The notes under the pieces: generated by a model
Databases searched by the model: none
The model's input: only the letters and a program-made list of their open reading frames with translations
What the model was told of the DNA's origin: nothing
Made by a program: the position numbers and the translations under genes
Shown here: piece after piece, positions 1-64,000 of the stretch
Layout: each line of letters starts with the position of its first letter
How positions within the stretch are numbered: the first letter of the stretch is position 1
Assembly (NCBI GenBank): GCA_965242865.1
Contig: CBDETK010000013.1
Coordinates: 4,416,001 to 4,480,000, forward strand
DNA length: 64,000 bases
Direction of reading: 5' to 3'
Source: Candidatus Latescibacterota bacterium
GTDB lineage: Bacteria; Latescibacterota; UBA2968; UBA8231

Positions 1-2
1 CG

Positions 3-980
3 CCCTCGGCCGCTACGCTGGCGGGCGACAACGCAGACATTTACTTCCGCCGCAGTTGCGACATCCTCGCGGCCGAGCAGCTCAATCCGGTCGTGGCGAT
101 GGAGGTGTTTGCCCGGCAGCGCGCCCGGGTCTGCGGCTTGCGCGAGGCCCAGGCCCTCTTGCGGCAGGTGCTCGGGCCAGCGGCCGAGGTGTGGAGCTTG
201 GACGAAGGGGATTGGATCGAGCCGTGCGAGATCGTATTGCGGATTTGTGCGCCCTATCGGCAGTTTGGGCTGTACGAGACCGCGCTGTTGGGGATGCTCA
301 GCAGCGAGACGGGGTGGGCCACGGCCGCGGCCGAATGCGTGGCTGCAGCCGATGGGGTGCCGATCATCAGCTTTGGTGCGCGGCACGTCCACCCGGAGGT
401 CAGCGCTCGGATGGAATACGCGGCCATCGTCGGGGGGTGCGCCGGCTGCGCCACGCCGCGCGGGGCCGCCCTCGCGGGTATTGAGGCCACCGGGACCATG
501 CCCCACGCCTTGATCCTGTGCCTCGGCGACACGCTCAAGGCCGTCGAAGCCTTTGACCGCCACATCGACGCCCAAGTCGAGCGCATCGCGCTGGTTGACA
601 CCTTTAAGGACGAAGCCGAAGAGAGCCTGCGGCTGGCCGCGGCCTTGGGCGAGCGGCTGTGGGGGGTGCGGCTCGACACCCCCAGCGAGCGCGGCCGCGT
701 CACGGCCGAATTGGTCGCCGAGGTGCGCGCTCGGCTCGACCAAGCCGGGCATGGCCACGTCCAGATCGCGGTCTCCGGCGGCTTAGACGCCGAGCGCATC
801 GGCTATTTCCGGGCGGCCGGGGCGCCGGTGGACGCCTTTGGCGTTGGCAGCGCGATCAGCGCGGCTGCGCCGATCGATTTTACCGCGGACATCAAGCAAG
901 TAGAAGGCCGACCTCTGGCCAAGCGAGGCCGGATCCCGGGGCTTACTGCAAACCCCCGGCTCAAGCGATTGGAACGCTAA
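3..980 (+). CDS. pncB: Nicotinate phosphoribosyltransferase (5' end lies outside the window)
   Basis: The frame of ORF 93..980 stays open back to the window edge and reads ...DNADIYFRR. Motifs SFGARHVHP, TGTMPHAL, LVDTF, GVRLDTPSERG, VSGGL, FGVGS, DFTADIK, KRGRIPG are typical of NAPRTase. Confidence 0.9.
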   Translation, partial: PSAATLAGDNADIYFRRSCDILAAEQLNPVVAMEVFARQRARVCGLREAQALLRQVLGPAAEVWSLDEGDWIEPCEIVLRICAPYRQFGLYETALLGMLSSETGWATAAAECVAAADGVPIISFGARHVHPEVSARMEYAAIVGGCAGCATPRGAALAGIEATGTMPHALILCLGDTLKAVEAFDRHIDAQVERIALVDTFKDEAEESLRLAAALGERLWGVRLDTPSERGRVTAELVAEVRARLDQAGHGHVQIAVSGGLDAERIGYFRAAGAPVDAFGVGSAISAAAPIDFTADIKQVEGRPLAKRGRIPGLTANPRLKRLER

Positions 981-993
981 AAGGAGATTTTCT

Positions 994-2118
994 ATGAGAT
1001 ACGATTTTGGCAGTGGACGCACAGATCCCGGGTCGTTTCCCACGGAGGCGCTGGCCGAGGCGGCGCGCGAGGCCGTGCGCGAACTCGGCGCGCAGCTAGT
1101 GCGCTATCCCGGCGACATGGGCCACCAAGGCTTGCGCGCGCTCATGGCCGCACGCGAATCGCAGCGCGAGGGCGTGGAGGTGTCCGCCGACCACATCGCG
1201 CTGATGAACGGCTCCATGCAGGCCGTTACGCTGGTGGCCGAAGCACTGATGAAAGGGCCGGGCGACGCGATCGTCACCGAAGAATTGACCTATGCTGGGA
1301 CGATTGGCGCGTACCAGCGGTTGGGGGCCGAGCTGGTCGGGGTGCCGCTCGACGAGCAGGGTATGCGCGTCGATGCACTGGCCGACGCGTTGGCCAGCTT
1401 GCACCGGAAGGGCACTAAGCCGCGCTTTATCTATACGTTGGCGACCTACCAGAACCCCACCGGCTCGGTCATGCCGCGGTCGCGCCGCCTCGAGCTGCTC
1501 GAAGTGGCACGCTACTACGAGGCCATTGTGGTGGAAGACAACTGCTACGGCGACGTGCATTTTGAGGGGCCGCAAGAGCCGGCCCTCTACGCGCTCGACG
1601 ACAGCCCCAACATCCTGTACATCGGCTCGCTGTCCAAAATTTTGGGCCCCGGGGTGCGGTTGGGCTATTTGTTGGCCCGGCCGCCCATGCTGGAGCGGAT
1701 CCTCGACCGCCGCTACGACGGGGGCAACAGCATGCTGGCGGCCGCTAGCTGCGCGGCCCTGTTCCGCGACCGGCTCTGGCAGCACTTGGCCACGACCAAC
1801 GCCATCCTCCGAGAAAAGCGCGACGCCGTCTTGGCCGGCCTCGCCGAGAACGCGGGCGATCTATGCACGTGGTCGCGGCCCGTAGGCGGCATGTTCACTT
1901 GGATCGAGTTCCCCGAAAGCGTGGATCGCGATCGCCTCATGGCCTTGTGCGCCGAGCGCGGCATTGTGGTGGCGCGGGGGCAGGGCTTTCACATCCGGCG
2001 CGAGGACGTGCCGGCCATCCGCCTCGCCTTTGGCTTTCCCTCGCTGGAGGCGATCCGCCAAGGCGTGCCGCTGTTGGCCGAGTGCATCCACGAGGCGCGG
2101 GTCCCCGTAATGGTCTGA
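994..2118 (+). CDS. PLP-dependent class I/II aminotransferase (LysN/MocR-like catalytic domain)
   Basis: YQNPTG, VEDNCYGD, GSLSKILGPGVRLGY (PLP lysine), GGMFTW, IRLAF; RBS AAGGAG upstream. Confidence 0.88.
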   Translation: MRYDFGSGRTDPGSFPTEALAEAAREAVRELGAQLVRYPGDMGHQGLRALMAARESQREGVEVSADHIALMNGSMQAVTLVAEALMKGPGDAIVTEELTYAGTIGAYQRLGAELVGVPLDEQGMRVDALADALASLHRKGTKPRFIYTLATYQNPTGSVMPRSRRLELLEVARYYEAIVVEDNCYGDVHFEGPQEPALYALDDSPNILYIGSLSKILGPGVRLGYLLARPPMLERILDRRYDGGNSMLAAASCAALFRDRLWQHLATTNAILREKRDAVLAGLAENAGDLCTWSRPVGGMFTWIEFPESVDRDRLMALCAERGIVVARGQGFHIRREDVPAIRLAFGFPSLEAIRQGVPLLAECIHEARVPVMV

Positions 2119-4013
2119 TGGGCCTGCCCGAAATCGCCTTGGTGCAGCTCGCGGTCAAGCCCGGGCGACCCGATCTGAACGCGGAGCGGATGCTGGCCTT
2201 TATTGAGCAGGCGCGGGCGGCCGGTGCTGAGATCGTGGTCTTTTCCGAGCTGTGCATCTCCGGCTATATCCTCGGCGACTTGTGGGAGATCGACGCGTAC
2301 GTCGAGGACTTTGCCGCGTACAGCGACGAGATTTGCCGAGCCAGCACCGGGTTGACCGTGGTCTTTGGCAACGTGGCGATAGACCCCGTCCACAAGGGCC
2401 AAGATGGGCGGCCGCGCAAGTACAACGCCGTCTATGTGTGCTCCAACGGCGCGTACGTGGTGCGCGACGCCGTGCCCGCCGGGCTGCCCTGCGGCGTCCA
2501 CCCCAAAACCCTGCACCCCAACTACCGCTTCTTCGACGACGACCGGCACTTCTTCTCCCTGCGCCACCTAGCCGAAGCAGAGGGCCGGCAGCTGGAGGAC
2601 TGGCTGCAGCCGTACCGGGTGCGGCTCAGGGACGGGCGGCCCTTTGGCTTTGGCGTGCAACTGTGCGAGGACATCTGGTGCGAGGACTACTGCCGCCGTG
2701 GCCAGCCCCTCGACACGCTCGCGCTGTATCGCCGCCGCCGCGCTGAGGCCGTATTTAACCTGTCGGCCTCGCCCTTTACTTGGCAGAAAAGCGACAAGCG
2801 CCACCGCGTGGTGCGCCAGATACTAGCGCGCTCGCCCCTGCCGTTTTTCTACGTCAACCAAGTCGGGGCGCAAAACAACGGCAAGAACATCCTCGTGTTT
2901 GATGGCGACAGCGCCGCGTACGCGGGCACCGGCCGCATTGCCTGCCGCGCTCGGCCGTGGCGGGAACAGCTCGTGCTGACCAGCCGCGCCGAGGTCGCCC
3001 CGCCCCAAAGCGAGGTCGAAGCCCAGTACGCGGGCATTTTAGCCGGGCTGCGGCACTTGGATGACGTGCGCGGCGCAAAGAGCACGTTCCTCATGGCGAC
3101 GAGCGGCGGCGTGGACTCCAGCGTGGTTTGCTGTCTGCTGGAGCGCGCCTTTGGCCCCGAGCGCGTGTTCGCGCTCAACATGCCCACGCGCTTTAACGCC
3201 GCTGTTACTCAAGACAACGCCCGCTCGCTGTGCGCGGCGCTGGGCGTCGATTACCTTTGCTGCCCGATTGAGTCGCTGTATCAGGCGGTCGCGGCCCTCG
3301 TGCGCGGCGCGGAATTTTCCGTAGGCCGAGGCGAGTACACTCGGTTGGTGGATGAGAACGTGCAGGCGCGCATCCGCTTTGCCGATGTGCTGGCTGGCGT
3401 AGCGGCCAAATACGGACTCGTGTTCACGTCCAACGGCAACAAGACCGAGGTCGCTTTGGGCTACGCCACGCTCTACGGCGATGTCAGCGGCGCGGTCGCA
3501 CCAATTGCCGACCTGTACAAGGGGCAGGTCTTTGCGCTGGCGCGCTTTCTCAACGAGGAAGTCTATGGTCGCGCCGTAGTGCCGGAGAACCTGCTTGACG
3601 GCTCGGTCGTGCCCAGTGCCGAGCTGTCGGAGGCGCAAGACGTGACGCAGGGCTTGGGCGATCCGATCAAGTACGGCTACCACGACGCCGTGTTGCAGCA
3701 GTTCATCGAATACCGGCGGCACAGCAGCGACCTGTTGCAGTGGTTTATCGACGGGGTGCTGCTAGAGCGGTTGGGGTGGGACGACGCCGCGCGCTTTCGG
3801 GCGTACTTTCCCGATGCGCACCGGTGGATCGACGACCTCGAATGGGTGGAGCGGCAGGTGCGGGCCAACTACTTCAAGCGGATTCAAGCGCCGCCCATCA
3901 TCGTCTTGAGCAAGCGCGCCTTTGGCTTTGATTTGCGCGAGACCCAACGGCCGTTCTACGCGCCGCGCCGCTACGAGCAGCTAAAGGCCGAGGCCCTGAA
4001 GGTGCGAATTTGA
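2118..4013 (+). CDS. nadE: Glutamine-dependent NAD+ synthetase
   Basis: ATG overlaps the upstream TGA (TGATG). Nitrilase-like domain (FSEL, KTLHPNY, LCEDIW) followed by the synthetase domain (SGGVDS, ENVQARIR, NGNKTE, GYATLYGD, PSAEL, FKRIQAPP). Confidence 0.93.
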   Translation: MGLPEIALVQLAVKPGRPDLNAERMLAFIEQARAAGAEIVVFSELCISGYILGDLWEIDAYVEDFAAYSDEICRASTGLTVVFGNVAIDPVHKGQDGRPRKYNAVYVCSNGAYVVRDAVPAGLPCGVHPKTLHPNYRFFDDDRHFFSLRHLAEAEGRQLEDWLQPYRVRLRDGRPFGFGVQLCEDIWCEDYCRRGQPLDTLALYRRRRAEAVFNLSASPFTWQKSDKRHRVVRQILARSPLPFFYVNQVGAQNNGKNILVFDGDSAAYAGTGRIACRARPWREQLVLTSRAEVAPPQSEVEAQYAGILAGLRHLDDVRGAKSTFLMATSGGVDSSVVCCLLERAFGPERVFALNMPTRFNAAVTQDNARSLCAALGVDYLCCPIESLYQAVAALVRGAEFSVGRGEYTRLVDENVQARIRFADVLAGVAAKYGLVFTSNGNKTEVALGYATLYGDVSGAVAPIADLYKGQVFALARFLNEEVYGRAVVPENLLDGSVVPSAELSEAQDVTQGLGDPIKYGYHDAVLQQFIEYRRHSSDLLQWFIDGVLLERLGWDDAARFRAYFPDAHRWIDDLEWVERQVRANYFKRIQAPPIIVLSKRAFGFDLRETQRPFYAPRRYEQLKAEALKVRI

Positions 4014-4041
4014 AACAAACCACAAACCAAAGGAGCTCGTT

Positions 4042-5649
4042 ATGACCGACCCTATTCTGCTGACCGACGAGCAGGTGCGCGAGTTTATCGTCAATGGCTA
4101 TCTGGTTTTTGAGCCGACTGTGCCTGCCGGGACGCACCAAGCGTGTTATGAGCAACTCAACCAGATCATCGACTCAGAGCTAAATCCGGGCAACAATGTC
4201 CTGCCGCGCGTACCGGCCATGCGCCACGTGCTCAACTCGCCCGAAGTGCGCGGGGCGCTCATCAGCGTCTTAGGCCCCAACTACTTGGAGCATCCGCACC
4301 GCTATTGCCACTCCCTCAAGCCCGTGGCGGAAGCCGTGCCCGCGGCCGAGGCCGAGGAAAGGCTGCGCCACAACTGCCATCAGGACGGGTACACGCCGAT
4401 GGGCCATCCGCGCCAGCACTATCTGCGCTATGCGCGCATCATGTATTACCCGCAGGATTCGCCGGTCGAATTGGGACCGACGCACGTGATCCCGGGCACG
4501 CAGTTCAATCGCGGGCTGACCGACGAGGACCGGGCGCGTGCCTTGCCGCTAGCCGGCCGGGCCGGCACGGTGTCCCTGACGCACTTCGACGTGGGCCACG
4601 CGGCCGGCGTCAGCCTGCTGCCGCTGTACCGGCACATGATCAAGTTCATTTACATGCGGGCCTCCGAGCCGACGGCCCCGACTTGGGACTGCCGCAGTAC
4701 GCACTGGCAAAAGCCCCAGCGGATTGAGCCTCCCTACGATCTGGAACTGGCTTGGGCGCACACTTGGGATTGGCTCTGCGGCAAGCGGGATCGCTACGCG
4801 AGCTGGCCCCAGGCCGCTGGAGACGTGGCGGCTCTCAGCGCCCAGCTCGACCCGGCCGTGGACTTGGCGCAGCGGCTGGCCGCGGCCCAGCAGTTGGCTG
4901 GCTGCGGTAGCTATGCGGTCGCGGCCGTGCCTACGCTCGTTGAGTGCTTGGGCACGGATCACCAAGCCCTGCGCACGGCCGCGACCTACGCGCTGGGCGC
5001 GATCGGCGAGCCGGCGGTTGAGCCGTTGGCCCAAGCCCTGCGCGCAGCCGGTCGCGAGGCCGCCCAACACGAGGCCCCGCCCGCTTGGAACGAGGGCGCG
5101 ACGAACATGGAGGACGCGGCGCAGGCGCTGGCGGCCGTTGGTGCGCCGGCAGTCGAGGCCCTCTGTGCGCTGCTGGTGGACGAAAGCGAGTGGACGCAAG
5201 TCAACGCGGCCTTTGCCCTCGGCGAGATGGATTCGCATGCAGCGGCCGCGGTCCCGGCGTTGACGCAGAGCCTTCACAACGGCTCGCATCGCTTGGTGCG
5301 CACGGCCCTCGTCGCGCTGGGCAATATCGCGCAGGGCGTGCCCGTAGAAGCCTTGGGGAAAATGCTCTCGGCTGACCATCCAGACTGGCGGGAGGAAGCC
5401 GGCCGCCGCTGGGTGCCCCGCGATCAGGTGCGGACCAACGCCGCCATAGCCTGCGCCCAGCTCGGCCCAGCAGCCGCTCCGTTAGAACCTCAGCTCTTCA
5501 GGGCACTCGACGACTCCTGCGGCCACGTAGGCGCATTCGCGCTCAGTGCCTTACAACAGATTGGCTCGCCCACAGCCACGCAAGCCGCGCTGGATTACCT
5601 CTACTCGCAGCGCTGGGACGCGGCCATTGATGGCGAGCGACAGTTTTGA
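4042..5649 (+). CDS. Phytanoyl-CoA dioxygenase (PhyH)-like Fe/2OG domain fused to HEAT/PBS-lyase repeats
   Basis: LTDEQVREFIVNGY start, HQD and GPTHVIPGT motifs, distal H (DVGHA). The C-terminal half has repeats such as AATYALGAIG, AAFALGEM, ALVALGNI. RBS AAAGGAG. Confidence 0.8.
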   Translation: MTDPILLTDEQVREFIVNGYLVFEPTVPAGTHQACYEQLNQIIDSELNPGNNVLPRVPAMRHVLNSPEVRGALISVLGPNYLEHPHRYCHSLKPVAEAVPAAEAEERLRHNCHQDGYTPMGHPRQHYLRYARIMYYPQDSPVELGPTHVIPGTQFNRGLTDEDRARALPLAGRAGTVSLTHFDVGHAAGVSLLPLYRHMIKFIYMRASEPTAPTWDCRSTHWQKPQRIEPPYDLELAWAHTWDWLCGKRDRYASWPQAAGDVAALSAQLDPAVDLAQRLAAAQQLAGCGSYAVAAVPTLVECLGTDHQALRTAATYALGAIGEPAVEPLAQALRAAGREAAQHEAPPAWNEGATNMEDAAQALAAVGAPAVEALCALLVDESEWTQVNAAFALGEMDSHAAAAVPALTQSLHNGSHRLVRTALVALGNIAQGVPVEALGKMLSADHPDWREEAGRRWVPRDQVRTNAAIACAQLGPAAAPLEPQLFRALDDSCGHVGAFALSALQQIGSPTATQAALDYLYSQRWDAAIDGERQF

Positions 5650-5685
5650 GGGGATAGAGAACGGTCTATAAAGAAAACAAGTGGA

Positions 5686-6399
5686 TCAGGCTGCGCGGGT
5701 GTATAACTCACAGCGGATCGCTTCTTCGATCTCGAGCGTCGGGCGACCATAGTCGTCCGCTAATGCACCGATCGCCTCTCCTGCTTTATAGCGTTCGGCA
5801 ATAATAGCTGTAGGAATCCCCGTGCCTGCGAGCGTCGGGCGGCCAAAAGATATGCGAGGGTCAATGGCGATTGCCTTGGGTTCTTCTTTGAGTTGCTGGC
5901 TCAGGCACTTGCGCGTGAAAGGGTATAGCCTCAGAGCATAACCAGCCGAATCCCTATCAATGCGCCGCAGATGCGCCTGCAATAGTTCCCGAAGTACCAG
6001 TTGTCCCGCCTGAGAAACATTTATGAGCTGACCGTACTCCTCAACAAAGAGATCCAAGCCATCGGTTTCGAGCTTGTGGTACGCGAGAGGGCGATCAGAC
6101 TTTAGTTTTTCTTTAATGAAATCGATAGCAATCCTGACCTTGTGCAGCGATATGCGATGGTCGCGGCGAATGGCATCTAGCACGTGGATTTCGACCAAAT
6201 TGATAAAGGATAGAAGGTTCTGGCTATCGTCCGGTAGCTCGATCACAGGTTGGAAGAACTGGTCTCCCTCGCTAGTAGGATACTTGCGGCCTCGCACCCA
6301 AGAGCGAAGCGTAGTCGCGGGAATGCGCAGGTAGTGAGCAGCCTCGGGAACGCTGTAACAGGGCATTGCGCGTATATCATCTGTTGCGATAGATCTCAT
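5686..6399 (-). CDS. HTH + DUF433 protein (VapB45-like putative antitoxin)
   Basis: N-terminal YSVPEAAHYLRIPATTLRSW HTH, LSFINLVE, C-terminal IDPRISFGRPTLAGTGIPT...IEEAIRCE (DUF433). Visibly lower GC than flanks. Confidence 0.82.
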   Translation of the reverse strand: MRSIATDDIRAMPCYSVPEAAHYLRIPATTLRSWVRGRKYPTSEGDQFFQPVIELPDDSQNLLSFINLVEIHVLDAIRRDHRISLHKVRIAIDFIKEKLKSDRPLAYHKLETDGLDLFVEEYGQLINVSQAGQLVLRELLQAHLRRIDRDSAGYALRLYPFTRKCLSQQLKEEPKAIAIDPRISFGRPTLAGTGIPTAIIAERYKAGEAIGALADDYGRPTLEIEEAIRCELYTRAA

Positions 6400-6438
6400 G
6401 CCGGGAAGTCCTTTAGTCGTGTAGCCCGCGTAATTTGC

Positions 6439-7017
6439 TCAGGGCCTTTTGCGGATGCCTTGGAGAAAAATTCGCATGATGGTATCGACCATCGCCTCGG
6501 CGCTCAGGCCCTTTGCGTGGATCATCACTGAGCGCACCATGTCGCGGAGGATGGCGGTTTCTACCTGCGGGTGCTCAATGGAGAAGACGCCTTGGTCCGC
6601 CCCGTTTTGCAGGACCCGCTCGATCGCGGCGCGTTGGATGCGCCGTTCCTCGCGCCAGCGCTTGCGGTTTTCGCCCTTGCCGCCCTCGCTCTTGCCGTCC
6701 TCCTGCGACATCAAGCGAAAGAAGAAGCGGTTCTGGCTGAAGAAGGAGACGATGGCGTGGACCATGCGGCGCAGTTCTTCCTCGGGGTCCTGCTGGCGAT
6801 TGGCCTTGCGCTGAAGCTGCTCGTTGAGCCGTCGGATCCCTTCAAAGACCACCGCAAAGTATAGCTCTTCCTTGTCGGCAAAATGCGTGTAAATCGTCCC
6901 CTTGCCGACGCCGGCCTGTTGGGCAATGTCGTCCATGAGCACTTCGTCAAAACGCTTGGCCGAAAAGAGGCGGGCCGCCTCTTCGATGATTTGCTTTCTG
7001 CGGTCGGTTTTAGCCAT
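6439..7017 (-). CDS. TetR/AcrR family transcriptional regulator
   Basis: IIEEAARLF...MDDIAQQAGVGKGTIYTHFADKEELY HTH. ATG at 7017 chosen because the 7038 start overlaps the upstream gene. Confidence 0.92.
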   Translation of the reverse strand: MAKTDRRKQIIEEAARLFSAKRFDEVLMDDIAQQAGVGKGTIYTHFADKEELYFAVVFEGIRRLNEQLQRKANRQQDPEEELRRMVHAIVSFFSQNRFFFRLMSQEDGKSEGGKGENRKRWREERRIQRAAIERVLQNGADQGVFSIEHPQVETAILRDMVRSVMIHAKGLSAEAMVDTIMRIFLQGIRKRP

Positions 7018-7027
7018 GGTATAAAAT

Positions 7028-7255
7028 TTATGCTGCATCCACAGCAGCGTACACTTTGCCTTTTTGGGTCAACCAAGCCACATCTTCCCGCTCGGCGTGC
7101 TCTTTAATCGCCCGTAGAAGTTGAATCGTTTCAGATTCATAGCACGGCTCACTCGGGTCATCGGCTGGGACGACCATTTCGACTTCTACCGCGACCACAA
7201 ACTTATCAGTCTGAATCAGTCGCGTCCGCTTGATTCGTCGTCCAGGAATACGCAT
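7028..7255 (-). CDS. Small hypothetical protein, putative antitoxin partner of the DUF4258 gene
   Basis: 75 aa; starts 3 nt after the DUF4258 stop with GGAG in the upstream gene end; shares the lower GC of its neighbour. Confidence 0.6.
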   Translation of the reverse strand: MRIPGRRIKRTRLIQTDKFVVAVEVEMVVPADDPSEPCYESETIQLLRAIKEHAEREDVAWLTQKGKVYAAVDAA

Positions 7256-7258
7256 GGC

Positions 7259-7549
7259 CTAATCTCCATTAAAAAAATGTACCGTTACCAGCTTGGCGAC
7301 ACCTGTTTGACGCAGATGAGACCAAACGGCCTTGTACTCCGTACCGTCGGGCAGTGATTCGCGTATTTCGACAGCCGGGTTGGGCATAGCGTTTGGCCGC
7401 TCGGCGATCAATTCGCCGTCCTCCACCCCTGCGACCACTTGCCACTCCATGATACCACGTTCTTCCAACCGCTCGGAAGCGTGCTGACCGACGATGTAAT
7501 GTTCTTCGGCGATCAGTTGTCGAAGAACGTCAAAGAGTTGTCCCATCAA
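7259..7549 (-). CDS. DUF4258 family protein (putative RelE/BrnT-like toxin)
   Basis: HASERLEERGI motif, GELIAE, C-terminal AKLVTVHF. True start is probably the ATG at 7546. Confidence 0.7.
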   Translation of the reverse strand: MMGQLFDVLRQLIAEEHYIVGQHASERLEERGIMEWQVVAGVEDGELIAERPNAMPNPAVEIRESLPDGTEYKAVWSHLRQTGVAKLVTVHFFNGD

Positions 7550-7584
7550 TTCCTAGGTTTCCCGTCGCAAGCGACCTTAGGGGC

Positions 7585-8214
7585 TTATTCTTCGAGAAAC
7601 ACATACCGTTCCAGTCGTGCGAGTTCGTGGTCTTCGACGTATTTTCCGATTTCTCGCCGCCAGTGTGCCATGCTTTGGTAGGGGCGGTACTCGTCAAACT
7701 CGTGCGCCATGAGCTTGCCAACCCCCGGAATCGTCAGGAAATCGGCCTCGCTGGCGCGGTTGAGTTCGAGCGGCACGAAAACGTACTGCTCCAGTCGTGC
7801 GAGTTCGTGGTCTTCGACGTATTTTCCGATTTCTCGCCGCCACTGCGCCAAGTTTTGGTAGGGGCGGTACTCGTCAAACTCGTGCGCCATCCGCTTACCA
7901 ACCCCCGGCACCAGTTTCATCTCGGCGTCGCTGGCACTATTGAGGTTGATCGGCAGGAAGAGCTCGACGTACAGTTCGGCTTGGACCGAGTCCGCTAGGG
8001 TCGAATCCAAATAGGCGTCGAACGCTTCCATGCCGATAAAGGGCCGCCGCGCCATAATGCCCTCGACCAACGCCGAATCGAGCGGCGCTAAGGCCAATAG
8101 TTGCTCGACGCCGGCTCGGTTGGGATTGAGGACCGTTTCGTTTTTGCCGACCTGCCCTTGGGCGTTCCCGCAGAGGCCGATGGCTAACATCCCGGCTAAA
8201 ACGACTCGCTGCAT
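7585..8214 (-). CDS. Secreted helix-hairpin-helix (ComEA-like) repeat protein
   Basis: Signal peptide (MQRVVLAGMLAIGLCGNAQG) and three units of LNxAxxxxxxx(I/V)PGVG-like HhH motifs. Confidence 0.75.
   Translation of the reverse strand: MQRVVLAGMLAIGLCGNAQGQVGKNETVLNPNRAGVEQLLALAPLDSALVEGIMARRPFIGMEAFDAYLDSTLADSVQAELYVELFLPINLNSASDAEMKLVPGVGKRMAHEFDEYRPYQNLAQWRREIGKYVEDHELARLEQYVFVPLELNRASEADFLTIPGVGKLMAHEFDEYRPYQSMAHWRREIGKYVEDHELARLERYVFLEE
7611..7950. repeat. Near-identical 180-bp tandem duplication inside the HhH gene
   Basis: ccagtcgtgcgagttcgtggtcttcgacgtattttccgatttctcgccgcca occurs at 7611 and again at 7791, and the similarity continues for over 100 nt. Confidence 0.9.
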
Positions 8215-8217
8215 TGC

Positions 8218-8676
8218 TTAATTCTCCTTGGTTTGCTCCCGGCTCAGGGCCGGGTGGTGGTGTGTGTAAAGGAACCCAATGAGTCCGAGCTGAACCAGCG
8301 CCCCAGGGGCCAACGCCGGCATGGCGCCGCCCAATGCCTTAGACAGCAGGTCCAACCCGCTCAGGGTCGGGTACATCTCCAGTTCAAATTCCATGTTGGC
8401 ACTCAGGTGCAACCACAGACCGGCTAGGCCGCCCAAGACGAAAGTTAGCATGGTCCAGCGGAACAAGCGCAAAATAATCGCGCCTCGGTAGAGCATCCGC
8501 GCCGCCAACAAAATCAACCCGAATGCGAGCAACACTAAGGGCACCTGTTGACGCCATTCTTCAAAATGCCCGAGCAGCAGCAACTCGGCCCCTAGCCCCA
8601 CAGTTCCCAAGACAAAGATCAGCAGGAGACCTCGTCGTAAAGGAAGGCCGCCCCCGGCTTTTTTGCTAGCGGACAT
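8218..8676 (-). CDS. Hypothetical membrane protein (about 4 TM segments)
   Basis: Four hydrophobic stretches; motifs ELLLLGHFE, WLH...NMEFELE, PALAPG; stop 3 nt before the HhH gene. Confidence 0.7.
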   Translation of the reverse strand: MSASKKAGGGLPLRRGLLLIFVLGTVGLGAELLLLGHFEEWRQQVPLVLLAFGLILLAARMLYRGAIILRLFRWTMLTFVLGGLAGLWLHLSANMEFELEMYPTLSGLDLLSKALGGAMPALAPGALVQLGLIGFLYTHHHPALSREQTKEN

Positions 8677-8728
8677 TTTCTGGCTCGATACACTCGATAC
8701 AATAGATGTCGATATCGTCGATTTTCAT
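8666..8728 (-). other. 20-codon ORF (MKIDDIDIYCIECIEPENVR) with strong RBS
   Basis: Minus strand reads GAGGAGCTCAAG-ATG...; its TAG lies 8 nt inside the next gene's start. Confidence 0.4.
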
Positions 8729-8781
8729 CTTGAGCTCCTCATTCGTAGGCTAGGTTTCGCGCCGGCATCGTCCGCAATCCC

Positions 8782-9294
8782 TCACACCATCTCCTCGACC
8801 AAGGCTCGGCTCGCTGGGTCTAGCCGCCGGTAGTCGGGAATTTCGTAGCGGTTGCCGTCGGCGTCTTGCACCAAGACCCGACCAGCACCCAGATGGCGCA
8901 CATCGCGGCGGCTGGAATAGATTTCAAAGGTGCGCGGGCCGTGGTCGGTCTCCACCTCCCAGCGCGGCACTCGGTAGGCCGTCGTCACCTTGGCGATGCG
9001 CTGGATGCGCGGCGTGAAATAGGCCCGCTCCAATTCGTCGGCCACGGCCCGGCGGCTGGCCCGATCGAGCGCGTCGAGCCGGGCCAGCGAGCCAATCTCC
9101 TCGCCGGCGCAGTCTTGCACCACGATAAAGCAGTCCTCGCAGGTCAGGGGAAAGGCCCGTTTGACTCGCACCTTAGAATAGGTCCGCTCCCCGATCAGCT
9201 CCAAGTTCAAGTCCTCGAAAGCATCGACGAAAAATCGCGCTTGGGCCGGGTCGAGGTACGCGACTTCAGCGGCTAAATTGGGGCGCGGCGGCAT
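8782..9294 (-). CDS. DUF1854 family protein
   Basis: RAFPLT, EL...YFTPRI, WEVETDHG, DADGNRYEIPD...LDxxS; sits directly downstream of an ABC transporter, as is usual for the family. Confidence 0.82.
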   Translation of the reverse strand: MPPRPNLAAEVAYLDPAQARFFVDAFEDLNLELIGERTYSKVRVKRAFPLTCEDCFIVVQDCAGEEIGSLARLDALDRASRRAVADELERAYFTPRIQRIAKVTTAYRVPRWEVETDHGPRTFEIYSSRRDVRHLGAGRVLVQDADGNRYEIPDYRRLDPASRALVEEMV

Positions 9295-9298
9295 GGCT

Positions 9299-11617
9299 TC
9301 ACCAAGCTCTCAGTTTGGACATTTCGGTCTGCATGCGGCACAAATGCGCGTAGATGCCGTCGCGCGCAATCAGCTCGTCGTGGGTGCCGATCTCGGCGAG
9401 TTGGCCCTGGTCGAGGATGAGCAGGCGATGGGCGTTTTTGAGGGTTGATAAGCGATGGGCAATGGCAAAGGTGGTCCGCCCTTGGACGAGCCGCGCCAAT
9501 GCCTCCTGAATCTGCGCTTCGGTCTGGGTATCGACGTTAGAGGTCGCTTCGTCGAGGATGAGGATGCGCGGGTCGCGCAAAATGGCCCGGGCAATCGACA
9601 GCCGCTGCCGCTCGCCGCCCGATACGCGGACGCCGCGCTCGCCGACCAGGGTGTCGTACCCGTCGGGCATGTCCATGACGAAGTCGTGTGCATTGGCGGC
9701 CTTGGCCGCGGCCACGATCTGCTCTAGCGCGGCAGCGGGCTGGCCGTAGGCAATGTTGTCGGCCACTGTGCCGTTGAAGAGGAATGGATCCTGCAAGACC
9801 ACGCCGATCTGCTCGCGCAGCGATTTGAGATTGATTTGGCGCGTGTCGTGGCCATCGATGAGAATGACGCCCGCTTGGGGCTCGTAGAAGCGGCAGATGA
9901 GGTTGATCAGGGTGCTCTTGCCCGCGCCGCTGTGGCCGGCCAAGCCGATCATTTCGCCCGGCTCGACCGCGAAGCTCACATCCTCGAGGACGGGCTTGCC
10001 TTCTTCATAGCCGAATTGGACGCCGCGAAACTCAACCCGGCCCTCGATGGGCGGCATGATTACTGCGCTGGGTTGGTCGAGCCCCTCCGGGTGCGTATCG
10101 AGCACGTCAAAGACGCGCTCGGCCGAGGTGGCAGCGCGTTGGAAGCGATGGTTGAGGCGGCACAAGCTCTCTACCGGCCCGTAGAAGCGATACATGTAAC
10201 TGGTAAAGGCGACAAAGTCGCCCAAGGTCAGCTCCCCGGCCAAAATGTCGCGCCCGCCGACCCACCATATAATGATGGTGCCAATGGAGGTTACAAAGGC
10301 CATGACCGGGCCGAACAGGCTGCGCATCCACGCCACCCGCAACTCGCCCCGCAGCAGGTCTAGGCTGCGGCCCTTGAATTTGCCCACTTCCCGCTGTTCT
10401 TGGGCAAATGCCTTAACCACTCGCACCCCCGGAATCGTATCGGCCAGCAGGGCGCTAAGGCCGGCCCAACGCCGCCACAGGGGTCGGTACATGGCATGCA
10501 AGCGCCGGCCAAAGCGCAACGTGGCCCACACCAACAGCGGCGTTGGCAGCAACACGAGGGCCGCCAGCCCGGGATTGAGCGCGAAGAGGATGAGGCAGAT
10601 AATGATCAAGGTGAGCACGTCGCGGATGGCCTCTTGCAGGCCATCGCTGATAAAATCCTGCAAGCGGCCCACGTCTTGGGTGACGCTGGCCATGATGCGC
10701 CCGGTCTCGTTTTTGGCGTAATAACTAAGCGACAGCGCGTGCAGGTGGGCGTACACCTCGTTGCGCAGGCCGTAGGTGACGCGCTGGCCAATGCGGGCCA
10801 TGATGTAGCCGCGCAGGCCGGACAAGCCGCTGACGGCGAGGCTCATCCATATCAACAAGCCCACCAGCCAGCCCAGCACCCCGGCCTTATCGTCCTTGGC
10901 CACCGGCAAGAGCGCGAGCAGATCAAAGCTCCGCCCAGCGCCCATAGACGAAAGCGCGCCGGCATTTAAGACGTCGTCGATGAGCACCCGCATCAGCAGG
11001 GGCTGGCCCAAGCCGAGGGTCGTGGCTACCACCATGAGCGACAAGCTCAGCGCGATGAGCGGCCAATGCGGCTTGGCATAGCCCAACAGCCGGACCAGCA
11101 GCTTGCCCTTTTCCAAACAGGCCGGGCACACGCCGGAGTGGCGCGGAATGACTTGGCCGCAGCGGTTGCAACGCGCGCGCCCGGCCCGCGCCCCGGCCAA
11201 GCGTCCGCGGAGCACTGGCCCCTCGGGTTGGGTCGAGCCAGCTCGCTCGACCAAGCGCTCAACCTGATTGGGCAGTTCGGCCAGCGCGGGCACCAAGCTC
11301 TTGGAAAAGACGGCTATGGTCGCGCCCTGCTCCTTGGTGCGGACCTTGAGCGCGGCGGTCCCCCAATCCTCGCGCACCTCCACCCCGTTTATCTCGGCCA
11401 ACGGGAAGCAGACCACATCGGGCGGGCCGCCGCGGTCCGGGCTGAAGGCCACCAGCAGCTCGTCGGTGGCCATTAGCCACGCCTCGCCGTACTGGCCGTC
11501 GAGCTTGATGTCCGTGGCGACCGCTAGGCGGAGCTCTTCGTCCGGGCCTACGATCTCGGCCAGTGCGCACCGAACCGGCGCGGGCACTGCGGCGTGCAAG
11601 GCGTCAGGCTCATTCAT
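9299..11617 (-). CDS. ABC exporter, fused permease/ATPase, with extra N-terminal domain and Zn-ribbon
   Basis: GHSGAGKST, VSGGERQR, LILDEATS, IAHRLST; CNRC...CPAC ahead of the TM domain. Confidence 0.92.
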   Translation of the reverse strand: MNEPDALHAAVPAPVRCALAEIVGPDEELRLAVATDIKLDGQYGEAWLMATDELLVAFSPDRGGPPDVVCFPLAEINGVEVREDWGTAALKVRTKEQGATIAVFSKSLVPALAELPNQVERLVERAGSTQPEGPVLRGRLAGARAGRARCNRCGQVIPRHSGVCPACLEKGKLLVRLLGYAKPHWPLIALSLSLMVVATTLGLGQPLLMRVLIDDVLNAGALSSMGAGRSFDLLALLPVAKDDKAGVLGWLVGLLIWMSLAVSGLSGLRGYIMARIGQRVTYGLRNEVYAHLHALSLSYYAKNETGRIMASVTQDVGRLQDFISDGLQEAIRDVLTLIIICLILFALNPGLAALVLLPTPLLVWATLRFGRRLHAMYRPLWRRWAGLSALLADTIPGVRVVKAFAQEQREVGKFKGRSLDLLRGELRVAWMRSLFGPVMAFVTSIGTIIIWWVGGRDILAGELTLGDFVAFTSYMYRFYGPVESLCRLNHRFQRAATSAERVFDVLDTHPEGLDQPSAVIMPPIEGRVEFRGVQFGYEEGKPVLEDVSFAVEPGEMIGLAGHSGAGKSTLINLICRFYEPQAGVILIDGHDTRQINLKSLREQIGVVLQDPFLFNGTVADNIAYGQPAAALEQIVAAAKAANAHDFVMDMPDGYDTLVGERGVRVSGGERQRLSIARAILRDPRILILDEATSNVDTQTEAQIQEALARLVQGRTTFAIAHRLSTLKNAHRLLILDQGQLAEIGTHDELIARDGIYAHLCRMQTEMSKLRAW

Positions 11618-11618
11618 A

Positions 11619-14600
11619 CTATGCCATGCTGCGCGCCGTGCGCAGCACGCGCTTGCACCACAGCGCTAGGTCGTCCAACAGCGAATAGAGCGTCGGGGCC
11701 AGCATCAGGGTCAGCACCGTGGAGGTGGCCAAGCCGCTGGCAACGACCAAGCCCACCGGCCCCCAGCGACGGGCAAAGCCCTCGGACGTGCCATACACCA
11801 TCGGCAGCACGATCGGCAGCAGGTTGAGGATGGTGGTAAAGGCGGTCATCAGAATGGGCCGGAGCCGGTGCTGGCCACCGAGGCAAATCGCCGCGCGCCG
11901 CGACAACCCGCTCGCCCGCAGGTGATTGATGTGGGCGATTAGCACGATGCCGTTGTTGACGACGATGCCGAAGAGGATCAACAGCCCCAAGACGCCGTTG
12001 TTGTCAAAGGGCACGTCAAGGGCATACAGCCCCAAGGCCACGCCGATCACCGAGAAGGGGATGGCGAAGAGGATGGTTAGGGGATGGATCAGGGACTCAA
12101 AGAGCGAGGCCATGATTAGGTAAATCAGCAGCACGGCAAAAATGGCGGTGAAGTGGTTGTCGCGGGCCTCCTCCTGCTCCCAGCGCGCGGCCCGGCCCAA
12201 ATCCCAGCTATAGCCGGGGGGCAGCTGCATCCCGTCCATCATCTGGCGGATCGGCTCCATCAGCGCACGGGCGGTGCCGCGGTCTTCGGTGTTGGCAAAC
12301 ACGGTGACGTTGAGCACCCGATTCTCGCGCTTGAGATCGCGGGGGCCGTAGCCCAGCTCAAAATTGGCCAGCGACGCGAGCTGGACCGAGCGGCCGTCGC
12401 GGGTGTCGTAGCGGCTGTTTTTGAGCTGCTCGAGGGTGGCGCGGTCGCCCTCGTTGAGCTGCATGACGATGTCGATCTCGCGGTCGTCGCTTTTGAAGCC
12501 ACTGGTGCGGCGAGTGCCCAAGGCCGCGGCGATGCCTTGGGCCACCTCGCGCGGCGACAGCCCATACCCGAGCGCCTGAGCGCGGTTGATCTCCACGCGG
12601 ACTTCCTCCTCGCCATCTTCGAGGCTGCTATCGACGTCTTGCACCCCAGGGAACTGTTCGAGACCGGCCTTGACGTCCTCCATCAGCACCGCTAGGACTT
12701 CTGGATTGCGGCCGTGCAGCTGGACTTCGACGCCGAGTTGGTTGCCGGTCCAACTGCGCGAGCGGCCCATTTTGTACGCGTACCCCACCTTTGCCGGCAG
12801 CAACTGCTTGATGGCGTTGCCCGCTTCCAGGGTCGACAACCGGCCGGCATCCGCATCGACGAGATAGGCGCGGATGCTGCCGCGGCGCAGGCCAAAGCTC
12901 GTCGAGAGCGCTTCCATGTCGAGCGAGTCCTTTTGCGCGAGGAGGGTGTCTTCGATTTGGTCGAAATGGGCGCGAATTTCTGCGAGGCTGTAGCTGCGAT
13001 CGATGACCACCGTCATATCGACCCGCCGCTCTGGGGTCCAAGGGGTGCCGCGCTGCTCGATCTGGTTGTAGAGAAAGTAGCCGGTGCCGGTCAAGGCCAC
13101 CGTGGCCAGCAGCGCGACCCAGCGGTGGTCGAGCGTCCAGTTGAGCAAGCGGCTGTACGAGGAGCGCAGGCCGTGGCGGGAGCAGTACCAGCCGAGCGCG
13201 GCCCCGGCCAGCGTAGCGAGCGCGCAGCCGACCAGGGTCTGCCACGCCATCCCGCCGACCGAAGCGGCAATCAGCCCAGACCAGCGGTCCCACCAAGCCT
13301 GCAACCCGAGCCAGCCAACCGCCCGGACCTGCCAGTAGGCCATGCCCAGCACCACCGCGACCACCAGCAGCTTGAGCCAGCGGTCAAAGCGTTCCACCCC
13401 GGCGCGGAACAACCGGGACGAGGCCAGCGGGATCAGGGACAACGAGACGATCATCGACACCACCACCGCGAGGCATATCGCGATCCCGGCGTCCTTCATC
13501 CACGCGGCCGAGCGCCCCTCGGACAGGAAGAAGAAGGGCACGAAGACGCAGATCGTCGTCAGGGCCGAGGCCAAGACCGCCATGCCGACTTCGCGGCTGC
13601 CCACCTGGGCGGCTTCAGCGGCGGCCAGCCCGTCTTCTTGGCGGCGGCGGAAAATGCTCTCCAGCACCACCACGGCCGGATCGACCAACATCCCCACCGC
13701 CAGCATCAGGCCCATCATGGAAACCATGTTGAGGGTGATGGTTGACTCAAAGACTTCGCGGGCGACGTACATGCCGATAAAGACGCACAGCGCCGAGGTG
13801 GGGATGGCGAGGGCGATGACGATGGTCGAGCGGATGTTGCGCAAAAAGACGAAGATGATAACCATGGCCAAAAACGCGCCCAGCAGGGCCGAATTGACGA
13901 GCGTATTGGCTTCTTGGAGCACGTCCTCTGCGCGGTTGCGGACGATGGCCACATCGAGCTGGCCGGCGTATTCGCCCTCAATCGCCGCCAGCTCGCCGAC
14001 GATGACCTCGCCGACGTCCACGACATTGGCGGTCGAGGCTTTGAAAATTTCTAGCTGGAGCGCATCGACGCCGTTGAGCCGCTCGTAGCGGCGCTTTTCC
14101 GGGAAGCCGTAGTTGATCTCGCCGATGTCGCCGAGGCGAAACTGGCCGCCCAAAAGCGGCATACTGGCGATGTCCTCGACGCGGGTGAATTCGCCGAGGG
14201 CGCGGGCCAGGTAGCGCTGGCCGCCGTCTAGGACCCGGCCCAGCGAGAGGTTGGTGTTGTTCTCGTTGAGCTGCCAGCCGAGCGAGGGCAGCGATATGTT
14301 GTGGGTCTGCAAGCGCTCTTGGTCGAGCTCGACGATCAGTTGTTTTTCCTCGAGGTCGTCGATGACCACGTTGGCGACCCCGTTGAGCCGCAACAGCCGC
14401 GGCTCAATGACTTTTTGGATTACGTCGAGCAAGCGGTCGCCGTCGCCGAGCCACGCTAGATTGGCGTACACAATGGGACGCTGATCGGACTGCCAGCGGC
14501 GCAAGCTGACGCGGTCGACGTCCGCCGGCAGGAGGGCGCGGGCTTGGTCGAGCTTTTCGCGCATTTCCATGTTGGCTAAGTCCATGTCGGTGCCGGCCTT

Positions 14601-14885
14601 AAAGTCAACGCGCACCTCGCCGCGATTGTGCCCCGAGCTCGAACTAATGCGGTCGATGTTGTTGAGCGTCCCCAGCGTCTGCTCCAGCGGCAGGGTCACC
14701 AAGCGCTCGACTTCTTCGGGCGAGGAATTGTTGTACTGGACTCGGGCCGTGATCCCGGAAGAGGAAATGCTCGGCAACTGCTCCATGGGCAGGCGCTCTA
14801 AGGCGACCACGCCCACCACCACGGCGCAGAGGGCGAGCATCAGGGTGGTCACCGGCCGGTTGAGCGAAAACTCCGATAGGGTCAT
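11619..14885 (-). CDS. RND efflux transporter permease subunit (AcrB/MdtC-like)
   Basis: RPVTT, GMLVDPAVVVLESI, FESLIHP, GIVVNNGIVL, RLRPILMT. Confidence 0.93.
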   Translation of the reverse strand: MTLSEFSLNRPVTTLMLALCAVVVGVVALERLPMEQLPSISSSGITARVQYNNSSPEEVERLVTLPLEQTLGTLNNIDRISSSSGHNRGEVRVDFKAGTDMDLANMEMREKLDQARALLPADVDRVSLRRWQSDQRPIVYANLAWLGDGDRLLDVIQKVIEPRLLRLNGVANVVIDDLEEKQLIVELDQERLQTHNISLPSLGWQLNENNTNLSLGRVLDGGQRYLARALGEFTRVEDIASMPLLGGQFRLGDIGEINYGFPEKRRYERLNGVDALQLEIFKASTANVVDVGEVIVGELAAIEGEYAGQLDVAIVRNRAEDVLQEANTLVNSALLGAFLAMVIIFVFLRNIRSTIVIALAIPTSALCVFIGMYVAREVFESTITLNMVSMMGLMLAVGMLVDPAVVVLESIFRRRQEDGLAAAEAAQVGSREVGMAVLASALTTICVFVPFFFLSEGRSAAWMKDAGIAICLAVVVSMIVSLSLIPLASSRLFRAGVERFDRWLKLLVVAVVLGMAYWQVRAVGWLGLQAWWDRWSGLIAASVGGMAWQTLVGCALATLAGAALGWYCSRHGLRSSYSRLLNWTLDHRWVALLATVALTGTGYFLYNQIEQRGTPWTPERRVDMTVVIDRSYSLAEIRAHFDQIEDTLLAQKDSLDMEALSTSFGLRRGSIRAYLVDADAGRLSTLEAGNAIKQLLPAKVGYAYKMGRSRSWTGNQLGVEVQLHGRNPEVLAVLMEDVKAGLEQFPGVQDVDSSLEDGEEEVRVEINRAQALGYGLSPREVAQGIAAALGTRRTSGFKSDDREIDIVMQLNEGDRATLEQLKNSRYDTRDGRSVQLASLANFELGYGPRDLKRENRVLNVTVFANTEDRGTARALMEPIRQMMDGMQLPPGYSWDLGRAARWEQEEARDNHFTAIFAVLLIYLIMASLFESLIHPLTILFAIPFSVIGVALGLYALDVPFDNNGVLGLLILFGIVVNNGIVLIAHINHLRASGLSRRAAICLGGQHRLRPILMTAFTTILNLLPIVLPMVYGTSEGFARRWGPVGLVVASGLATSTVLTLMLAPTLYSLLDDLALWCKRVLRTARSMA

Positions 14886-14895
14886 ACCCCACCTC

Positions 14896-17800
14896 CTAAG
14901 CGCTGCGGTCGAGCAGCGTATAGACCACGGGAATGAGCACGAGGGTCAGCAGCGTGGAGACTAAAAGGCCGCCGATGACCGTAACGGCCATGGGCGCACG
15001 GATCTCGGCCCCTTCGCCCAGCCCCAAGGCCATGGGCAACAGCCCCAAGACGGTCGTTGAGGTCGTCATTAGAATCGGTCGGAAGCGCACTTCGCCGGCG
15101 CGCAGGACCGCGGCGAATTTTTCCATGCCTTCGTCGCGGCGCAGGTGGTTGATGTAATCGACGAGGACGATGGCGTTGTTGACCACAATGCCGGCCAGCA
15201 TAATAAGGCCAATGAGCACCACCACGCTGATGGTAGTGCCGGTCGCGAGCAGGCCGAGGGCACTGCCGATCAGGCCCAAGGGAATGGTGAACATGATGAC
15301 CAGCGGATGCAGAAGCGACTCAAATTGCGAAGCCATGACCAGATAGACCAAGAACACCGCCAACAGCAGGGCGAATTTCATGCTGTCAAAGGAGCGGACC
15401 ATTTCCTCGTTTTGGCCGCCGACCGCCACGGTGAAGCCTTCGGGCAGGGGCAAGGCGGCGAGGACGGCTTCAATTTCCGCTACTACGCCGCCCAGATCGC
15501 GGCCGGCGAGGTTGGCCGAGATGACGGCGACGCGCTCTTGGTCGAGGCGTCGGATCTCGGCCGGGCCTTCTACCGCCCGCACTTGGGCCACTGATTCGAG
15601 CGCGACCGGCACCGGGTAGGACGCCGGGCTGACGACCATCTGCTTGAGGTCCGCGACGGTCTGGCGTTCCTCGTTGAGCGCGCGCACCCGGATATCGACC
15701 TTGCGGTCGCGGCGCGCCAGCTCGGTGGCGACATCGCCTTGCAGCTTGTTGCGCAACAGCTCGCCGATGTTCTGCACGGTGGTGCCCAGCTCGGCCACGC
15801 GCCGGCGGTCGAAGACGATCTGCACTTCGGGTTGGCCGCCGGCCGTGCTAGAGCGGATGTCGGTCAGCCCGGGGATGGCGTGCAACCGCTCGACCGCTTG
15901 GTCGGCCAACAGACCGAGCGCACTCAGGCTGTAGCCGCTGATTTCCACCTCTATCGGGGTGCGGAAGGAAAAATACGCGGGCCGCGAGAATTTGAACTTC
16001 AGGTCGGGGACGCGCCCGAGGAGGCTGCGGACCGCTTCGATGGCCGCTTCTTCGCTGTGCGCCGGCGCGAGCCGCACGTGGAGGTGGGCGGTGTGCTCCT
16101 TTTTATCCGCGGCCGTGCCACCGGCTTGGGCGCTGCTGCCGACGAGCGCGAAGACCGAGGCGATTCCGCTGAGACCGCGAATTTGTCTGTCGAGCGCGGC
16201 GACTTGGGCGGCGGTCTGCTCCAGCGGGGTGCCAGCGCGCCATTCGAGATCGACGAGGAACTCGCCTTGGCTCATCTCCGGGATCAGTTCCAGCCCTAGG
16301 TGCTGCGCCCGCCCGAGGACTAAGGCCCCTAGCGCAATAAAGGCCGCCAAGACCAGCCCGCGCCGGCGCAACGCCCAACTCAAAAAGAGTGGGTACGCTT
16401 TGTTGAACGCGCTGAATACGAGGTCGAATAGCCAGTACAGGGGAAAGAGCAGGGTGGAAAAGACCCGGCCTAGGGCGCGGCCCAGCGTGCGGAGCAGGCC
16501 GATGAGGAGGGCCGGGCCTTGGACGCCGCGTTTGGGGCCGATCGCTTCGGCCTCGGCAATCATGCGCTCAAGGCTCAGCGACGAGAGCATGGGGATCAGC
16601 ATCAGCGCCACCACCAAGGAGGCGACCAGCGAGTACGTGACGGTGAGGGCCTGATCGCGAAAGAGCTGACCGGCCACCCCCTCGACAAAGACGATGGGCA
16701 AAAAGACGCAGATGGTGGTGGTAGTCGCGGCGATGACCGCGCGGCCGACCTCGCTGGCCCCGCGCACGGCCGCGGCCAAGACGCTCAGCCCTTGGTCGCG
16801 GTAGCGCTGCACGCTTTCCAAGACCACGATGGAGTTGTCAACCAGCATTCCGACCCCCAAAGCCAGCCCGCCCAGCGACATGATGTTGAGGCTCACGTCC
16901 GAGCCGAACATCAGGAAAAAGGTCGCGACCACGGACAGGGGGATCGACAGGCCGATGATGGCCGTGCTTTTGAGGTCGCGGAGGAAGAGGAACAGGACGA
17001 CCACGGCGAGGATGCCGCCGAGGATGGCGGTGTTGAGCACCTCGTCAACGGCTTGCTGGATAAAGGTCGCTTGGTTAAAGACGACCTCCATGCCGCTGTC
17101 TTGCAGCAGCGAGGCGTTTTCTGCGAGAAATTCGTCTAGACGCTCCTGCACGGCCGCGCTGACTTGGACGGTATTGGCGTCGCCCTCCTTAAAGACCGCG
17201 ACCTCAACGCCCTCGCGGCCGTTGATCCGGGTGACGAGGTCGCGCTCGCGGTGGCCGCGGAAGACGCGCCCCACGTCCTTGAGCTTGATCGGGGCGCGCC
17301 CGAGCTGACCGATGACGATTTCGCCGATCTCGTCAATGCCTTGGAACTCATTGAGGGTTCGGACGAGGAACTCGGCTTCGCCGTCCTTGAGCACCCCGCC
17401 GGTCAGGTTGACGTTTTCCGCGGCGAGGCGGCTGGTGACTTGGTTGATGGAGATGCCGAGGTGGGCTAGGCGCTGGGCTTCGACTTCGACTTGGATCTCT
17501 TCCTCTAGGCCGCCGTTGATGCGGACAGCCGCTACGCCTTCAAGGCTTTCGAGGTCTGGACGCAGGCGCTCTTCGGCAACGCGCCGCATCTCCAGCAGGC
17601 TCAACGTGCCGTAAAACGCCAAGCGCAGTACCGGGTCGAGCGAGGGGTCAAAGCGCAAGAGAATGGGCTTGCTGGCGTCGCGCGGCAGATTGGCCAAATC
17701 GAGCTTTTCGCGGATGTCGAGCGAGGCAAAGTCCATGTTGGTGCCCCAGCCGAACTCGACGACCACGTCCGCGATGCCCGGCCGCGAAATGGACGAGACG

Positions 17801-18036
17801 CGGACCACGTTGCTGACCACGCCGACCAACCCCTCGATCGGCTCGGCGATGAGACGCTCCAGCTCCAAGGGGGCCACGCCCTCGTATTCGGTGCGCACGG
17901 TGATCGTGGGATAGGTGATGTCCGGGAGGAGGTTGACTGCCAAGCGCGAAAAGCCGACCCCGCCAAAGGCGATGATCGCCACCATCAGCATCGCCACGGT
18001 GACGCGGCGGCGCGTGGAAAACTCGACGAGTTTCAC
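14896..18036 (-). CDS. RND efflux transporter permease subunit (AcrB/MdtB-like)
   Basis: GMLVDNSIVVLE, QFESLLHP, GIVVNNAIVLVD, RFRPILMT; GTG start overlaps the MFP stop. Confidence 0.93.
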   Translation of the reverse strand: MKLVEFSTRRRVTVAMLMVAIIAFGGVGFSRLAVNLLPDITYPTITVRTEYEGVAPLELERLIAEPIEGLVGVVSNVVRVSSISRPGIADVVVEFGWGTNMDFASLDIREKLDLANLPRDASKPILLRFDPSLDPVLRLAFYGTLSLLEMRRVAEERLRPDLESLEGVAAVRINGGLEEEIQVEVEAQRLAHLGISINQVTSRLAAENVNLTGGVLKDGEAEFLVRTLNEFQGIDEIGEIVIGQLGRAPIKLKDVGRVFRGHRERDLVTRINGREGVEVAVFKEGDANTVQVSAAVQERLDEFLAENASLLQDSGMEVVFNQATFIQQAVDEVLNTAILGGILAVVVLFLFLRDLKSTAIIGLSIPLSVVATFFLMFGSDVSLNIMSLGGLALGVGMLVDNSIVVLESVQRYRDQGLSVLAAAVRGASEVGRAVIAATTTTICVFLPIVFVEGVAGQLFRDQALTVTYSLVASLVVALMLIPMLSSLSLERMIAEAEAIGPKRGVQGPALLIGLLRTLGRALGRVFSTLLFPLYWLFDLVFSAFNKAYPLFLSWALRRRGLVLAAFIALGALVLGRAQHLGLELIPEMSQGEFLVDLEWRAGTPLEQTAAQVAALDRQIRGLSGIASVFALVGSSAQAGGTAADKKEHTAHLHVRLAPAHSEEAAIEAVRSLLGRVPDLKFKFSRPAYFSFRTPIEVEISGYSLSALGLLADQAVERLHAIPGLTDIRSSTAGGQPEVQIVFDRRRVAELGTTVQNIGELLRNKLQGDVATELARRDRKVDIRVRALNEERQTVADLKQMVVSPASYPVPVALESVAQVRAVEGPAEIRRLDQERVAVISANLAGRDLGGVVAEIEAVLAALPLPEGFTVAVGGQNEEMVRSFDSMKFALLLAVFLVYLVMASQFESLLHPLVIMFTIPLGLIGSALGLLATGTTISVVVLIGLIMLAGIVVNNAIVLVDYINHLRRDEGMEKFAAVLRAGEVRFRPILMTTSTTVLGLLPMALGLGEGAEIRAPMAVTVIGGLLVSTLLTLVLIPVVYTLLDRSA

Positions 18037-19265
18037 TCGTCCCTACCTTGCCAGCGCCGAGGGCCTCCCCCGCCGCCTTGCTCGCGCAGGGCGCGCAAGC
18101 GTTGGCGCAAGCTGTCGGGCAGGGGCTTGCCGGCGCGGCGGTACTCGGCGATGACTTGGCGCAAGCTGTCGGGCAGGCCCTGCCGGCTGCTCCTTGGGGG
18201 CGCCGTTAGGCCCTCGCCGGCGAGGCGCACGGCCGCGCCGTCCTTGAGGCCCTCGTGGCCAATGGTCACGACTTGGTCGCCTTCTTTGAGGCCGGCGACG
18301 ATCTCGACCTGATCGCCCTCGGCAAAGCCCAACTCAACGGCCACCCGGCGCACCGTGCCGTCTTCGATGACAAAGACGTCGTCCTCGTCGGTTTCGAGGA
18401 TTAGGGCCTTCTTGGGGATGATCAAGGTTTGGGGCCGCCGTGCGGTAATGATGCGCACCGTGGCGAACATCCCCGGTTTGAGCACGCCGCCGCTGGCGAC
18501 TTCGAGGGTGACCTTGACGGTGCCGCTGGCGGGATCGACCTCTGGACTCATCATGCGGATGCGGCCGCGGAAGCTCGTGTCGGGCAGGGCCTCAACCGCG
18601 ATGGTTGCCTCTTGGCCGGGGTGCAACTGGTACATGCGCTGCTCGGGCGCGAAAATTTTCACCAGCAGCGGGCTGAGGTCCGCGACGACGAAAACCTCTT
18701 GATTGCCGCGGACCAGATCGCCCAACTCGACCAACCGCTGGGTGACAATGCCGGCAATCGGCGCGGCAATGTCTGCATACGCGAGATTGAGCTGGGCTTC
18801 TTCAAGGGCCAACGTGGCGTTGTCCAAGCGGAGGCGGGCCGCATCGTATTCGGATTGGCTGACCATGCTGCGCTCGTGCAGCGCCCGGATGCGGTCGTAG
18901 TTGGTGCTCGCGTCGGCAAAAGCCTCTTCGGCTTGACGCCCGTTCAGGCTCAGTTCGTCCTTGTTGAGGCGGACCATGACTTGGCCTTGGCGCACTCGGT
19001 CGCCCTCTTCGACCGCGAGCTCCTCCACTAAGCCGGTCGTGCGCGCCAAGACGCTGACGCGGCGCTCGGCTTCGAGGCGGGAGTACGTCTCGATGTAAGC
19101 GTTCATGTCGCCGCGCACGACCTGTTCGCCTTTGACCGGAATGGCGGCTGCTTCGCGCCCGCCCCAGCCGCCGCGCTGGGGGCCTGGTGCTGCTTGGTCC
19201 TCGCCGCACCCGAGCGCGAAGAGCAAGACGCTGCCGATGGACAGCGCGCATTGGCGAGCCGTCAT
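18033..19265 (-). CDS. RND periplasmic adaptor (membrane fusion) lipoprotein
   Basis: Lipobox ALGC, VEEGDRV, APIAGIV, VDPASGT, LKPGMF, GLKEGDQVV. Confidence 0.92.
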   Translation of the reverse strand: MTARQCALSIGSVLLFALGCGEDQAAPGPQRGGWGGREAAAIPVKGEQVVRGDMNAYIETYSRLEAERRVSVLARTTGLVEELAVEEGDRVRQGQVMVRLNKDELSLNGRQAEEAFADASTNYDRIRALHERSMVSQSEYDAARLRLDNATLALEEAQLNLAYADIAAPIAGIVTQRLVELGDLVRGNQEVFVVADLSPLLVKIFAPEQRMYQLHPGQEATIAVEALPDTSFRGRIRMMSPEVDPASGTVKVTLEVASGGVLKPGMFATVRIITARRPQTLIIPKKALILETDEDDVFVIEDGTVRRVAVELGFAEGDQVEIVAGLKEGDQVVTIGHEGLKDGAAVRLAGEGLTAPPRSSRQGLPDSLRQVIAEYRRAGKPLPDSLRQRLRALREQGGGGGPRRWQGRDE

Positions 19266-19398
19266 CTGGAGCAGGCCCTAGGGGGTGTGTTGTTCACGGG
19301 GTTCCTTTCTGTGGGGTGTCGTCAAGAGAGTATAGACGCGGCGTCGATCGGTGTCAATAAAACTGACTGGTCAGTTTTTCCGATTCGACGAGGGCGCG

Positions 19399-19740
19399 TT
19401 AGCGCGGCTTTTCCAAGGCCGCCAACCGCTCGGCCGCGTCGGCCGGAGCGACGAATATCATGGCCCGGCCCCTTTTGCCCATTTCGAGAACGCCGCGTTC
19501 TGCGAGATCCAACAAATCGGTTCGCGCCGTTTGGTAGGCGACGTTGTGGCTTTGTTGGTGGCTGGCGATGGTATAGCGTTGGCCCGGATTGTCGAGGGCA
19601 TGGCGGATGAGAGCGACCTGCCGGTGATTGAACAGCGCGAGTGCTTGGATGTCCTGCTCGGCTTGGCGCAGTTGAGCCGCTTTTCGCTCAATGTAGCGAT
19701 GTAGCTCGTCAATGGACCGAGAAATCACTTTGGTCTGGGC
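19399..19740 (-). pseudogene. C-terminal HTH remnant of a Fic-family protein
   Basis: QTKVISRSIDEL...FNHRQ...HALDNP...YTIASHQQSHNVAYQTARTDLLDL resembles the C-terminal region of Fic proteins. No HPFxDGNGR domain; an in-frame stop and an AT-rich promoter lie immediately upstream. Confidence 0.7.
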
Positions 19741-19744
19741 TAGG

Positions 19745-19800
19745 CAACTAGTAATTAAATGTCAACAAATTACTAATTAATACTAAATTAGTAATTAAAT
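19745..19800. promoter_or_regulatory. AT-rich operator/promoter with 11-bp inverted repeat
   Basis: AATTACTAATT-N7-AATTAGTAATT at 19768-19796; TAGTAATTAAAT repeated at 19749 and 19789; minus-strand TTGACA at 19765-19760. Confidence 0.7.
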
Positions 19801-19875
19801 CCCCGCTGCCGAGCCATTCGACAGGCCGCAAACGATCCTGCTACTGAGTGTATTCTATCCGCTGCCCGTTCACTT

Positions 19876-19904
19876 TTGCAGGCCGTAGCCACAGCCCCTA
19901 TAAT
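19876..19904 (+). promoter_or_regulatory. Sigma70-type promoter
   Basis: TTGCAG-17 nt-TATAAT, 43 nt upstream of ATG 19948. Confidence 0.7.
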
Positions 19905-19947
19905 TGGGCCGTGTGCAAGAGACTCAAACCGAAACAGGAGCGATATA

Positions 19948-20415
19948 ATGAAACAGCTCCTCGTGGCCTTGGCGGCCCTTGCGCTGGCAGCCTGTGGCCG
20001 AGAACCCCCGGTGGACCTCATCCCCGCCCGCATTGTCGATGTGCGCGACTTTGGCACCGATGGAGTGGCGGTCGTGCTCAAAGGGGACGACGTGCCGCCG
20101 CTACCCATTATCATCGGCCACTGCGAGGCGCGGGCGTTAGTCGGGGCCATGCAGGACGAGGATTTCCCGCGCCCGCTCGCGTACGATCTGTTGGAAGCGA
20201 TGCTGGAGAAGTTGCAAGGCGAGGTAATGCACCTCGTCGTCCACAGCATCAAGGACAACACCTTTCACGCCAATTTGTACATTGAAACCGCGGCCGGCGA
20301 GTGGGTGCTCGATTGCCGGCCCAGCGACGGCATGGTGCTGGTCACGCGCCTCGGCGCCCCCATCTACTTGCGGCCGCGGCTTTTTGAGCCCAAAGACCTA
20401 AGCCCACAGGTATAA
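19948..20415 (+). CDS. Bifunctional nuclease (BFN/DUF151) domain protein with lipoprotein signal
   Basis: LPIIIGHCEA, PRPLAYDL, FHANL, LDCRPSDG, APIY; N-terminus MKQLLVALAALALAAC; RBS AGGAG. Confidence 0.85.
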   Translation: MKQLLVALAALALAACGREPPVDLIPARIVDVRDFGTDGVAVVLKGDDVPPLPIIIGHCEARALVGAMQDEDFPRPLAYDLLEAMLEKLQGEVMHLVVHSIKDNTFHANLYIETAAGEWVLDCRPSDGMVLVTRLGAPIYLRPRLFEPKDLSPQV

Positions 20416-20431
20416 CCAAGAGGCGAGTGCC

Positions 20432-21433
20432 ATGCCCTATCGCGTCGGCCTCGTGGGCACGGGCGGCATTGCCCGCGCTCACGGCCGGGCCTGTCAGCAG
20501 ATCGCCGCAGCCGAACTCGTGGCTGTCTGCGACGTGTCCGCAGCGCAGTTAGCGCGCTACGGCGAGGAGTTCGGCGTTGCAGCGCGCTACACCGATCTCG
20601 ACGCCATGCTCCGCGAGGCCGAGCTAGACATTGCCATCATCTGCACTTGGGGCGCCTCTCACGCCGAGACCGGGATTCGGCTCTGCAATTCGGGGCGGGT
20701 CCAAGCCGTACTCTGCGAAAAGCCCTTCACCCAAGACGCGGCTCAAGCAGCGGCCTTTGCTGCGGCCGGCCGGAAAAACCGCGTTCTCGTGGCCGAGGCG
20801 TTTAAGTTTCGCCATCACCCCATGCACCTGCGGGCCAAGGCCCTGATCGACGCGGGCGCGATCGGCGATGTAGTCGGCGTGCGGAGCACGTTTTGCACCA
20901 GTTCCGGGGGGGCACTTAGCGAGCGCACGCCCGAGTCGAACTGGCGCTTCAACAAGGCCAAAGGCGGCGGCAGTATCTACGACTTGGCCTGTTACAACAT
21001 TCACCATGCGCGGTTCGCGTTTGGCGAGGAGCCGGAGCGGGTGTTTGCCGCCCAGCAGCGAGGCCTAGAGACCGACGATGCCGCGTCCATTGTGCTCGTC
21101 TTTTCGCGGGGCCGCACCGCGCAAATCGCCGTAGGTTTTAATGCGTTCAGCTCGCAGTACGCGGAAATTTCCGGGCACCGCGGGATGCTGCGGCTAGACC
21201 AAGCGTGGAACAACGAGAACCGAGCCGTCGCCATAGAGCATCACACGCCGACTGGGGTAGAGGTCGTCGAATTCCCGCCCTGCTTTCAGTTTGCCTTGCA
21301 GTTGCAGCACCTGTGCGAGTGCTTGGCCGAGGGGCGACCGCATCGGATCGCACCGGAGCACAGCGTCGCGCAGATGCGGGTGTTAGACGCGGTGAAGGAA
21401 TCGATGGAGACGGGGCGGGCGGTGGCGTTGTAA
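20432..21433 (+). CDS. Gfo/Idh/MocA family oxidoreductase
   Basis: GLVGTGGIA, LCEKP, FRHHP, GGGSIYDLACY. Confidence 0.92.
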   Translation: MPYRVGLVGTGGIARAHGRACQQIAAAELVAVCDVSAAQLARYGEEFGVAARYTDLDAMLREAELDIAIICTWGASHAETGIRLCNSGRVQAVLCEKPFTQDAAQAAAFAAAGRKNRVLVAEAFKFRHHPMHLRAKALIDAGAIGDVVGVRSTFCTSSGGALSERTPESNWRFNKAKGGGSIYDLACYNIHHARFAFGEEPERVFAAQQRGLETDDAASIVLVFSRGRTAQIAVGFNAFSSQYAEISGHRGMLRLDQAWNNENRAVAIEHHTPTGVEVVEFPPCFQFALQLQHLCECLAEGRPHRIAPEHSVAQMRVLDAVKESMETGRAVAL

Positions 21434-21490
21434 AAGCGCACGCCCCATTCGCCCTCCTTGTGAACACTTTGACCAAAGAAAGGACGAATC

Positions 21491-22597
21491 ATGCGCGTTG
21501 GCATTATTGGACACACCGGCCGGGGCAATTACGGCCACTACCTCGACATGGCCTTTGTCGGGGTGGAAGGCGCGGAGATTGTGGCACTGGCCGATCCCGA
21601 CGAGGCTGGACGCCAAGCCGCCGTCGCCAAGACCGGAGCCCCCAAGGGATACGCCGATTACGTGGAAATGTTAGAGGCAGAGCGGCCGGATATTGCGGTG
21701 GTGGCCTCGCGGGAGATCGGCGATCATCTGGCGTTGGTGCTCAACTGCGTGGAGCGCGGCGCCCACGTGTACCTCGAAAAGCCGGTCGCGGCTTCGGTCT
21801 CCCAAGTTGACCAGATGATCGCCGCGCGCGACAAGGCCGGCGTGACAGTGGTGGTGGCGCATCCTTGGCGAGGGCATCCGCCGATCCAGCGGGTGGCGAT
21901 TCCGGCGATTAAGGCCGGGAAAATCGGCTCGCCGCGGCTGTGCCGGATCTATGGGATGGGCGGCGCGCACGGCGGGGATCAACTGTTTTTGGACTTGTAC
22001 CCGCATTTCTTTGACTTGCTCTATCAGTTGTTTGGGCCGCCGCTGTGGTGTCATGCCCATCTGACGCAGGACGGGCGCAGCGCGACGCCGGCGGATTTGC
22101 AGGAAGGCGTTGAAGGGATGGGCTTGGTGGCCGGCGATGGGATCAAGGCGTACTACGAGTTCCCGGGCGGAGTAGTGGCCGATTTTGAGTCCTACCGGGG
22201 CGACGGCAAGGAGAATCCCTACCGGATCGATATCCACGGGACCGAAGGGACTCTGTCGTTGCCCGGGCCGATGGTCAATTTGCCGGACATATACTACCAC
22301 CCGCTGGTCAACCCCGGGCTGATCAACGACTCGCGCTGGGAGGTCGTGCCTGCGTCGCCGCCGCCGGACGAGCACAAGTGGCTCAACGCCCACCGCCGCA
22401 TGGCGCGGTCCATGATCGACCTAATCGAAGGTCGTGCGCCGGAGTGGGAGTTGGTCGCGCTGGAGAATGCGCGGCTCTACCTAGAAATGGCGATGATGGC
22501 CCACGCCTCGCATCGGGCCGGAGCGCGGGTTGAGCTGCCGCTGGCGAGCACGGCGAATCCGTTTGACGACTGGGCGTTAGGAATCGATGCGACATAA
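21491..22597 (+). CDS. Gfo/Idh/MocA family oxidoreductase
   Basis: GIIGHTGRGNYGH, YLEKPV, DLYPHFFD, IHGTEG; RBS AAAGGA. Confidence 0.9.
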   Translation: MRVGIIGHTGRGNYGHYLDMAFVGVEGAEIVALADPDEAGRQAAVAKTGAPKGYADYVEMLEAERPDIAVVASREIGDHLALVLNCVERGAHVYLEKPVAASVSQVDQMIAARDKAGVTVVVAHPWRGHPPIQRVAIPAIKAGKIGSPRLCRIYGMGGAHGGDQLFLDLYPHFFDLLYQLFGPPLWCHAHLTQDGRSATPADLQEGVEGMGLVAGDGIKAYYEFPGGVVADFESYRGDGKENPYRIDIHGTEGTLSLPGPMVNLPDIYYHPLVNPGLINDSRWEVVPASPPPDEHKWLNAHRRMARSMIDLIEGRAPEWELVALENARLYLEMAMMAHASHRAGARVELPLASTANPFDDWALGIDAT

Positions 22598-22672
22598 GGA
22601 AAGTCGAGCACTAGTAGCTGATCCAGTGATTCCCATAGTGCAGTGCCAATTTTTTGCCAGTCTTTTGCTTTG

Positions 22673-24742
22673 CTAGTACGCGACCCCGACGACGCGGCTT
22701 TGCTCGGCGTCGCCCGAATCACCAGCGACAAAGACGCGGGCCACGTACAGGCCCGGAGGAACGGCGCGACCGTGGTCGTCGCGGCCATCCCACGCTTTGT
22801 CTGTGTAGCGGCCATTGGCCTCTTCGCCGGCAAAGAGGACGCGCACGCGCCGGCCGCTCAAGTCGTAGAGCGCGACCTCAACCGGCCGCGGGGTGCTCAG
22901 TGCCAGCAGGTTGTAGAGGATGATCGCCTCGTCGTTGATGCCGTCGCCATTGGGGGTAAACGGATTGGGCGCAGCCTGCACTTGGCCCAACAGCTGCCCC
23001 TCGGCCAATACGGACGGGCTGAGTACCGTGGTGCCGGAAAAGGCGTCCTCGTCGCCCGCGCCCAAAAAGGCCACATTGCCCGGGTCGATCACTTGGGCGG
23101 CGCTCGGCTCGGTCGTGCTCCGCGCCGCGGCGGTGAAGTTGGTGCTGTACGTCAGCACGTTGGTCTGGAAGCGAATATGCACCTGCGTCTGGTCTTCGGT
23201 CACCGCGGGGAAGCGCACGGCAAAGCGGTCGTCGGCCACCTCGACAATGGCGAAGTCCCCACTCGCCTCGTCGAGATCGTGGTGCTCGGCCGCGATCGCG
23301 CCATTGGCATGGACGATCTGCACTGCGTCGATGCTCGACACGCGCGTCGGCGTGTTGATCTCAACGGTGTCGAAGCCGCGCAGGCCGGCCGTACCCATGG
23401 CGGCGCGCACGGCAAAGGTAAAGGACACTTCCTCAGCCACCGTTACCTCGCGGGGAAAGACTTCGCCGACCAAGGCGTCGGCAAACGGCGGCGTCAACAG
23501 CTCGAAGCTCAGCGCCCGGATCACCCGCGCCGCCTCTAGGTCGCTGCTGTTAAAAACGACCTCGAACTGCATGTAGCGGCGCGGGCTAGGCGAGACAATA
23601 GGCCCGTCCGCCGGATACGGCGTGCTGAAGGGGCTCCAATTGATCAGGTCGTCGGTCACGGCCCCGGCCATCCACTCGCGGCCGGCCGCATCGGTAACGG
23701 GCGTCTGGCCGGCCTTTTGGGGAAAGGTGCGGTACTCGGCTAGGCCCATCTCCTCCCCGGGGTTTTCCAGCGAAAAAGGGATGTCCTCGGCGTCTTGCTT
23801 GCCGCGCAGGCGGCGGGTGTACACAAAGGGCGAGGTGTCCGTGCCGGTGCGCGTGCGGATCTGCGCGCTGGAGAAGCGCGGGTCGCCCAACGCCTCTTCC
23901 ACCCAGCGCAGAGTGCCCCACACGGCCGGTTGCCCGGCGTCGAAAATGTTGGACACGTACTGGGCCCGCGACAAAAAGCCCTTGCCGAAAACCTCGATCT
24001 CGTCGATCTCAAAATCCACCGGCGAAGTCGCCCGCAAGCGCAGGTGCTGGACGTAGCGCGGGGGGTCGAGCGGCACGTCGATAACCGCAACTTGATTGTC
24101 GGTTTCGGCGATCAGGGGCTTCCAGATTGGGGTGTTCTCGCTGGTCAGGTTTAGGCCGTCGTTGGTAAACAGCTCGTAAGCCCGTAGGTAGTCGTTTTGG
24201 AAGGGGGTTGAGGGCGAGGCGACGACCGTGTTGCGCGGATAGATGCGGATCCGCTCCACCCCGAAGCGCGCTCCTAAATTGAGCAATACCAAGATGCCGA
24301 GGGCGTTCTGGCTCTTGCGCTCAAAGGCCAACAACTCGCCGCCCGGCTCGTCCGCGAGCAGCTCCTTTAACATCATCTCCAAGTCGAGCGGCTTGAACGT
24401 GCCACTGAAGTCGAAGACGTTGGGCGATTCAATGGTGCCGCCGCGGTCGATGGTGCCGACAGCCACGTTTTCTCCCTCGGCAATGCGCCGGGGCAGGATG
24501 CTGTGGGCAAAGTCCTCGCGGGTGAATTCGATTAAGTCGCCGGGCGCATTGCCCACCAGCAGGTTGTTGGGGTTCAAGGGCGAGCGGTGCTCGGCGTCTA
24601 TCGTAGAGACGGCCGCCTCGCCGTTGCCCTGCCAGTCCAAGTCGCCGCCCTCTCCAATCGAGACCGCGTCGAGGGCCAAACCTCCGCTCGACAGATAGAG
24701 CACCCAGGCGAAGCTAGCGGCCGCAGCACAATGCGCTTTCAT
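22673..24742 (-). CDS. Secreted paralog 1: discoidin-like domain + conserved core + FlgD-Ig/T9SS-B-like C-terminal domain
   Basis: RBS GGAGGA before ATG 24742, signal peptide, NLG, EIEVFGKGF, RTRTG, WSPFS, SPSPRRY, GFD, FTPNGDGIND, WDGRD, PGLY, ends GVAY. Confidence 0.8.
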   Translation of the reverse strand: MKAHCAAAASFAWVLYLSSGGLALDAVSIGEGGDLDWQGNGEAAVSTIDAEHRSPLNPNNLLVGNAPGDLIEFTREDFAHSILPRRIAEGENVAVGTIDRGGTIESPNVFDFSGTFKPLDLEMMLKELLADEPGGELLAFERKSQNALGILVLLNLGARFGVERIRIYPRNTVVASPSTPFQNDYLRAYELFTNDGLNLTSENTPIWKPLIAETDNQVAVIDVPLDPPRYVQHLRLRATSPVDFEIDEIEVFGKGFLSRAQYVSNIFDAGQPAVWGTLRWVEEALGDPRFSSAQIRTRTGTDTSPFVYTRRLRGKQDAEDIPFSLENPGEEMGLAEYRTFPQKAGQTPVTDAAGREWMAGAVTDDLINWSPFSTPYPADGPIVSPSPRRYMQFEVVFNSSDLEAARVIRALSFELLTPPFADALVGEVFPREVTVAEEVSFTFAVRAAMGTAGLRGFDTVEINTPTRVSSIDAVQIVHANGAIAAEHHDLDEASGDFAIVEVADDRFAVRFPAVTEDQTQVHIRFQTNVLTYSTNFTAAARSTTEPSAAQVIDPGNVAFLGAGDEDAFSGTTVLSPSVLAEGQLLGQVQAAPNPFTPNGDGINDEAIILYNLLALSTPRPVEVALYDLSGRRVRVLFAGEEANGRYTDKAWDGRDDHGRAVPPGLYVARVFVAGDSGDAEQSRVVGVAY

Positions 24743-24890
24743 TGCAATCCTCCGTGCGATTTGCGGCATAAAACAACCAAAGTACCGGCATAAATCAAGT
24801 TGAGCGCGGCTCGCCCGGCCCATGCCGAACTTGCTAAACGGCCCTCTCCTTTTCTTAATTACCAGCACTCAGTACTCAAGGAAGAGACCC

Positions 24891-27011
24891 ATGCAGCGCA
24901 TCATCGCTTTGTGTTTCCTGCTCGTCCTGTCCATGGCGCCGGCGCACGGCCGCGGGGAGTTTCGCGTTGGCGGGGCCGCTGGCAACCCTTGGTCCAGCCT
25001 GCTGTCGGAAGAAGGGGCCGGCGAGTACTGGCTCTTTGATGCCGAGGGCCAGCGCACGAGCACCGAACTCGTGGGCGTCACGCCCCACGGCGCGGCCGCC
25101 GACACCCTGATTGACTTTGCCGACGACGCCATTGGGCCGCGCTTCATCGACCCATTGGTCAATCTGACCCGCACCGATCCCAATTCCTCGTCCATCAAAA
25201 TTCCCCTGCCCTATATCGGCGGCGAGGCCCAGACCACCGATGGCTGCGGTGCGGTCGATAACCACACGCCCGTAGTCAAGAAGCAATTCGATGGCGATGT
25301 GACCACGGCGCACTTTCGTCGCTTCACCCCCGGTCAAGGCATCTTCAGCGGCGGCACCATCATCGCCGGGGTCACGGGCGAAGGCTGGAAAAACTCCGTG
25401 GTCATCGATTTTCGGGCGGCCGTACCGGTCAACCGCATTCGCTTCTTTCCGCGCCTCGGCCAAGAGGACGACCTATTGCTCATCAACGAACTCACCGAGC
25501 CGCGGCCCTCGTTGGCAACCTTTGGCGTAGATAGCTTTGCCAGCAACTTTCTCGCGTGGTACGAAATCCGCGTCGGCGACAACAATGTGCGCTTTGCCAA
25601 CAGCCCCTGCGACAAGGTCAGTGCCAACCTCTACGGCCTGCGCTGGGTGCGCAACCAAGACCCCGAGCTGACCGTGCTCGAATCCAACCGCGAAAACCTC
25701 GACCCCGTAGTAGAGCTGCGCTTTCCCACCGAGTCGATCCGCTGGATCACGGCCCAAGCCTTCCCCTTGCGCGACTGGGAGGTCGCTGAATTTGAGGTGT
25801 ACGGCGAGGGCTTTGTCGAGGAGACCGTGCTCGTCACCCAGATTCTCGACTTTGGCCAGCCGATCAACTGGGGCAAAATTCGCTGGGACGCCGCGGTGCC
25901 CGAGGGCACTCGCATTGAGGTCCGCACCCGCACCGGCAACACCCCGGACCCCAGCCTCTATTTCGCCGAAAACATCAACGGCGACATCCGCCCGATCACC
26001 TTGGCCGCGTACGAAAAGCTCGACCCGTCCGGCCGCCTGCCCACCGTGTACGACACCGACAACTGGAGCTTCTGGTCGCCGCCCTACGACTTTGCCGCGG
26101 GCTTGCGCGACAGCGCGGCACCGGACGAGGCGTGGCGCGACGGTACGCCGCTGTTGTCGCCCGGGCCGAGCCGCTACATCCAGCTCTCCTTTCGCCTGTT
26201 CGCCACCTTTACCACCGCGCCCCGCATCCGCTCCCTCGCGCTCCAATTCGGCAATGCACCGGCCGCCCGCGAAGTCCTCGGCGAGGTGTGGCCCATTGCC
26301 GTTGATTCCTTTGCGCCGCGGGAGTTTACGTACATCGTCCGGCCGGAGTTCAGTGCCGAAGACACCGGCTTTGACCGGCTGGAAATCCGCACGCACGCCC
26401 AAGTCCAATCCGTCGCGGGAGTTAGACGCGACGGCACCGCACTCGACTTGGACGACTTTGTCCCAAATATCCAAGCCGACCGCCTCGTGGTGTCCTTTCC
26501 CCGCCTGCAAGGCGAGGACGACAGCTTCAAGCAGCTCGAAGTGCGCTTTGTGGTGCCGGTCTTGCGCTTTGGCACCGAGTTTTCGGGCTGGGTTTTCGAC
26601 AGCGACGACCCCGATCAGATCAAACAGCAAGTCCGCCCGGGCAACGCCACCTTTCGCTTTTCGGGCGACGCGCTCGCGGTCAACACGCCCGTTGGCGGCC
26701 GGCTCCTCGTCAATGTGGCGGTGACTTCCAACCCACTTACGCCGAATGGCGACGGGCTGAACGAGACCGTGGAAATTGCCTACAAGCTGCGCGAGGTCAC
26801 GGCTGTTCGCCGGGTGCGGCTGGCGATCTACGACCTCGCCGGCCAGCTCGTGGTCGAGCTGCCGCCCATTGCCGCACGCAGCGGCGAGTTCGCCCATCGC
26901 TGGGACGGCCGCGACGCCGCTCGGCAACTCGTCCCCCCGGGCACCTATATCTGGCGGCTGCAATTAGAAGAGCAAGAAGAACGCGCCGGCATCCTCGCGG
27001 TTGCGTACTGA
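24891..27011 (+). CDS. Secreted paralog 2 of the same family
   Basis: Signal peptide MQRIIALCFLLVLSMAPAHG; IDF, EFEVYGEGF, RTRTG, WSFWS, SPGPSRY, GFDR, TPNGDGLNE, WDGRD, ends AVAY. Confidence 0.8.
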   Translation: MQRIIALCFLLVLSMAPAHGRGEFRVGGAAGNPWSSLLSEEGAGEYWLFDAEGQRTSTELVGVTPHGAAADTLIDFADDAIGPRFIDPLVNLTRTDPNSSSIKIPLPYIGGEAQTTDGCGAVDNHTPVVKKQFDGDVTTAHFRRFTPGQGIFSGGTIIAGVTGEGWKNSVVIDFRAAVPVNRIRFFPRLGQEDDLLLINELTEPRPSLATFGVDSFASNFLAWYEIRVGDNNVRFANSPCDKVSANLYGLRWVRNQDPELTVLESNRENLDPVVELRFPTESIRWITAQAFPLRDWEVAEFEVYGEGFVEETVLVTQILDFGQPINWGKIRWDAAVPEGTRIEVRTRTGNTPDPSLYFAENINGDIRPITLAAYEKLDPSGRLPTVYDTDNWSFWSPPYDFAAGLRDSAAPDEAWRDGTPLLSPGPSRYIQLSFRLFATFTTAPRIRSLALQFGNAPAAREVLGEVWPIAVDSFAPREFTYIVRPEFSAEDTGFDRLEIRTHAQVQSVAGVRRDGTALDLDDFVPNIQADRLVVSFPRLQGEDDSFKQLEVRFVVPVLRFGTEFSGWVFDSDDPDQIKQQVRPGNATFRFSGDALAVNTPVGGRLLVNVAVTSNPLTPNGDGLNETVEIAYKLREVTAVRRVRLAIYDLAGQLVVELPPIAARSGEFAHRWDGRDAARQLVPPGTYIWRLQLEEQEERAGILAVAY

Positions 27012-27016
27012 TAACC

Positions 27017-27048
27017 GCGGCCGGGCTTGTTCCCTCGCCGCTTTTTTT
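27017..27048 (+). terminator. Probable intrinsic terminator
   Basis: Imperfect GC stem (gcggccggg/ccctcgccgc) followed by T7, right after the stop at 27011. Confidence 0.55.
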
Positions 27049-27054
27049 GTACCT

Positions 27055-27111
27055 TTGCTCTCAATTGAGCCATTAAGTAGTATCAAACTTGTGTAAACGC
27101 TTGTTTACACA
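27055..27111 (+). promoter_or_regulatory. Sigma70-like promoter followed by a palindromic operator
   Basis: TTGCTC-17 nt-TAGTAT (27055-27083), then TGTGTAAAC-GCTT-GTTTACACA (27090-27111). Confidence 0.65.
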
Positions 27112-27146
27112 GCATTTATCACTTACTCCTAAGGAGGGTTTTCGCT

Positions 27147-28058
27147 ATGCAAGAGCGGACCAAATTCGTCTTAGCGGCCGCGCTGGTCATGGGCTTGTGC
27201 GGTACGTCCTTTGGCCACGCGCCTCCCGGCGAGCTTTACTTCGCCGTGCAATTCCCCGACAACCTCGTCCCCACGATGGACGGCGACCTGTCGGACTGGG
27301 ATGTCGTGCCGATTGATCCGTACACGATCCGCAACGACCGCCTCTACTCGCCGGTGGCCGATATTCAGCCGGTGGGCCGCGGCGAGATCGATGTCAGCGA
27401 CATCAACATCCGCCACCTCATCGGCTGGAACGACAGCGCGAACAAGCTCTACTACATGTCCGAGGTGTTCGACAATGTCCACAACCTAGACCGCGAAAAT
27501 CCCTCGGCCTTCTGGCAGGACGACGCTTGGGAAGTAGAGGTCAACCCGGACCACACGCCGACCGAGGAGCACAACCTCGAAGGCGAGCCGGCCAACAACT
27601 TCAGCTACAAGTGGGCCGTGCCGCCGGTGGAAGGGGCCTATCAGTTCTACCGTCCGGTCAGTGCGCTAGAGTGGCTGGTCGATGGCAGCGAATGGGTGGA
27701 CTTTGGCTGGGGGTACGACGGCGAGCAGTTCGGCGAGAGCACCTATTACTACGAGCTGGCCATCACGCCAATCACCTCGCTGCCCAACGACGCGTCGGCT
27801 ACTCCCGATCAGGCCGTGGTTTTCGATCTCGCGGAAGAGGAGATCATCCACACGTCTGTGACCGTGGGCGACTTCGACGAGCCATGCACCGAGTGTGCGC
27901 TCGAAAGCTATCAAGGCTTCTGGACCATGTCGCCGGAAATGTGCTGCACAGCCACCAACGACGTGGTGTTGGCCCCGCTAGAGCCTTCGATGGCGGCCGC
28001 AGCCGACGGGACCTCGGTCGAGGACGTGAGCTGGGGGCAGATCAAGGCCGCGTACTAA
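27147..28058 (+). CDS. Secreted CBM9/DOMON-like protein with C-terminal SVE..SWGQIK tail
   Basis: RBS AAGGAGG, signal peptide, PTMDGDLSDW, GWND...LYY...D, DDAWEV, YYYEL, very acidic, ends TSVEDVSWGQIKAAY. Confidence 0.7.
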   Translation: MQERTKFVLAAALVMGLCGTSFGHAPPGELYFAVQFPDNLVPTMDGDLSDWDVVPIDPYTIRNDRLYSPVADIQPVGRGEIDVSDINIRHLIGWNDSANKLYYMSEVFDNVHNLDRENPSAFWQDDAWEVEVNPDHTPTEEHNLEGEPANNFSYKWAVPPVEGAYQFYRPVSALEWLVDGSEWVDFGWGYDGEQFGESTYYYELAITPITSLPNDASATPDQAVVFDLAEEEIIHTSVTVGDFDEPCTECALESYQGFWTMSPEMCCTATNDVVLAPLEPSMAAAADGTSVEDVSWGQIKAAY

Positions 28059-28085
28059 AAGCGGCGACCGCTTCTTCAGGGTATG

Positions 28086-28124
28086 CAAACGCCCTGCTTC
28101 CTTCGGGGAGCAGGGCGTTTGTTT
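28086..28124. terminator. Strong (probably bidirectional) intrinsic terminator
   Basis: CAAACGCCCTGCTTCC-TTCG-GGGAGCAGGGCGTTTG hairpin between convergent genes. Confidence 0.85.
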
Positions 28125-28177
28125 GGATTCATCGCTAAAGGCATTTTTGGCCGACCTTCGAGCCAAGTTACGGCGGG

Positions 28178-28996
28178 CTACCCTTCCTCCCGCGCCACCT
28201 TCCCCTTGACGATCCGCTCGGCCAGCGGCGGCCACAAGGCGTGGACCACCGCCAGCAGCCGCAGCCGTCGAGGCACGTATAGCTGCGGCTGTCGCTTCTG
28301 CATCCCGCGCACAATGGCCTGCGCCGCAGCCTCCAAGCTCACGGCTTCGGCGCGGTGTTTGCGCGATGCAGCCCCCAACGCCTTCCCGTCCTTCCCCAGA
28401 GCGCGTTGCCGGAGATCGGTCCCCTTGAGCCAGTGCAAGAGCACGGTCATCACCCCCACCCCGCTAGCGGCCACCTCCATCCGCAGCGCGTCGCAAAACC
28501 CCTGCAGCGCGTGTTTGGACGCGGAATACCCACTGTGCAGCGGCACCCCCACCTGCCCCTGAATGGACGAAATGGCCACGAAAAGGCCCTTGCTTTTTTT
28601 AAGATGCGGCAGCGCTGGATGCACGCAGTACACAGCCCCCAAGTAATTCACCTCCATCAGGGTGCGGAACAACGCCACCTCCTCGACCGCGGCAAATTCG
28701 GTCCACATGCTGAGGCCGGCGTTGGCGACCAAGTAGTCTATGCGGCCAAAGCGTGCGATCGCGGCCGCGACCAGCCGCTGGCCGGCCTCGGCGCGGGCCA
28801 CATCCCCGACGACGGTTTGCACCTCGCTGCCCGCCTGCTCGCAGGCGCGGGCCACGGCCGCTAGCCGCTCGGCATTGCGCGCCAAAATGACCAGCCGCGC
28901 TTCCCGCTGGGCGCATTCCAACGCCAGCGTCGCGCCCAAGCCCGTAGAAGCCCCGGTGATAACGACGGTCTTATTGCTCAGGCTCGTCGGGCGCAC
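28178..28996 (-). CDS. Short-chain dehydrogenase/reductase (DHRS7/DHRS7B-like); start codon uncertain
   Basis: TGASTGLG, ANAG, ISSIQG, YSASK. Likely GTG start at 28996 overlaps the upstream oxidase stop. Confidence 0.88.
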   Translation of the reverse strand: MRPTSLSNKTVVITGASTGLGATLALECAQREARLVILARNAERLAAVARACEQAGSEVQTVVGDVARAEAGQRLVAAAIARFGRIDYLVANAGLSMWTEFAAVEEVALFRTLMEVNYLGAVYCVHPALPHLKKSKGLFVAISSIQGQVGVPLHSGYSASKHALQGFCDALRMEVAASGVGVMTVLLHWLKGTDLRQRALGKDGKALGAASRKHRAEAVSLEAAAQAIVRGMQKRQPQLYVPRRLRLLAVVHALWPPLAERIVKGKVAREEG

Positions 28997-30812
28997 GGCC
29001 AAAAATCCCGTTTTGAATGCCAAAGATGTTCTGGGGATCCAGAGCCTGTTTGGTCTGGCGCAAGACCGCGATGCTGTTGTCGCTCTGGATGTGCCGGACG
29101 AAGCTCTGGCGAATTTTGCCAACCCCGTGGTGGTGGGACAGGGAGCCGCCGTGGTCCAAAATCGTCTGCCGCAGGGCGTGCTCAATGTCGTGATAGACCT
29201 CAATGGGGCGCGCCAATCCCCGCCCGGAAAACCCCATCGTAAAGTAGATGCACACCCCGGTGTGGTAGGTCTGCGTCACCCGGTACGACAGGTACGGCCG
29301 CCCGGCCACGCCGCGGGTGCTGCACTGCACGACGAGCTCGGCTTGCACGGCCTGCGTCACAGCGTGAATGCGGCTCCAAGGCACAGAGGTCTCAAAGGTC
29401 TCGCCCAAGAAATCGAACTGGTTCAAAAAGTCGCGGATATAGGCGATCCCAAAGGTCAGCATGTACCCGCGTCGGCCGTTGGTGGCCCCGGCGCTCCGGC
29501 CACCGTGGGCCTTGGCCAGCTTGAAGATCGTCCGCTTCTGGTGGGCCACCTCGGCGCGGCCCCCTTCCATGGCAATCGTACACGCCGCCATTTTTAGCGG
29601 GTCAAATCCCAATACCTTCAGTAGGGCGAACTTCTGCACCTTTTCCTTGAGCTGCTGTACGGGAGAGGGCGCGGCCTTGAGCGCCTGTCCAAAGCGGAAC
29701 TCTTGGTTGTTGACCAAGCGGATGCTCGCCGGCAAGGTCCCGGTCTGGCGCAACGCCTGCAAGTACTCCACGCCTTGGGCAAAGGACTTGAACACCAGCG
29801 AACCGTATTCGCGCACCTCTGGCAGGGGATGAATTTTGAGCACGGCCTTGGTGATGATGCCTAAGTTGCCCTCCGAGCCGAAAAGCAGCCCGCGCGGCTG
29901 GATGCCGGTCGAGTTGCGCGGGGTGGTGTGCAAGGTCTCCAGCGCACCGGTCGGCGTCACCAAGGTCGCTTCGAGCACGATGTCCTCGATGTTGCCGTAG
30001 CGGTTTTTCTTCATGCCGCTGGCGTTGGTCGCGATCCAGCCGCCCAAGGTCGAAAGCTCGATGCTGTCTGGGTCGTGGCCGGCCGTGTAGCCCCGGGCGG
30101 CGAGCGTGCGCTCCAGCTCCTTGCCCGAAATCCCCGCTTCAACGCAGGCTTGGAAGTTGTCCTCGTCGAGCTCGACGATCCGGTTCATGCGTCGCATGTC
30201 AACCGAGGCAAAGACGCGGTCGTCGTCGGCCGGCAGGGCCAACGCGCCGCTGACGTTGGTGCCGCCGCCGTAGGGCACGAGGCAAACGTCGCGCTCGGCC
30301 GCGAGGCGCACGATGACGCCCACCTGCTCTTCGCTTTCGGGGTACAGCACCAGATCGACCACGCGCTCCAAGTCGGAGCCGTAGAGCAGGCGATAGACCT
30401 CGTCGACGCTGAGCTGGCCGTGGCTGTGGATGAGGCGCTCGTCGTCGTCGAGCGAAACGCGCTCCGCGCCGAGCGCGGCCTGCCAAGCAGCGACGAGGCG
30501 GGCGTCGGCCCGCGAAGGCGGTACGCGATGATCCTCTTTTTCAATCGCTCGCTCGTCGGGATCGATCGGGACTTGAAGCATCTCCTCGACAAAGGGGATG
30601 AAATGGGGCATGGTGAAGCCGGCCAGCGGATAGCGCCGGCCCGTAACCCGCACGGTCTTAGGCCCGTCAAACTCAAAGCGGGTGTCCGCGTACCCCCATT
30701 TGTGCGGATGGCGTTCTCCGTCGGATACATCGTAGCACGCATCGGCCACGGCGTGGCGCACCACGGCCGCGGCGACTGCGACGACCGCGAGGACGACGGC
30801 GAATTCGATCAT
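28971..30812 (-). CDS. FAD-linked alkyl-dihydroxyacetonephosphate synthase (AGPS)-like protein
   Basis: HSHGQ, PYGGGTNVS, GHDPDSIELSTLGGW, ASGMKKNRYGNIED, GSEGNLG, SIRL, AYIRD, ETFETS, RVTQTY..G.CIYF, GGSLSHHHGVGK; RBS GGAG; hydrophobic N-terminus. Confidence 0.85.
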   Translation of the reverse strand: MIEFAVVLAVVAVAAAVVRHAVADACYDVSDGERHPHKWGYADTRFEFDGPKTVRVTGRRYPLAGFTMPHFIPFVEEMLQVPIDPDERAIEKEDHRVPPSRADARLVAAWQAALGAERVSLDDDERLIHSHGQLSVDEVYRLLYGSDLERVVDLVLYPESEEQVGVIVRLAAERDVCLVPYGGGTNVSGALALPADDDRVFASVDMRRMNRIVELDEDNFQACVEAGISGKELERTLAARGYTAGHDPDSIELSTLGGWIATNASGMKKNRYGNIEDIVLEATLVTPTGALETLHTTPRNSTGIQPRGLLFGSEGNLGIITKAVLKIHPLPEVREYGSLVFKSFAQGVEYLQALRQTGTLPASIRLVNNQEFRFGQALKAAPSPVQQLKEKVQKFALLKVLGFDPLKMAACTIAMEGGRAEVAHQKRTIFKLAKAHGGRSAGATNGRRGYMLTFGIAYIRDFLNQFDFLGETFETSVPWSRIHAVTQAVQAELVVQCSTRGVAGRPYLSYRVTQTYHTGVCIYFTMGFSGRGLARPIEVYHDIEHALRQTILDHGGSLSHHHGVGKIRQSFVRHIQSDNSIAVLRQTKQALDPQNIFGIQNGIFGRAPDEPEQ

Positions 30813-30845
30813 GGCTTCATCTCCTGGGAGGCAGGGGGCACCAAC

Positions 30846-31898
30846 CTACAGCCCCTCCTGCACATCCTTTTTCCGCACTTTCCAGATAAATGCGTCGTAG
30901 TAGTAGTGGATCAGGGCAAAGGAACTGAGCAGCGAATAGCTGAAGAGGTCGAAATTGGTGTTGAAGCCGACGAGGCCAAAGCCAAAGTCGCGCACCAAGC
31001 CCTCGCTCAGCGCGTGAAAGACGAGGGCGTAGGCCGCGCACAGCAGGATAAAGAACTTGACGCCCCGCTTGCTCGCCACGTAGCGCAGGAGGGCTGAATC
31101 GCCGCCCGTGCGCTCGACCTTGTGGCGGTTGTAGAAGTACACCATGACGATGTACTGAATCCCGTGCATGATCCGGTGCGCCACCGCAAACACGAGCAGA
31201 TAGGCCGTGGTAAAACTGGTGAAGTACCACAGGAAATAGCTCGACAGCAAAAAGGCGTACTTGAGGGGATTGAGGGCCAAGCCGCGCCGGGCGCAATAGG
31301 CGATGTGCCCCAAGTAAATCAGGCCGTAGCCAATGGCAAGGGTCCACGAAATTTGATGGACCCATTGCACGGCCTCCGCGCTGATCGGCAAGTGCCACTC
31401 GTGCAACATGCGCACCCAGACCGCGGAAAACAGCGGCGACACCACGAGCATATTGCCAAAGAAGATCCAATTGAAGGCCAAGTCGAACTTGGCGGTGGCC
31501 GGAGCGCCGGCCTTGGCCTTGAAGTCGTACACGCGCGCAAAGCCGTATTGCTGCATCAAGCTGTGCTGGTGATCCCACAAGGTCACGATCAACACCAAAC
31601 TCAACGGCGCCCACTGGATCAGGCCGTACGCAAAGGCGACCAACACCACCGGCCCGACGATGAACCGCTCCTTGAAGCGGGCGAACTCGGCCGGCGAGCC
31701 ATAGACGCGCAGCCACGTGACAAAGTGGTGGGGAATGGTCACCCACAGGGCAATGGCCGCTAGCGCAGCCCCCGGCAGGTAGTGCCCGGACACCAGCGCA
31801 AAGCAGACCGCGGCAAAGGGCAGGCTCACAAACCAGATGTAGTCCTGCCGGCGATCGACGATATAAGCAGGTTGGAGAACGATGGAATTAGTCGCCAT
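30846..31898 (-). CDS. Polytopic membrane protein with several His boxes, function unknown
   Basis: About 9-10 hydrophobic segments; PHHF, DHQHSLMQQYG, HRIMHGIQY, IHYYYDAFIWK. Confidence 0.75.
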   Translation of the reverse strand: MATNSIVLQPAYIVDRRQDYIWFVSLPFAAVCFALVSGHYLPGAALAAIALWVTIPHHFVTWLRVYGSPAEFARFKERFIVGPVVLVAFAYGLIQWAPLSLVLIVTLWDHQHSLMQQYGFARVYDFKAKAGAPATAKFDLAFNWIFFGNMLVVSPLFSAVWVRMLHEWHLPISAEAVQWVHQISWTLAIGYGLIYLGHIAYCARRGLALNPLKYAFLLSSYFLWYFTSFTTAYLLVFAVAHRIMHGIQYIVMVYFYNRHKVERTGGDSALLRYVASKRGVKFFILLCAAYALVFHALSEGLVRDFGFGLVGFNTNFDLFSYSLLSSFALIHYYYDAFIWKVRKKDVQEGL

Positions 31899-33465
31899 GA
31901 GCAGTGGCCAACAGGGCTAACGCCACAGCGTCGGGGCTGAAGCGGATTTCGTGGGCGCGACGCTGGCGCACGGTCGCGGCCAGCTCCTGCACCGCCGCTT
32001 GGAGCTGGGCCTCGGCCCAATCGGCCTCCACCTCGGCGCGGATTTCGTCCAGCCGCGGCAGGCGGGCCGGGCGGCGGCGCAACACGTGCAGGACAATATA
32101 ACCATTCTCCGTGGCAAAGGGGCCGTGGAACGTCCCTTCGGCGGCGCGGAGGGCGCGGCTGACCGGGTTGTCGCCCTCTAAGGCGCCGCGGCCGTAAATC
32201 ACGCTGACAAAGCGATCGACCAGCGCGGTCGTATCGCGCCCGGCGCGCAGCCGCTCGACAATGGCGGTGCCCTCGGCCTGGTCGCGCGCCAGCAACCGGC
32301 GCACCTCCACCTCGGCCGGCGCAGTGTACCGGACCTTGTGCTCCTCGTAAAACAGGCGCAGGCCGTTGGGATCGGGCGCGGGCACCTGCGCTCGCAGCGC
32401 GTCCTGCAAGCGGCGCGCGAGCTGGGCCTGCCGCAGTCGCTCCAACTCGCGCTGTAGGCCGGGGTCGTCGGCCAGCGCGAGCCGTGCGATTTCGAGGGGG
32501 ACCAGCACCTGCCGGCCGACCTCGCGCCGCAGCACCTCGTGGCGCGCGCCTTGGCCTCTTAGCAGCGCACGGGCCTGCGCGACCGTTAGCGCCCCGCTGT
32601 CGTACTCGACCGCGACCGCCTCGGCCGCCCGGCCCGCGTCCAGCCCATCCGGCTCGTAGCGCACGTTGTAGCGCGCGTGGAGGGTATCGTAATACGCCAA
32701 CAGTTGCCGCCCGAGCTTTTCCCGCAGCACCAAGCGCAACACGGTCTCTCGCTCCTGCTCAAAGCTGACCGGGTGCGTGTCCGTGAGCTTGATGAGAAAG
32801 TACCCGTCGGCCACCTGCATCGGCTCGGAAATTTCCCCGACCTGCATGGCGAAGGCCCGTTCGGTCAGGGCGGCATGCGAGGCCATGGTATCGCCCCAGC
32901 GGTGATAGCCCATGTCGGCGCGCCGCTCCAAAATCCGCGAGTCCTGCGAGTGTTGCAGCGACAGCTCCTCAAAGTCTGCCCCGGCGTCGAGGGCCGCCAA
33001 AATCTCCGGTAGCTGGGCGGGGTCGCGCACCATCAGCAGGCTGAAGCGCACGCGGCGGTTGTACGGGCTGCGCTGGAAATAGGCCCGTAGCTCCTCTTCG
33101 GCAACCTCGGGCTGGGCGATCCCGGCGCGGGTGTACAGGGCCTGTTGCACCAGCCGCGCCCGCGCCTGCGCCTGCCATTGCAAAAACTCCGCGCGCTCGC
33201 CCAAGCCGCGCCGCTCGGCTTCCTGCACGAGCAGCGTTTGCTCGACGATGGCGTCCAAGAGTTGCTCGGCCCCGTACTCGGCCCGCAATTCCGGCGCGAC
33301 CTTGGCGAGGTACTGGCGGTAGTCTGCCACCCGAATCGCGGTTTGGCCCACCTCCACCAAAACGGCCTCTTCAGCGGCCCCGGCCGGGCCGTCCTCGGCG
33401 CAGCCGCTCGCGCCGAGCAGCACCGCGCAAAGGGCCGGGCGCACCCAACGCTTATTTAGCTGCAC
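31888..33465 (-). CDS. SurA/PrsA-like PpiC-type peptidyl-prolyl isomerase lipoprotein
   Basis: Lipobox ASGC, LLVQEAERRGL, GADFEELSLQHSQD, DMGY, GEISEP, second rotamase-like repeat (FHGPFATENGY). Confidence 0.8.
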   Translation of the reverse strand: MQLNKRWVRPALCAVLLGASGCAEDGPAGAAEEAVLVEVGQTAIRVADYRQYLAKVAPELRAEYGAEQLLDAIVEQTLLVQEAERRGLGERAEFLQWQAQARARLVQQALYTRAGIAQPEVAEEELRAYFQRSPYNRRVRFSLLMVRDPAQLPEILAALDAGADFEELSLQHSQDSRILERRADMGYHRWGDTMASHAALTERAFAMQVGEISEPMQVADGYFLIKLTDTHPVSFEQERETVLRLVLREKLGRQLLAYYDTLHARYNVRYEPDGLDAGRAAEAVAVEYDSGALTVAQARALLRGQGARHEVLRREVGRQVLVPLEIARLALADDPGLQRELERLRQAQLARRLQDALRAQVPAPDPNGLRLFYEEHKVRYTAPAEVEVRRLLARDQAEGTAIVERLRAGRDTTALVDRFVSVIYGRGALEGDNPVSRALRAAEGTFHGPFATENGYIVLHVLRRRPARLPRLDEIRAEVEADWAEAQLQAAVQELAATVRQRRAHEIRFSPDAVALALLATAHGD

Positions 33466-34822
33466 GGTCTTCCTTCATCTTTTGAATCGCCGCCAATTCC
33501 CGCTTGCTCTTTTCCACATCCCCTGCTTTTAGATAGGCGATGGCCAATTTTTGCCGCGCAGCTAAAAATTCCGGTCGCCCGGCCACTGCGGTTGCCAACG
33601 CTTCGGCGGCCCGCGCAAAGTCGCCCTCGCGTGCATAGAGCAAGCCCAAGAAGTAGTTGACATCCACATCGTCGGGCGTCCGCTCGTGCGCTGCGCGCAG
33701 GCTCGCGAGGGCCTCGTCAAAGCGCTGCAAGCGCAGCTGCGCTTGGCCCAAATTGTAGTGGGCCTTGGCATATGCTGGGTCCAAGGCCAGCGCGGCTTGG
33801 TATTCGGCGATGGCCGCGGCGAATTGGCCCGAGCGCAGGTAGAGGTTGCCCAAGTTGTTGCGGTAGCGCAAGCTGTCCGGCGCCAAGCGCACGGCCAGCC
33901 GGTACGCTTCGGCCGCTTCGGCCAAGCGGCCCTGCTCCGCGTACAACAGCGCGAGTTGCGCCCGCGCCTCGTGGTCGTCGGGCGCGTTGCCCAGCATCCG
34001 CAGTTGGTCGTCAATTTTGTCGAGTTGCCGGTCGAGCACCCGAAACCGCGCCAGCACTTGGGCACTCTCCGCGCGGTGGCCGAGCCGCTTGAGGGCACTG
34101 GCCAGCGCGAAATACGCCTCCTTAGACAAGGAGTCGAGCGCGACCGCCCGGCGGGCAGCCCGTTCAGCGGCTGCGTACGCGCGCCGCTTGAGTTCCACCT
34201 GCGCCAAATCGACGTACGCGGCCGCAACCGTGCTGTCCAGCGCGACCGCTCGCCGCAGCGCGGTAGCGGCCCGCTCAAAGTCGAGCTCCTTCAGGCGCGT
34301 CCGGCCCAAGAGCCGATAGAAGGACGCATTCGTGGAGTCGCGGGCCAGCCCTGCTTGCAGCAGCGTTTCCACTTCGCCGTACTCGCCGCGCAAGAAGTAG
34401 ATGTAAGCGAGGTCGTAGTACGTCGTCAGATGGCCGGGGTCCAACGCGAGCACCCGGCGGTGTTCGTCCATGGCTTGGGCGTAGTTGAGCTGCTTGACGT
34501 ACAGGGCTGCGAGGTTGTGCCGCGCCGATACGTGCGTTGAGTCGAGTGCCAAGACGCGCTGATAGGCGGCCATGGCGCGGGGGTAATCGAGCGAGCGCAC
34601 GTAAGCATTGCCTACGTTGTAGTGGATTTTGGCGGACTCAGGCGCGAGCGCGGCGGCTTGTTGGTACGCGTCAATGGCCTCGGTGTGGCGGCCCTCGGCC
34701 GCGAGCGCAATGCCGCGCACAAAGAGGGCTTCGGCCTCTAGAGCCGCGCCCGGGCGCACTTTTTCTGGCGGGCTTTGCTCCGCACAGGCGCACCAGACGA
34801 GGCAGAAAAGTAGGACTCTCAT
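33452..34822 (-). CDS. Tetratricopeptide repeat protein (exported)
   Basis: Many TPRs (IHYNVGNAY, ARHNLA, RNNLGNLY, AHYNLG); short Cys-containing signal; ATGA overlap with the upstream gene. Confidence 0.88.
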   Translation of the reverse strand: MRVLLFCLVWCACAEQSPPEKVRPGAALEAEALFVRGIALAAEGRHTEAIDAYQQAAALAPESAKIHYNVGNAYVRSLDYPRAMAAYQRVLALDSTHVSARHNLAALYVKQLNYAQAMDEHRRVLALDPGHLTTYYDLAYIYFLRGEYGEVETLLQAGLARDSTNASFYRLLGRTRLKELDFERAATALRRAVALDSTVAAAYVDLAQVELKRRAYAAAERAARRAVALDSLSKEAYFALASALKRLGHRAESAQVLARFRVLDRQLDKIDDQLRMLGNAPDDHEARAQLALLYAEQGRLAEAAEAYRLAVRLAPDSLRYRNNLGNLYLRSGQFAAAIAEYQAALALDPAYAKAHYNLGQAQLRLQRFDEALASLRAAHERTPDDVDVNYFLGLLYAREGDFARAAEALATAVAGRPEFLAARQKLAIAYLKAGDVEKSKRELAAIQKMKEDRAAK

Positions 34823-36444
34823 CGCGTCGCTCCTTCGACGAGCAGGTGCTCTTGGTCGATGCCTAAGTCCGCGTATTCCTCGACCCGACCGCTCGGCCAG
34901 TAGAGGACCACGCGCTCAATGCTCGTGGCCGTGCCCAGCCCAAAGTGTAGCCGCAGATCGCTTTGGGAGAGAAAACTGGCTCCGGAGCGCACTTCGTCGG
35001 TCTGCACCTGCCCGCCGCTGGTGACTTCGACGCGCACACCAATGCCGGCCGCATTGCTGTCGCGGCCGGCGAGCCGCAGGCGCACATAGTGCCCGCTCGC
35101 GCCGTCGTTGCGCATCAAGGTCGGCGCGGTGGCGACATTGGTCACGAGGACATCGATATCGCCATCGTCGTCGTAGTCGCCAAAGGCCGCGCCGCGGCTG
35201 ACTCGTTTTAGGGACAGCGCGCCGCCATCGGCTGCGTATTCGGCAAAGCGACCATCGCCGGTGTTGAGAAAGAGCTGATTGCGCTGGGGAAAGGTCGCGT
35301 TCTCGTATTGCTCGACGTCGCTTTCCAAGTGGCCATTGGCGATAAAAATATCGCGGTCGCCGTCGTTGTCCGCGTCGAAAAAGCGCGTCCCCCACGCCAA
35401 GTACGCAATCGTGCCCTTGCCCAATCCGGCGAGGAAGGTCTCATCGACAAAGGTGCCGTCGCCGAGGTTTTTGTACAGGGTATTGGTCTCCCACTGAAAG
35501 TTGGTGACGAAAAGGTCGTAGTCGCCGTCGTTGTCGTAATCGCCCATGTCAACGCCCATGCCCGCTTCGACGTCGCCGTCCTCGTTGTACGCCGCGCCAG
35601 CCAAAAGTGCTTCTTCGGCAAAGTGGCCGGTGCCGTCGTTGAGGTACAAGAAGTTCGCGGTTTTGTCGTTGGCTAGGTAGAGGTCTGGGTCGCCGTCGCG
35701 GTCCACGTCGCCAAAGACCACGCCGAGCTCCTTGCCCTCGGTGCTGCCCAGCCCGGCAGCCGCCGTGACGTCGGCAAAGGTGCCGTCGCCTTCGTTCCGG
35801 TACAGCACGTCGGCCACCCCGTCAAAAGCCTCTGGGCCGCAGTAGAGTTGCAAGCCGCTGCCGCCCTCGGCGCAGACGCGGTGGTTGGCATAAGAGAAGT
35901 TGTGGTAATTGCCCACGTACAAATCCACGAAGCCGTCGCGGTCCACGTCGGCAAACGCAGCCGACGCTCCCCAGCCCTCGTCGCCGACTTCGGCGGTAGC
36001 TGTGACATCGGCAAAGGTGCCGTCGCCCTCGTTTCGGTACAGCACATTGGCGCCGAAGTTGGTCGCGTACAGGTCGAGGTCGCCGTCGTTGTCGTAGTCG
36101 CCGACTGCTATGCCCATGCCGTAGCCGGTGTCGCCGACGCCGGCGCGCTCGGTTACATCGGCAAACGTGCCGTCGCCTCTGTTGCGGTAGAGCGCGTTTT
36201 GCGGCGCCGGGTCGTATTCGGTCCCCGGCACGGCGCCGCCGTTGATCAGGTAGATGTCGAGGCGACCGTCGCTGTCGTAGTCGAAAAAGCCGCCGCCCGG
36301 GCCGACCGTTTCAATGACGAATTTCTGGCCGTTGGCCCCGTTGACGTGGACGAAGCCGATGCCCGCGTCGTGGGTGGCGTCGTGGAAGTGCGGGTTGGCG
36401 TGGAGGGGGACGGATAGGAGGAGCAGCAGCAGGAAATTGAGCAC
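34819..36444 (-). CDS. CRTAC1 / ASPIC-UnbV family protein (FG-GAP/VCBS beta-propeller)
   Basis: Repeated DYDNDGDxD and LYRNxGDGTF, AGMGVD, SRGAAFGD, C-terminal SFLSQSDLRLHFGLG and WPSG; signal peptide. Confidence 0.92.
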   Translation of the reverse strand: MLNFLLLLLLSVPLHANPHFHDATHDAGIGFVHVNGANGQKFVIETVGPGGGFFDYDSDGRLDIYLINGGAVPGTEYDPAPQNALYRNRGDGTFADVTERAGVGDTGYGMGIAVGDYDNDGDLDLYATNFGANVLYRNEGDGTFADVTATAEVGDEGWGASAAFADVDRDGFVDLYVGNYHNFSYANHRVCAEGGSGLQLYCGPEAFDGVADVLYRNEGDGTFADVTAAAGLGSTEGKELGVVFGDVDRDGDPDLYLANDKTANFLYLNDGTGHFAEEALLAGAAYNEDGDVEAGMGVDMGDYDNDGDYDLFVTNFQWETNTLYKNLGDGTFVDETFLAGLGKGTIAYLAWGTRFFDADNDGDRDIFIANGHLESDVEQYENATFPQRNQLFLNTGDGRFAEYAADGGALSLKRVSRGAAFGDYDDDGDIDVLVTNVATAPTLMRNDGASGHYVRLRLAGRDSNAAGIGVRVEVTSGGQVQTDEVRSGASFLSQSDLRLHFGLGTATSIERVVLYWPSGRVEEYADLGIDQEHLLVEGATR

Positions 36445-36457
36445 AGTCTGGACGGGG

Positions 36458-36946
36458 CTATCCGGGCAAACGGGTCAAGATCAGCGTTCCAAGCGCGATG
36501 AGCGTTGTTATCTGAATGCCGATAAGCCAGCGAAAATCGCGGCGGTGCTCTTGCCGCAAGCTGGCCATGTCCTGCCGGTGGGTGGCTTCAAGGGCCTCGA
36601 GGCGGCGATGGATGGTCGCCATGTCCTGCCGCAAGCTGGCCACGTCCTGCTGCAAGCTAGCCACGTCCTGCTGCAAGCTAGCCACGTCCTGCTGCAAGCT
36701 AGCCACGTCCTGCTGCAAGCTAGCCACGTCCTGCTGCAAGCTAGCCACGTCCTGTCGGTGGGTGGCTTCGAGGGCCTCGAGGCGGCGATGGATGGTCGCC
36801 ATGTCCTGCCGCAAGTTGGCCATGTCCTGCCGGTGGGTGGCGTCCATGCTCTCTAACCGGGCGGCTATCTGCTCAAGGCTTCCCTCGAGGCGGCCGGCTT
36901 GGACGTGTGCGGCTAGATGCTCTTCTATGGGAGACGGGGTGGTCAT
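36458..36946 (-). CDS. Heptad-repeat coiled-coil protein with C-terminal membrane anchor (DUF1640/Bdr-like)
   Basis: (Q/R)QD(V/M)ASL repeats, then FRWLIGIQITTLIALGTLIL; RBS AAGGAG. Confidence 0.75.
   Translation of the reverse strand: MTTPSPIEEHLAAHVQAGRLEGSLEQIAARLESMDATHRQDMANLRQDMATIHRRLEALEATHRQDVASLQQDVASLQQDVASLQQDVASLQQDVASLQQDVASLRQDMATIHRRLEALEATHRQDMASLRQEHRRDFRWLIGIQITTLIALGTLILTRLPG
36632..36754. repeat. 21-bp tandem repeat, about 6 copies (in-frame VNTR)
   Basis: caagctagccacgtcctgctg units start at 36632, 36653, 36674, 36695, 36716 and 36737 (last partial); flanked by a duplicated longer block. Confidence 0.95.
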
Positions 36947-37040
36947 AGGTCGCTTCTCCTTGTGAGGTGGTTACTCCAGTATCTGAATCTTAAGAGACAA
37001 GCTCTGTTTCTTCGCCTTGACTTGCTCTTTGCTTCTAAAA

Positions 37041-37271
37041 TCAGTTCAGCTTTAACAGAATGCTTATAAGCAAGCCCACAATGCCGAATTGAATGCCGAT
37101 TAGCCAGCGAAACTGACTGTCCATGCGGCGCGTTAGTTCGGTACGCAGCTCGCCAATAGCGCGTCCAACGCCATCAATCCGCTTTTCAACGCTGTCCAAG
37201 CGGCAGTCTAACTGCTCGGCAATCCCTTGTGCAGTCTTTTTCACATTAACTAGGAGCCTCGGCGGCGTCAA
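37041..37271 (-). CDS. Short or truncated homolog of the coiled-coil/TM protein
   Basis: Shares FRWLIGIQ plus hydrophobic tail with 36458..36946; start uncertain. Confidence 0.55.
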   Translation of the reverse strand: MTPPRLLVNVKKTAQGIAEQLDCRLDSVEKRIDGVGRAIGELRTELTRRMDSQFRWLIGIQFGIVGLLISILLKLN

Positions 37272-37440
37272 AAGGTCCTAACCCCTCCAATGCCTCGACG
37301 ATAAAGCGATACGCCCGCTGGCGGCTGGCGGCGGGAGGCAGCGGCCCCATGACCTGTTACAGGGCGTTGAGCTTCCCAAGCATCCCGAGTGGAAGGCGGG
37401 GCGGCGAGGCGCAGGCTGGCAAAGGCGGGCATAAGCCATC

Positions 37441-38124
37441 CTAATCGGATAGCCGGAAGGGCGGATACTGATCGGTGACTAGGATAAAAGCGTACGCGAC
37501 GACGCGCAGCCACCAGCGACTGACGCCAATGACCAGATTGAACAAGTCTCGGGGGTAGCGTTCAGTAAAGAGGATGGCGAACCAAGCCCCGATGGTACAG
37601 AGGACGGCCACGAGGCTCAGTGGGATCAGGATGATGTAGTGAGGAATGGCTAAAAACCACTTGACTAGCGGCAACCAGCGGTTGAGGTCTTGCTGGGCAT
37701 CTGGGTAATCAATGTCGAGGTGGATCGCCTGTTCCTCGTCCGTGGAGGGGTATTCGTCGCGCAGCAGCCCTAAGTAGGCTGAGACCCGGCAGGAGAAGCG
37801 CAGGAGCTCGAGGTTCCAGTCGAACCACCAGCGGGGGTACTTGCGGCGGAAGAGCAGCATGAGCACCGCCGGAATGAAAATCAAGCCTGAGATGGTCGTG
37901 ATGAAGGGAGGGGTCTTGTCGTAATCCCAATGATCCCAATACCAGAGTGCCGAATCAACCCAGTTCCAACTCCAACTCCAACTCGCCCCATCGTCTATGC
38001 TGGCCAAGACGATAAAAATGGGAATGACGGTAAACAGCCGGAAGAAGGTCGTGAGGCGATTGCGGGGCTGGTCGGGATAATCGACCTCATAGCGAAGGGG
38101 ATAAGAATCGGTGGGTGCGTTCAT
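37441..38124 (-). CDS. DUF4389 family membrane protein
   Basis: Two repeats ending LLRDEYP and LVTDQYPPF, RWLPLVKWFLAIPH; RBS AGGAG before ATG 38124. Confidence 0.85.
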   Translation of the reverse strand: MNAPTDSYPLRYEVDYPDQPRNRLTTFFRLFTVIPIFIVLASIDDGASWSWSWNWVDSALWYWDHWDYDKTPPFITTISGLIFIPAVLMLLFRRKYPRWWFDWNLELLRFSCRVSAYLGLLRDEYPSTDEEQAIHLDIDYPDAQQDLNRWLPLVKWFLAIPHYIILIPLSLVAVLCTIGAWFAILFTERYPRDLFNLVIGVSRWWLRVVAYAFILVTDQYPPFRLSD

Positions 38125-38190
38125 GGGGACGCTCCTGAAGGGGTGTGAAAGGGCTTTGGGGAGCCTCAAAAAGCAAGCGTTATGGAATAC

Positions 38191-38607
38191 CTAGGCCGCG
38201 AGAGACAGCAAGCTATTCAACGTGTCTGTCGTCCGCGTTGAACTCAAAGTTCGGTGTAATCTAGTACGGAATACCTGTTCACTCTGGCAGGGAACCTCAA
38301 CCTGTGCTTCTTCTCCTTCAGCAAGATCATCAGACAGGACGAGTGGATAGTACTCTCTCAGCGGATAGGTCACCGTAACTATATCCAGACGATAGCGATC
38401 CAGCGCCGGAACGGTGACAGCTAACGTCGAGCGAAATCTCCGTGTTCCGAGCCCACTTGTAGCAACCGAAGCCCTGATACGGGGGCCGATTTTTTCGTTC
38501 AGAACACTTGCCTGCTCCTTTAGTATCTGGACGGGCGTCCCCTGCTCACCAATAACTTGGAAATCACCCCAGTAGTCTTGTGTCGGTATCTTGTGTTGAA
38601 TGGCCAT
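38191..38607 (-). CDS. Hypothetical protein, partner of the EEP nuclease
   Basis: 138 aa, strong RBS GAGGAGG, DYWGDF...TPVQILKEQA; lower GC like its neighbour. Confidence 0.75.
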   Translation of the reverse strand: MAIQHKIPTQDYWGDFQVIGEQGTPVQILKEQASVLNEKIGPRIRASVATSGLGTRRFRSTLAVTVPALDRYRLDIVTVTYPLREYYPLVLSDDLAEGEEAQVEVPCQSEQVFRTRLHRTLSSTRTTDTLNSLLSLAA

Positions 38608-38626
38608 CTCAAAATCCTCCTCTTGG

Positions 38627-39451
38627 TCAAGTGATGTTCAGTGAAAGGGCTATCGGCAAGTGATCCGAAAATCGGAGATCGTCTGGTCGGCCGTTGGCTC
38701 GAAGCAAGCTCTCGCCGCCCAGCTCCGTAATGGCGGTTGGCACTTCATCGCCTAGAGCGGGTATTAGGTCTGGCCGTAATAGCACTTGGTCGAATACGTG
38801 CCAGTAGTAACGGACGTAATCTGGCTCTTGGTAGTAGTAAGTTCCTAACGGTGCTTGGCGTCGTCCGTACGCCGTCCACATTGGATTGTAGAAGTACTTG
38901 TACGTTCGACCATCCCGCTGACAGCTAACGCGAGCAGCCACCTCTGGGTCCATGACGGCGTTTAGTGCCTCCAGATGGACGAGCTCTCCATCAAAGGGAT
39001 TTTGGTTGAGATCGCCGACGACGATGGTCCTGTCTGTTCCCGATGCACTTTCTTCTCTGAGAATGTCTTGGCATAGCTGCTGAAACTGTGGGAGGCGATT
39101 GTCCAAGCCCGTATAGCCGATCCTATGCTTTGCTGGCATGTGAACGGCGACTAATACGAGGGGTTCCTCATCGGACAACGCCAGTTGATAAATTGTCCAG
39201 AATTTGGCGTGGTGAAGGGTCTGTACTTGAGCGGCAGAAAACCGGTGATACAGGGATACTCGACGTTGGGGCAGTATCCTATCGCCAGCCAAAAAGTCGC
39301 GGTCGTATTGCCTGAGCTGCGTAAGGATTTCCTCTGTACTATCCGGCATTTCCGCGAGAACTACAATATCTGCTTCCCTTTCCTCGGCCAATAGACCGAC
39401 AGACTCTGCTAGGGATTTTCTCTTTAGATTCCAGAACAGTAGATTCAGCAT
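38627..39451 (-). CDS. Endonuclease/exonuclease/phosphatase (EEP, DNase I-like) family protein
   Basis: FWN, VLAE, AVH, VGDLNQNP, GTYYY, FDQVLL, SDHLPI catalytic set. Confidence 0.87.
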   Translation of the reverse strand: MLNLLFWNLKRKSLAESVGLLAEEREADIVVLAEMPDSTEEILTQLRQYDRDFLAGDRILPQRRVSLYHRFSAAQVQTLHHAKFWTIYQLALSDEEPLVLVAVHMPAKHRIGYTGLDNRLPQFQQLCQDILREESASGTDRTIVVGDLNQNPFDGELVHLEALNAVMDPEVAARVSCQRDGRTYKYFYNPMWTAYGRRQAPLGTYYYQEPDYVRYYWHVFDQVLLRPDLIPALGDEVPTAITELGGESLLRANGRPDDLRFSDHLPIALSLNIT

Positions 39452-39507
39452 CCTAAGCCCTTTAGAGTACCTTAAAACGGGCACTATACTGCGTCAAATC
39501 CGTCTCG

Positions 39508-41955
39508 TCAAAAGGCGCGGAGTGCCGCTGGCCACACTTCGGAGGGAACGGGTGGGCGGGGGTGGCTCGCAGGTGACGCAGAATTTTCGGGGTACGTGCT
39601 GAGGAACGCGAAAGCGGCGAACCAACACAGGGCCACTAAGAGCAGGAGACCGAAAGCGCGGCCGAGCGAGCCTGTCGGCGCAGCAGCGCTGACGCCCTCG
39701 GCGGGGATTCGGCTGCTGCTTAAAAAGAGGGCCGCACCAGCCAAAACATAAATGGCGGCCCCTACTTCGAGCACCCCGCGGATGCTCCACTCCATGCCCA
39801 ACGCCACGGCCCCGACCGAGCCGAGCACCGAGAAGAAACCATTGACGGCCCACAGCCAAGGGACGAGCCCTGCCTGTTGCATCCCGCCTAAGCGCAGACA
39901 GGCCGGAAAGCAAGTGCCCAGCAACATGCCGAGCGGCGCGACGAGGGCCAACGTCAGCCCCACCCGCGCCGGTAAGGACCACGCCAAGGCCCCATCGAGT
40001 GCCCCGTCGAGCAAGAACCCGTAGAGATAGCAAACGAGCCCGACGCCTGCGCCGACCAACCCCAACCCCCGAGGGTGGGCGAGCGTGCGGCACCATCCGC
40101 CCGCGAGGCTCCCGGCCCCCGTGCCCAGCAACAGCCCGAAGAGCGCGACCGCCAGCGTTAGCGTCGGGTGGCCGAGAAATAGGCCAAAGCGCTGCAAAAG
40201 GTGGATCTCTACCATCATAAAGCCCGCGCCCAACCCGGCCGCGAACAACGCCCACACCAGCGGCGGTGGCCCGGCCGCGCTCGGCTGGCGCGTCTTAGGC
40301 AGCGGCACCAGCATCACCAGCACACACGCCACCAACGCGCCGACTAATAGCCGGGTCAGCTTGGAATCCAGCCCGCGCGTCGCGTCGTAAAAGAAGGGGC
40401 GGTCGTCGGTCGTCGGCGAAATATCGAGCGCGGCCGCGGCGACAAAGTCGGCCAGCGTGGTCTCGCGCAAGGCCGCCAGCGCGGGCGGCTCGCGCCGGCC
40501 GGGCGAGAAGTACGCGTCTAGCCCCAGCTCGGCCATGACCGCGTGTAGCCGCGCCAACTGCTCGGCGGTGTAGGGCTGCTTTTGCACCAGCAGCAAGGGG
40601 CGGTGGGCCTTCGGTCGGGCCGGGTCGCCGCGGGTGCCATTGACGACGACGAGGTGGTCGAGGACCGCGCTCGGCTCGTGGCCGCGCTGCTCCCACAGCG
40701 AGCCTACGGTGGCGACCACGCGCAACATCAGCGCGTGATTGTGAACCACCAGGGCCAACCGACCGCCTGCGGTCAGGCGATCGAGATAGGCGGCAAACGC
40801 CTCGCGGGTGAACAGGTAGTTCTCGGAGAGGGCGTACCCCACCAAGTCGGCTGCCTCGGCATACACCAAGGGCAGGGCGATTAGATCGTAGCGCGTGCGG
40901 GAACGCTCCAGATAGTTGCGGCCATCGCCGATGTGCCACGCCACGCCCTCCAAGTCGTACAAATGGCCGTTGTACTCGCCGTACGAGCGGACCAGCGCGG
41001 CGATCTCTGGGTTGATCTCCACGGCTTCAATTTGCCGCCAGCCGGTCATCAGCGCGTAGAGCACATCGGCCCCGCCGCCCGGCCCGATGATCAGGGCGCG
41101 CTCGCGCGGCGAAAAGTAATAGGGGAAAAACGCGGCCTCGCGGCGCAAGAAAAACAGCCGCCGGTAATCCCCGGGGAAGCGGAACATGTACGAGCCAGCC
41201 CCGCCATCTACGTACAAATTCAGGCCGGTGTCGCCGGTGCGATCTACGAGGTCGGTGCGCGCATAAGCGCTCCAGCGCGTGGCCTGTACTTCCCCGCGCA
41301 GGCGCGCCGCGCCCAACGCCCGGAACATCGGCTTGTCCGCGGCCTCGGCCAGCGCGTCCAGCGCGACCAATTCGCGTTGTTGGGTGCTGAAGGCGACGAC
41401 CCCGGTCGCTAAAACAAGGGGGCCGGTCCACGCCCAGCGGTTAAAAAAAAGGGCCGCGGCCGCCGTGGCGAAGACGCTCGCGCCCAATAGGGTGCCGACG
41501 CCGCCCAACCATTTGAGGGCCGCCACGGCGTAGAGGATGCCGAGGGCCGCGCCGACCAAGTCCCAAAAGTAGAGGATTTGGCTTTGTTGGTGCCGCGCCC
41601 GGAAGGCGAGGGCGAGAAACGCGCCCGCGGCAATGAAGGGAAGGCCGGCGCAGACGACCATCAGCGGCAGCGGCATGCGAGGGAATTGGGCTAAGGCAAC
41701 CGCGCCCCAGCCCATGCTGACGCCGCCGCCGACCGCCCAACAGCCCAAGTGCCGGTGCAACCGCTCTTCGCGCACGTCCAGCACCGCACTCAGCGCAGCG
41801 CCCAGCCCCACGCCGCAGATCGCGCCTGAGACCACTAGAAACGTGTAGTGGTAGTGCTGCAAAAAGGAAACCAGCCGGACGAGGCCGATCTCATAGCCGA
41901 TGACGGCCGCGGCCACCAGCCCCACCCCGAGTGGGAGCCGCCGCTCAGTGGTCAC
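39508..41955 (-). CDS. Membrane-embedded spermidine-synthase-like SAM-binding protein (TM-methyltransferase-TM)
   Basis: YFWDLVGAALG, IIGPGGGADV, VEINP, GDGRNYL, YLFTREAF, TTDDRPFF, WAVNGFFSV; GTG start overlaps the upstream stop. Confidence 0.85.
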   Translation of the reverse strand: MTTERRLPLGVGLVAAAVIGYEIGLVRLVSFLQHYHYTFLVVSGAICGVGLGAALSAVLDVREERLHRHLGCWAVGGGVSMGWGAVALAQFPRMPLPLMVVCAGLPFIAAGAFLALAFRARHQQSQILYFWDLVGAALGILYAVAALKWLGGVGTLLGASVFATAAAALFFNRWAWTGPLVLATGVVAFSTQQRELVALDALAEAADKPMFRALGAARLRGEVQATRWSAYARTDLVDRTGDTGLNLYVDGGAGSYMFRFPGDYRRLFFLRREAAFFPYYFSPRERALIIGPGGGADVLYALMTGWRQIEAVEINPEIAALVRSYGEYNGHLYDLEGVAWHIGDGRNYLERSRTRYDLIALPLVYAEAADLVGYALSENYLFTREAFAAYLDRLTAGGRLALVVHNHALMLRVVATVGSLWEQRGHEPSAVLDHLVVVNGTRGDPARPKAHRPLLLVQKQPYTAEQLARLHAVMAELGLDAYFSPGRREPPALAALRETTLADFVAAAALDISPTTDDRPFFYDATRGLDSKLTRLLVGALVACVLVMLVPLPKTRQPSAAGPPPLVWALFAAGLGAGFMMVEIHLLQRFGLFLGHPTLTLAVALFGLLLGTGAGSLAGGWCRTLAHPRGLGLVGAGVGLVCYLYGFLLDGALDGALAWSLPARVGLTLALVAPLGMLLGTCFPACLRLGGMQQAGLVPWLWAVNGFFSVLGSVGAVALGMEWSIRGVLEVGAAIYVLAGAALFLSSSRIPAEGVSAAAPTGSLGRAFGLLLLVALCWFAAFAFLSTYPENSASPASHPRPPVPSEVWPAALRAF

Positions 41956-44900
41956 CTTGGGCCTCGCGCCGCCGCAACTCGACGAGCATCTGCCGTGCCT
42001 TGCGGTGTTCAGGGTCGGCTGCAACCGCCCGGGCAAACGCGGCTATAGCGCGGTTCGGCTCGCCGGCCAACAGGTGCGCGTTGCCCAAATTGTAGTGAGC
42101 GCGGGCGTAGTCGGGATCGCGTCGCAAGACCTCTTGGTACGCGGCCATGGCCTGCCCTACGGCTCGCTGGCGAAGGTAGATGTTGCCCAAGTTGTTGCGG
42201 GCGTCGAGATGCCCCGGCGCCACGGTCAAGGCCGCTTGGTACGCTTGGCGGGCGGCCTCGTAGCGGCCCAGGCGCGCATAGACCACCCCCAATTTGTAGT
42301 ACGCGTCCGCGTCGTTGGGGTTGAGCACCGCGGCCGTTTTGTGGGCCAGCAACGGTTGGTGCTCCTGCTGCAAGGCGTGGAAATAGTCGAGGAGTTTGCG
42401 GCCGCGCACCGGCTCGCCGCGCCGCAACAGGGCTTGGCCCAAGTGGTAGTACACTTCCGAGCGGTCCGGGTCGGCCGCCAAGGCCCGCTGCAACAGGGGG
42501 ATGGCCTCGGCGTCTAGGTTCTCCTGCAAGAGCAGGATGCCCAGCCGCCCCAAGAGCGCGGCGCTGTTCGGGGCGTGCTCCAGCCCCTGTTGCAATGCGG
42601 CGCGGGCCGCGGCCGCGTCGGAGCGCGCCATCCAGATCTGGGCCGTCAGCTCGTGCGCTTCCGCACGCGCCGGCTGCGCTTGCACCACGCTGGCGAGCTG
42701 GGCGAGGGCGTCTTCGTATTGCGCTTGGGCAAAGTAAATCCGCGCCAGTTGCAGCATGAGCTCTACTTCTCCGGGCCGCGCCGCCAAGCCCCGGCGCAAA
42801 ACCGCAATGGCCGGGCCGTAATCGGTCTGCCGCGCATGCAGGCCAGCCAAGTTGAAATAGGCTTGGAGGTAGCCCGGCGCCAGCGCGATGGCGCGCTCGT
42901 AGAGCGGCACGGCCGCGGCCAACCGCTGTTGGCGCAGGTGGATGTTGCCCAGCAGGTAATGCGGCTCGGCCAAGGTGCTATCGAGCGCAATGGCCTGCCT
43001 GAGCGCGGCAACCGCCTGCTCGAGCGCACCGCGGTCCGCGTAGAGCCGGCCCAAGCCCACGTACGCTGGGGCCGCGCCCGCGTCGAGCTGTACGGCGCGG
43101 CGATACTGGGCTTCGGCTTCGTCGTACGCACGCTCGCGCCCGAGCGCGGTCGCCAGCTCGATGTGGACCGCGGCGACCTCCGGCTGAGCGCGGGCGGCCG
43201 CGCGCAACTCGGATAAGGGGGCCAGCGGTGGCAGGGGTGCCCGCGTCTTCTCCGGCAAAACCAAGGGGGCTTGCCGCCAGAACTGCTCCAGTTCCTCGGC
43301 ATCGCGCCCTTGGGGGCCAGCCGGCGCGAGGGGGGCGTCCGCCACCGCTGGCGGTGCGCCTGCATCCGGCTCGACGACCCGCAGCACCTGCCCGGCGCGC
43401 ACATCCGTCAAAACTTGACGCCGCCCCGAAGGCCACGCGATTGCCACTTGATCGGCCTTGGTCTTCGTCCCCAGCCCAAAGAACAACCGCGCATCGTTTT
43501 GCGACAAATAGCTCGCCGCGCTGCGCTTTTCCGCCACCAGCGTCCGGCCGCCCACGCGCACCGCCACGCGCGCTCCGTAGCCATCGCGGTTACTCGCCCG
43601 CCCCTCTAGGGCCAGTGCCAAGTAGCGGCCGGCTGGGGTGTCGTTGCGCCACAGCAGGGCGCGTTGCCCGGTGTTGATCAAGAAAATGTCCAAGTCGCCG
43701 TCGTTGTCGTAATCGGCCACGGCCGAGCCGCGCCCGACCAAATCCCGCGTGGGCGCGGCCACGCCGGCCGCTGCACTCGCATCGACAAAGCGGCCTTGGC
43801 CATCGTTGAGGTACAACTGATCGCTCTGGCCGTAGGTGGCCTGTGGATCAAATCGGTTGATGTCTTCGTCGATGTGGCCATTGGCCACGTATAGATCGGG
43901 GTCGCCGTCGTTGTCCGCGTCGAGGAAATTGATGCCAAAGGCCAGCTTGTCCAAGCTGGTGGCCGCTAGGCCCGCGGCCAGCGATTCGTCGGCAAACATG
44001 CCGTCGCCGGCATTGTGGTACAAGGTGTTGCTCTCCCACTGGAAATTGGTCATCGCCAAGTCGAGGAGCCCATCGCCATCGCGGTCGGCCACATCCACGC
44101 CCATCGTCCCTTCGGGCTTGCCGCCGGCATTGTACGCCACGCCCGCCACCAGCCCCACTTCGGCAAAGCGACCTCCGTCGTTGCGCCAGAGAAAATTCGG
44201 GGTGGCGTCGTTGCCTTGAAACAAATCGGGATCGCCGTCGAGATCGTAATCGACAAACACCGCGCCCAACTCGCGGCCTTGGTGCGTGAGCAGCCCGGCC
44301 GCGGCCGTCACATCCACAAAGCGACCGCCATCGTTGCGCCAGAGCGCGTTTTGCTCGCCCGGGTATTCGGTGGGGGCCAAGTGCCGCCGCGGCCAGCGCA
44401 GGGTTCCGCCCGCGCCCAGCTCGCCGCGCTCAAATTCGTAGCGCAGGTAGTTGGCCACGTACAGGTCTAAATCGCCGTCGAGGTCGTAATCGACAAACGA
44501 CGATCCGGTCGACCACCGCTCGTCTGCCCCGATCCCCACGGCGACCGTCACGTCCGCAAAGGCCCAACCCCGCGCCGGTCCTTCGTTGCGATAGAGCCGG
44601 TTGCGGCCAAAGTTGGCCGCGAAGAGGTCTGCGTCGCCGTCGTTGTCGTAGTCCCCGGCCGACGCGCCCATGCCGTAGCTGGTGTCCGCCACCCCGAGGC
44701 TTGCGCCGACCTCGGCAAAGCGGCCCCCGTCGTTGCGGTACAGCGCGTTTTGCGGCAGCACGGCCGAGACGTACCCGGGCAAATCCGCCCCATTGACCGC
44801 GTACAAATCCATCCACCCGTCGCGGTTGTAATCGAAAAACGCCGCGCCCGACCCAATCGTCTCCACCCCGTATTTGCGCCCGGACCGACCGCTGGTATGC

Positions 44901-45025
44901 ACAAAGTCGATCCCGGCAGCCGCGGTCGCATCGACAAAGCGCACACTCGGCTCAGGCGGCGGCTCGCTCGCCGCGCAGCCGCAGAATAAGACGACGAGGC
45001 ACCTTGAGAGTTTATTTGGAATCAT
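41945..45025 (-). CDS. CRTAC1/ASPIC-UnbV domain fused to a long C-terminal TPR array, probable lipoprotein
   Basis: FG-GAP-like DYDNDGD repeats, SYLSQNDARLFFGLG, WPSG, Pro/Ala linker, more than 10 TPRs; signal VVLFCGC. Confidence 0.88.
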   Translation of the reverse strand: MIPNKLSRCLVVLFCGCAASEPPPEPSVRFVDATAAAGIDFVHTSGRSGRKYGVETIGSGAAFFDYNRDGWMDLYAVNGADLPGYVSAVLPQNALYRNDGGRFAEVGASLGVADTSYGMGASAGDYDNDGDADLFAANFGRNRLYRNEGPARGWAFADVTVAVGIGADERWSTGSSFVDYDLDGDLDLYVANYLRYEFERGELGAGGTLRWPRRHLAPTEYPGEQNALWRNDGGRFVDVTAAAGLLTHQGRELGAVFVDYDLDGDPDLFQGNDATPNFLWRNDGGRFAEVGLVAGVAYNAGGKPEGTMGVDVADRDGDGLLDLAMTNFQWESNTLYHNAGDGMFADESLAAGLAATSLDKLAFGINFLDADNDGDPDLYVANGHIDEDINRFDPQATYGQSDQLYLNDGQGRFVDASAAAGVAAPTRDLVGRGSAVADYDNDGDLDIFLINTGQRALLWRNDTPAGRYLALALEGRASNRDGYGARVAVRVGGRTLVAEKRSAASYLSQNDARLFFGLGTKTKADQVAIAWPSGRRQVLTDVRAGQVLRVVEPDAGAPPAVADAPLAPAGPQGRDAEELEQFWRQAPLVLPEKTRAPLPPLAPLSELRAAARAQPEVAAVHIELATALGRERAYDEAEAQYRRAVQLDAGAAPAYVGLGRLYADRGALEQAVAALRQAIALDSTLAEPHYLLGNIHLRQQRLAAAVPLYERAIALAPGYLQAYFNLAGLHARQTDYGPAIAVLRRGLAARPGEVELMLQLARIYFAQAQYEDALAQLASVVQAQPARAEAHELTAQIWMARSDAAAARAALQQGLEHAPNSAALLGRLGILLLQENLDAEAIPLLQRALAADPDRSEVYYHLGQALLRRGEPVRGRKLLDYFHALQQEHQPLLAHKTAAVLNPNDADAYYKLGVVYARLGRYEAARQAYQAALTVAPGHLDARNNLGNIYLRQRAVGQAMAAYQEVLRRDPDYARAHYNLGNAHLLAGEPNRAIAAFARAVAADPEHRKARQMLVELRRREAQGDH

Positions 45026-45205
45026 CACCACTTTGATACGGAATGATCACAGTTCTAAAGGATCGAGGGCGGGACGCCCTCCGGACGCAGCGGGAACCGC
45101 AGAGAAGGCGGACGCAAAGTAAGGATCGCGTATAGTTAGCACTTAGCAAATTTACATGGCCCTAATATATTTATTGAATAGCTAAAATTTCTCTAGGAGG
45201 CCTTC

Positions 45206-46840
45206 TTGCCGCGTCTTTTTCTCTTATCGCCCACTGCTTTACTCCTCGCCTGCACCGCCCCCGAACCCCCGTCCAACCCAGCCGCACTCGCCCGCGTCGG
45301 CGACGTCGTCATCACCCGCGACCGCGTCGAGCGCGCAGCCGTGCGGCTCTTTCCCAAGAACGCCCCGGGCGACCTCCAGCGCCAAGCACTTGAGCAGCTC
45401 ATCAACGTCGAAGTCTTGCTGTTGGCGGCCCGTCAAGACGGCCTAGACAACGACTTCCAAGTCAGGAGCAAGGTCGCGCAACGGGAACAAGAACTCATCC
45501 TTGACGAAATGTATCGGCGCGGCGTGGTCGCGGCCGCCGAGGACATCAGCCGGAACGAGGCCCGCCAGTACTTTGAGCAGCACCGCATCGGCCAGCAACG
45601 CCGCATAAGTCGCATTCTCGCCAGCGGGCCAGCCGCCATCGACCGCGTCCTCGCTCGCCTGCGGACGGCCGACAGCTTTGCCGCCGTAGCGGGCGAACTC
45701 TCGGACGACGGCAACACCGCCCAGCAGGGCGGCGACCTCGGCTGGAAGAGCCGCCTCGACTTCAAAAACTACATTCTGCGTCGCCAGATATTTGGCGCCC
45801 AATTAGGCGAGATCATCGGGCCCGTGCAGGAGCCCGATGGCTTCTCGGTCTTCGTGGTCACCGACGAGCGCGAAAGGCCCTTTGCGGACATGGCCCCGGC
45901 CGTCATCAAGACCATGCAGGAGCAAAAACACGCCATCGCCACGTTTGAGTTCCTTGAAGGGCTGGCCAACCGCGCCGACTTGGTGGAACGGCGCGAGACC
46001 TTTGAGCTGCTCTTGGCCCGGCTCAGCCAAGCCGGCCAAGCCATGCCCACGTTCAAAAAGGAAGAGACCGAATTAGTGCTGCTCGAACTCGACGGGGCAC
46101 CGTGGACGCTGGAGAACTTCATGGCGGCCATGACCAGCGAGCGCAACCCAGCCGAGATCCGCGAATTGGACGACTTGCGGCGCTTTGCCCGGCGCCTGTA
46201 TGCCCTCAAAGTTCTGTTGCCGCGCTACGCCCGCGAAATAGGCATTCGCGAAGCCGAGCGCGTCGCCAAGGGGATTGAAACCACGCGCCGCCAAGCCCTC
46301 GTCGAGCGCATCCGCCAAGTCCGCGTGCTCGAAACGCTCAACCCGTCCAAGGAGGACATTCGCGCGTATTACGAGGCGAATCGGGAGCTCTACGTGCGCG
46401 AGGAGCGCATCTCGATCCTCGAAATCCTCGTCGATACCCGCACGCAGGCCGACTCGCTGCTGGCCGCCATTGAACGCGGCGGCGAGCTCGGGGAACTGGC
46501 CCGCCGCTACTCGCGGCGCAGCACCCGCATCCGCCGGGCCGAAGGACGCATCCAGCTTTTGCGCCCGGACAAGTACGGCAATATAGGGTGGGAAGCCAAA
46601 GACGCCGCGGTCGGCCAGATCGTCGGCCCGGTCAAGACCGCGCAGGGCTTTGCGGTCTTCAAGGTGCTCAAGAAAGTGCCCCGTCGCCAGCAGAGCTTGG
46701 ACGAGGTGTGGGGCCGGGTGCGCTCCCACCTGCTTCAAGATCAGGCCCGGGAACGCTTCGATGCGTTGCTAGTCAAACTCAACGCTCAGTACGCCGACCA
46801 GATTCACATCTACGAGGACCGCCTGTACAAAGGGGCTTGA
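45206..46840 (+). CDS. SurA/PrsA-like lipoprotein with two PpiC rotamase domains
   Basis: RBS AGGAGG + TTG, lipobox LLAC, SFAAVAGELSDD, GGDLGW, GPV...GF, second domain LARRYS...GPVKTAQGF. Confidence 0.85.
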   Translation: MPRLFLLSPTALLLACTAPEPPSNPAALARVGDVVITRDRVERAAVRLFPKNAPGDLQRQALEQLINVEVLLLAARQDGLDNDFQVRSKVAQREQELILDEMYRRGVVAAAEDISRNEARQYFEQHRIGQQRRISRILASGPAAIDRVLARLRTADSFAAVAGELSDDGNTAQQGGDLGWKSRLDFKNYILRRQIFGAQLGEIIGPVQEPDGFSVFVVTDERERPFADMAPAVIKTMQEQKHAIATFEFLEGLANRADLVERRETFELLLARLSQAGQAMPTFKKEETELVLLELDGAPWTLENFMAAMTSERNPAEIRELDDLRRFARRLYALKVLLPRYAREIGIREAERVAKGIETTRRQALVERIRQVRVLETLNPSKEDIRAYYEANRELYVREERISILEILVDTRTQADSLLAAIERGGELGELARRYSRRSTRIRRAEGRIQLLRPDKYGNIGWEAKDAAVGQIVGPVKTAQGFAVFKVLKKVPRRQQSLDEVWGRVRSHLLQDQARERFDALLVKLNAQYADQIHIYEDRLYKGA

Positions 46841-46861
46841 GCAAACGCGGCGAGGCCGCTT

Positions 46862-47341
46862 TTACTGATAAAGATCGTCCCCGTCAAACCGCATCTTTCC
46901 CTTGGATGCCTCTCCGAAGTACCGTTCGACCTTCTCTCGCGAGCGCGGAAAATACCGACTCAACTCTTCCACTACCGCTTGCACCTTCTCCATGTCTTCG
47001 CCCATATCGAGCAAGAGCCGGGCGTACAAAAAGAGCAACTGGGCGTTGCGGCGATCTACGGCCATGGCCTGCTCTAAGTGCGCCCGCGCCTCCTCCAACA
47101 GCCCCTCCTCGGCTAGGGCTGTCCCCATCAGCAGATTGGCTTCGGCCCCCTCTGGATACAGCGCGAGCAACACCTGCGCCAACTCCCGCAGGGATGTGCC
47201 TTTGAGCTGGGGCTGCCCCCGGGCGTGCATGCGCGGCAAAAGGTGCCCGTACTCGGCCGTGCGCTGCCGTTCAAAAAAGGCGAGCCCCGCGCCGACCACC
47301 ACCACGACCAAGAGCAATTTGAGCGAGCGCACGTATCGCAT
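46862..47341 (-). CDS. Small membrane-anchored TPR protein
   Basis: N-terminal hydrophobic helix, ANLLMGTALAEEGLLEEARAHLEQA TPR; ATG 2 nt after the peroxidase stop. Confidence 0.7.
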   Translation of the reverse strand: MRYVRSLKLLLVVVVVGAGLAFFERQRTAEYGHLLPRMHARGQPQLKGTSLRELAQVLLALYPEGAEANLLMGTALAEEGLLEEARAHLEQAMAVDRRNAQLLFLYARLLLDMGEDMEKVQAVVEELSRYFPRSREKVERYFGEASKGKMRFDGDDLYQ

Positions 47342-47343
47342 TT

Positions 47344-48951
47344 TTAGCGCAAGAGCGTCATCCGCGCCACGTGCCGCACCCCACCGAGCTGCGCCGAGAC
47401 GAGATAGACTCCGCTGGCGACCGCTCGCCCGCGATCGTCGCGCCCATCCCACGCGAGCCGATGGACGCCAGCCGGCCGGTAGCCCCTAAAGAGCCGCCGC
47501 ACCGCCTGACCGAGGATGTTGTACACCTCGACCTCGACCTCGCCGGCCGCCGGCACTGCCACGGAGATCGCGGTTGAGGCATTGAAGGGGTTGGGAAAAT
47601 TGGACAGCCGCTCGACCACGGGGCGGGCGGCGAGCGCGGGCACCGGGAGCACGAGGCCGGCCTCGGCCGCTAATTCGAGCCCGGCTGGCGGCAATCCACT
47701 GGGCACGCGCGCCGGCACGTGAACCGCTATCGTCGAATCGGTCAGGGCATGCATGAAGGCCAACAGGTCTTGCTTTTCGGCCGCAGTCAGGCCCAGCGGC
47801 ACCAGCTCGGGGTCGATGTTCTCGCGGTCAATCGTCGGTTCGTCGCCGCCGCCGCGATCGTAGAACTCGATGACCTCCTCGAGCGTGGCAATCGCTCCGT
47901 CGTGCATGTAAGGCGCGGTCTGCGCGATCTGGCGCAAGCCCACCACGCGAAAAGCACCGATGTCGCTGAGGTTGCCGGTATTGAGGAACCGGCCTTCGTC
48001 TCTTCCGGTGGGACGCGGCGTGCCGGTATTGGTCGTGGCGGACGCCCGCCCCGGGCCGATTTGCTCGACCCCTTGGACGCGGAAGCTCGAATCCGTAAAC
48101 AGCGGCCCGCTGTGGCAGTTGACGCAGCGCGCCTTGTCGTGGAAGAGTGCCAACCCGCGCTTTTGCGCGGGCGTCAGGGCCTCGTCGTCGCCCGCCACGT
48201 AGTGATCGTAGGGGGTGTTGACCGTGATTTGCTCGCGCTCAAACGCGGCGATGGCCCGGCCAAAGGTCGAGCGCGTGATGACCGACTGCAAGGGCGTTGG
48301 GTCGTGGGTGCAACCGAGGCGCGGCACCTGCCGGGCCACAGAATCGGCTTCGGCCGGAAAGGCTTGCTCAAAGCGGGCCACGTATTCGGGGATCGACCGC
48401 AGCCGCGCCAACACGCTATCTACAGCCATCTCGCGCTCGTAGGCGTCGCCGCGCAGCTCGACGCGCACGATGATCGGCCGCAGCGCTTGGGCCTCCAACC
48501 CGCGATCTTTGCCGTCCCACAGCATGAAGCCCTTGGGCGAGGGCTGCCCGGACTCGTCGCCATTGTACCCGACGTTGAAGATGGTCATGGTGTGCCGCGC
48601 TTCCGAAATCACGGTGTCGCCGGTGACCGCCGAATACCCCAGCACCCGATCCGGCCCCAAGCCCTGCCCCGAAGGACCGGCCCCGAGCGGCCGCCCGTCG
48701 GCCATGCCAAAGGTCGGCAGGTGACACGTGCCACAGGCCGTGTCCTTCTCGCCGCTGAGGATGGGGTCGAAGAACAGGAGGCGACCCAACTCGACGCGGT
48801 CGGGATTGTACGGGTTGTTGGCGGGATAGGGCAGCGGCGGCACCGGCTGGAGGCCCAAGCGCGACCGCAGGTCGTCTTCCTGCCCCGGTGTGCTCACAGC
48901 ACTGGCGAGTACGGCCAGCGCGGCCGCTAGATACTTCTTATTCCTCTTCAT
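47344..48951 (-). CDS. Di-heme cytochrome c peroxidase/MauG family protein with T9SS-A/FlgD-like C-terminal domain
   Basis: LGRLLFFDPILS, CGTCH, CVNCH, APYMHDG, FMHALT; tail SNFPNPFN...YNILGQ...WDGRD...SGVY...MTLLR. Confidence 0.9.
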   Translation of the reverse strand: MKRNKKYLAAALAVLASAVSTPGQEDDLRSRLGLQPVPPLPYPANNPYNPDRVELGRLLFFDPILSGEKDTACGTCHLPTFGMADGRPLGAGPSGQGLGPDRVLGYSAVTGDTVISEARHTMTIFNVGYNGDESGQPSPKGFMLWDGKDRGLEAQALRPIIVRVELRGDAYEREMAVDSVLARLRSIPEYVARFEQAFPAEADSVARQVPRLGCTHDPTPLQSVITRSTFGRAIAAFEREQITVNTPYDHYVAGDDEALTPAQKRGLALFHDKARCVNCHSGPLFTDSSFRVQGVEQIGPGRASATTNTGTPRPTGRDEGRFLNTGNLSDIGAFRVVGLRQIAQTAPYMHDGAIATLEEVIEFYDRGGGDEPTIDRENIDPELVPLGLTAAEKQDLLAFMHALTDSTIAVHVPARVPSGLPPAGLELAAEAGLVLPVPALAARPVVERLSNFPNPFNASTAISVAVPAAGEVEVEVYNILGQAVRRLFRGYRPAGVHRLAWDGRDDRGRAVASGVYLVSAQLGGVRHVARMTLLR

Positions 48952-49855
48952 GGTTCCCCCTTCTGGGCCAGACCAGCGGGGTGCTCTTTATCGCGCCCCA
49001 CGTCTCGCGGCGTTGCCCCGTGCCTGCGCCTAGGTCGGCCCGGGCGGCGCAGCGAAACCCCACATCCGGGCCTTTGAAGTCCGGGGCGTCGCGTGCTCGG
49101 TACGTGGGCCGCACGTGGCTGGCGTCCACCGCGTACGAGCCGCCGCGCACGGCCTTGACGACGCCGTTGTCCGGCCCTTGGGGATTGGTGTCCGGGCCAA
49201 CGGTGTAGTAGCTCGGGTGATACCAGTCGTTGGTCCATTCAAAGACATTGCCCACCATGTCGTAGGCTCCAAAGGGGCTGCCGCCGTCGCGGGTTTGGTA
49301 GCCGTCGCGGTTGGAACCGTCGAAAAAGCCGACCGGGTTGGTGCTGAGGATGGTTCCGAAGCCGCGCTCAAACGGGTCGTCGCTTTGGAAGTAATTGGCG
49401 CGAAAGGCGTCGAGCCCGTCGCCCCAAGGATACTTGCGGCCGTCGTCGCAGCGGGCGGCGCGCTCCCACTCGGCTTCGGTGGGCAACCGCTTGCCAGCCC
49501 ACTCGCAGAAGGCCGCGGCGTCGTACCACGTCACCAACGTAATGGGGTGGTTTTGCCGTGCGGTCGTATTCTGCAAGGTCCACTCCGGCAGCAGCGCACC
49601 GGTGTCGCGCTGGTACTCCCCCCATTGCGCCACCGTGACCTCGTATTTGTCGATTAGGTACGCGTCGAGGTAAATCTCGCGCACGGGCTTCTCGTCAAAG
49701 GCTTCGCCTTCCATGCCCCGGGGGAAAGACCCGGCCGGCACTAAGACCATGGTGGTGGCCCAACCCGTGGGCAGGTGGACGATCCGCTCGACTTTTTCGT
49801 GCTGGGCGCCAACCGGCAGGGCGATCAGCACCCAGAGGGCAATTCGACCAATCAT
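48938..49855 (-). CDS. Secreted formylglycine-generating-enzyme (SUMF1/FGE-sulfatase) fold protein with TWGAIK tail
   Basis: KYEVT, RLPTEAEWERAAR, YPWG, DMVGNVFEW, RGGS, VGFRCA; signal peptide. Confidence 0.88.
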   Translation of the reverse strand: MIGRIALWVLIALPVGAQHEKVERIVHLPTGWATTMVLVPAGSFPRGMEGEAFDEKPVREIYLDAYLIDKYEVTVAQWGEYQRDTGALLPEWTLQNTTARQNHPITLVTWYDAAAFCEWAGKRLPTEAEWERAARCDDGRKYPWGDGLDAFRANYFQSDDPFERGFGTILSTNPVGFFDGSNRDGYQTRDGGSPFGAYDMVGNVFEWTNDWYHPSYYTVGPDTNPQGPDNGVVKAVRGGSYAVDASHVRPTYRARDAPDFKGPDVGFRCAARADLGAGTGQRRETWGAIKSTPLVWPRRGNHEEE

Positions 49856-50030
49856 AAGGTATATCCTTCAAAAAGGGCTTGGTTCGGGCTAAAAGTAACC
49901 AGAGAAGAAGTTCCGCTCCAGCCTGCGGGCCGCTCATTTGCCTTGTTCTGCGTCTTGGGTATTTTTAGCCTTTATAAGATAGGTATTAGGACGGTTCCCT
50001 TCTGCGATACGTGCGCGAAAGCAGGCTCCT

Positions 50031-52379
50031 ATGAATTTTCGCATGGCCCTCGTCGCCCTCTTGATCTTGGGCGGCAGCCATCGGCTACCGCTCGCGGCCG
50101 ATGAACTGCGCTACGACTCGGTGCGCGACTGGCGTCCGTGGAATCTGCCCTTGGGCGCGGTGGAATTGACGGCCCAAGGCGTGATCCAGCCCACCCGAAT
50201 TGAGAAGCGGACCGACGCCGTGCGCGACCTTGGGGCCTTTGAGGGGGGCATCCGCGCCGCCGGGTCCAATCGCGCCGCGGCCCGCTTCGCCATCGACGGC
50301 AACCCGGCGACCGGCTGGGCTCCCGACCCAGCGGCCTCCCCTGAAAACTGGTTTATCGAGATCGACTTGGGCCGCGCGGTCTCGGCGCACAGCGTTACCT
50401 TGGTCTTTGACGCAGAAGCACCGCCCTTCGCGCTGTTCGACCTCTTGCTTTCGACCGGCGAGCCAGAAACCGACTTTATCGCCGCGCCCATCGAAGGCTC
50501 CCTCGTCTATCGAGTCAAAGAGCGGGTCAAGGAAAACGACCTCCACCGCTTGACGTACCCAATCGCGCACATCGACCAAGAACCCATCCAGTTCATCCGC
50601 TTTGAGCCGCTGCTTTTCGTGCCCGGTGCCCGCCTCGTCGAGGTCGAGGTCGAGACCATCGGCGACAACATCGCCCTCGGCCTCCTAGAGCGCGGCGGCG
50701 GCGTTGACATCAACATCAATCTCGCCAGCAACGATTCCCAGCCCCTCGGCAAGGCAAGAGCGCTCTTTGACGGCGACCTGTACGAGCGCTGGCGTGCGGG
50801 CACGGCGTCTAGGGGCCTAGTTGACATCCTCGCCCACATGGTTCTCGACTTAGGCGCGGTTTACTGGGTCGATCAAACGCGCATTATCGGCGGGGTGGTG
50901 GTGCGCTCCGGCTTTGGCGGCGGCATTACCACTCGCCACTACGTCTCGCGCCGACGCTGGGGCTTCCGCTTCTACGAGCTGATGACCTCGGATGGCTCGC
51001 TGTCGCCCGATGGGACCCGCCTGTGGACCAAGCACTTTTCCGGGGCCTCCCCGGGGGAGCAGACCTCCAAGGGCCTAGTGGATCACCACTTCGACCTGTT
51101 GCCGACGCGCTTCGTGCGCATCTTCTGGAAGTACTGGGATACCAGTTGCTATTCCTTCCAGCGGCTCGGAGAGGAGGGCGGCATCAACCGAGTTCCCGGC
51201 TGTGGCGCGGGTGGAGAAACCGACGAGATTCAGATTTTCGGCGAAGGCTTTCCAGCCGAAGTCGGCTTCCGCTCGCCCCTGCTCGACTTGGGCGAGGACA
51301 AGAACTTCAACTCGATAGAATGGGGCGGCGACCAGCCGCCGGGCACCCTGATCGAAGTCCGCACCCGCACGGGCAACGAAATTTTGGAGACCTATACCTA
51401 CCACGACAAAAACGGCAAGGAAGTCTCCGAGCGGCGGTACCACAAGCTCATCCCCAGTTTCAAGGGCCAGATCGACACCTCGTTTGTGGCCGGCGGCGAT
51501 TGGAGTGCTTGGAGCCGGCTTTACAGCTTCTCCGGCGATGCCTTTCTCTCGCCTTCGCCGCGACGCTACATGGAGATCGACGTCAAGCTGGTCTCCAGCG
51601 AGCCCGACCGGGCCGCGACGCTCGACTTCCTCGCCATCCATTCCACCCCGCCGCTGGCCAGCCGGGTACTGGGCGAAATTTTCCCCCAGCAGGCCCAGCC
51701 GGGGGTGCCGACCGAGTTCACCTATTACTTGCAGCCCGAAAACGCCCGTGGCTTTGACCGTCTCTCGGTCGAGTCGGACACCCCGGTGCAATTTACGAGT
51801 GTCGCGCACAATGGCGCCGCGCTGGCCGTGCAGATAGACACCACGGCCAGCGGTTTCCTCGTCCAGCTACCCAGCCGCATCCGCACTGATTCGCTCATCA
51901 AGCTGAAGTTTGAATCCTCGGTGTTCCGGCAATCGACGCGCTTTGACGTCTTTTTGCAGGACAGCCGACAAGACGCGAGCGTGCGCCAGCGCGTCGATCC
52001 GGGCGATGCCACCGACTTGGTCGCGAGCAACACCAACATCGTCAGCTTGCCGGTCTCGCGGGAGCTACTCGCCAATATATCCCTCTCGGCCAAGGCGATT
52101 ACCCCCAACGGCGATGGGATCAACGACGAACTGACGCTGGCGATCTCCTTAGTCAATGTGCTCGCGCCGCGCCCCCTGCGGCTCCGCCTGTACGACCTCG
52201 CCGGCCGCCTCGTGTGCGACCGCAGCCAAGACACCGCGGCTGGCCCGCAAGAAATCGTCTGGGATGGCCGCGACCGCCACGGCGAGCGCGTGGCCCCGGG
52301 CCTGTACCTGCTCGAAGTCCTCGTTGAGGGCGACGCGGGCGACGCAAAAACGCAAGCACTCGTCGCCGTAGCGTACTAG
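50031..52379 (+). CDS. Secreted paralog 3 (long form, two discoidin-like domains)
   Basis: IDGNPATGW, IEIDLG, GDNIALGL.ERGG, LDLGA, EIQIFGEGF, RTRTG, WSAWS, SPSPRRY, ITPNGDGIND, ends AVAY. Confidence 0.8.
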   Translation: MNFRMALVALLILGGSHRLPLAADELRYDSVRDWRPWNLPLGAVELTAQGVIQPTRIEKRTDAVRDLGAFEGGIRAAGSNRAAARFAIDGNPATGWAPDPAASPENWFIEIDLGRAVSAHSVTLVFDAEAPPFALFDLLLSTGEPETDFIAAPIEGSLVYRVKERVKENDLHRLTYPIAHIDQEPIQFIRFEPLLFVPGARLVEVEVETIGDNIALGLLERGGGVDININLASNDSQPLGKARALFDGDLYERWRAGTASRGLVDILAHMVLDLGAVYWVDQTRIIGGVVVRSGFGGGITTRHYVSRRRWGFRFYELMTSDGSLSPDGTRLWTKHFSGASPGEQTSKGLVDHHFDLLPTRFVRIFWKYWDTSCYSFQRLGEEGGINRVPGCGAGGETDEIQIFGEGFPAEVGFRSPLLDLGEDKNFNSIEWGGDQPPGTLIEVRTRTGNEILETYTYHDKNGKEVSERRYHKLIPSFKGQIDTSFVAGGDWSAWSRLYSFSGDAFLSPSPRRYMEIDVKLVSSEPDRAATLDFLAIHSTPPLASRVLGEIFPQQAQPGVPTEFTYYLQPENARGFDRLSVESDTPVQFTSVAHNGAALAVQIDTTASGFLVQLPSRIRTDSLIKLKFESSVFRQSTRFDVFLQDSRQDASVRQRVDPGDATDLVASNTNIVSLPVSRELLANISLSAKAITPNGDGINDELTLAISLVNVLAPRPLRLRLYDLAGRLVCDRSQDTAAGPQEIVWDGRDRHGERVAPGLYLLEVLVEGDAGDAKTQALVAVAY

Positions 52380-52401
52380 CGGGTCCGCAGGCAAAAAATT
52401 C

Positions 52402-52555
52402 TTGACAGACAAGCGCATATTTATTTGTTTACCCAACTATTATGAAAAAAATGTTCCCCCAAATCGCCGAGGAAAGGAGGTTTGAAGTATCCGCTGCTAC
52501 ACCGTTGAAAAACCTCGTAATTCCACCCGCTGAAGCCCTAGCGGGCCTTTTTTTT
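52402..52555 (+). promoter_or_regulatory. Promoter region and structured 5' leader with terminator-like hairpin
   Basis: TTGACA at 52402; GAGGTTT/AAACCTC arms (52477, 52510); CCCGCT-N8-AGCGGG-CC-T8 at 52526-52555. Confidence 0.45.
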
Positions 52556-52599
52556 ACTTCTTTTCACCATATAGAATCACTATCAAGGAGGATTTTACA

Positions 52600-53511
52600 A
52601 TGCGCAAAGTCCTAGCGTTGAACCTAGGCGTATTGCTCGTCGCCGGTGCTGCCTTCGCGCAGGAGCCGGCTGATGTGCCGCTCTATTTCGCCGTGGGGAT
52701 CCCCAGCAACGCCCTGCCCACCATCGACGGCGACAATGCCGACTGGGCTTGGGTCGATCGCAGTTTTGAGATCACCATCGAAGACATGCACCCGCTGACC
52801 GGCGGTGCCGACGACGCCGACGATCTGTTCATCGACCTGATCATCGGCTGGAGCGATGCCAACAACCGCATTCACGCCATGATTCACGTCCACGACGACT
52901 TCCTAATCGTCGATAAGAACCCGGCCTGCACGTTCCGCGACGACAACTGCGAAGTGCATTTCGATCCCGACAATCAAGGCGGCGGCCCGTACTCGGCCCC
53001 CGACGACCAAGACTTGCAGCCGGCCTATCAGATGTGCCTGAGCTTCTCCGAGCAGTTCTCGCGCGTCCAAATGTACAACGGTGCGCTGGGCAATTTTGAG
53101 CAGGACGCCCTGAACTTCTGGTGGACCCACACCGATTTCGTGGATGCCGGTCACGTCAACACCGGCCAAGAGTACTACTACGAGTTCAGTGCCGAGCTGA
53201 TGGACCCGATCTCGATGAGCGGCGGCCCGGACGCCAGCACCGTGTGGACGCTCGCGGCCGAGCAGACCATCGGCATGTCGATCTCGGTTGACGACGCCGA
53301 CGAAGGTCTCAACGCCAACGGCAACGATCCGCTCACTGAGGACTGCTGCGAGAACGGTTTCTTCTGGCAGGCCCAGTACAGCATGGCCGAGCAGTTTATG
53401 AACCTCGGCGGTATGCCCGACGTCTTCCTAGCACCGATCGAAGAAGTCGATACGTCGGTCGAGGCAAGCTCTTGGGGCCAAGTCAAGTCGCTGGTAGGCG
53501 AAGAGCTCTAA
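52600..53511 (+). CDS. Secreted CBM9/DOMON-like protein with SVE..SWGQVK tail (paralog of 27147..28058)
   Basis: RBS AAGGAGG, signal peptide, LYFAV, PTIDGDNADW, IGWSD, DDNCEV, YYYEF, ends TSVEASSWGQVKSLVGEEL. Confidence 0.72.
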   Translation: MRKVLALNLGVLLVAGAAFAQEPADVPLYFAVGIPSNALPTIDGDNADWAWVDRSFEITIEDMHPLTGGADDADDLFIDLIIGWSDANNRIHAMIHVHDDFLIVDKNPACTFRDDNCEVHFDPDNQGGGPYSAPDDQDLQPAYQMCLSFSEQFSRVQMYNGALGNFEQDALNFWWTHTDFVDAGHVNTGQEYYYEFSAELMDPISMSGGPDASTVWTLAAEQTIGMSISVDDADEGLNANGNDPLTEDCCENGFFWQAQYSMAEQFMNLGGMPDVFLAPIEEVDTSVEASSWGQVKSLVGEEL

Positions 53512-53550
53512 ACCGACTTTCGCAGTCTTAGTCTTCGTCTTAGTACGTTC

Positions 53551-53590
53551 ACAAGGGGAGGGGGAAAGGATTCCCCTCCCCTTGTTTTGT
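53551..53590 (+). terminator. Intrinsic terminator
   Basis: ACAAGGGGAGGGG...CCCCTCCCCTTGT hairpin followed by TTTGT. Confidence 0.82.
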
Positions 53591-53617
53591 CTATGGGGGT
53601 GAGAGGCGACACGCGTT

Positions 53618-55414
53618 ATGAAATGGCGATTTAGGCTGTTGATCTGCATTCTGTTGACCACTAGGGCGGCCGGGGCGGTTGAAGTGTGGACCGCGGGCGG
53701 CTCTGGTTTTGCCTGGGACGACGTCGGCGAGCTAACGGGACTCACTACCGACGAATTCGTCCTGCTCCCGGCCGTGGTGGACTCAACGACCAATGCCGTC
53801 GAAAACCTCACCCTCAAACGGCGGGGCGGGGCCATTTCTTCGCCGCAGTCGCGCGAGGATTTAACCGGCCTGCTCACCGACGGCAATGCCGAGACCTTCT
53901 GGCGCGTCACCCGCGAGCGCCGCCCCGACGGCACCTCCATGCTCATCGACTTGGGCGCGATCCTGCCGATCAACCGCATTCGCTTTCAGGGCAACCCGGA
54001 CATCTTCCTCCGCGCCTATGAGCTTTTTGTTCACGACGGCAACCCCGCGCAACTGCACGAGGACCGCCCAATCGCCTTCATCAACCAAGTCAGCGCCAAT
54101 CTCGAACAGAGCGAATCGGACATCGACGCCCACATCCCCCTCCAGTTTGTGCGGTTCATCCGCCTCATTAGCCGCTCGGGGCAAGAGTTCATCATCGAGG
54201 AAGCCGAAGTCTTTGGCGACGGTTTCGCGCCCACCGGCAGCTATCTCTCCCAAGTCATCGACCTCGGGGAGACGGCCAACTTAGGCCAACTTCGCTTGCA
54301 GACGCGCTCCGACCCCTTGACCAACGTGGTATTGCAGACGCGCACGGGCACGGTGCCCGACCCCAAAATTTACTACCGCAAAACCGAGATCTTTGAGGGC
54401 GAGGATCGGCAGGAAGAGGCCATCTTGCCGATCGGCTCGCCCGAGGCCGCGGACGAGTACGACGATCTGACCTCGTCCAACAAGGGCGCGATTATCGACA
54501 ACATCGACGAGTGGAGCCCTTGGTCGGCCCCTTATGAGGATTTCTTCGGCGAAGTACTCTCCCCGGGCAACCGCCGCTACGTCCAGTTCCGCCTGTTGTT
54601 TTCGTCCGAGGACGCGCGCCAGTCGGCCCTCGTCGATTCGTTCTCCTTCGACTATTCAGTGCCGACGCTGGCCGAAGTGCTGACGGCCGAAGTCACGCCG
54701 GCCACCGTTACTCTCGGCGAGAGCAACACCTTCTCCTACTACATCCACTCGACCTTCGGCCCGGCCAACAACGGGTTCGACCGCGTGGAAATCCGCACCC
54801 CTTTCAAGGCGACGGTCCACAGCGTTGAGTTGGACGGGGAACCCGTGGGCTTTACCGAAGCGGACGCGCAGGACGTCAGCCGGCTGGCGATCCAACTGAC
54901 GGACGACCGCGTGACCGAATCCGGGCAGCTTTTGCACATCCGCTTTGAGGCCATGGTGACCGTCTATGGCACCACGTTTTTCGCCAAGGTTTTCGACAGC
55001 CAAACCAGCGAACTCGGTCAAGACGTGGTAGCTGGCGACGCCACCCCCGAAGCCGAGGCCGATCGCCTGTCGATCCAAGGCGCGTTGCGCCAAGAGCTGG
55101 TCCTCGAATTGCGGGCCGACCCGCCGGTCTTCAGCCCCAACGGCGATGGGATTAACGACCAGTTACAAGTATCCTATATCTTGCTGCGCGCCCTCTCGCA
55201 GGTGCCGGCCGACCTCAGCGTACACGACCTCGCCGGTCGCCCGGTGCGACGCTTGCAGGAAAGCGGCGCGCTCAACGGGCCGCAGCACGTGACTTGGGAT
55301 GGCCTAGACGAGAGCGGTTCCATTGCGCCGCCGGGGCTTTACATCCTGCGGCTTTCCATTGATACGGATACCGGCTCTGAGGAGCGGTCGCTGCTGGTGG
55401 GGCTGGCGTACTGA
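53618..55414 (+). CDS. Secreted paralog 4 (short form)
   Basis: Signal peptide, LTDGNAETFW, IDLG, EAEVFGDGF, QTRTG, WSPWS, SPGNRRY, GFDR, FSPNGDGIND, ends GLAY. Confidence 0.8.
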   Translation: MKWRFRLLICILLTTRAAGAVEVWTAGGSGFAWDDVGELTGLTTDEFVLLPAVVDSTTNAVENLTLKRRGGAISSPQSREDLTGLLTDGNAETFWRVTRERRPDGTSMLIDLGAILPINRIRFQGNPDIFLRAYELFVHDGNPAQLHEDRPIAFINQVSANLEQSESDIDAHIPLQFVRFIRLISRSGQEFIIEEAEVFGDGFAPTGSYLSQVIDLGETANLGQLRLQTRSDPLTNVVLQTRTGTVPDPKIYYRKTEIFEGEDRQEEAILPIGSPEAADEYDDLTSSNKGAIIDNIDEWSPWSAPYEDFFGEVLSPGNRRYVQFRLLFSSEDARQSALVDSFSFDYSVPTLAEVLTAEVTPATVTLGESNTFSYYIHSTFGPANNGFDRVEIRTPFKATVHSVELDGEPVGFTEADAQDVSRLAIQLTDDRVTESGQLLHIRFEAMVTVYGTTFFAKVFDSQTSELGQDVVAGDATPEAEADRLSIQGALRQELVLELRADPPVFSPNGDGINDQLQVSYILLRALSQVPADLSVHDLAGRPVRRLQESGALNGPQHVTWDGLDESGSIAPPGLYILRLSIDTDTGSEERSLLVGLAY

Positions 55415-55460
55415 GCGTGCGGCCGGCATGTCATTTAGAATGAGCTAAGGGAGCACGGCG

Positions 55461-57830
55461 ATGAAAAGTACGGGCGCATTGTGCTTGGTTATGGCGTTGG
55501 GCAGCGTTGCCTTTGGCCAGCGCGTTTCGTTTGACACGCGCGCCGCGTGGCAGGAATGGGCGCGGCCGGTCGGCGCGGTCGACCTGCAAGCGACCGGCCG
55601 CGTCCAGCCGGTGCCGGTGCGCAAAAACATCGACGCCGTGCGCAATGCCACGCACTTTGGCGGCGGCATCCGCCGGGTCGGCAGCAACCCCGGGGCCGCC
55701 AGCCGCATCATGGATGGCGACCCGACGACGAGCTGGGCACCCGACCCCGCCGATGGCTTGGAAAACGCGTACATCGAACTTGACTTGGGTCGCTTGGTGA
55801 CCGCCTCCGAGATCGTCCTTGCGTTCGACGAGGCCGCGCCGCCCTTTGAGTTTTTCAACGTGCTGCTGTCGAGCGGCGAGAAGTTCTTTACCAATGCCCT
55901 GGTGCCGGTGGAAGGGACCCTCGAATACGGCCTCTCCAAGAGCATAGGCTTCAACGACCGCCACCACCTCGCGCTCGACCCCGCCAGCGCAACCCTGGGC
56001 TTGAGCGCGGCCGGCTCGGACGACATTGGCGGCGGCTATGTCGAGGGCACCGTCCGCACGTTCAAGGAGTCTTCGGGCTTGGTCCGCATCATTCGCCTTG
56101 AGTTGGCCAAGTTCGTGGAGGGGGCCGGCCTCGCCGAAATCTCGGTTTCCACCCTCGGCGACAACATCGCCCTCGGCCTCATCGAGCGCGGCGGCAACAT
56201 CGAGTTGATCACCGACTTGCAGGCCGTGCTGTCCGGCGGCGAAAACATGGTCGACGGCGATATTGTCACCCACTGGGGCATGCAGACCTACCACCAGACC
56301 CAAACCGGCTTCGACATCTTCAATCGCATCATCTTCGACTTAGGGGCCCATTACTGGATCGACCAAATCCGCATCATCGGCGAGCCGGCCGGGGCCCCGT
56401 CGCGCATTCGCAGCCGCTACGCCAATTTCTTCTGGTATCAGTTGCTCGCGTCCGACGGGTCCCTCGCCCCGGACGGCACCCTGAATTTTCACGAGATCGC
56501 CTTTGTCGATGACAGCCCCCTCAACGAGACGACCATCCGCAACTTCGACCACCAATTCGGCGTGCAGAAAATCCGCTACATCAAGCACTATTTCCCGTCC
56601 TCGCGGCACGGCGGCGAGCGCACCGGTACGCACGGCACGTATCGCCTGTTCGCCCTGATCAGCGAGTTCCAGATTTACGGCGCGGGCTTTCCGGCTGAGT
56701 TGCGGCTGACCTCGCCGATTCTGGACCTCGGCGCGGCCAAGGCCCTGACGTCGGTTGAGTGGGACGCGGACATCCCGCCCGGCACGCGCCTCGAGTTGCG
56801 CAGCCGCACCGGTGGGGAGGTCGTCGAGAATGTTCACTACTTCGACAAAAAGGGCAAAGAGATCACTGAGCGGCGGTGGAACAAGACGCCCAAGACCTTG
56901 CGCGGGCCGACCAAAACCACCATTTCCGTCGGCTCGGACTGGAGCGTCTGGAGCGATCCGTACGTGACCTCTGGGGCGCTGTTTAGCTCGCCCTCGCCGC
57001 GCCGCTACGTCCGGCTCGACCTGCGCTTGATTTCCGACGATCCCCAAGCGGCCCCGGCGATCAACGCCCTGCACCTGAACGTGGAAAACCCCATGGCCCT
57101 CCAAACCCGCGCCGAAGTCTTTCCGAGTCGAGTCGAGCCGGGCGTCAAAAGGGATTTTACGTATTTTGTCCTGCCCACGTTTGGCGGGCGCTCGCAGGGG
57201 TTTGATCGCCTGACCATGGCCGCGTCCGTGCCCGTTGACTTTACGAGTCTAAAGGTAGGCGACGAGCCGGTCGAGGTCGCCCTCACCCTAGTCGCCGACG
57301 GGTTTGTCGTCGATTTGCCGACCACCGTCCGCCGCTCCGAGCTCATCGAGCTCGCGTTCAGCAGCACCATTTACCAAAATCAGACGCGCTTCGATCTCTT
57401 TCTCGGCAACACCAACCTCGGCAACGACGTGCGCCAACTCGTCGACCAAGGCGACGCCAAAGCCGATGTGCCGAGCGAATCCGTTTCGGTGCAACTGCCG
57501 GTCAACGACCTCCTGCTGGCCAACGTCGCCCTTTCGACGCCCGTGCTGACGCCCAATGGCGACGGGGTCAGCGACGAACTGGCCATTGAGTTCGACGCGC
57601 TCAAGTTGGTGACGCCGCGGCCCGTGCGGGTCTATATCTACGACCTGGCCGGCCGCATGGTGCGCGTCCTCGACCGCGGCGCGGGGCTCGCTCGGCACTA
57701 CCGCTTCACTTGGAACGGCCGCGACCACGCCGGTGCGCTCGTGCGGCCGGGGACCTATCTAGCGCAAATCGAAATCGCCGGCGATTCCCAGACCGAGACG
57801 GTGCAGCGGATCGTGCCGGTGGCCTACTGA
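55461..57830 (+). CDS. Secreted paralog 5 (long form, closest to 50031..52379)
   Basis: MDGDPTTSW, IELDLG, GDNIALGLIERGG, FDLGA, EFQIYGAGF, RSRTG, WSVWS, SPSPRRY, LTPNGDGVSD, ends PVAY. Confidence 0.8.
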   Translation: MKSTGALCLVMALGSVAFGQRVSFDTRAAWQEWARPVGAVDLQATGRVQPVPVRKNIDAVRNATHFGGGIRRVGSNPGAASRIMDGDPTTSWAPDPADGLENAYIELDLGRLVTASEIVLAFDEAAPPFEFFNVLLSSGEKFFTNALVPVEGTLEYGLSKSIGFNDRHHLALDPASATLGLSAAGSDDIGGGYVEGTVRTFKESSGLVRIIRLELAKFVEGAGLAEISVSTLGDNIALGLIERGGNIELITDLQAVLSGGENMVDGDIVTHWGMQTYHQTQTGFDIFNRIIFDLGAHYWIDQIRIIGEPAGAPSRIRSRYANFFWYQLLASDGSLAPDGTLNFHEIAFVDDSPLNETTIRNFDHQFGVQKIRYIKHYFPSSRHGGERTGTHGTYRLFALISEFQIYGAGFPAELRLTSPILDLGAAKALTSVEWDADIPPGTRLELRSRTGGEVVENVHYFDKKGKEITERRWNKTPKTLRGPTKTTISVGSDWSVWSDPYVTSGALFSSPSPRRYVRLDLRLISDDPQAAPAINALHLNVENPMALQTRAEVFPSRVEPGVKRDFTYFVLPTFGGRSQGFDRLTMAASVPVDFTSLKVGDEPVEVALTLVADGFVVDLPTTVRRSELIELAFSSTIYQNQTRFDLFLGNTNLGNDVRQLVDQGDAKADVPSESVSVQLPVNDLLLANVALSTPVLTPNGDGVSDELAIEFDALKLVTPRPVRVYIYDLAGRMVRVLDRGAGLARHYRFTWNGRDHAGALVRPGTYLAQIEIAGDSQTETVQRIVPVAY

Positions 57831-57878
57831 GGAGCCCTGCTTTTGCCACCTTACAGCGTACAGCAAAGAGGAACCGCG

Positions 57879-59648
57879 ATGACCCGCGTCGCACTCGCAT
57901 TAGCCTGCCTAGCCCTGCCGGCCGCGGCCGCGGAACGGCTCAAAATCGGCGGCGATGGGCTGGAGTGGGAGGGCAACTCGCTCGTGTTCAACGCCCTCGA
58001 AGTCACGGACGAAAGGGGGCTCTCGCCGTTGGAAGCCGACCCGGAGGAAAACATCCTGCCGCGCATCAAGGAGCTCGGGGGCAGCGCGACCACCTCGGTG
58101 CGCACGGCCGCGGCGCGCTCCAACCAGATCCTCAACGAACTCATCGATGGCTCCCACACCACGGGCTGGCGCGTGTACACCGACCCCAACGGGGCCGAGC
58201 TCGAAGTCGATATGGGGGCGATCTTCGTCTTGCACCGCATCCGCCTGTTGCGCGGCGTCCTCAACGACGACGAGCGCTCCCTGCGCGGCTACGAATTCTA
58301 CGTCAACGACGGCGACTCGCTCAACTTTGTCGGCGGCAATCCCGTGTATGGGCTCATAGCCCAAGACCGCTCGCACGGCCTGCCCGAACTCGACTTGAGT
58401 TTTCCGCCGACGCAGGTGCGCTTTTTTCGGCTGCGCAGCACGGGCGAACGCGGCTTCCAGATGGGCGACCTCGAGGTTTTTGGCGTGGGCGTCACGCCCT
58501 TTGCCCAGTACATCTCCCAAGTGATCGACCTAGGCGAGGCGGCCAACTTGGGGCCCATAGACGTGTACAGCCGCATCAGCGGGGCCGCCCAAGCCCAGTT
58601 CAGCACCAAGACCGGCTTTGTGGTCACGGACTCGCTCTACTTCCGCCAGACGGGCATTCCCGGGGAATTGGAGGAAGTGACCTTGGCGAATTTCGATCGC
58701 ACGCTCGACCCTTCGTATGCCGGCGTGGTGCGCGAAAACAACCGCGACTGGAGTGCGTGGTCCCCGCCCTACGCCGAGCTGATCCGTGCGCCAGTCCATT
58801 CGCCGGACAACCGGCGCTACCTCCAGTTCCAATTCAAGCTCCTGTCGAACAGCTTGCTCGACAAAGCCGTCATCGACTCCGTGGTCTTCAACTATACGGT
58901 GCCGTCGCTGGCCGATTCGGTCATCGCCGAAATCAGCCCGACGACCGCGATCTTGGGGCAGGAAAACGAGTTTACCTATCACCTGCGCTCGGTCGTCTCC
59001 AGCGGCCATCGCGGCTTTGACACCGCGATCATCCACACGCCGTTTGCGGCCCGCGCCACGGGCGTCCGCGTCGATGGCGTCGAGATCGACAACTTCACTT
59101 GGGAGTTTGCTGCCGGCCGCCTACAGGTGCGCTTCCCGGACGCCCGCATTACCCGCAGCGGCCAAGCGGTCGCCGTGCGCTTCGTCAGCTTGGTAACCGT
59201 CTCGGGCACGGAGTTTCGCGGCGAGGTCGCCGACAGCCAGTCCGACGCGTTTCCCCAGCGCGTCGCGTTTGGCGATGCGGTCGAGGAAGCGGCCGACAAC
59301 ACCCTCGTGGTCAGCGCCCGCATCGACGACGATCTCTTCACTGGCGTCGCGTTTTCGTCCGCCGTAATCACGCCCAATGGCGACGGCATCAACGACCGGA
59401 TCACCCTCGACTACATCCTGCTCAAGGCGACCCACGCGGTTGAAGTCGAGGTCGTGGTGTACGACTTGAGCGGTCGGCCGGTGCATCGGCTCTACAAAGC
59501 CCGCGATCGCTCCGGCCCCAACCAAGTGAGCTGGGATGGCCGCGACGCGGCCGGGACCGTGCCGCCGGGTATGTACTTGCTTCGCCTAGAGGCCACCACC
59601 GACGCCGGCATTGCCACGCAAATGCGGAGCATTGCCGTAGTATATTGA
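57879..59648 (+). CDS. Secreted paralog 6 (short form)
   Basis: RBS GAGGA before ATG 57879, LIDGSHTTGW, VDMG, DLEVFGVG, STKTG, WSAWS, SPDNRRY, ITPNGDGIND, ends AVVY. Confidence 0.8.
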   Translation: MTRVALALACLALPAAAAERLKIGGDGLEWEGNSLVFNALEVTDERGLSPLEADPEENILPRIKELGGSATTSVRTAAARSNQILNELIDGSHTTGWRVYTDPNGAELEVDMGAIFVLHRIRLLRGVLNDDERSLRGYEFYVNDGDSLNFVGGNPVYGLIAQDRSHGLPELDLSFPPTQVRFFRLRSTGERGFQMGDLEVFGVGVTPFAQYISQVIDLGEAANLGPIDVYSRISGAAQAQFSTKTGFVVTDSLYFRQTGIPGELEEVTLANFDRTLDPSYAGVVRENNRDWSAWSPPYAELIRAPVHSPDNRRYLQFQFKLLSNSLLDKAVIDSVVFNYTVPSLADSVIAEISPTTAILGQENEFTYHLRSVVSSGHRGFDTAIIHTPFAARATGVRVDGVEIDNFTWEFAAGRLQVRFPDARITRSGQAVAVRFVSLVTVSGTEFRGEVADSQSDAFPQRVAFGDAVEEAADNTLVVSARIDDDLFTGVAFSSAVITPNGDGINDRITLDYILLKATHAVEVEVVVYDLSGRPVHRLYKARDRSGPNQVSWDGRDAAGTVPPGMYLLRLEATTDAGIATQMRSIAVVY

Positions 59649-59687
59649 ATTGTTGAATTGACGTACACGCTCTAAGGGAGGGCTGTT

Positions 59688-62300
59688 ATGCACAAAGTTA
59701 CGTTCTGGGGGGTCCTGTCTCTGCTGGTCTTAGCCGTTGCGGCGTCCAGCGCGGCGACCCCGGGGCGCGAGCGCGGCGCCACTTCGCAAGTTCGGATCGA
59801 GGGCTTTGACCCCCTGATCCCGACCCTGCGCAAATGGTACGTGCCCCAAGATCTCTACTACATCTATCACTGGGGAGGCTACAAGTACACCAACTACGCC
59901 AAGGAACCCTATCAGCGCTACGTCTCCACGCAGCTAGAGGGCACGGGCCAGTACGACATCTTCGGCAACTGGGTCACCCGCGGCTGGCGCGTCTATGAGT
60001 GGCGTCAGCAGCAGCCGCTGGCCTTTGGCAGCACGGTCTTCAAAGACGGCCGCTTTAGCTCTTGGTTCCAAAACCTAATCGTCGCCGCCGATTCCAAGGG
60101 CCAGTACTATTCCTCCCTGACCATCGGCGACCGCATCCGCACGACCCTAACCCCGCTGACCTTCAGCCGGGCGCGCTTCAACGGCGTCCAGTGGGACTTT
60201 GCGTCCGACAAGTACGAGGCCACTGTGCTGCTGTCGCGCGTCAATCAGCCCGTGCAGGCCGTTCAAGGATCCAACCGAGTGCAAGATACGGACTTTACCA
60301 ACTTCATTGGCCTGCGCGGCACCGCCCAAGTCGGCGACTTCATGGGCTTAGGGCTGACGTACGTCAACACGAACTTCGGCTCGGCGAGCAGCAATTTCTC
60401 GGAAAACTCGCGCACCGGCTTGCTGACCAGCAGCCAAAATTCGGGCAATGTCACCGAAATCGTCGTCCGCATCTCCGACGACTCGCCCGGCGACAATTCG
60501 GGCGCGCTGTTCTTTTCGGCGCAGCTGATCGTCGATGGCCAAGAGACCGCGGTCAATCCCACCATTGAGGGCGGTCGCCAGCGCGAAGGCTTTCTCGAAG
60601 CCCTCGAAGAGGCGCCGATCCTCCTCCGCTACCGAGTGCCCGATCCGCTGGTGGCGCAAAAGGTCAGCTTTGCCATGGTGCTTTCCAACGACTACCGAGT
60701 GGAAATCACCTCCAACTTGCAAACCAACATCAACGGCCAGCCCATTTTCTTGTTGGTCACGCGCGCCGAAGGCAATGTGCGCGACAACACCAACCAGCGC
60801 GTCGTCCGCTTTGACTATGGCCTGCCCTCGGCCAACCAAATTGCCAGCGTGGACTTGGTCATCGAGGATATCTGGGGCTTGGAGGTGCGCGGCGAATTTG
60901 CGCGCAACACCCAGTTTCAGCGCTATCCCAACATCAACATCCAGAAACTGAGCAACCTCAAAAAGAGCGACCGCACGGCCGATGCTTGGTTCGTCAATGC
61001 CACGCGCCGCGCCGGCCGCTACTTTGGCTACGGCGAGGTGTTCAGCATGGACTACGACTACACCACGCGCGGGTACATCACCGACCAAAACGACGTCGTG
61101 GATTACGAAAACCAGCGGCAGAATTGGTTCGAGTACATCGACGACAACGACGATCAAGACCAACTCGTCGATTGGCCGCGCTTTGGCGGCGGCGGCGGCG
61201 ACAACGCCGTCTTCCCCGGCCTCGACGAAAACAACGACCTGCTCTCGGACTTCAACGAAAACTCCAACCTCACCCCAGACTACGAAGAGCCGTTCTTGCG
61301 CCACTACATCGATCCGCCCGACTTCCTCTTTGGCGTCGATATGAACCACAACACCGTGGTCGATCGCTTTGAAAACGACGACGAGGCCGACTATCCCTAC
61401 CGCAAGGGGCATCGCGGCTGGAACGTGTACGGCGGGGCCGAGGTGTATCCGGGCGTCAGTATCACCGTGGGCCGCAATCGCGAATGGCTGATCGCCGGCC
61501 AAGAGCGGTCCACCGCGGTGTACGGGTTGCTCAGCGCCGTGCGCGACGTGGCAAGGACGGGCAAGTTCGAGGTGTTCTACATGCTCAAGTTCGTGGAGGA
61601 CGACATTGCCGACAACCTGCTGCAATGGGTACAGCGCCCCGGCTCCATTGGCGGCTTGCAACCTTTTGACGACCCCCTAATCACCGCCAACACCATCGTC
61701 AATCAGGGCTTTGTCGGCTACAAGTACACCCGCGGCAATTTGACCTTTGTCAACAAGTTTCGCCTCGATCACTTCAAGCAGCGCGACGACGCGGCCACCC
61801 ACCTGCGCGACAGCGCGTTCTTGGGCGTGATCAACAAGGCCGACTACCCCTTTTCCATCGGGCGCAACGTCACCTTGATTCCGCGCTGGAAAAACATGTG
61901 GCGCAAGCGCACCCAGCCGCGCACCGTGCAGCTCGAAATCAACGAATTGAGCGAAATTTTCTCCCTGTCGGCCGTATTTCCCGTGCTGACCCGAAGCCGC
62001 CTTGAGGTCGGGGTGGAAGCCATTATTTTTCGCAATGCCGAGGCGATTCCCGACCCGCTGCCGCCCGAATACATCGACGACTTCATCGGCCGGGTGTTCA
62101 CCGTGCAATACACCAATCGGGTGCAGTATCTAGGGTACAGCGTCACCTCCAACGTTGGCTTTCAGCTCAACGACATCAACTTCGCCAATCTCGCCGACCA
62201 AGACGTGAGCAATACCATTGCCTTCATCGAGGTTTACGTCGGGCAAGAAGAGGAGCGTTTGGGCGGTCGGCCCGCCGAAAGAAGGGGATGGAGCTTCTAA
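59688..62300 (+). CDS. Large secreted protein, putative outer-membrane beta-barrel with Ca-binding-like acidic inserts
   Basis: Signal peptide; many amphipathic aromatic-ended beta-strands; DDNDDQD, DENND and DMNHN motifs; terminal Phe (GWSF); RBS GGGAGG. Confidence 0.6.
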   Translation: MHKVTFWGVLSLLVLAVAASSAATPGRERGATSQVRIEGFDPLIPTLRKWYVPQDLYYIYHWGGYKYTNYAKEPYQRYVSTQLEGTGQYDIFGNWVTRGWRVYEWRQQQPLAFGSTVFKDGRFSSWFQNLIVAADSKGQYYSSLTIGDRIRTTLTPLTFSRARFNGVQWDFASDKYEATVLLSRVNQPVQAVQGSNRVQDTDFTNFIGLRGTAQVGDFMGLGLTYVNTNFGSASSNFSENSRTGLLTSSQNSGNVTEIVVRISDDSPGDNSGALFFSAQLIVDGQETAVNPTIEGGRQREGFLEALEEAPILLRYRVPDPLVAQKVSFAMVLSNDYRVEITSNLQTNINGQPIFLLVTRAEGNVRDNTNQRVVRFDYGLPSANQIASVDLVIEDIWGLEVRGEFARNTQFQRYPNINIQKLSNLKKSDRTADAWFVNATRRAGRYFGYGEVFSMDYDYTTRGYITDQNDVVDYENQRQNWFEYIDDNDDQDQLVDWPRFGGGGGDNAVFPGLDENNDLLSDFNENSNLTPDYEEPFLRHYIDPPDFLFGVDMNHNTVVDRFENDDEADYPYRKGHRGWNVYGGAEVYPGVSITVGRNREWLIAGQERSTAVYGLLSAVRDVARTGKFEVFYMLKFVEDDIADNLLQWVQRPGSIGGLQPFDDPLITANTIVNQGFVGYKYTRGNLTFVNKFRLDHFKQRDDAATHLRDSAFLGVINKADYPFSIGRNVTLIPRWKNMWRKRTQPRTVQLEINELSEIFSLSAVFPVLTRSRLEVGVEAIIFRNAEAIPDPLPPEYIDDFIGRVFTVQYTNRVQYLGYSVTSNVGFQLNDINFANLADQDVSNTIAFIEVYVGQEEERLGGRPAERRGWSF

Positions 62301-63604
62301 CGCTGCGCCCGGCCCTGCTGGCTTTGGCCTTGGCCTTGTGGGCTTGTGCGGACGCGCCCGAAGAAAGCGCGTCCGCGGTCTTGGCCCGAGTGGGCGAGGC
62401 CGAGATTAGCGAGCGGGATTTTGCCGCGGCCCTAGCCAAGCTACCCACCGGCAGCCAAGCCCAGACCCTCGCGGACTGGCGACGCCAGTTGCAGGCCCTC
62501 ATCGACAAGGAGCTCCTGTTGCTCGAAGCGCGGGCCCAAGGGCTAGACGACTCGGTCGCCGGGGCAATGGCGGCTTGGGAGCGCCAGGAGCTCGTCGAGC
62601 AATTGCTCGGGCGTGCGTTGGGCGAGCCATTGGCCTACACCGAAGCCGAGCTCGCAGCCTTTTTCGCCGAAGCGGGCGCGGCTCGCGAAATCCGCCTGCG
62701 GCGCTTGCCCATGCACGACCGGGCCGAGGCCCTAGCGACGCTCCGCAAGGCCCAAGCCGGGGCGGATTTGCCCGGGGCGTGGAGCGAGAGCGGGTGGCTC
62801 AACGCGCTCAACGCGGGCGATGCGCGCGTGGCCGCCCTGTTCCTGCAGGACGTGGGGGCCGTTGAGTTGGTGGAAGCTGACGGGCACTATTGGGTGGTCG
62901 TCTTGGCGGCCGAGCGCACCGTGTCGCTGGCGGACCGCCGCCCGCTCGCAGAAGCGGCCCTAACCCGGCGCAAGAAGCAACAGGCGAACTTGGCCTATCT
63001 GGAGCAATTGACGAGCCAGTACGCGGTGCAGTTAGACACGGCCGGGTTGCGGCAGGTCGCGGCCGGCGCGGCCCAGCCCCAAGCGCGCTTGGTCCGCAGC
63101 ACTGCCGGCGACTGGAGCGCGGCCGACTACCAGCAGGCCCTCGCCCGGCTCGGGGCCGACGCCGAGCCGCAGCCGACTGATGTCAGCGCCCTCGGGTTCA
63201 AGGTGACGCGGGCCTTTGTCGCCGACCGGATTCTGCCGCAGGAGGCGCGCAAGCACGAGATATACGCCGAGTTGGCACCGCGCCGCGCCCAGGTCCGCCA
63301 ACAGAAGATCATTCGAGCCTTGTGGGAGCGAGAAATTTTCGCACACATCGAGATCGACCCCGCGCAGGTGCGCGCCTTTTACGAGGCCAACCCACAACGC
63401 TACGCCCGCTCGGGCGCGTTCGGCCGTCCACTGCAAGCGCGCGTGGCCCGCGATTTGCGCGACGCCCAAGCCGCGCCCCTATTCAACCGCTACATCGAGC
63501 AGGTACGCACCAAACACGCAACCATCACCACAGTAGAGGAGCAGCAATTGGGAAAATTCATCGCCCACCAACGCCAAGCCGCCAACCCCATCGATCCCCC
63601 GTAG
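62288..63604 (+). CDS. Degenerate SurA/PpiC-like chaperone lipoprotein
   Basis: Lipobox LWAC, VLARVG, LIDKELLLLEARAQGL, QVRAFYEAN (shared with the other two PPIases); rotamase motif eroded; overlaps the upstream gene by 13 nt. Confidence 0.65.
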   Translation: MELLTLRPALLALALALWACADAPEESASAVLARVGEAEISERDFAAALAKLPTGSQAQTLADWRRQLQALIDKELLLLEARAQGLDDSVAGAMAAWERQELVEQLLGRALGEPLAYTEAELAAFFAEAGAAREIRLRRLPMHDRAEALATLRKAQAGADLPGAWSESGWLNALNAGDARVAALFLQDVGAVELVEADGHYWVVVLAAERTVSLADRRPLAEAALTRRKKQQANLAYLEQLTSQYAVQLDTAGLRQVAAGAAQPQARLVRSTAGDWSAADYQQALARLGADAEPQPTDVSALGFKVTRAFVADRILPQEARKHEIYAELAPRRAQVRQQKIIRALWEREIFAHIEIDPAQVRAFYEANPQRYARSGAFGRPLQARVARDLRDAQAAPLFNRYIEQVRTKHATITTVEEQQLGKFIAHQRQAANPIDPP

Positions 63605-63616
63605 CGACCGGCCCCC

Positions 63617-63746
63617 GTGCCGGTCGCTGTGCCGGTCTGTGCCGGTCTGTGCCGGTCGCTGTGCCGGTCGCTGTGCCGATTGCTGTGGTCGCCGTGCCGG
63701 TCGCTGTGCCGATTGCTGTGGTCGCTGTGCCGGTGTCGCCATGCCG
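63617..63746. repeat. Intergenic degenerate 9-12 bp tandem repeat (GTGCCGGTC[GC]T)
   Basis: About 11 units such as gtgccggtcgct, gtgccggtct, gtgccgattgct and gtggtcgct. Confidence 0.9.
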
Positions 63747-63768
63747 GCCCTCTAGAAAGGAGTCTTCC

Positions 63769-64000
63769 ATGTCCCCGTCCCAAAAAATTTCCATCCTCGC
63801 CGCTACAGCCCTCCTGTTGGGCTGCGGTCACTACCTAGTGCCCGGTCGCTTCCAGCCCGTAGAGACGGCCCAGCAAGGGTCGAGCATGAAAATCCTCGAC
63901 GACGGCACCGTGACCTTCGTGCAGAACCGCCTCGAAGTGTCCGTGCGGCCCATGAGCGACGAGGAGCTCAACCGCCAGTTCCCGGCCGAATCGACCAACG
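63769..64000 (+). CDS. Hypothetical lipoprotein, runs off the window end (not in the ORF track)
   Basis: RBS AAAGGAG; MSPSQKISILAATALLLGC-GHYLVPGRFQP..., open to position 64000. Confidence 0.75.
   Translation, partial: MSPSQKISILAATALLLGCGHYLVPGRFQPVETAQQGSSMKILDDGTVTFVQNRLEVSVRPMSDEELNRQFPAESTN

Follow-up and report, generated by a model that had tools for sequence, protein, structure and literature searches.

The window analyzed here, a 64,000-nucleotide stretch of a Candidatus Latescibacterota genome, holds six members of one protein family (X), a predicted outer-membrane barrel (Y), CBM9/DOMON-like proteins (Z) and genes for foldases, TPR proteins, an FG-GAP propeller and a lipoprotein (L27), arranged as follows.

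22673..24742, minus strand: X paralog of subtype pair A, 689 aa, ending VAY, in a clade of six (aLRT 99.6); predicted signal peptide, discoidin/CBM32-like domain, two beta-sandwiches and CHU_C/FlgD-type tail
24891..27011, plus strand: X paralog of subtype pair B, 706 aa; CHU_C at 40.6 bits, over the cut-off
27147..28058, plus strand: Z, secreted CBM9/DOMON-like protein, 303 aa, with C-terminal motif TSVE..SWG.[IV]K
31888..33465, minus strand: SurA/PpiC-type foldase, probably a lipoprotein
33452..34822, minus strand: TPR protein, a recurrent cassette companion
34819..36444, minus strand: FG-GAP/ASPIC-UnbV propeller, a recurrent cassette companion
41945..45031, minus strand: FG-GAP/ASPIC-TPR fusion, upstream of the main cassette
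45206..46840, plus strand: second foldase, upstream of the main cassette
50031..52379, plus strand: X paralog, long subtype, 782 aa, with an extra N-terminal discoidin-like domain
52600..53511, plus strand: Z, CBM9/DOMON-like, 303 aa, conserved like Y (72-73% in freshwater and groundwater relatives)
53618..55414, plus strand: X paralog, short subtype, 598 aa, modeled with AlphaFold2
55461..57830, plus strand: X paralog, long subtype, 789 aa
57879..59648, plus strand: X paralog, short subtype, 589 aa, directly upstream of the Y gene
59688..62300, plus strand: Y, 870 aa, predicted from a structure model to be a ~24-strand outer-membrane beta-barrel
62288..63604, plus strand: SurA-N-like foldase lipoprotein, 438 aa, of the same family as the other PPIases
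63769..64000, plus strand: start of lipoprotein L27, 249 aa, which runs beyond the window edge

All six X open reading frames exist, and their description as divergent paralogs in an earlier, sequence-only reading is borne out by BLASTP, in which all 15 pairs are significant (E <= 8.5e-34) at 26-39% identity. The gene given in that reading as 'at 22673' lies on the minus strand, divergent from the 24891 gene, with 22673 as its stop end and not its start; its likely start is the ATG at 24742, which has GGAGG upstream and yields 689 aa. A simple hydropathy heuristic finds an N-terminal hydrophobic stretch in all six proteins. The motifs said to unite them stand in part: E[IV].P, GFD, [YH]DL.G, W[DN]G.D, PG.Y and the C-terminal [VL][AV]Y occur literally in six of six, whereas [ILF]D[LFM]G, ExxxxGxG, WS.WS, SP..RRY and Q.V..G[DN]A occur in five, S.[IV].D.G and TRTG in four each, and TPNGDG.ND in three (with PNGDG invariant in the alignment of all six). 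DG..T.W is found in none as written; the alignment gives the true spacing as DG...T.W, in four of six. GDNIALGL.ERGG is common to the two long members (782 and 789 aa).

The paralog group is real but far larger than six. With an HMM built from the window proteins, 99 genes of this genome score above 120 bits and the next scores fall below 49 bits, mostly as tail-only matches; X is the largest family among the 4,350 called genes and accounts for 4.4% of called coding residues. The N-terminus is hydrophobic by the same heuristic in 92 of the 99, the type-B-like PNGDG.ND tail ends in tyrosine in 97, and three carry a lipobox-like sequence. The statement that N-termini vary around a conserved core holds weakly among the 99 paralogs (mean identity 0.28 for the discoidin domain, 0.31 and 0.28 for the middle domains and 0.36 for the tail) but the opposite holds for 77 orthologs of the 53618 protein, in which the discoidin domain is the most conserved (0.68 versus 0.57-0.62 elsewhere). 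Paralogs differ widely at the positions following the DG...T motif. Position-specific X clades recur as sets, with subtypes holding fixed positions in cassettes, and subtypes A and B occur together, one each, at six of six loci. The earlier casting of X as variable subunits is not supported in the sense of free variation or hypervariability: each paralog is a stable ortholog group, its discoidin domain the most conserved part and its subtype fixed in position.

The AlphaFold2 model of the 53618 protein (pLDDT 90) is almost all beta, with a discoidin/CBM32 fold at mature residues 36-184, a C-terminal domain (CTD) at 472-579 and beta-rich domains between. Residues 36-184 match the CBM32 structures 4zxe (Z 16.1, rmsd 2.1, 126 aligned) and 4a42 (Z 15.7), and lie equally close to IFT25, a non-sugar-binding protein (Z 15.6-16.0 versus 16.1 for CBM32); Pfam finds F5_F8_type_C in four of the six window proteins. 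The resemblance of the tail to FlgD-Ig and type IX secretion system (T9SS) CTDs, noted at the outset, was upheld: it folds like the PorU CTD (Z 12.5, rmsd 2.6, 99 aligned), CHU_C reaches or exceeds 27 bits in four of six, FlgD_ig matches the same tail, and TIGR04131 stays below its 35-bit cut-off in all six (NCBIfam). A PDB profile search returned FlgD chains on the tail and, on the same stretch, one marginal C5a peptidase match (E 0.07). Pfam, NCBIfam and the PDB profile search gave no enzyme family for X, a match that would have counted against the sequence-only reading; its suggestion of a SusD-like system is not borne out for X, since the model is almost all beta, a lipobox-like sequence occurs in only 3 of 99 and Pfam profile searches gave no SusD match. 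By sequence and model, then, X is a non-enzymatic protein with a predicted signal peptide, a CBM32/discoidin domain, two beta-sandwiches and a T9SS-type tail, and the family comprises about 100 predicted secreted proteins with a sugar-binding-type fold and putative glycan binding. X shares this fold with CBM32 modules, as Z, with weak CBM9_1 matches, resembles CBM9/DOMON modules. Unlike CBM32 modules, X has no attached catalytic domain, its fold also occurs in non-lectins, and its binding face is not conserved among paralogs.

Y has no Pfam, NCBIfam or PDB sequence match. Its model carries an inserted beta-sandwich at mature residues ~213-347, which strand counting on the model would place outside the cell, and a conserved Asp/Asn-rich loop at ~432-550. 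The genome encodes 37 copies (2.0% of called coding residues), all 37 within three genes of an X (p 3e-44), and 24 of the 99 X lie in clusters lacking Y. Z has 28 copies (22 near an X), the foldase family 27 (19), L27 13 (11), FG-GAP propellers 45 (13) and TPR proteins 31 (10). The linkage of X to barrel, PPIase and CBM9-like genes that had been proposed is thus confirmed, and it is conserved across genomes. Cassettes also hold a PMT-TPR glycosyltransferase-like protein, and 3' of L27, outside the window, lies an M28-peptidase/FtsX fusion, followed in relatives by a DUF6785/DUF6784 membrane protein. In 26 pairs, X distance correlates with the distance of the downstream Y (rho 0.28-0.51, p <= 0.004); this co-divergence spans all domains, and co-duplication alone can explain it.

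The cassette order X-Z-X-X-X-Y-PPI-L27 is kept in sponge, open-water and freshwater genomes, and 69 of 73 Y loci, in a sample biased to close relatives, hold an X, the other four being cut by contig ends. Among 168 genomes of the phylum, X occurs in 105, Y in 107 and L27 in 104, and every X- or L27-positive genome is also Y-positive. All three are absent from the 56 genomes of three families (f2-f4) of the same class, 55 of which encode SprA (160 of 168 across the phylum). Some genomes have 15 to more than 40 Y with one or two X, which strains a simple anchor model. Because Y multiplies without X in genomes G008 (16 Y matches, one X) and G099 (more than 40 Y loci, two X), not every Y requires an X as its partner. 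Most Y of G008 have a DUF4159 copy and a Z next to them, which fits cognate transducers and binding proteins; Z, with its WG.IK tail, is found beside Y also in the absence of X. Foldases occur with X-rich cassettes (G000, G009) and are missing from the ten X-free Y regions of G008.

The dedicated machinery that had been postulated for X exists as a master operon, present outside the window in this genome and in five distant ones, which encodes X, a PorV-like barrel, Y, a 1,080-aa TPR protein (matching only generic TPR models), ExbB, two ExbD, DUF4159 and L27. Twenty further L27-centered regions contain TPR (20), Y (18), ExbB (16), ExbD (15), X (14) and DUF4159 (14) genes. X in master operons directly precedes the PorV-like barrel (present in 7 of the 20 regions; PorP/SprF match at E 3.6e-7, below cut-off) or Y. 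The DUF4159 protein is membrane-anchored, with a TonB-like His in the anchor of 18 of 30, ten of these being near-identical G008 copies; five of the eight copies in this genome lie in FG-GAP arrays away from any Y, among type-A-tailed FG-GAP cargo. L27 of one family carries the AgmX/PglI TonB_C-like domain over cut-off. X, Y and L27 trace to this conserved master operon. Core T9SS genes, whose presence had been put up for checking, are found as SprA (SprA_N, 87.5 bits in a 2,150-aa frame), PorU (624 bits, over cut-off) and PorV. PorP (PF11751), GldM and GldN had no match in the genome and GldL one weak coiled-coil match far below cut-off, in searches whose positive controls were also silent; the same applies to GldM across the 168 genomes.

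These data suggest that X belongs to an apparently undescribed envelope system that combines a barrel of a new outer-membrane type with a motor driven by protons, and that probably serves surface nutrient capture. More specifically, and at somewhat less than even confidence, we propose that X are SprA-exported subunits capping ExbBD-energized Y barrels as capture modules for uptake. X would cross the inner membrane by Sec, be held by the foldase of its cassette and exit through SprA with its tail retained, the tail then docking on an outer-membrane barrel, either a PorV-like shuttle or Y or both. Any one Y would be capped by a heteromer of two to four fixed X subtypes and Z; an ExbB/ExbD motor at the master loci, shared among cassettes, would open or drive Y via DUF4159 and TPR proteins, and captured solutes would pass through the driven Y to the periplasm. 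The X-Y-Z-foldase part, copied ~40 times in this lineage as satellite cassettes, would supply a fixed repertoire of capture modules. A bolder formulation, possible though on balance doubtful, adds a fourth type to the ExbBD-powered envelope machines Ton, Tol and Agl-Glt. Y would be opened via DUF4159/TPR and capped by T9SS-exported lectin-fold heteromers, tens of satellites (~7% of coding capacity) would draw their power from one or two master operons, and the T9SS would work without GldLM. We found no description of a system of this composition in the literature searched.

Display or adhesion alone, with X as type-B-like T9SS adhesins that sit on Y or the PorV-like barrel, comparable to SprB on SprF or PG1035 on PorP, and are moved, released or positioned by an ExbBD-TPR motor, comparable to Agl-Glt or Nfs, without import, seems unlikely. 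It would account for the type-B-like tail with its terminal tyrosine (97/99) and for the large expansion in sponge-associated genomes, and X followed by a PorV-like barrel or Y matches how type B cargo and shuttle genes are arranged (PMC12618676). One ExbB/TolQ, two ExbD/TolR, a very large TPR protein, outer-membrane barrels, lipoproteins and, in one family, the AgmX/PglI domain likewise recall the Agl-Glt/Nfs core (AglR, AglQ, AglS, GltC, D, E, G; PMC3169522). That core, however, has barrel and lipoprotein families unrelated to these by the searches run, and lacks T9SS-tailed cargo and tens of satellite cassettes; no GltG ortholog was found here, the best GltG score being 18 bits, against a cut-off of 650, for a lipoprotein's C-terminal domain. 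Free-living marine and freshwater genomes also conserve the cassette, and Y multiplies without X. Shuttles are smaller than a ~24-strand pore, which is much larger than shuttling requires. We give rather little credence to discoidin domains as protein-interaction modules, with X the structural subunits of an outer-membrane assembly or export machine of several proteins, a lattice or collar on Y, handling WG.IK-tailed proteins or FG-GAP propellers rather than capturing ligands, even though CBM32 is equaled or nearly equaled in fold score by IFT25 and DOC domains, the discoidin domain is the most conserved among orthologs, subtypes are kept as fixed sets, WG.IK-tailed Z sits beside Y without X, and cassettes bring dedicated foldases, TPR proteins and the PMT-TPR protein. 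Most WG.IK and FG-GAP proteins have no tie to Y loci (FG-GAP 13/45). Export is already possible through SprA, which 55 of the 56 f2-f4 genomes encode while lacking X, Y and L27, and it is difficult to see why an export machine should exist in 37 versions.

It is improbable that Y is an usher-like pore served by a SurA-like lipoprotein chaperone, with X subtypes as ordered subunits of a heteropolymeric filament on the surface. FimD is among the top fold matches of Y (Z 12.1, rmsd 5.6, 327 aligned) but porins and MtrB score level with it, and no Foldseek TM-score to the query exceeds 0.29. Chaperone-usher pili (FimD/PapC) share a similar strand count, a periplasmic chaperone-type gene and several fixed subtypes per locus, and foldases follow X, being absent from X-free G008 regions; the present system differs in that Y has no usher Pfam domain and occurs without X, its insert is predicted outside, unlike the usher plug, and X has a T9SS-type tail and models confidently as a monomer (pLDDT 90). 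Least probable of all, in our judgment, is that the master operon is the missing T9SS energizer of a phylum without GldLM, with X as test or accessory cargo. SprA in 160 of the 168 genomes and a GldM match in none of the 168, a PorV-like barrel, CTD cargo and proton motor in one operon, and DUF4159 copies in type-A-tailed FG-GAP arrays agree with this; SprA without X, Y or L27 in f2-f4 and the silent GldM control weigh against it, and 37 barrels would be left unexplained.

For the preferred reading, capture and uptake through Y, we compared features with the SusC/SusD/SusEF utilisomes and TonB-dependent transport of Bacteroidota, and we propose by analogy that the X-Y system may function as a counterpart of the SusC/D/E/F utilisome, assembled from unrelated components. 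Both have multi-copy loci, a large barrel with surface binding-type proteins and an ExbB/ExbD motor, with DUF4159, a membrane-anchored extended protein, at TonB's place. They differ in that Y lacks a Plug or TonB-receptor domain and has ~24 rather than 22 strands, and X is an all-beta CTD protein rather than a helical SusD lipoprotein lid. Since the genome has 22 genes with an ordinary TonB-receptor Plug domain, resembling Y-negative relatives (20, 22 and 36), Y does not replace TonB receptors. Further, no secreted glycoside hydrolase or polysaccharide lyase was found among the 70 of 141 non-core neighbors of X loci that were scanned. The 70 include one GH4, one 3-keto-disaccharide hydrolase and one sulfatase; eight enolase-superfamily, four PhyH and three Gfo/Idh/MocA proteins among them speak for the capture reading, though PhyH and Gfo enzymes show no enrichment near X (p 0.53 and 0.46). 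With GH4 the sole glycoside hydrolase among the 70, X loci do not look like classical PULs.

Compared with T9SS type B and its PorP/SprF shuttle (SprB-SprF; PG1035-PorP-PorE; PMC12618676, PMC9143113), X has the same signal peptide and CHU_C-like CTD-fold tail and lies directly upstream of a barrel gene in a genome with SprA, PorU and PorV. Unlike there, X usually neighbors a new barrel of ~24 strands, its tail is a hybrid of the CHU_C and FlgD types, PF11751 has no match, GldLMN were not found (controls silent), an ExbBD motor sits in the master operon, and there are 99 cargo proteins versus 12 in F. johnsoniae. Many cargo proteins could share a few shuttle-like barrels, as they share Fjoh_1677.

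None of the coding capacity in X and Y is annotated. If the preferred reading is true, Y would be a new outer-membrane barrel family in a capture and uptake route paralleling SusCD with unrelated parts, and T9SS cargo would be used with an ExbBD motor where GldLM were not found. The X family would supply ~100 natural binding-domain variants, and X with Y would offer testable tail-barrel pairs for the sorting of T9SS tails outside Bacteroidota.

Latescibacterota occur commonly in sponges, lakes and the dark ocean, and no cultured member of this lineage is known.

Six window genes (listed at 22673, 24891, 50031, 53618, 55461 and 57879) had been grouped by the sequence-only reading as paralogs of one secreted family, here called X. 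The six ORFs are homologous, with 26-39% identity over 15/15 pairs and BLASTP E values of 8.5e-34 or better, and the shared motifs are visible in their alignment. The motif strings themselves are looser than had been claimed: TPNGDG.ND occurs literally in 3/6 proteins and TRTG in 4/6, and DG..T.W was misspaced, the true form being DG...T.W (4/6). The gene given as 22673 lies on the minus strand (22673-24742), divergent from the 24891 gene. An HMM of the six proteins retrieved 99 members in the 6.0-Mb source genome with a clear gap in scores, making X the largest family of the 4,350 called genes; calls came from a hexamer model built for this analysis, which missed some genes. A C-terminal Tyr is present in 97/99 members and Cys is absent from 49/99, while Gly, Pro, Trp, Asp and hydrophobics account for most residues conserved in at least 70% of the paralogs.

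Pfam and NCBIfam matches of X are limited to F5/8 type C, CHU_C, FlgD_ig or T9SS-tail models, and an enzyme reading was ruled out, as X has neither a catalytic family in these databases nor a conserved catalytic set. An AlphaFold2 model of 53618 (80 sequences; pLDDT 90) is nearly all beta. Its residues 36-184 resemble CBM32/discoidin domains (126 aligned, Z 16.1, rmsd 2.1), although IFT25, which is not a lectin, ties with CBM32 at Z 15.6-16.0. Residues 472-579 resemble the PorU C-terminal domain (Z 12.5), bearing out the proposed T9SS-like tail. A likeness to galactose oxidase was rejected because the whole-chain Foldseek matches come from the discoidin domain alone (TM 0.2).

Identity among the 99 paralogs is about equal across domains (0.28-0.36). 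In a set of 77 orthologs of 53618, conservation peaks in the discoidin domain (0.68 vs 0.57-0.62 elsewhere), which overturns the earlier picture of variable N-terminal parts on a conserved core and led us to reject hypervariability. For every window X gene, genomes from freshwater and groundwater contain an ortholog at 55-63%; the repertoire is old and fixed. Recent X duplicates at 700523, 736726 and 749253 of the source contig (C13) adjoin fibronectin-III repeat genes; two are without the tail.

The expected linkage of X to a barrel gene, Y (870 aa, 59688..62300 in the window), held throughout the source genome, where 37/37 Y copies lie within three genes of an X (p 3e-44). The same distance links X to the other predicted partners, CBM9-like secreted proteins (Z; 22/28) and SurA-like foldases of the PPIase type (19/27), and to the lipoprotein L27 (11/13), PMT-TPR proteins (9/15), TPR proteins (10/31), FG-GAP/ASPIC proteins (13/45) and DUF6785/6784 proteins (7/29). 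X and Y genes form 41 clusters, of which the 25 with Y contain 75 of the 99 X genes. The window order X-Z-X-X-X-Y-PPI-L27 is retained at orthologous loci, and X is present at 69/73 fetched Y loci, the remaining four ending at contig edges. Promoter and terminator scans gave a signal no better than chance.

Trees tie X clades to cassette positions. The 22673 and 24891 genes each belong to a six-member clade (aLRT 99.6 and 100, respectively), and 6/6 loci carry one member of either clade. The cassette Z-L27-X1-X2-X3-Y occurs four times; X1 and X2 form supported clades, and the X3 clade is weak (aLRT 49, lost when the tail is left out). Whichever X domain is taken, distances between X proteins follow those between their downstream Y (rho 0.28-0.51, p <=0.004; Mantel test on 26 of 27 pairs, leaving out one with a truncated gene call). 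The pattern shows joint inheritance; it is consistent with heteromers of constant composition and is no demonstration of contact. X genes upstream of Y-Y pairs form a single clade of seven. Two Y clades of seven themselves form ordered pairs in the source genome (for example 1374935 and 1377722 on C13), of which six are direct neighbours and the seventh has two genes in between; these may possibly be barrel heterodimers.

Y is modelled as an outer-membrane barrel (pLDDT 80.5, pTM 0.80) with about 24 membrane strands, counted from the model's secondary structure. The strand order suggests that an inserted sandwich and an Asp/Asn-rich loop, the most conserved part of Y, would face outward. Y has no clear structural family: porins (best Z 13.2), MtrB (12.3) and FimD (12.1) tie at Z 12-13, SprA follows at 10.9, Foldseek TM-scores to the query are <=0.29, and a PDB sequence search with Y found nothing. 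The nearest named ESM Atlas cluster is DUF6029 at 0.88, a lead only; those nearest L27 stand at 0.80. The X expansion tracks one Y clade, which has an added N-terminal segment and holds 34/37 copies in the source genome.

Among 168 genomes of the phylum, whose kin are not independent, the counts are 107 for Y, 105 for X and 104 for L27, and every X- or L27-positive genome is also Y-positive; in three families of the same class all three genes are missing (0/56). The closest titled relatives carry Y at 91-97% identity. Names among distant relatives of Y are only Latescibacterota or 'Gemmatimonadota', a range thinly sampled beyond the phylum, and one locus titled Planctomycetota (L035, 80% identical) is probably mislabelled. 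A search with one basal X gave only 2 matches. Strict one-to-one anchoring of X to Y was rejected, since Y far outnumbers X in two relatives: G008 (99% complete) has 16 Y matches, adjoining Z and DUF4159 genes, and one X, and in G099 >40 Y loci stand against two X, which both lie within the master operon. In a third, G009, 17 X accompany 4 Y.

The most divergent X and Y of the source genome lie at loci with ExbB, ExbD, a 1,080-aa TPR protein and a PorV-like barrel, parts of what we call the master operon:

Basal loci with master-operon parts (source genome, contig C13)
4722000-4742000, locus L110
4620000-4635000, locus L111
496000-506000, locus L112

ExbB/ExbD occur at two of the three, and L112 adjoins an FG-GAP array and STAS-like genes. 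An operon of the same parts is found in G008, G011, G016, G031 and G099, with single parts absent in some. Twenty further regions, chosen around the best L27 matches and in some cases incomplete, contain TPR (20), Y (18), ExbB (16), ExbD (15), X (14), DUF4159 (14) and the PorV-like barrel (7). In the DUF4159 protein an extended linker follows an N-terminal membrane anchor; 18/30 anchors contain a His like that of the TonB motif. L27 of one family matches the AgmX/PglI C-terminal domain above cut-off. Six closely similar membrane-anchored DUF4159 genes (C13 393593, 3167025, 3188245, 3192644, 3203797 and 496197) lie within or edge arrays of type-A-tailed FG-GAP proteins, and might couple these to the ExbBD motor as well.

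What is shown here is the list of parts, with their folds, linkage and co-occurrence, and the system is real, conserved and far larger than the window alone shows. For export route, docking, ligand and transport direction we infer, tentatively, the reading that we favour: X would be exported by Sec and then SprA, retain its tail and dock on outer-membrane barrels, where sets of X subtypes together with Z would cap a cognate Y driven by a shared ExbBD motor, for uptake. Against the reading in its simple form, no secreted polysaccharide hydrolase was found among the 70 of 141 non-core neighbours scanned (which include one GH4, one 3-keto-disaccharide hydrolase, one sulfatase and eight enolase-superfamily enzymes), and ordinary TonB receptors are retained; with 22 plug domains kept in the source genome, Y as their substitute is not supported. 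That X serves display or adhesion only is rather unlikely, and that X proteins are structural subunits of an assembly machine is unlikely; an usher-like fibre is quite improbable.

It is very improbable that the master operon energises the T9SS; in Bacteroidota, energy is reported to reach the T9SS through a GldK/PorK track (PMC12635249). The suggested check for core genes found SprA, PorU and PorV in the source genome, and SprA in 160/168 phylum genomes; PorP/SprF, GldL, GldM and GldN gave no match in searches with uninformative controls. A weak GldL match is spurious, a short heptad-repeat coiled-coil protein (window 36458-36946, minus strand). G031 (96% complete) has X, Y and PorU and no SprA match, either an assembly gap or a SprA-free case.

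X resembles T9SS type B cargo, but several defining features of that class did not show or gave an ambiguous result. Type B cargo is described as pairing with cognate PorP/SprF shuttles, three cargo being served by one orphan shuttle (PMC12618676; PMC9143113), and T9SS genes are reported from other FCB phyla (PMC11285876). The operon is not Agl-Glt, whose core is given as AglRQS with GltC, D, E and G (PMC3169522). Nor is Y a SusC. What is generally described for SusCD, ushers, TonB and TMTC-type glycosyltransferases served as background for these comparisons. The source lineage is presumably PAUC34f. For the parts matched by a term search, a survey of sponge-associated PAUC34f genomes gave nothing on outer-membrane systems (PMC7081726). 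Literature searches, with subscription journals and bioRxiv supplements outside their scope, found no published description of the system; an ExbBD motor with T9SS-type cargo and an unclassified barrel is a new arrangement.

Several other genes recur beside Y. Just past the window (L109, C13 4480547-4485136) lies a 1,529-aa M28 peptidase-FtsX fusion; in relatives the next gene encodes a DUF6785/DUF6784 membrane protein. Each is at 36/73 Y loci, and they are candidates for an inner-membrane step. PMT_2-TPR genes (GT-C glycosyltransferase-like; for example L111:1194-3287 and L113:3791-5755) lie directly 3' of one Y clade and, by analogy with TMTC enzymes, may glycosylate X or Y. A membrane protein that carries a spermidine-synthase-like domain and is in many cases TPR-fused (window 39508-42036, minus strand; loci L129, L133, L135, L137 and L190), recurs near Y in the source genome and G008. 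A MauG/MbnH-like di-haem protein with a type-A-like C-terminal domain (window 47344-48951, minus strand) adjoins an FGE-sulfatase-domain protein with a WG.IK motif. This motif, T.V...[ST]WG.[IVL]K at the C-terminus, ends 27/28 Z and roughly 25 unrelated secreted proteins (69 loose regex matches genome-wide, some by chance), and may act as a second signal for sorting or anchoring. Its bearers in the window, found by regex with the FGE-sulfatase-like protein among them, are:

27147-28058, WG.IK-motif protein
48938-49855, WG.IK-motif protein (FGE-sulfatase-like)
52600-53511, WG.IK-motif protein

Follow-up and report, generated by a model that had tools for sequence, protein, structure and literature searches.

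Does an uncultured bacterium of the phylum Latescibacterota encode consecutive steps of a eukaryote-like ether-lipid pathway, and where are the remaining steps encoded? The question is raised by two overlapping genes, one resembling alkyl-dihydroxyacetonephosphate synthase (AGPS) and the other encoding a classical SDR, on a 64,000-nt stretch of contig CBDETK010000013.1 that is referred to here as the window. Agps homologues have already been published for Latescibacterota, sponge symbionts included (accessible parts of PMC11868695 and 10.64898/2026.06.23.733905), which makes outdated the statement of the initial annotation that AGPS-type synthesis is mostly discussed for myxobacteria. Supplementary table 2 of the latter source, according to its accessible text, consists of agps and elbD hits in MAGs, and published supplements may list these very genes already. 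No earlier report of the AGPS-SDR pairing or of the non-canonical acyltransferase described below was found in the literature searched, and we regard both as modest additions to the known occurrence of AGPS in the phylum.

Results

AGPS gene and its catalytic residues

In phmmer searches of PDB sequences, the AGPS ORF (Table 1) matched guinea-pig AGPS (4bby) at 7e-146 and 490 bits, with query residues 38-601 aligned to residues 95-656 of the chain, and Dictyostelium AGPS (2uuu) at 4e-86. The best FAD oxidase that is not an AGPS was a glycolate oxidase (1e-26, 97 bits). Identity to the guinea-pig enzyme was ~42% (236/564 residues, identity line counted by hand). Pfam recognised FAD_binding_4 (PF01565; 3.8e-39) and FAD-oxidase_C (PF02913; 5.5e-35), and every NCBIfam GlcD-type model scored far under its cut-off on this ORF. 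The N-terminal part ahead of the FAD domain, which is specific to AGPS, was aligned from query residue 38; GlcD-type matches begin only at residue ~152. Within this part, 71 of the 73 bacterial sequences have Trp39, Gly40 and Asp43, the remaining two being gapped there.

The roles of Tyr578, His615-617 and Arg419 are presumably those assigned by structure work on guinea-pig AGPS, with its mutant entries 4bca and 4bc7. The position of the catalytic Tyr was read from the alignment to 4bby, and it is precisely at the Tyr523 column that the Y578F entry 4bca differs from 4bby. Tyr523, each of His560-562 and Arg365 were found in 73/73 bacterial sequences. The motifs ASGMKKN.YGNIED, SIRL, AYIRD, FETS.PW, RVTQTY..G.CIYF and SHHHGVG, from which a match to AGPS and its catalytic Tyr/His region had initially been proposed, all fall within the 613-aa minus-strand ORF at 28971-30812, and the end-to-end alignment with its retained Tyr, His-His-His and Arg bears that match out. 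Clustering with generic bacterial FAD oxidases, which the initial annotation had named as part of the outcome that would speak against AGPS, was not observed: besides the difference in bit scores, the AGPS clade was split with an SH-aLRT of 100 from two GlcD-like paralogues of the same genome in a 54-row tree of bacterial sequences. The rows listed by a homologue search with AGPS (at least 120) were all close bacterial relatives. An earlier published attempt at a tree reported, in its accessible part, insufficient phylogenetic signal in AGPS. Taken together, these comparisons strongly support the ORF as a full-length, genuine AGPS orthologue with intact catalytic residues. The G+C content is 0.637 at the AGPS/SDR locus and 0.62-0.68 in its flanks, which indicates a native gene. 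The hydrophobic N-terminus is a possible candidate for a membrane anchor.

Table 1. Features of the AGPS/SDR locus (positions in the window)
Feature	Position	Strand	Basis
Classical SDR, 272 aa from GTG 28996	28178..28996	-	Pfam adh_short 9e-47; NCBIfam NF004825
Overlap of AGPS 3' end and proposed SDR start, 26 nt	28971..28996	-	Sequence
AGPS orthologue, 613 aa, ATG start	28971..30812	-	Pfam and phmmer
His560-His561-His562, counterpart of His615-617 loop	29127..29135	-	Alignment, codons checked
Tyr523 codon, counterpart of catalytic Tyr578 of guinea-pig AGPS	29244..29246	-	4bby alignment, codon checked
Arg365, counterpart of Arg419	29718..29720	-	Alignment, codon checked
First 20 residues of AGPS, hydrophobic	30753..30812	-	Translation
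Polytopic membrane protein, 350 aa, His-rich, 33 nt upstream of AGPS	30846..31898	-	No Pfam or NCBIfam match

SDR gene and its overlap with AGPS

The motifs VAISSIQG and YSASKHA were located, as initially read, in the minus-strand ORF that ends at 28178. At its longest, this ORF starts at a TTG at 29203 and overlaps AGPS by 233 nt. Because the NCBIfam SDR profile (268 positions) matches this longest ORF only from residue 74 and a GTG lies at 28996, the start is most likely that GTG, so that in all likelihood the SDR gene shares 26 nt with the AGPS gene, whose stop lies at 28971-28973. The same spacing of -26 was found in 21 of the 67 loci that were measured, among which 29 overlap, 27 are separated by 0-150 nt and 11 by more than 150 nt. 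Such an overlap suggests translational coupling of AGPS and SDR.

NCBIfam NF004825 scored 287 bits on the SDR (cut-off 215). In an alignment of 17 orthologues, TGASxGLG, Asn117, Ser144, Tyr157 and Lys161 were invariant, as were His188, Trp189, Gly192, Thr193, Arg196 and His214 in the C-terminal part. The residue after strand 2, which usually marks NADPH preference in SDRs, is Arg in most of these sequences and is replaced by Leu-Asp in two. The nearest solved relatives in the PDB were 11-beta-HSD1 chains at 99.9 bits, followed by the unrelated clavulanic acid dehydrogenase at 94.9 bits; 11-beta-HSD1 and DHRS7B are taken here to belong to a common SDR subgroup. Names were generic throughout the SDR homologues listed (at least 120) and the atlas clusters, and the window's genome holds ~25 further SDR paralogues. 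The DHRS7B/PexRAP label proposed initially is not established by these close scores and generic names; placement at the next pathway step finds support in the gene order and co-occurrence described below. We consider the protein most likely to be an acyl/alkyl-DHAP reductase.

Conserved gene order and co-occurrence

Of 76 related loci, which come from several phyla, 69 have an SDR orthologue immediately after AGPS. The orders among these 76 were membrane protein-AGPS-SDR (25 loci), FAR-AT-AGPS-SDR (22), AGPS-SDR (17) and FAR(fused AT)-AGPS-SDR (5), where AT denotes acyltransferase and FAR fatty acyl-CoA reductase. An Akkermansiaceae locus has the order AGPS-SDR-DAG kinase-acyltransferase, and AGPS loci with bacterial partners occur under five differently labelled phyla. 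The SDR is absent at L043, L051 and L074 even though 7 kb or more of DNA follows AGPS there. Pfam found NAD_binding_4 and Sterile, a combination that we take to be the architecture of alcohol-forming reductases, in all four operon FARs scanned out of the 22, and the fusion of FAR with Acyltransferase in all four proteins scanned for it (L068, L070, L072 and L075).

Among 168 Latescibacterota genomes, AGPS was found in 125, the SDR in 118 and the acyltransferase in 132. In family f1 the respective counts were 71, 67 and 73 of 75 genomes, in f3 each was 22/22, and in f4 they were 29, 28 and 31 of 31. All 118 SDR-positive genomes carry AGPS, and seven AGPS-positive genomes lack an SDR at E <= 1e-55; since relatives are not independent, the support is weaker than these counts suggest. 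AGPS, SDR and acyltransferase are conserved in their linkage and co-occurrence, and the distribution shows that one whole Latescibacterota class, sponge symbionts included, has conserved the AGPS route by vertical descent.

FAR and acyltransferase genes outside the window

The window, as first noted, contains neither a FAR nor a DHAP acyltransferase. The genome holds both elsewhere, neither adjoining AGPS, and relatives carry both in the AGPS operon. The only strong FAR domain of the genome (196 bits) is part of a 1403-aa ElbD-like protein, encoded 4.35 Mb from the window, that also has AMP-binding and acyltransferase domains and a weak PP-binding match. The acyltransferase is a 683-aa protein, 44% identical to the Latescibacterota operon acyltransferase, which has 650 aa and a helical N-domain of ~430 aa unrecognised by Pfam, and it is kept in 29 of 30 other genomes of the window's genus. 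PF01553 Acyltransferase matched the 683-aa protein at 17.2 bits, under the cut-off of 23, and Pfam GPAT_C did not match it. His483 is present in 15/15 sequences, with Asp or Glu at +5 in 15/15 (HX4D motif). Foldseek with the AF2 model of the protein gave PlsC 5kym as best match (E 4.7e-4, TM 0.59 on target), then plastid GPATs, PatA and human GPAT1, and the family profile found nothing among PDB sequences (best E 0.44). By its motif and predicted fold the protein is acyltransferase-like, yet by sequence it is no member of the GNPAT family. The published GNPAT hit table (supplement file 2) has zero Latescibacterota entries.

Upstream membrane protein, promoters and RNA-library contigs

The membrane protein upstream of AGPS had no match in Pfam or NCBIfam, and the atlas places it in 'hypothetical' clusters only. 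Its family comprises 738 representatives at E <= 1e-3, with C-terminal TPR repeats in 13 of the 17 scanned, and outside the clade of the window (27/76 loci) it does not adjoin AGPS. Foldseek of its model (pLDDT 88.7) against the PDB gave nothing at E <= 1e-3 (TM <= 0.25), and VIA-align returned generic helical hairpins only (Z <= 8.0, residues ~130-207). A role as a PEDS1-like desaturase partner was considered and found unsupported by the domain searches, the TPR-bearing homologues, the clade-limited adjacency to AGPS and the fold search of the PDB. Despite sharing the strand, the protein probably lies outside the lipid module.

A promoter and terminator scan of 27900-36700 returned sites no more numerous than in shuffled sequence. 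RNA-library contigs (four libraries, three studies) fall on ~88-95% alike relatives of the SDR, AGPS and membrane protein genes; one contig of 4567 nt covers 28434-32000 and two contigs cross the AGPS/SDR junction, but as such libraries may contain DNA, the contigs do not show transcripts and were not counted as expression, and bins that they leave uncovered are uninformative.

Discussion

We consider it likely that AGPS and the SDR act one after the other in an AGPS-dependent, 'aerobic-type' ether-lipid pathway that is fed by genes outside the window. Acyl-DHAP would be supplied by the 683-aa non-canonical acyltransferase and fatty alcohol by the FAR domain of the ElbD-like protein. AGPS, a flavoenzyme, would swap the acyl chain of 1-acyl-DHAP for the fatty alcohol, making the ether bond of 1-O-alkyl-DHAP, and the SDR with NAD(P)H would reduce the 2-keto group to yield 1-O-alkyl-glycerol-3-phosphate, which would enter ordinary phospholipid synthesis. 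We infer the substrate of the SDR, the use of DHAP by the acyltransferase and an alkyl (plasmanyl) end product. A search of the genome (93.6% complete) for PF10520 Lipid_desat (PEDS1/CarF) gave nothing at E <= 0.01, though the 14 control genomes were silent too, and the published PEDS1 hit table (supplement file 1) has zero Latescibacterota entries; since PEDS1/CarF was not found, alkyl ethers are predicted and not plasmalogens. Short-chain (bacterial-type) plasmalogens were undetected in the sponge work by which agps was reported for these symbionts, according to its accessible text (10.64898/2026.06.23.733905).

The assignment most open to dispute is that of the SDR. AGPS could act as it seems, with the SDR instead reducing fatty aldehyde to alcohol or another lipid carbonyl and some other enzyme reducing alkyl-DHAP. 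Substrates cannot be read from an SDR sequence, the database names are all generic, the genome has many other SDR paralogues, and the third gene of the M. xanthus AGPS operon encodes an NAD-dependent epimerase/dehydratase, a reductase of another type (accessible part of 10.1101/2025.10.10.681575). We nevertheless judge this different job unlikely, as the co-located FARs with NAD_binding_4 and Sterile would make a separate aldehyde reductase superfluous, the SDR tracks AGPS and not FAR, following AGPS even at the 17 loci of the AGPS-SDR order that have no FAR, and the pathway requires a ketoreductase right after AGPS.

Less probable again is that the module salvages or remodels sponge fatty alcohols or acyl-DHAP into signalling or storage ether lipids and makes no de novo membrane lipids. 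Its genes are shared by three families of the class and are also known from Latescibacterota in a MAG data set of the Black Sea water column (accessible part of PMC11868695), and hence are not specific to symbiosis; the genus has moreover kept its acyltransferase, and a FAR domain in the ElbD-like protein, even though the adjacent FAR and acyltransferase of sister clades were lost there, a loss that would fit salvage. In favour of salvage by this sponge-associated bacterium, runs labelled as sponge metagenomes contain 0.45-0.58 of the window's sampled words and ether lipids are described as abundant in sponges in the accessible text of 10.64898/2026.06.23.733905. The sponge habitat and the ~42% identity to the mammalian enzyme might also evoke a recent transfer of AGPS from a eukaryotic host to a sponge symbiont. 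Such a transfer, to which we give almost no credence, is contradicted by the present data: the gene is present across the phylum with three families nearly fully occupied, its composition is like that of its flanks, it stands in bacterial operons with partners in five differently labelled phyla, and its identity is not above the ~42% given for M. xanthus versus human AGPS (accessible part of 10.1101/2025.10.10.681575).

Returning to the reading of AGPS and SDR as consecutive pathway steps, we tentatively extend it, at slightly less than an even chance, to a wider proposal. One Latescibacterota class, together with scattered Deinococcota, Verrucomicrobiota and Gammaproteobacteria, may have a complete AGPS route in which a dedicated classical SDR acts as alkyl-DHAP reductase and a 650-aa acyltransferase, PlsC-like with a helical N-domain, replaces GNPAT, both being invisible to screens with eukaryotic queries. 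If this is true, the 'six phyla' derived from canonical FAR, GNPAT, AGPS and PEDS1 queries greatly undercount the bacteria with a complete AGPS route, and the non-isoprenoid 1-O-alkylglycerols of sponges and sediments could stem from these abundant uncultured bacteria. Candidate genes are thereby named for two steps of the bacterial route, the reduction of alkyl-DHAP and the acylation of DHAP by a non-canonical enzyme; they could help to determine which organisms produce the alkylglycerol ether lipids found in sponges and marine samples, and bear on surveys of how the 'eukaryotic' ether-lipid pathway is distributed among bacteria.

Comparison with known systems

Like peroxisomal AGPS (EC 2.5.1.26; 4bby, 2uuu), the window's protein has an N-terminal domain, an FAD-binding domain and a cap that align end to end. 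Unlike it, the protein has a hydrophobic 20-residue N-terminus and no peroxisomal targeting context, and is encoded in a bacterial operon where its gene overlaps that of an SDR. DHRS7B/PexRAP and yeast Ayr1 are classical SDRs proposed as acyl/alkyl-DHAP reductases; the window's enzyme is also a classical SDR and is proposed for the same step, but it belongs to a bacterial family with invariant C-terminal residues of its own.

The ElbD pathway of myxobacteria (elbB-elbE) has a counterpart in the 1403-aa multidomain protein of the window's genome. ElbD operates without AGPS, however, and the ElbD-like protein here may merely supply fatty alcohol. For sponge Latescibacterota, the accessible text of 10.64898/2026.06.23.733905 reports 'standalone elbD hits', and M. 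xanthus likewise has a separate ElbD besides its AGPS operon (accessible parts of the same source and of 10.1101/2025.10.10.681575). That operon, MXAN_1676-1675-1674, encodes AGPS, a FAR-GNPAT fusion named 'FARAT' and an NAD-dependent epimerase/dehydratase (accessible part of 10.1101/2025.10.10.681575). The reductase described here is instead a classical SDR of 268-280 aa, and the FAR and acyltransferase of Latescibacterota are unfused, both having moved off AGPS in the window's genus. Both are nonetheless bacterial AGPS-based ether-lipid operons, and the FARAT-AGPS-reductase order recurs at Trueperaceae and Aquisalimonas loci.

Results

Gene cluster in the window

The five closely packed genes of 28178-34822 all lie on the minus strand (see table). 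From the TPR gene through the PPIase and membrane protein genes to that of the alkyl-DHAP synthase (AGPS), the spacings are -14, -11 and +33 nt, and AGPS overlaps the gene of a classical short-chain reductase (SDR). The overlap reported in the initial annotation is present and measures 26 nt when GTG at 28996 is taken as the SDR start (272 aa); NCBIfam model NF004825 (268 positions) matches the longest ORF from residue 74. Composition is even (G+C 0.637 at 28001-30000, 0.62-0.68 nearby).

Features of the window, the same genome and two related loci
Feature	Position	Strand	Product
TPR protein	33452-34822	-	
SurA-like PPIase	31888-33465	-	
Membrane protein	30846-31898	-	350 aa
FAD oxidase (AGPS)	28971-30812	-	613 aa; Pfam FAD_binding_4, FAD-oxidase_C
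SDR, longest ORF	29203-28178	-	NCBIfam NF004825
Repeat ORF	36458-36946	-	162 aa
Divergent pair, first gene	22673-24868	-	~730 aa; ends in CHU_C (type IX secretion sorting) and FlgD_ig
Divergent pair, second gene	24822-27011	+	~730 aa; ends in CHU_C and FlgD_ig
AT orthologue, own genome	C13:2862511-2864563		longest ORF 683 aa
ElbD-like protein, own genome	L077:4912-9123 (C13, ~88.9-93.1 kb)	-	1403 aa; N-terminal FAR (NAD_binding_4, Sterile), AMP-binding, weak PP-binding match, Acyltransferase
Split FAR-AT-AGPS-SDR operon, locus L057	4142-12129		
Gene between AGPS and SDR, locus L025	7480-9093	+	537 aa; weak PhyH (phytanoyl-CoA dioxygenase) match

Elsewhere in the window, G+C falls to ~0.555 in two 2-kb bins (6001-8000 and 38001-40000) against 0.60-0.68 in the rest. 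The repeat ORF holds about six tandem copies of the unit QQDVASL between two near-identical longer blocks, and its product looks like a coiled-coil protein. The 5' ends of the divergent pair overlap by ~47 nt as called.

The FAD oxidase is an AGPS

By sequence, the FAD oxidase is a genuine AGPS, as first annotated. Among PDB sequences it matches guinea-pig alkyl-DHAP synthase 4bby best (query 38-601 on chain 95-656; E 7e-146, 490 bits), followed by Dictyostelium AGPS 2uuu (4e-86), whereas the top non-AGPS chain, a glycolate oxidase, reaches 1e-26 in an alignment that begins only at query ~154; NCBIfam GlcD-type models all score far below their cut-offs. Identity to the guinea-pig enzyme is ~42% (236/564 residues, counted by hand from the identity line), the same level as is quoted for M. 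xanthus against human AGPS in the preprint version of the PNAS ether-lipid study (10.1101/2025.10.10.681575). Tyr523 aligns with guinea-pig Tyr578, the column that holds Phe in mutant entry 4bca, while His560-562 align with His615-617 and Arg365 with Arg419. The codons of these five residues were confirmed in the window sequence, and all five are invariant in the window protein and 72 orthologues (73/73). Residues 1-20 are hydrophobic and may serve as a membrane anchor.

A quick maximum likelihood tree of 54 rows (the window protein, 51 orthologues and two GlcD-like fragments of the same genome), from which rows of at least 88% identity (four kept), rows under 560 aa and four loci without an extracted AGPS ORF were omitted, separated AGPS from the GlcD-like paralogues with support 100. 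[quoted passage not shown] One database protein (P0058, 1060 aa), 66% identical to the window AGPS, also has aminotransferase-type domains (PF00155, PF01212, PF01053); a fusion and an artefact of gene calling are the two explanations.

Gene order and the SDR partner

A species-genome scan gave 76 related loci, which were sorted for gene order by tblastn. The majority are labelled Candidatus Latescibacterota; several labelled Gemmatimonadota are placed within the same AGPS clades, and those labelled Trueperaceae, Aquisalimonas, Vicinamibacterales or Akkermansiaceae show 57-69% identity. The arrangements are membrane protein-AGPS-SDR (25 loci), FAR-AT-AGPS-SDR (22), AGPS-SDR (17), FAR-AGPS-SDR (5), AGPS alone (4), membrane protein-AGPS (2) and FAR-AGPS (1), and the SDR is therefore present in 69/76. 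Among the seven loci lacking it, the sequence ends at or inside AGPS in L030 and L066, just ~1.0-1.2 kb remains past AGPS in L020 and L027, and L043, L051 and L074 have no SDR although their sequence runs on for 7 kb or more downstream of AGPS. Where spacing was measured (67 loci), AGPS and SDR overlap in 29 and lie 0-150 nt apart in 27; the remaining 11, with gaps of 687-1771 nt, carry an inserted gene. The inserted gene of L025 is listed in the table.

The upstream gene of FAR-AT-AGPS-SDR loci is a FAR with Pfam NAD_binding_4 and Sterile domains (4/22 scanned), and that of FAR-AGPS-SDR loci is a FAR-Acyltransferase fusion (804-899 aa in the four scanned). Past AGPS-SDR, the Akkermansiaceae locus has a DAG-kinase-like gene and then a PlsC-type acyltransferase. 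L057, labelled Trueperaceae, has the split operon of Latescibacterota type and an AGPS nested in the Latescibacterota clade, whereas three other Trueperaceae loci have the FARAT fusion instead, which points to either gene transfer or misbinning; an FA_desaturase gene lies ~500 nt downstream of its SDR.

The SDR had been annotated as DHRS7B/PexRAP-like. Its place beside AGPS is borne out by gene order, whereas the proposed kinship is not established: the nearest solved chains, 11-beta-HSD1 (99.9 bits) and clavulanic acid dehydrogenase (94.9 bits), barely separate, and names are generic throughout, both in the protein atlas and among the 120 of 374 homologues listed. The label "DHRS7B-like" is therefore kept as a lead and is not claimed as a result. 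Across 17 orthologues, the TGASxGLG motif, Asn117, Ser144, Tyr157 and Lys161 are invariant, as are the family-specific C-terminal residues His188, Trp189, Gly192, Thr193, Arg196 and His214.

Candidate pathway genes elsewhere in the genome

The initial annotation had seen neither a FAR nor a DHAP acyltransferase (GNPAT) in the window. In the genome as a whole (6.0 Mb, 93.6% complete), just one FAR domain scores strongly (196 bits, against 33-43 bits for eight others), the N-terminus of the 1403-aa ElbD-like protein. The gene of this protein neighbours those of a YegS-type lipid kinase and MlaD. For sponge Latescibacterota, "standalone elbD hits" have been reported (10.64898/2026.06.23.733905), and the protein fits them.

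The genome also carries an orthologue of the operon AT. This AT orthologue adjoins PepSY_TM and TonB-receptor genes; relatives align from about residue 31. AT, the second gene of the FAR-AT-AGPS-SDR operon (640-685 aa), has no Pfam match at 1e-3, and PF01553 stays sub-threshold (best 17.2 bits, cut-off 23). His483, followed by Asp or Glu at +5, is found in 15/15 orthologues, and the own-genome copy has Glu-Gly-Thr at the third acyltransferase motif. An AF2 model (pLDDT 74.5) comprises a helical N-domain of ~430 residues and a C-terminal alpha/beta domain, with PlsC 5kym as best solved match (E 4.7e-4, TM 0.59 on target) and plastid GPATs, PatA and human GPAT1 as further ones. Motif and model matches indicate an acyltransferase-type protein in predicted fold and motif, which is not GNPAT by sequence or architecture.

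PF10520 (CarF/PEDS1, the plasmalogen-forming desaturase) has no match in the genome, and control genomes were silent as well. The window AGPS and SDR are probably part of an AGPS-type ether-lipid route with its other genes elsewhere in the genome; the predicted product is a 1-O-alkyl lipid rather than a plasmalogen.

The upstream membrane protein

The membrane protein is polytopic. Its family is uncharacterised and counts 738 representatives (E <= 1e-3); C-terminal TPR repeats are present in 13/17 homologues scanned. His57, His112, His245, His331, Asp19, Asp139 and Asp335 are invariant in 28 sequences. Its AF2 model is confident (pLDDT 88.7), yet structure comparison gave no recognisable solved fold. 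Two paralogues (L079 and L080, 28-29% identity) occur in the same genome, pairing with AGPS is confined to the clade of the window, and the TPR gene lies two genes upstream of the membrane protein gene. A link with the TPR/PPIase genes is more likely for this protein than a role in lipid synthesis.

Distribution

Across 168 genomes of the phylum, AGPS was found in 125, SDR in 118 (E <= 1e-55, which excludes SDR paralogues of the own genome) and AT in 132. Most occurrences fall in three families of a single class, namely f1 (71, 67 and 73 of 75 genomes), f3 (22 each of 22) and f4 (29, 28 and 31 of 31), and the genes are nearly absent from other families. Every SDR-positive genome has AGPS (118/118); seven with AGPS have no SDR at that threshold (G034, G038, G065, G093, G117, G120 and G151), two of them with a divergent AGPS (46-47% identity). 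Because related genomes are not independent, these figures describe a pattern and are not a test. Sponge-metagenome-labelled runs contain 0.45-0.58 of sampled words of the window stretch. RNA-library contigs from relatives span the SDR, AGPS and membrane protein genes and bridge the AGPS/SDR junction, which does not in itself show transcription.

Comparison with known systems

AGPS in such bacteria is already known. Homologues are reported in 67/92 Latescibacterota MAGs (PMC11868695). In MAGs of sponge Latescibacterota, agps hits are reported to be co-located with elbD hits, in a study whose lipid data showed no short-chain plasmalogens (10.64898/2026.06.23.733905). The PNAS study (10.1101/2025.10.10.681575) places FAR, GNPAT, AGPS and PEDS1 together in six phyla only, and its hit tables for these four proteins list 39 FAR and 32 AGPS occurrences for Latescibacterota with neither GNPAT nor PEDS1, in agreement with our findings; PexRAP and DHRS7B have 0 occurrences in its preprint version. 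Neither the AGPS-SDR pairing nor the non-canonical acyltransferase turned up in our literature search, which is no proof of absence. The FAR-Acyltransferase fusions have the same form as MXAN_1675 of M. xanthus, described as "FARAT" (10.1101/2025.10.10.681575). The present analysis extends these known systems modestly on two points, with the SDR as a candidate family of alkyl-DHAP reductases and AT as a putative GNPAT stand-in.
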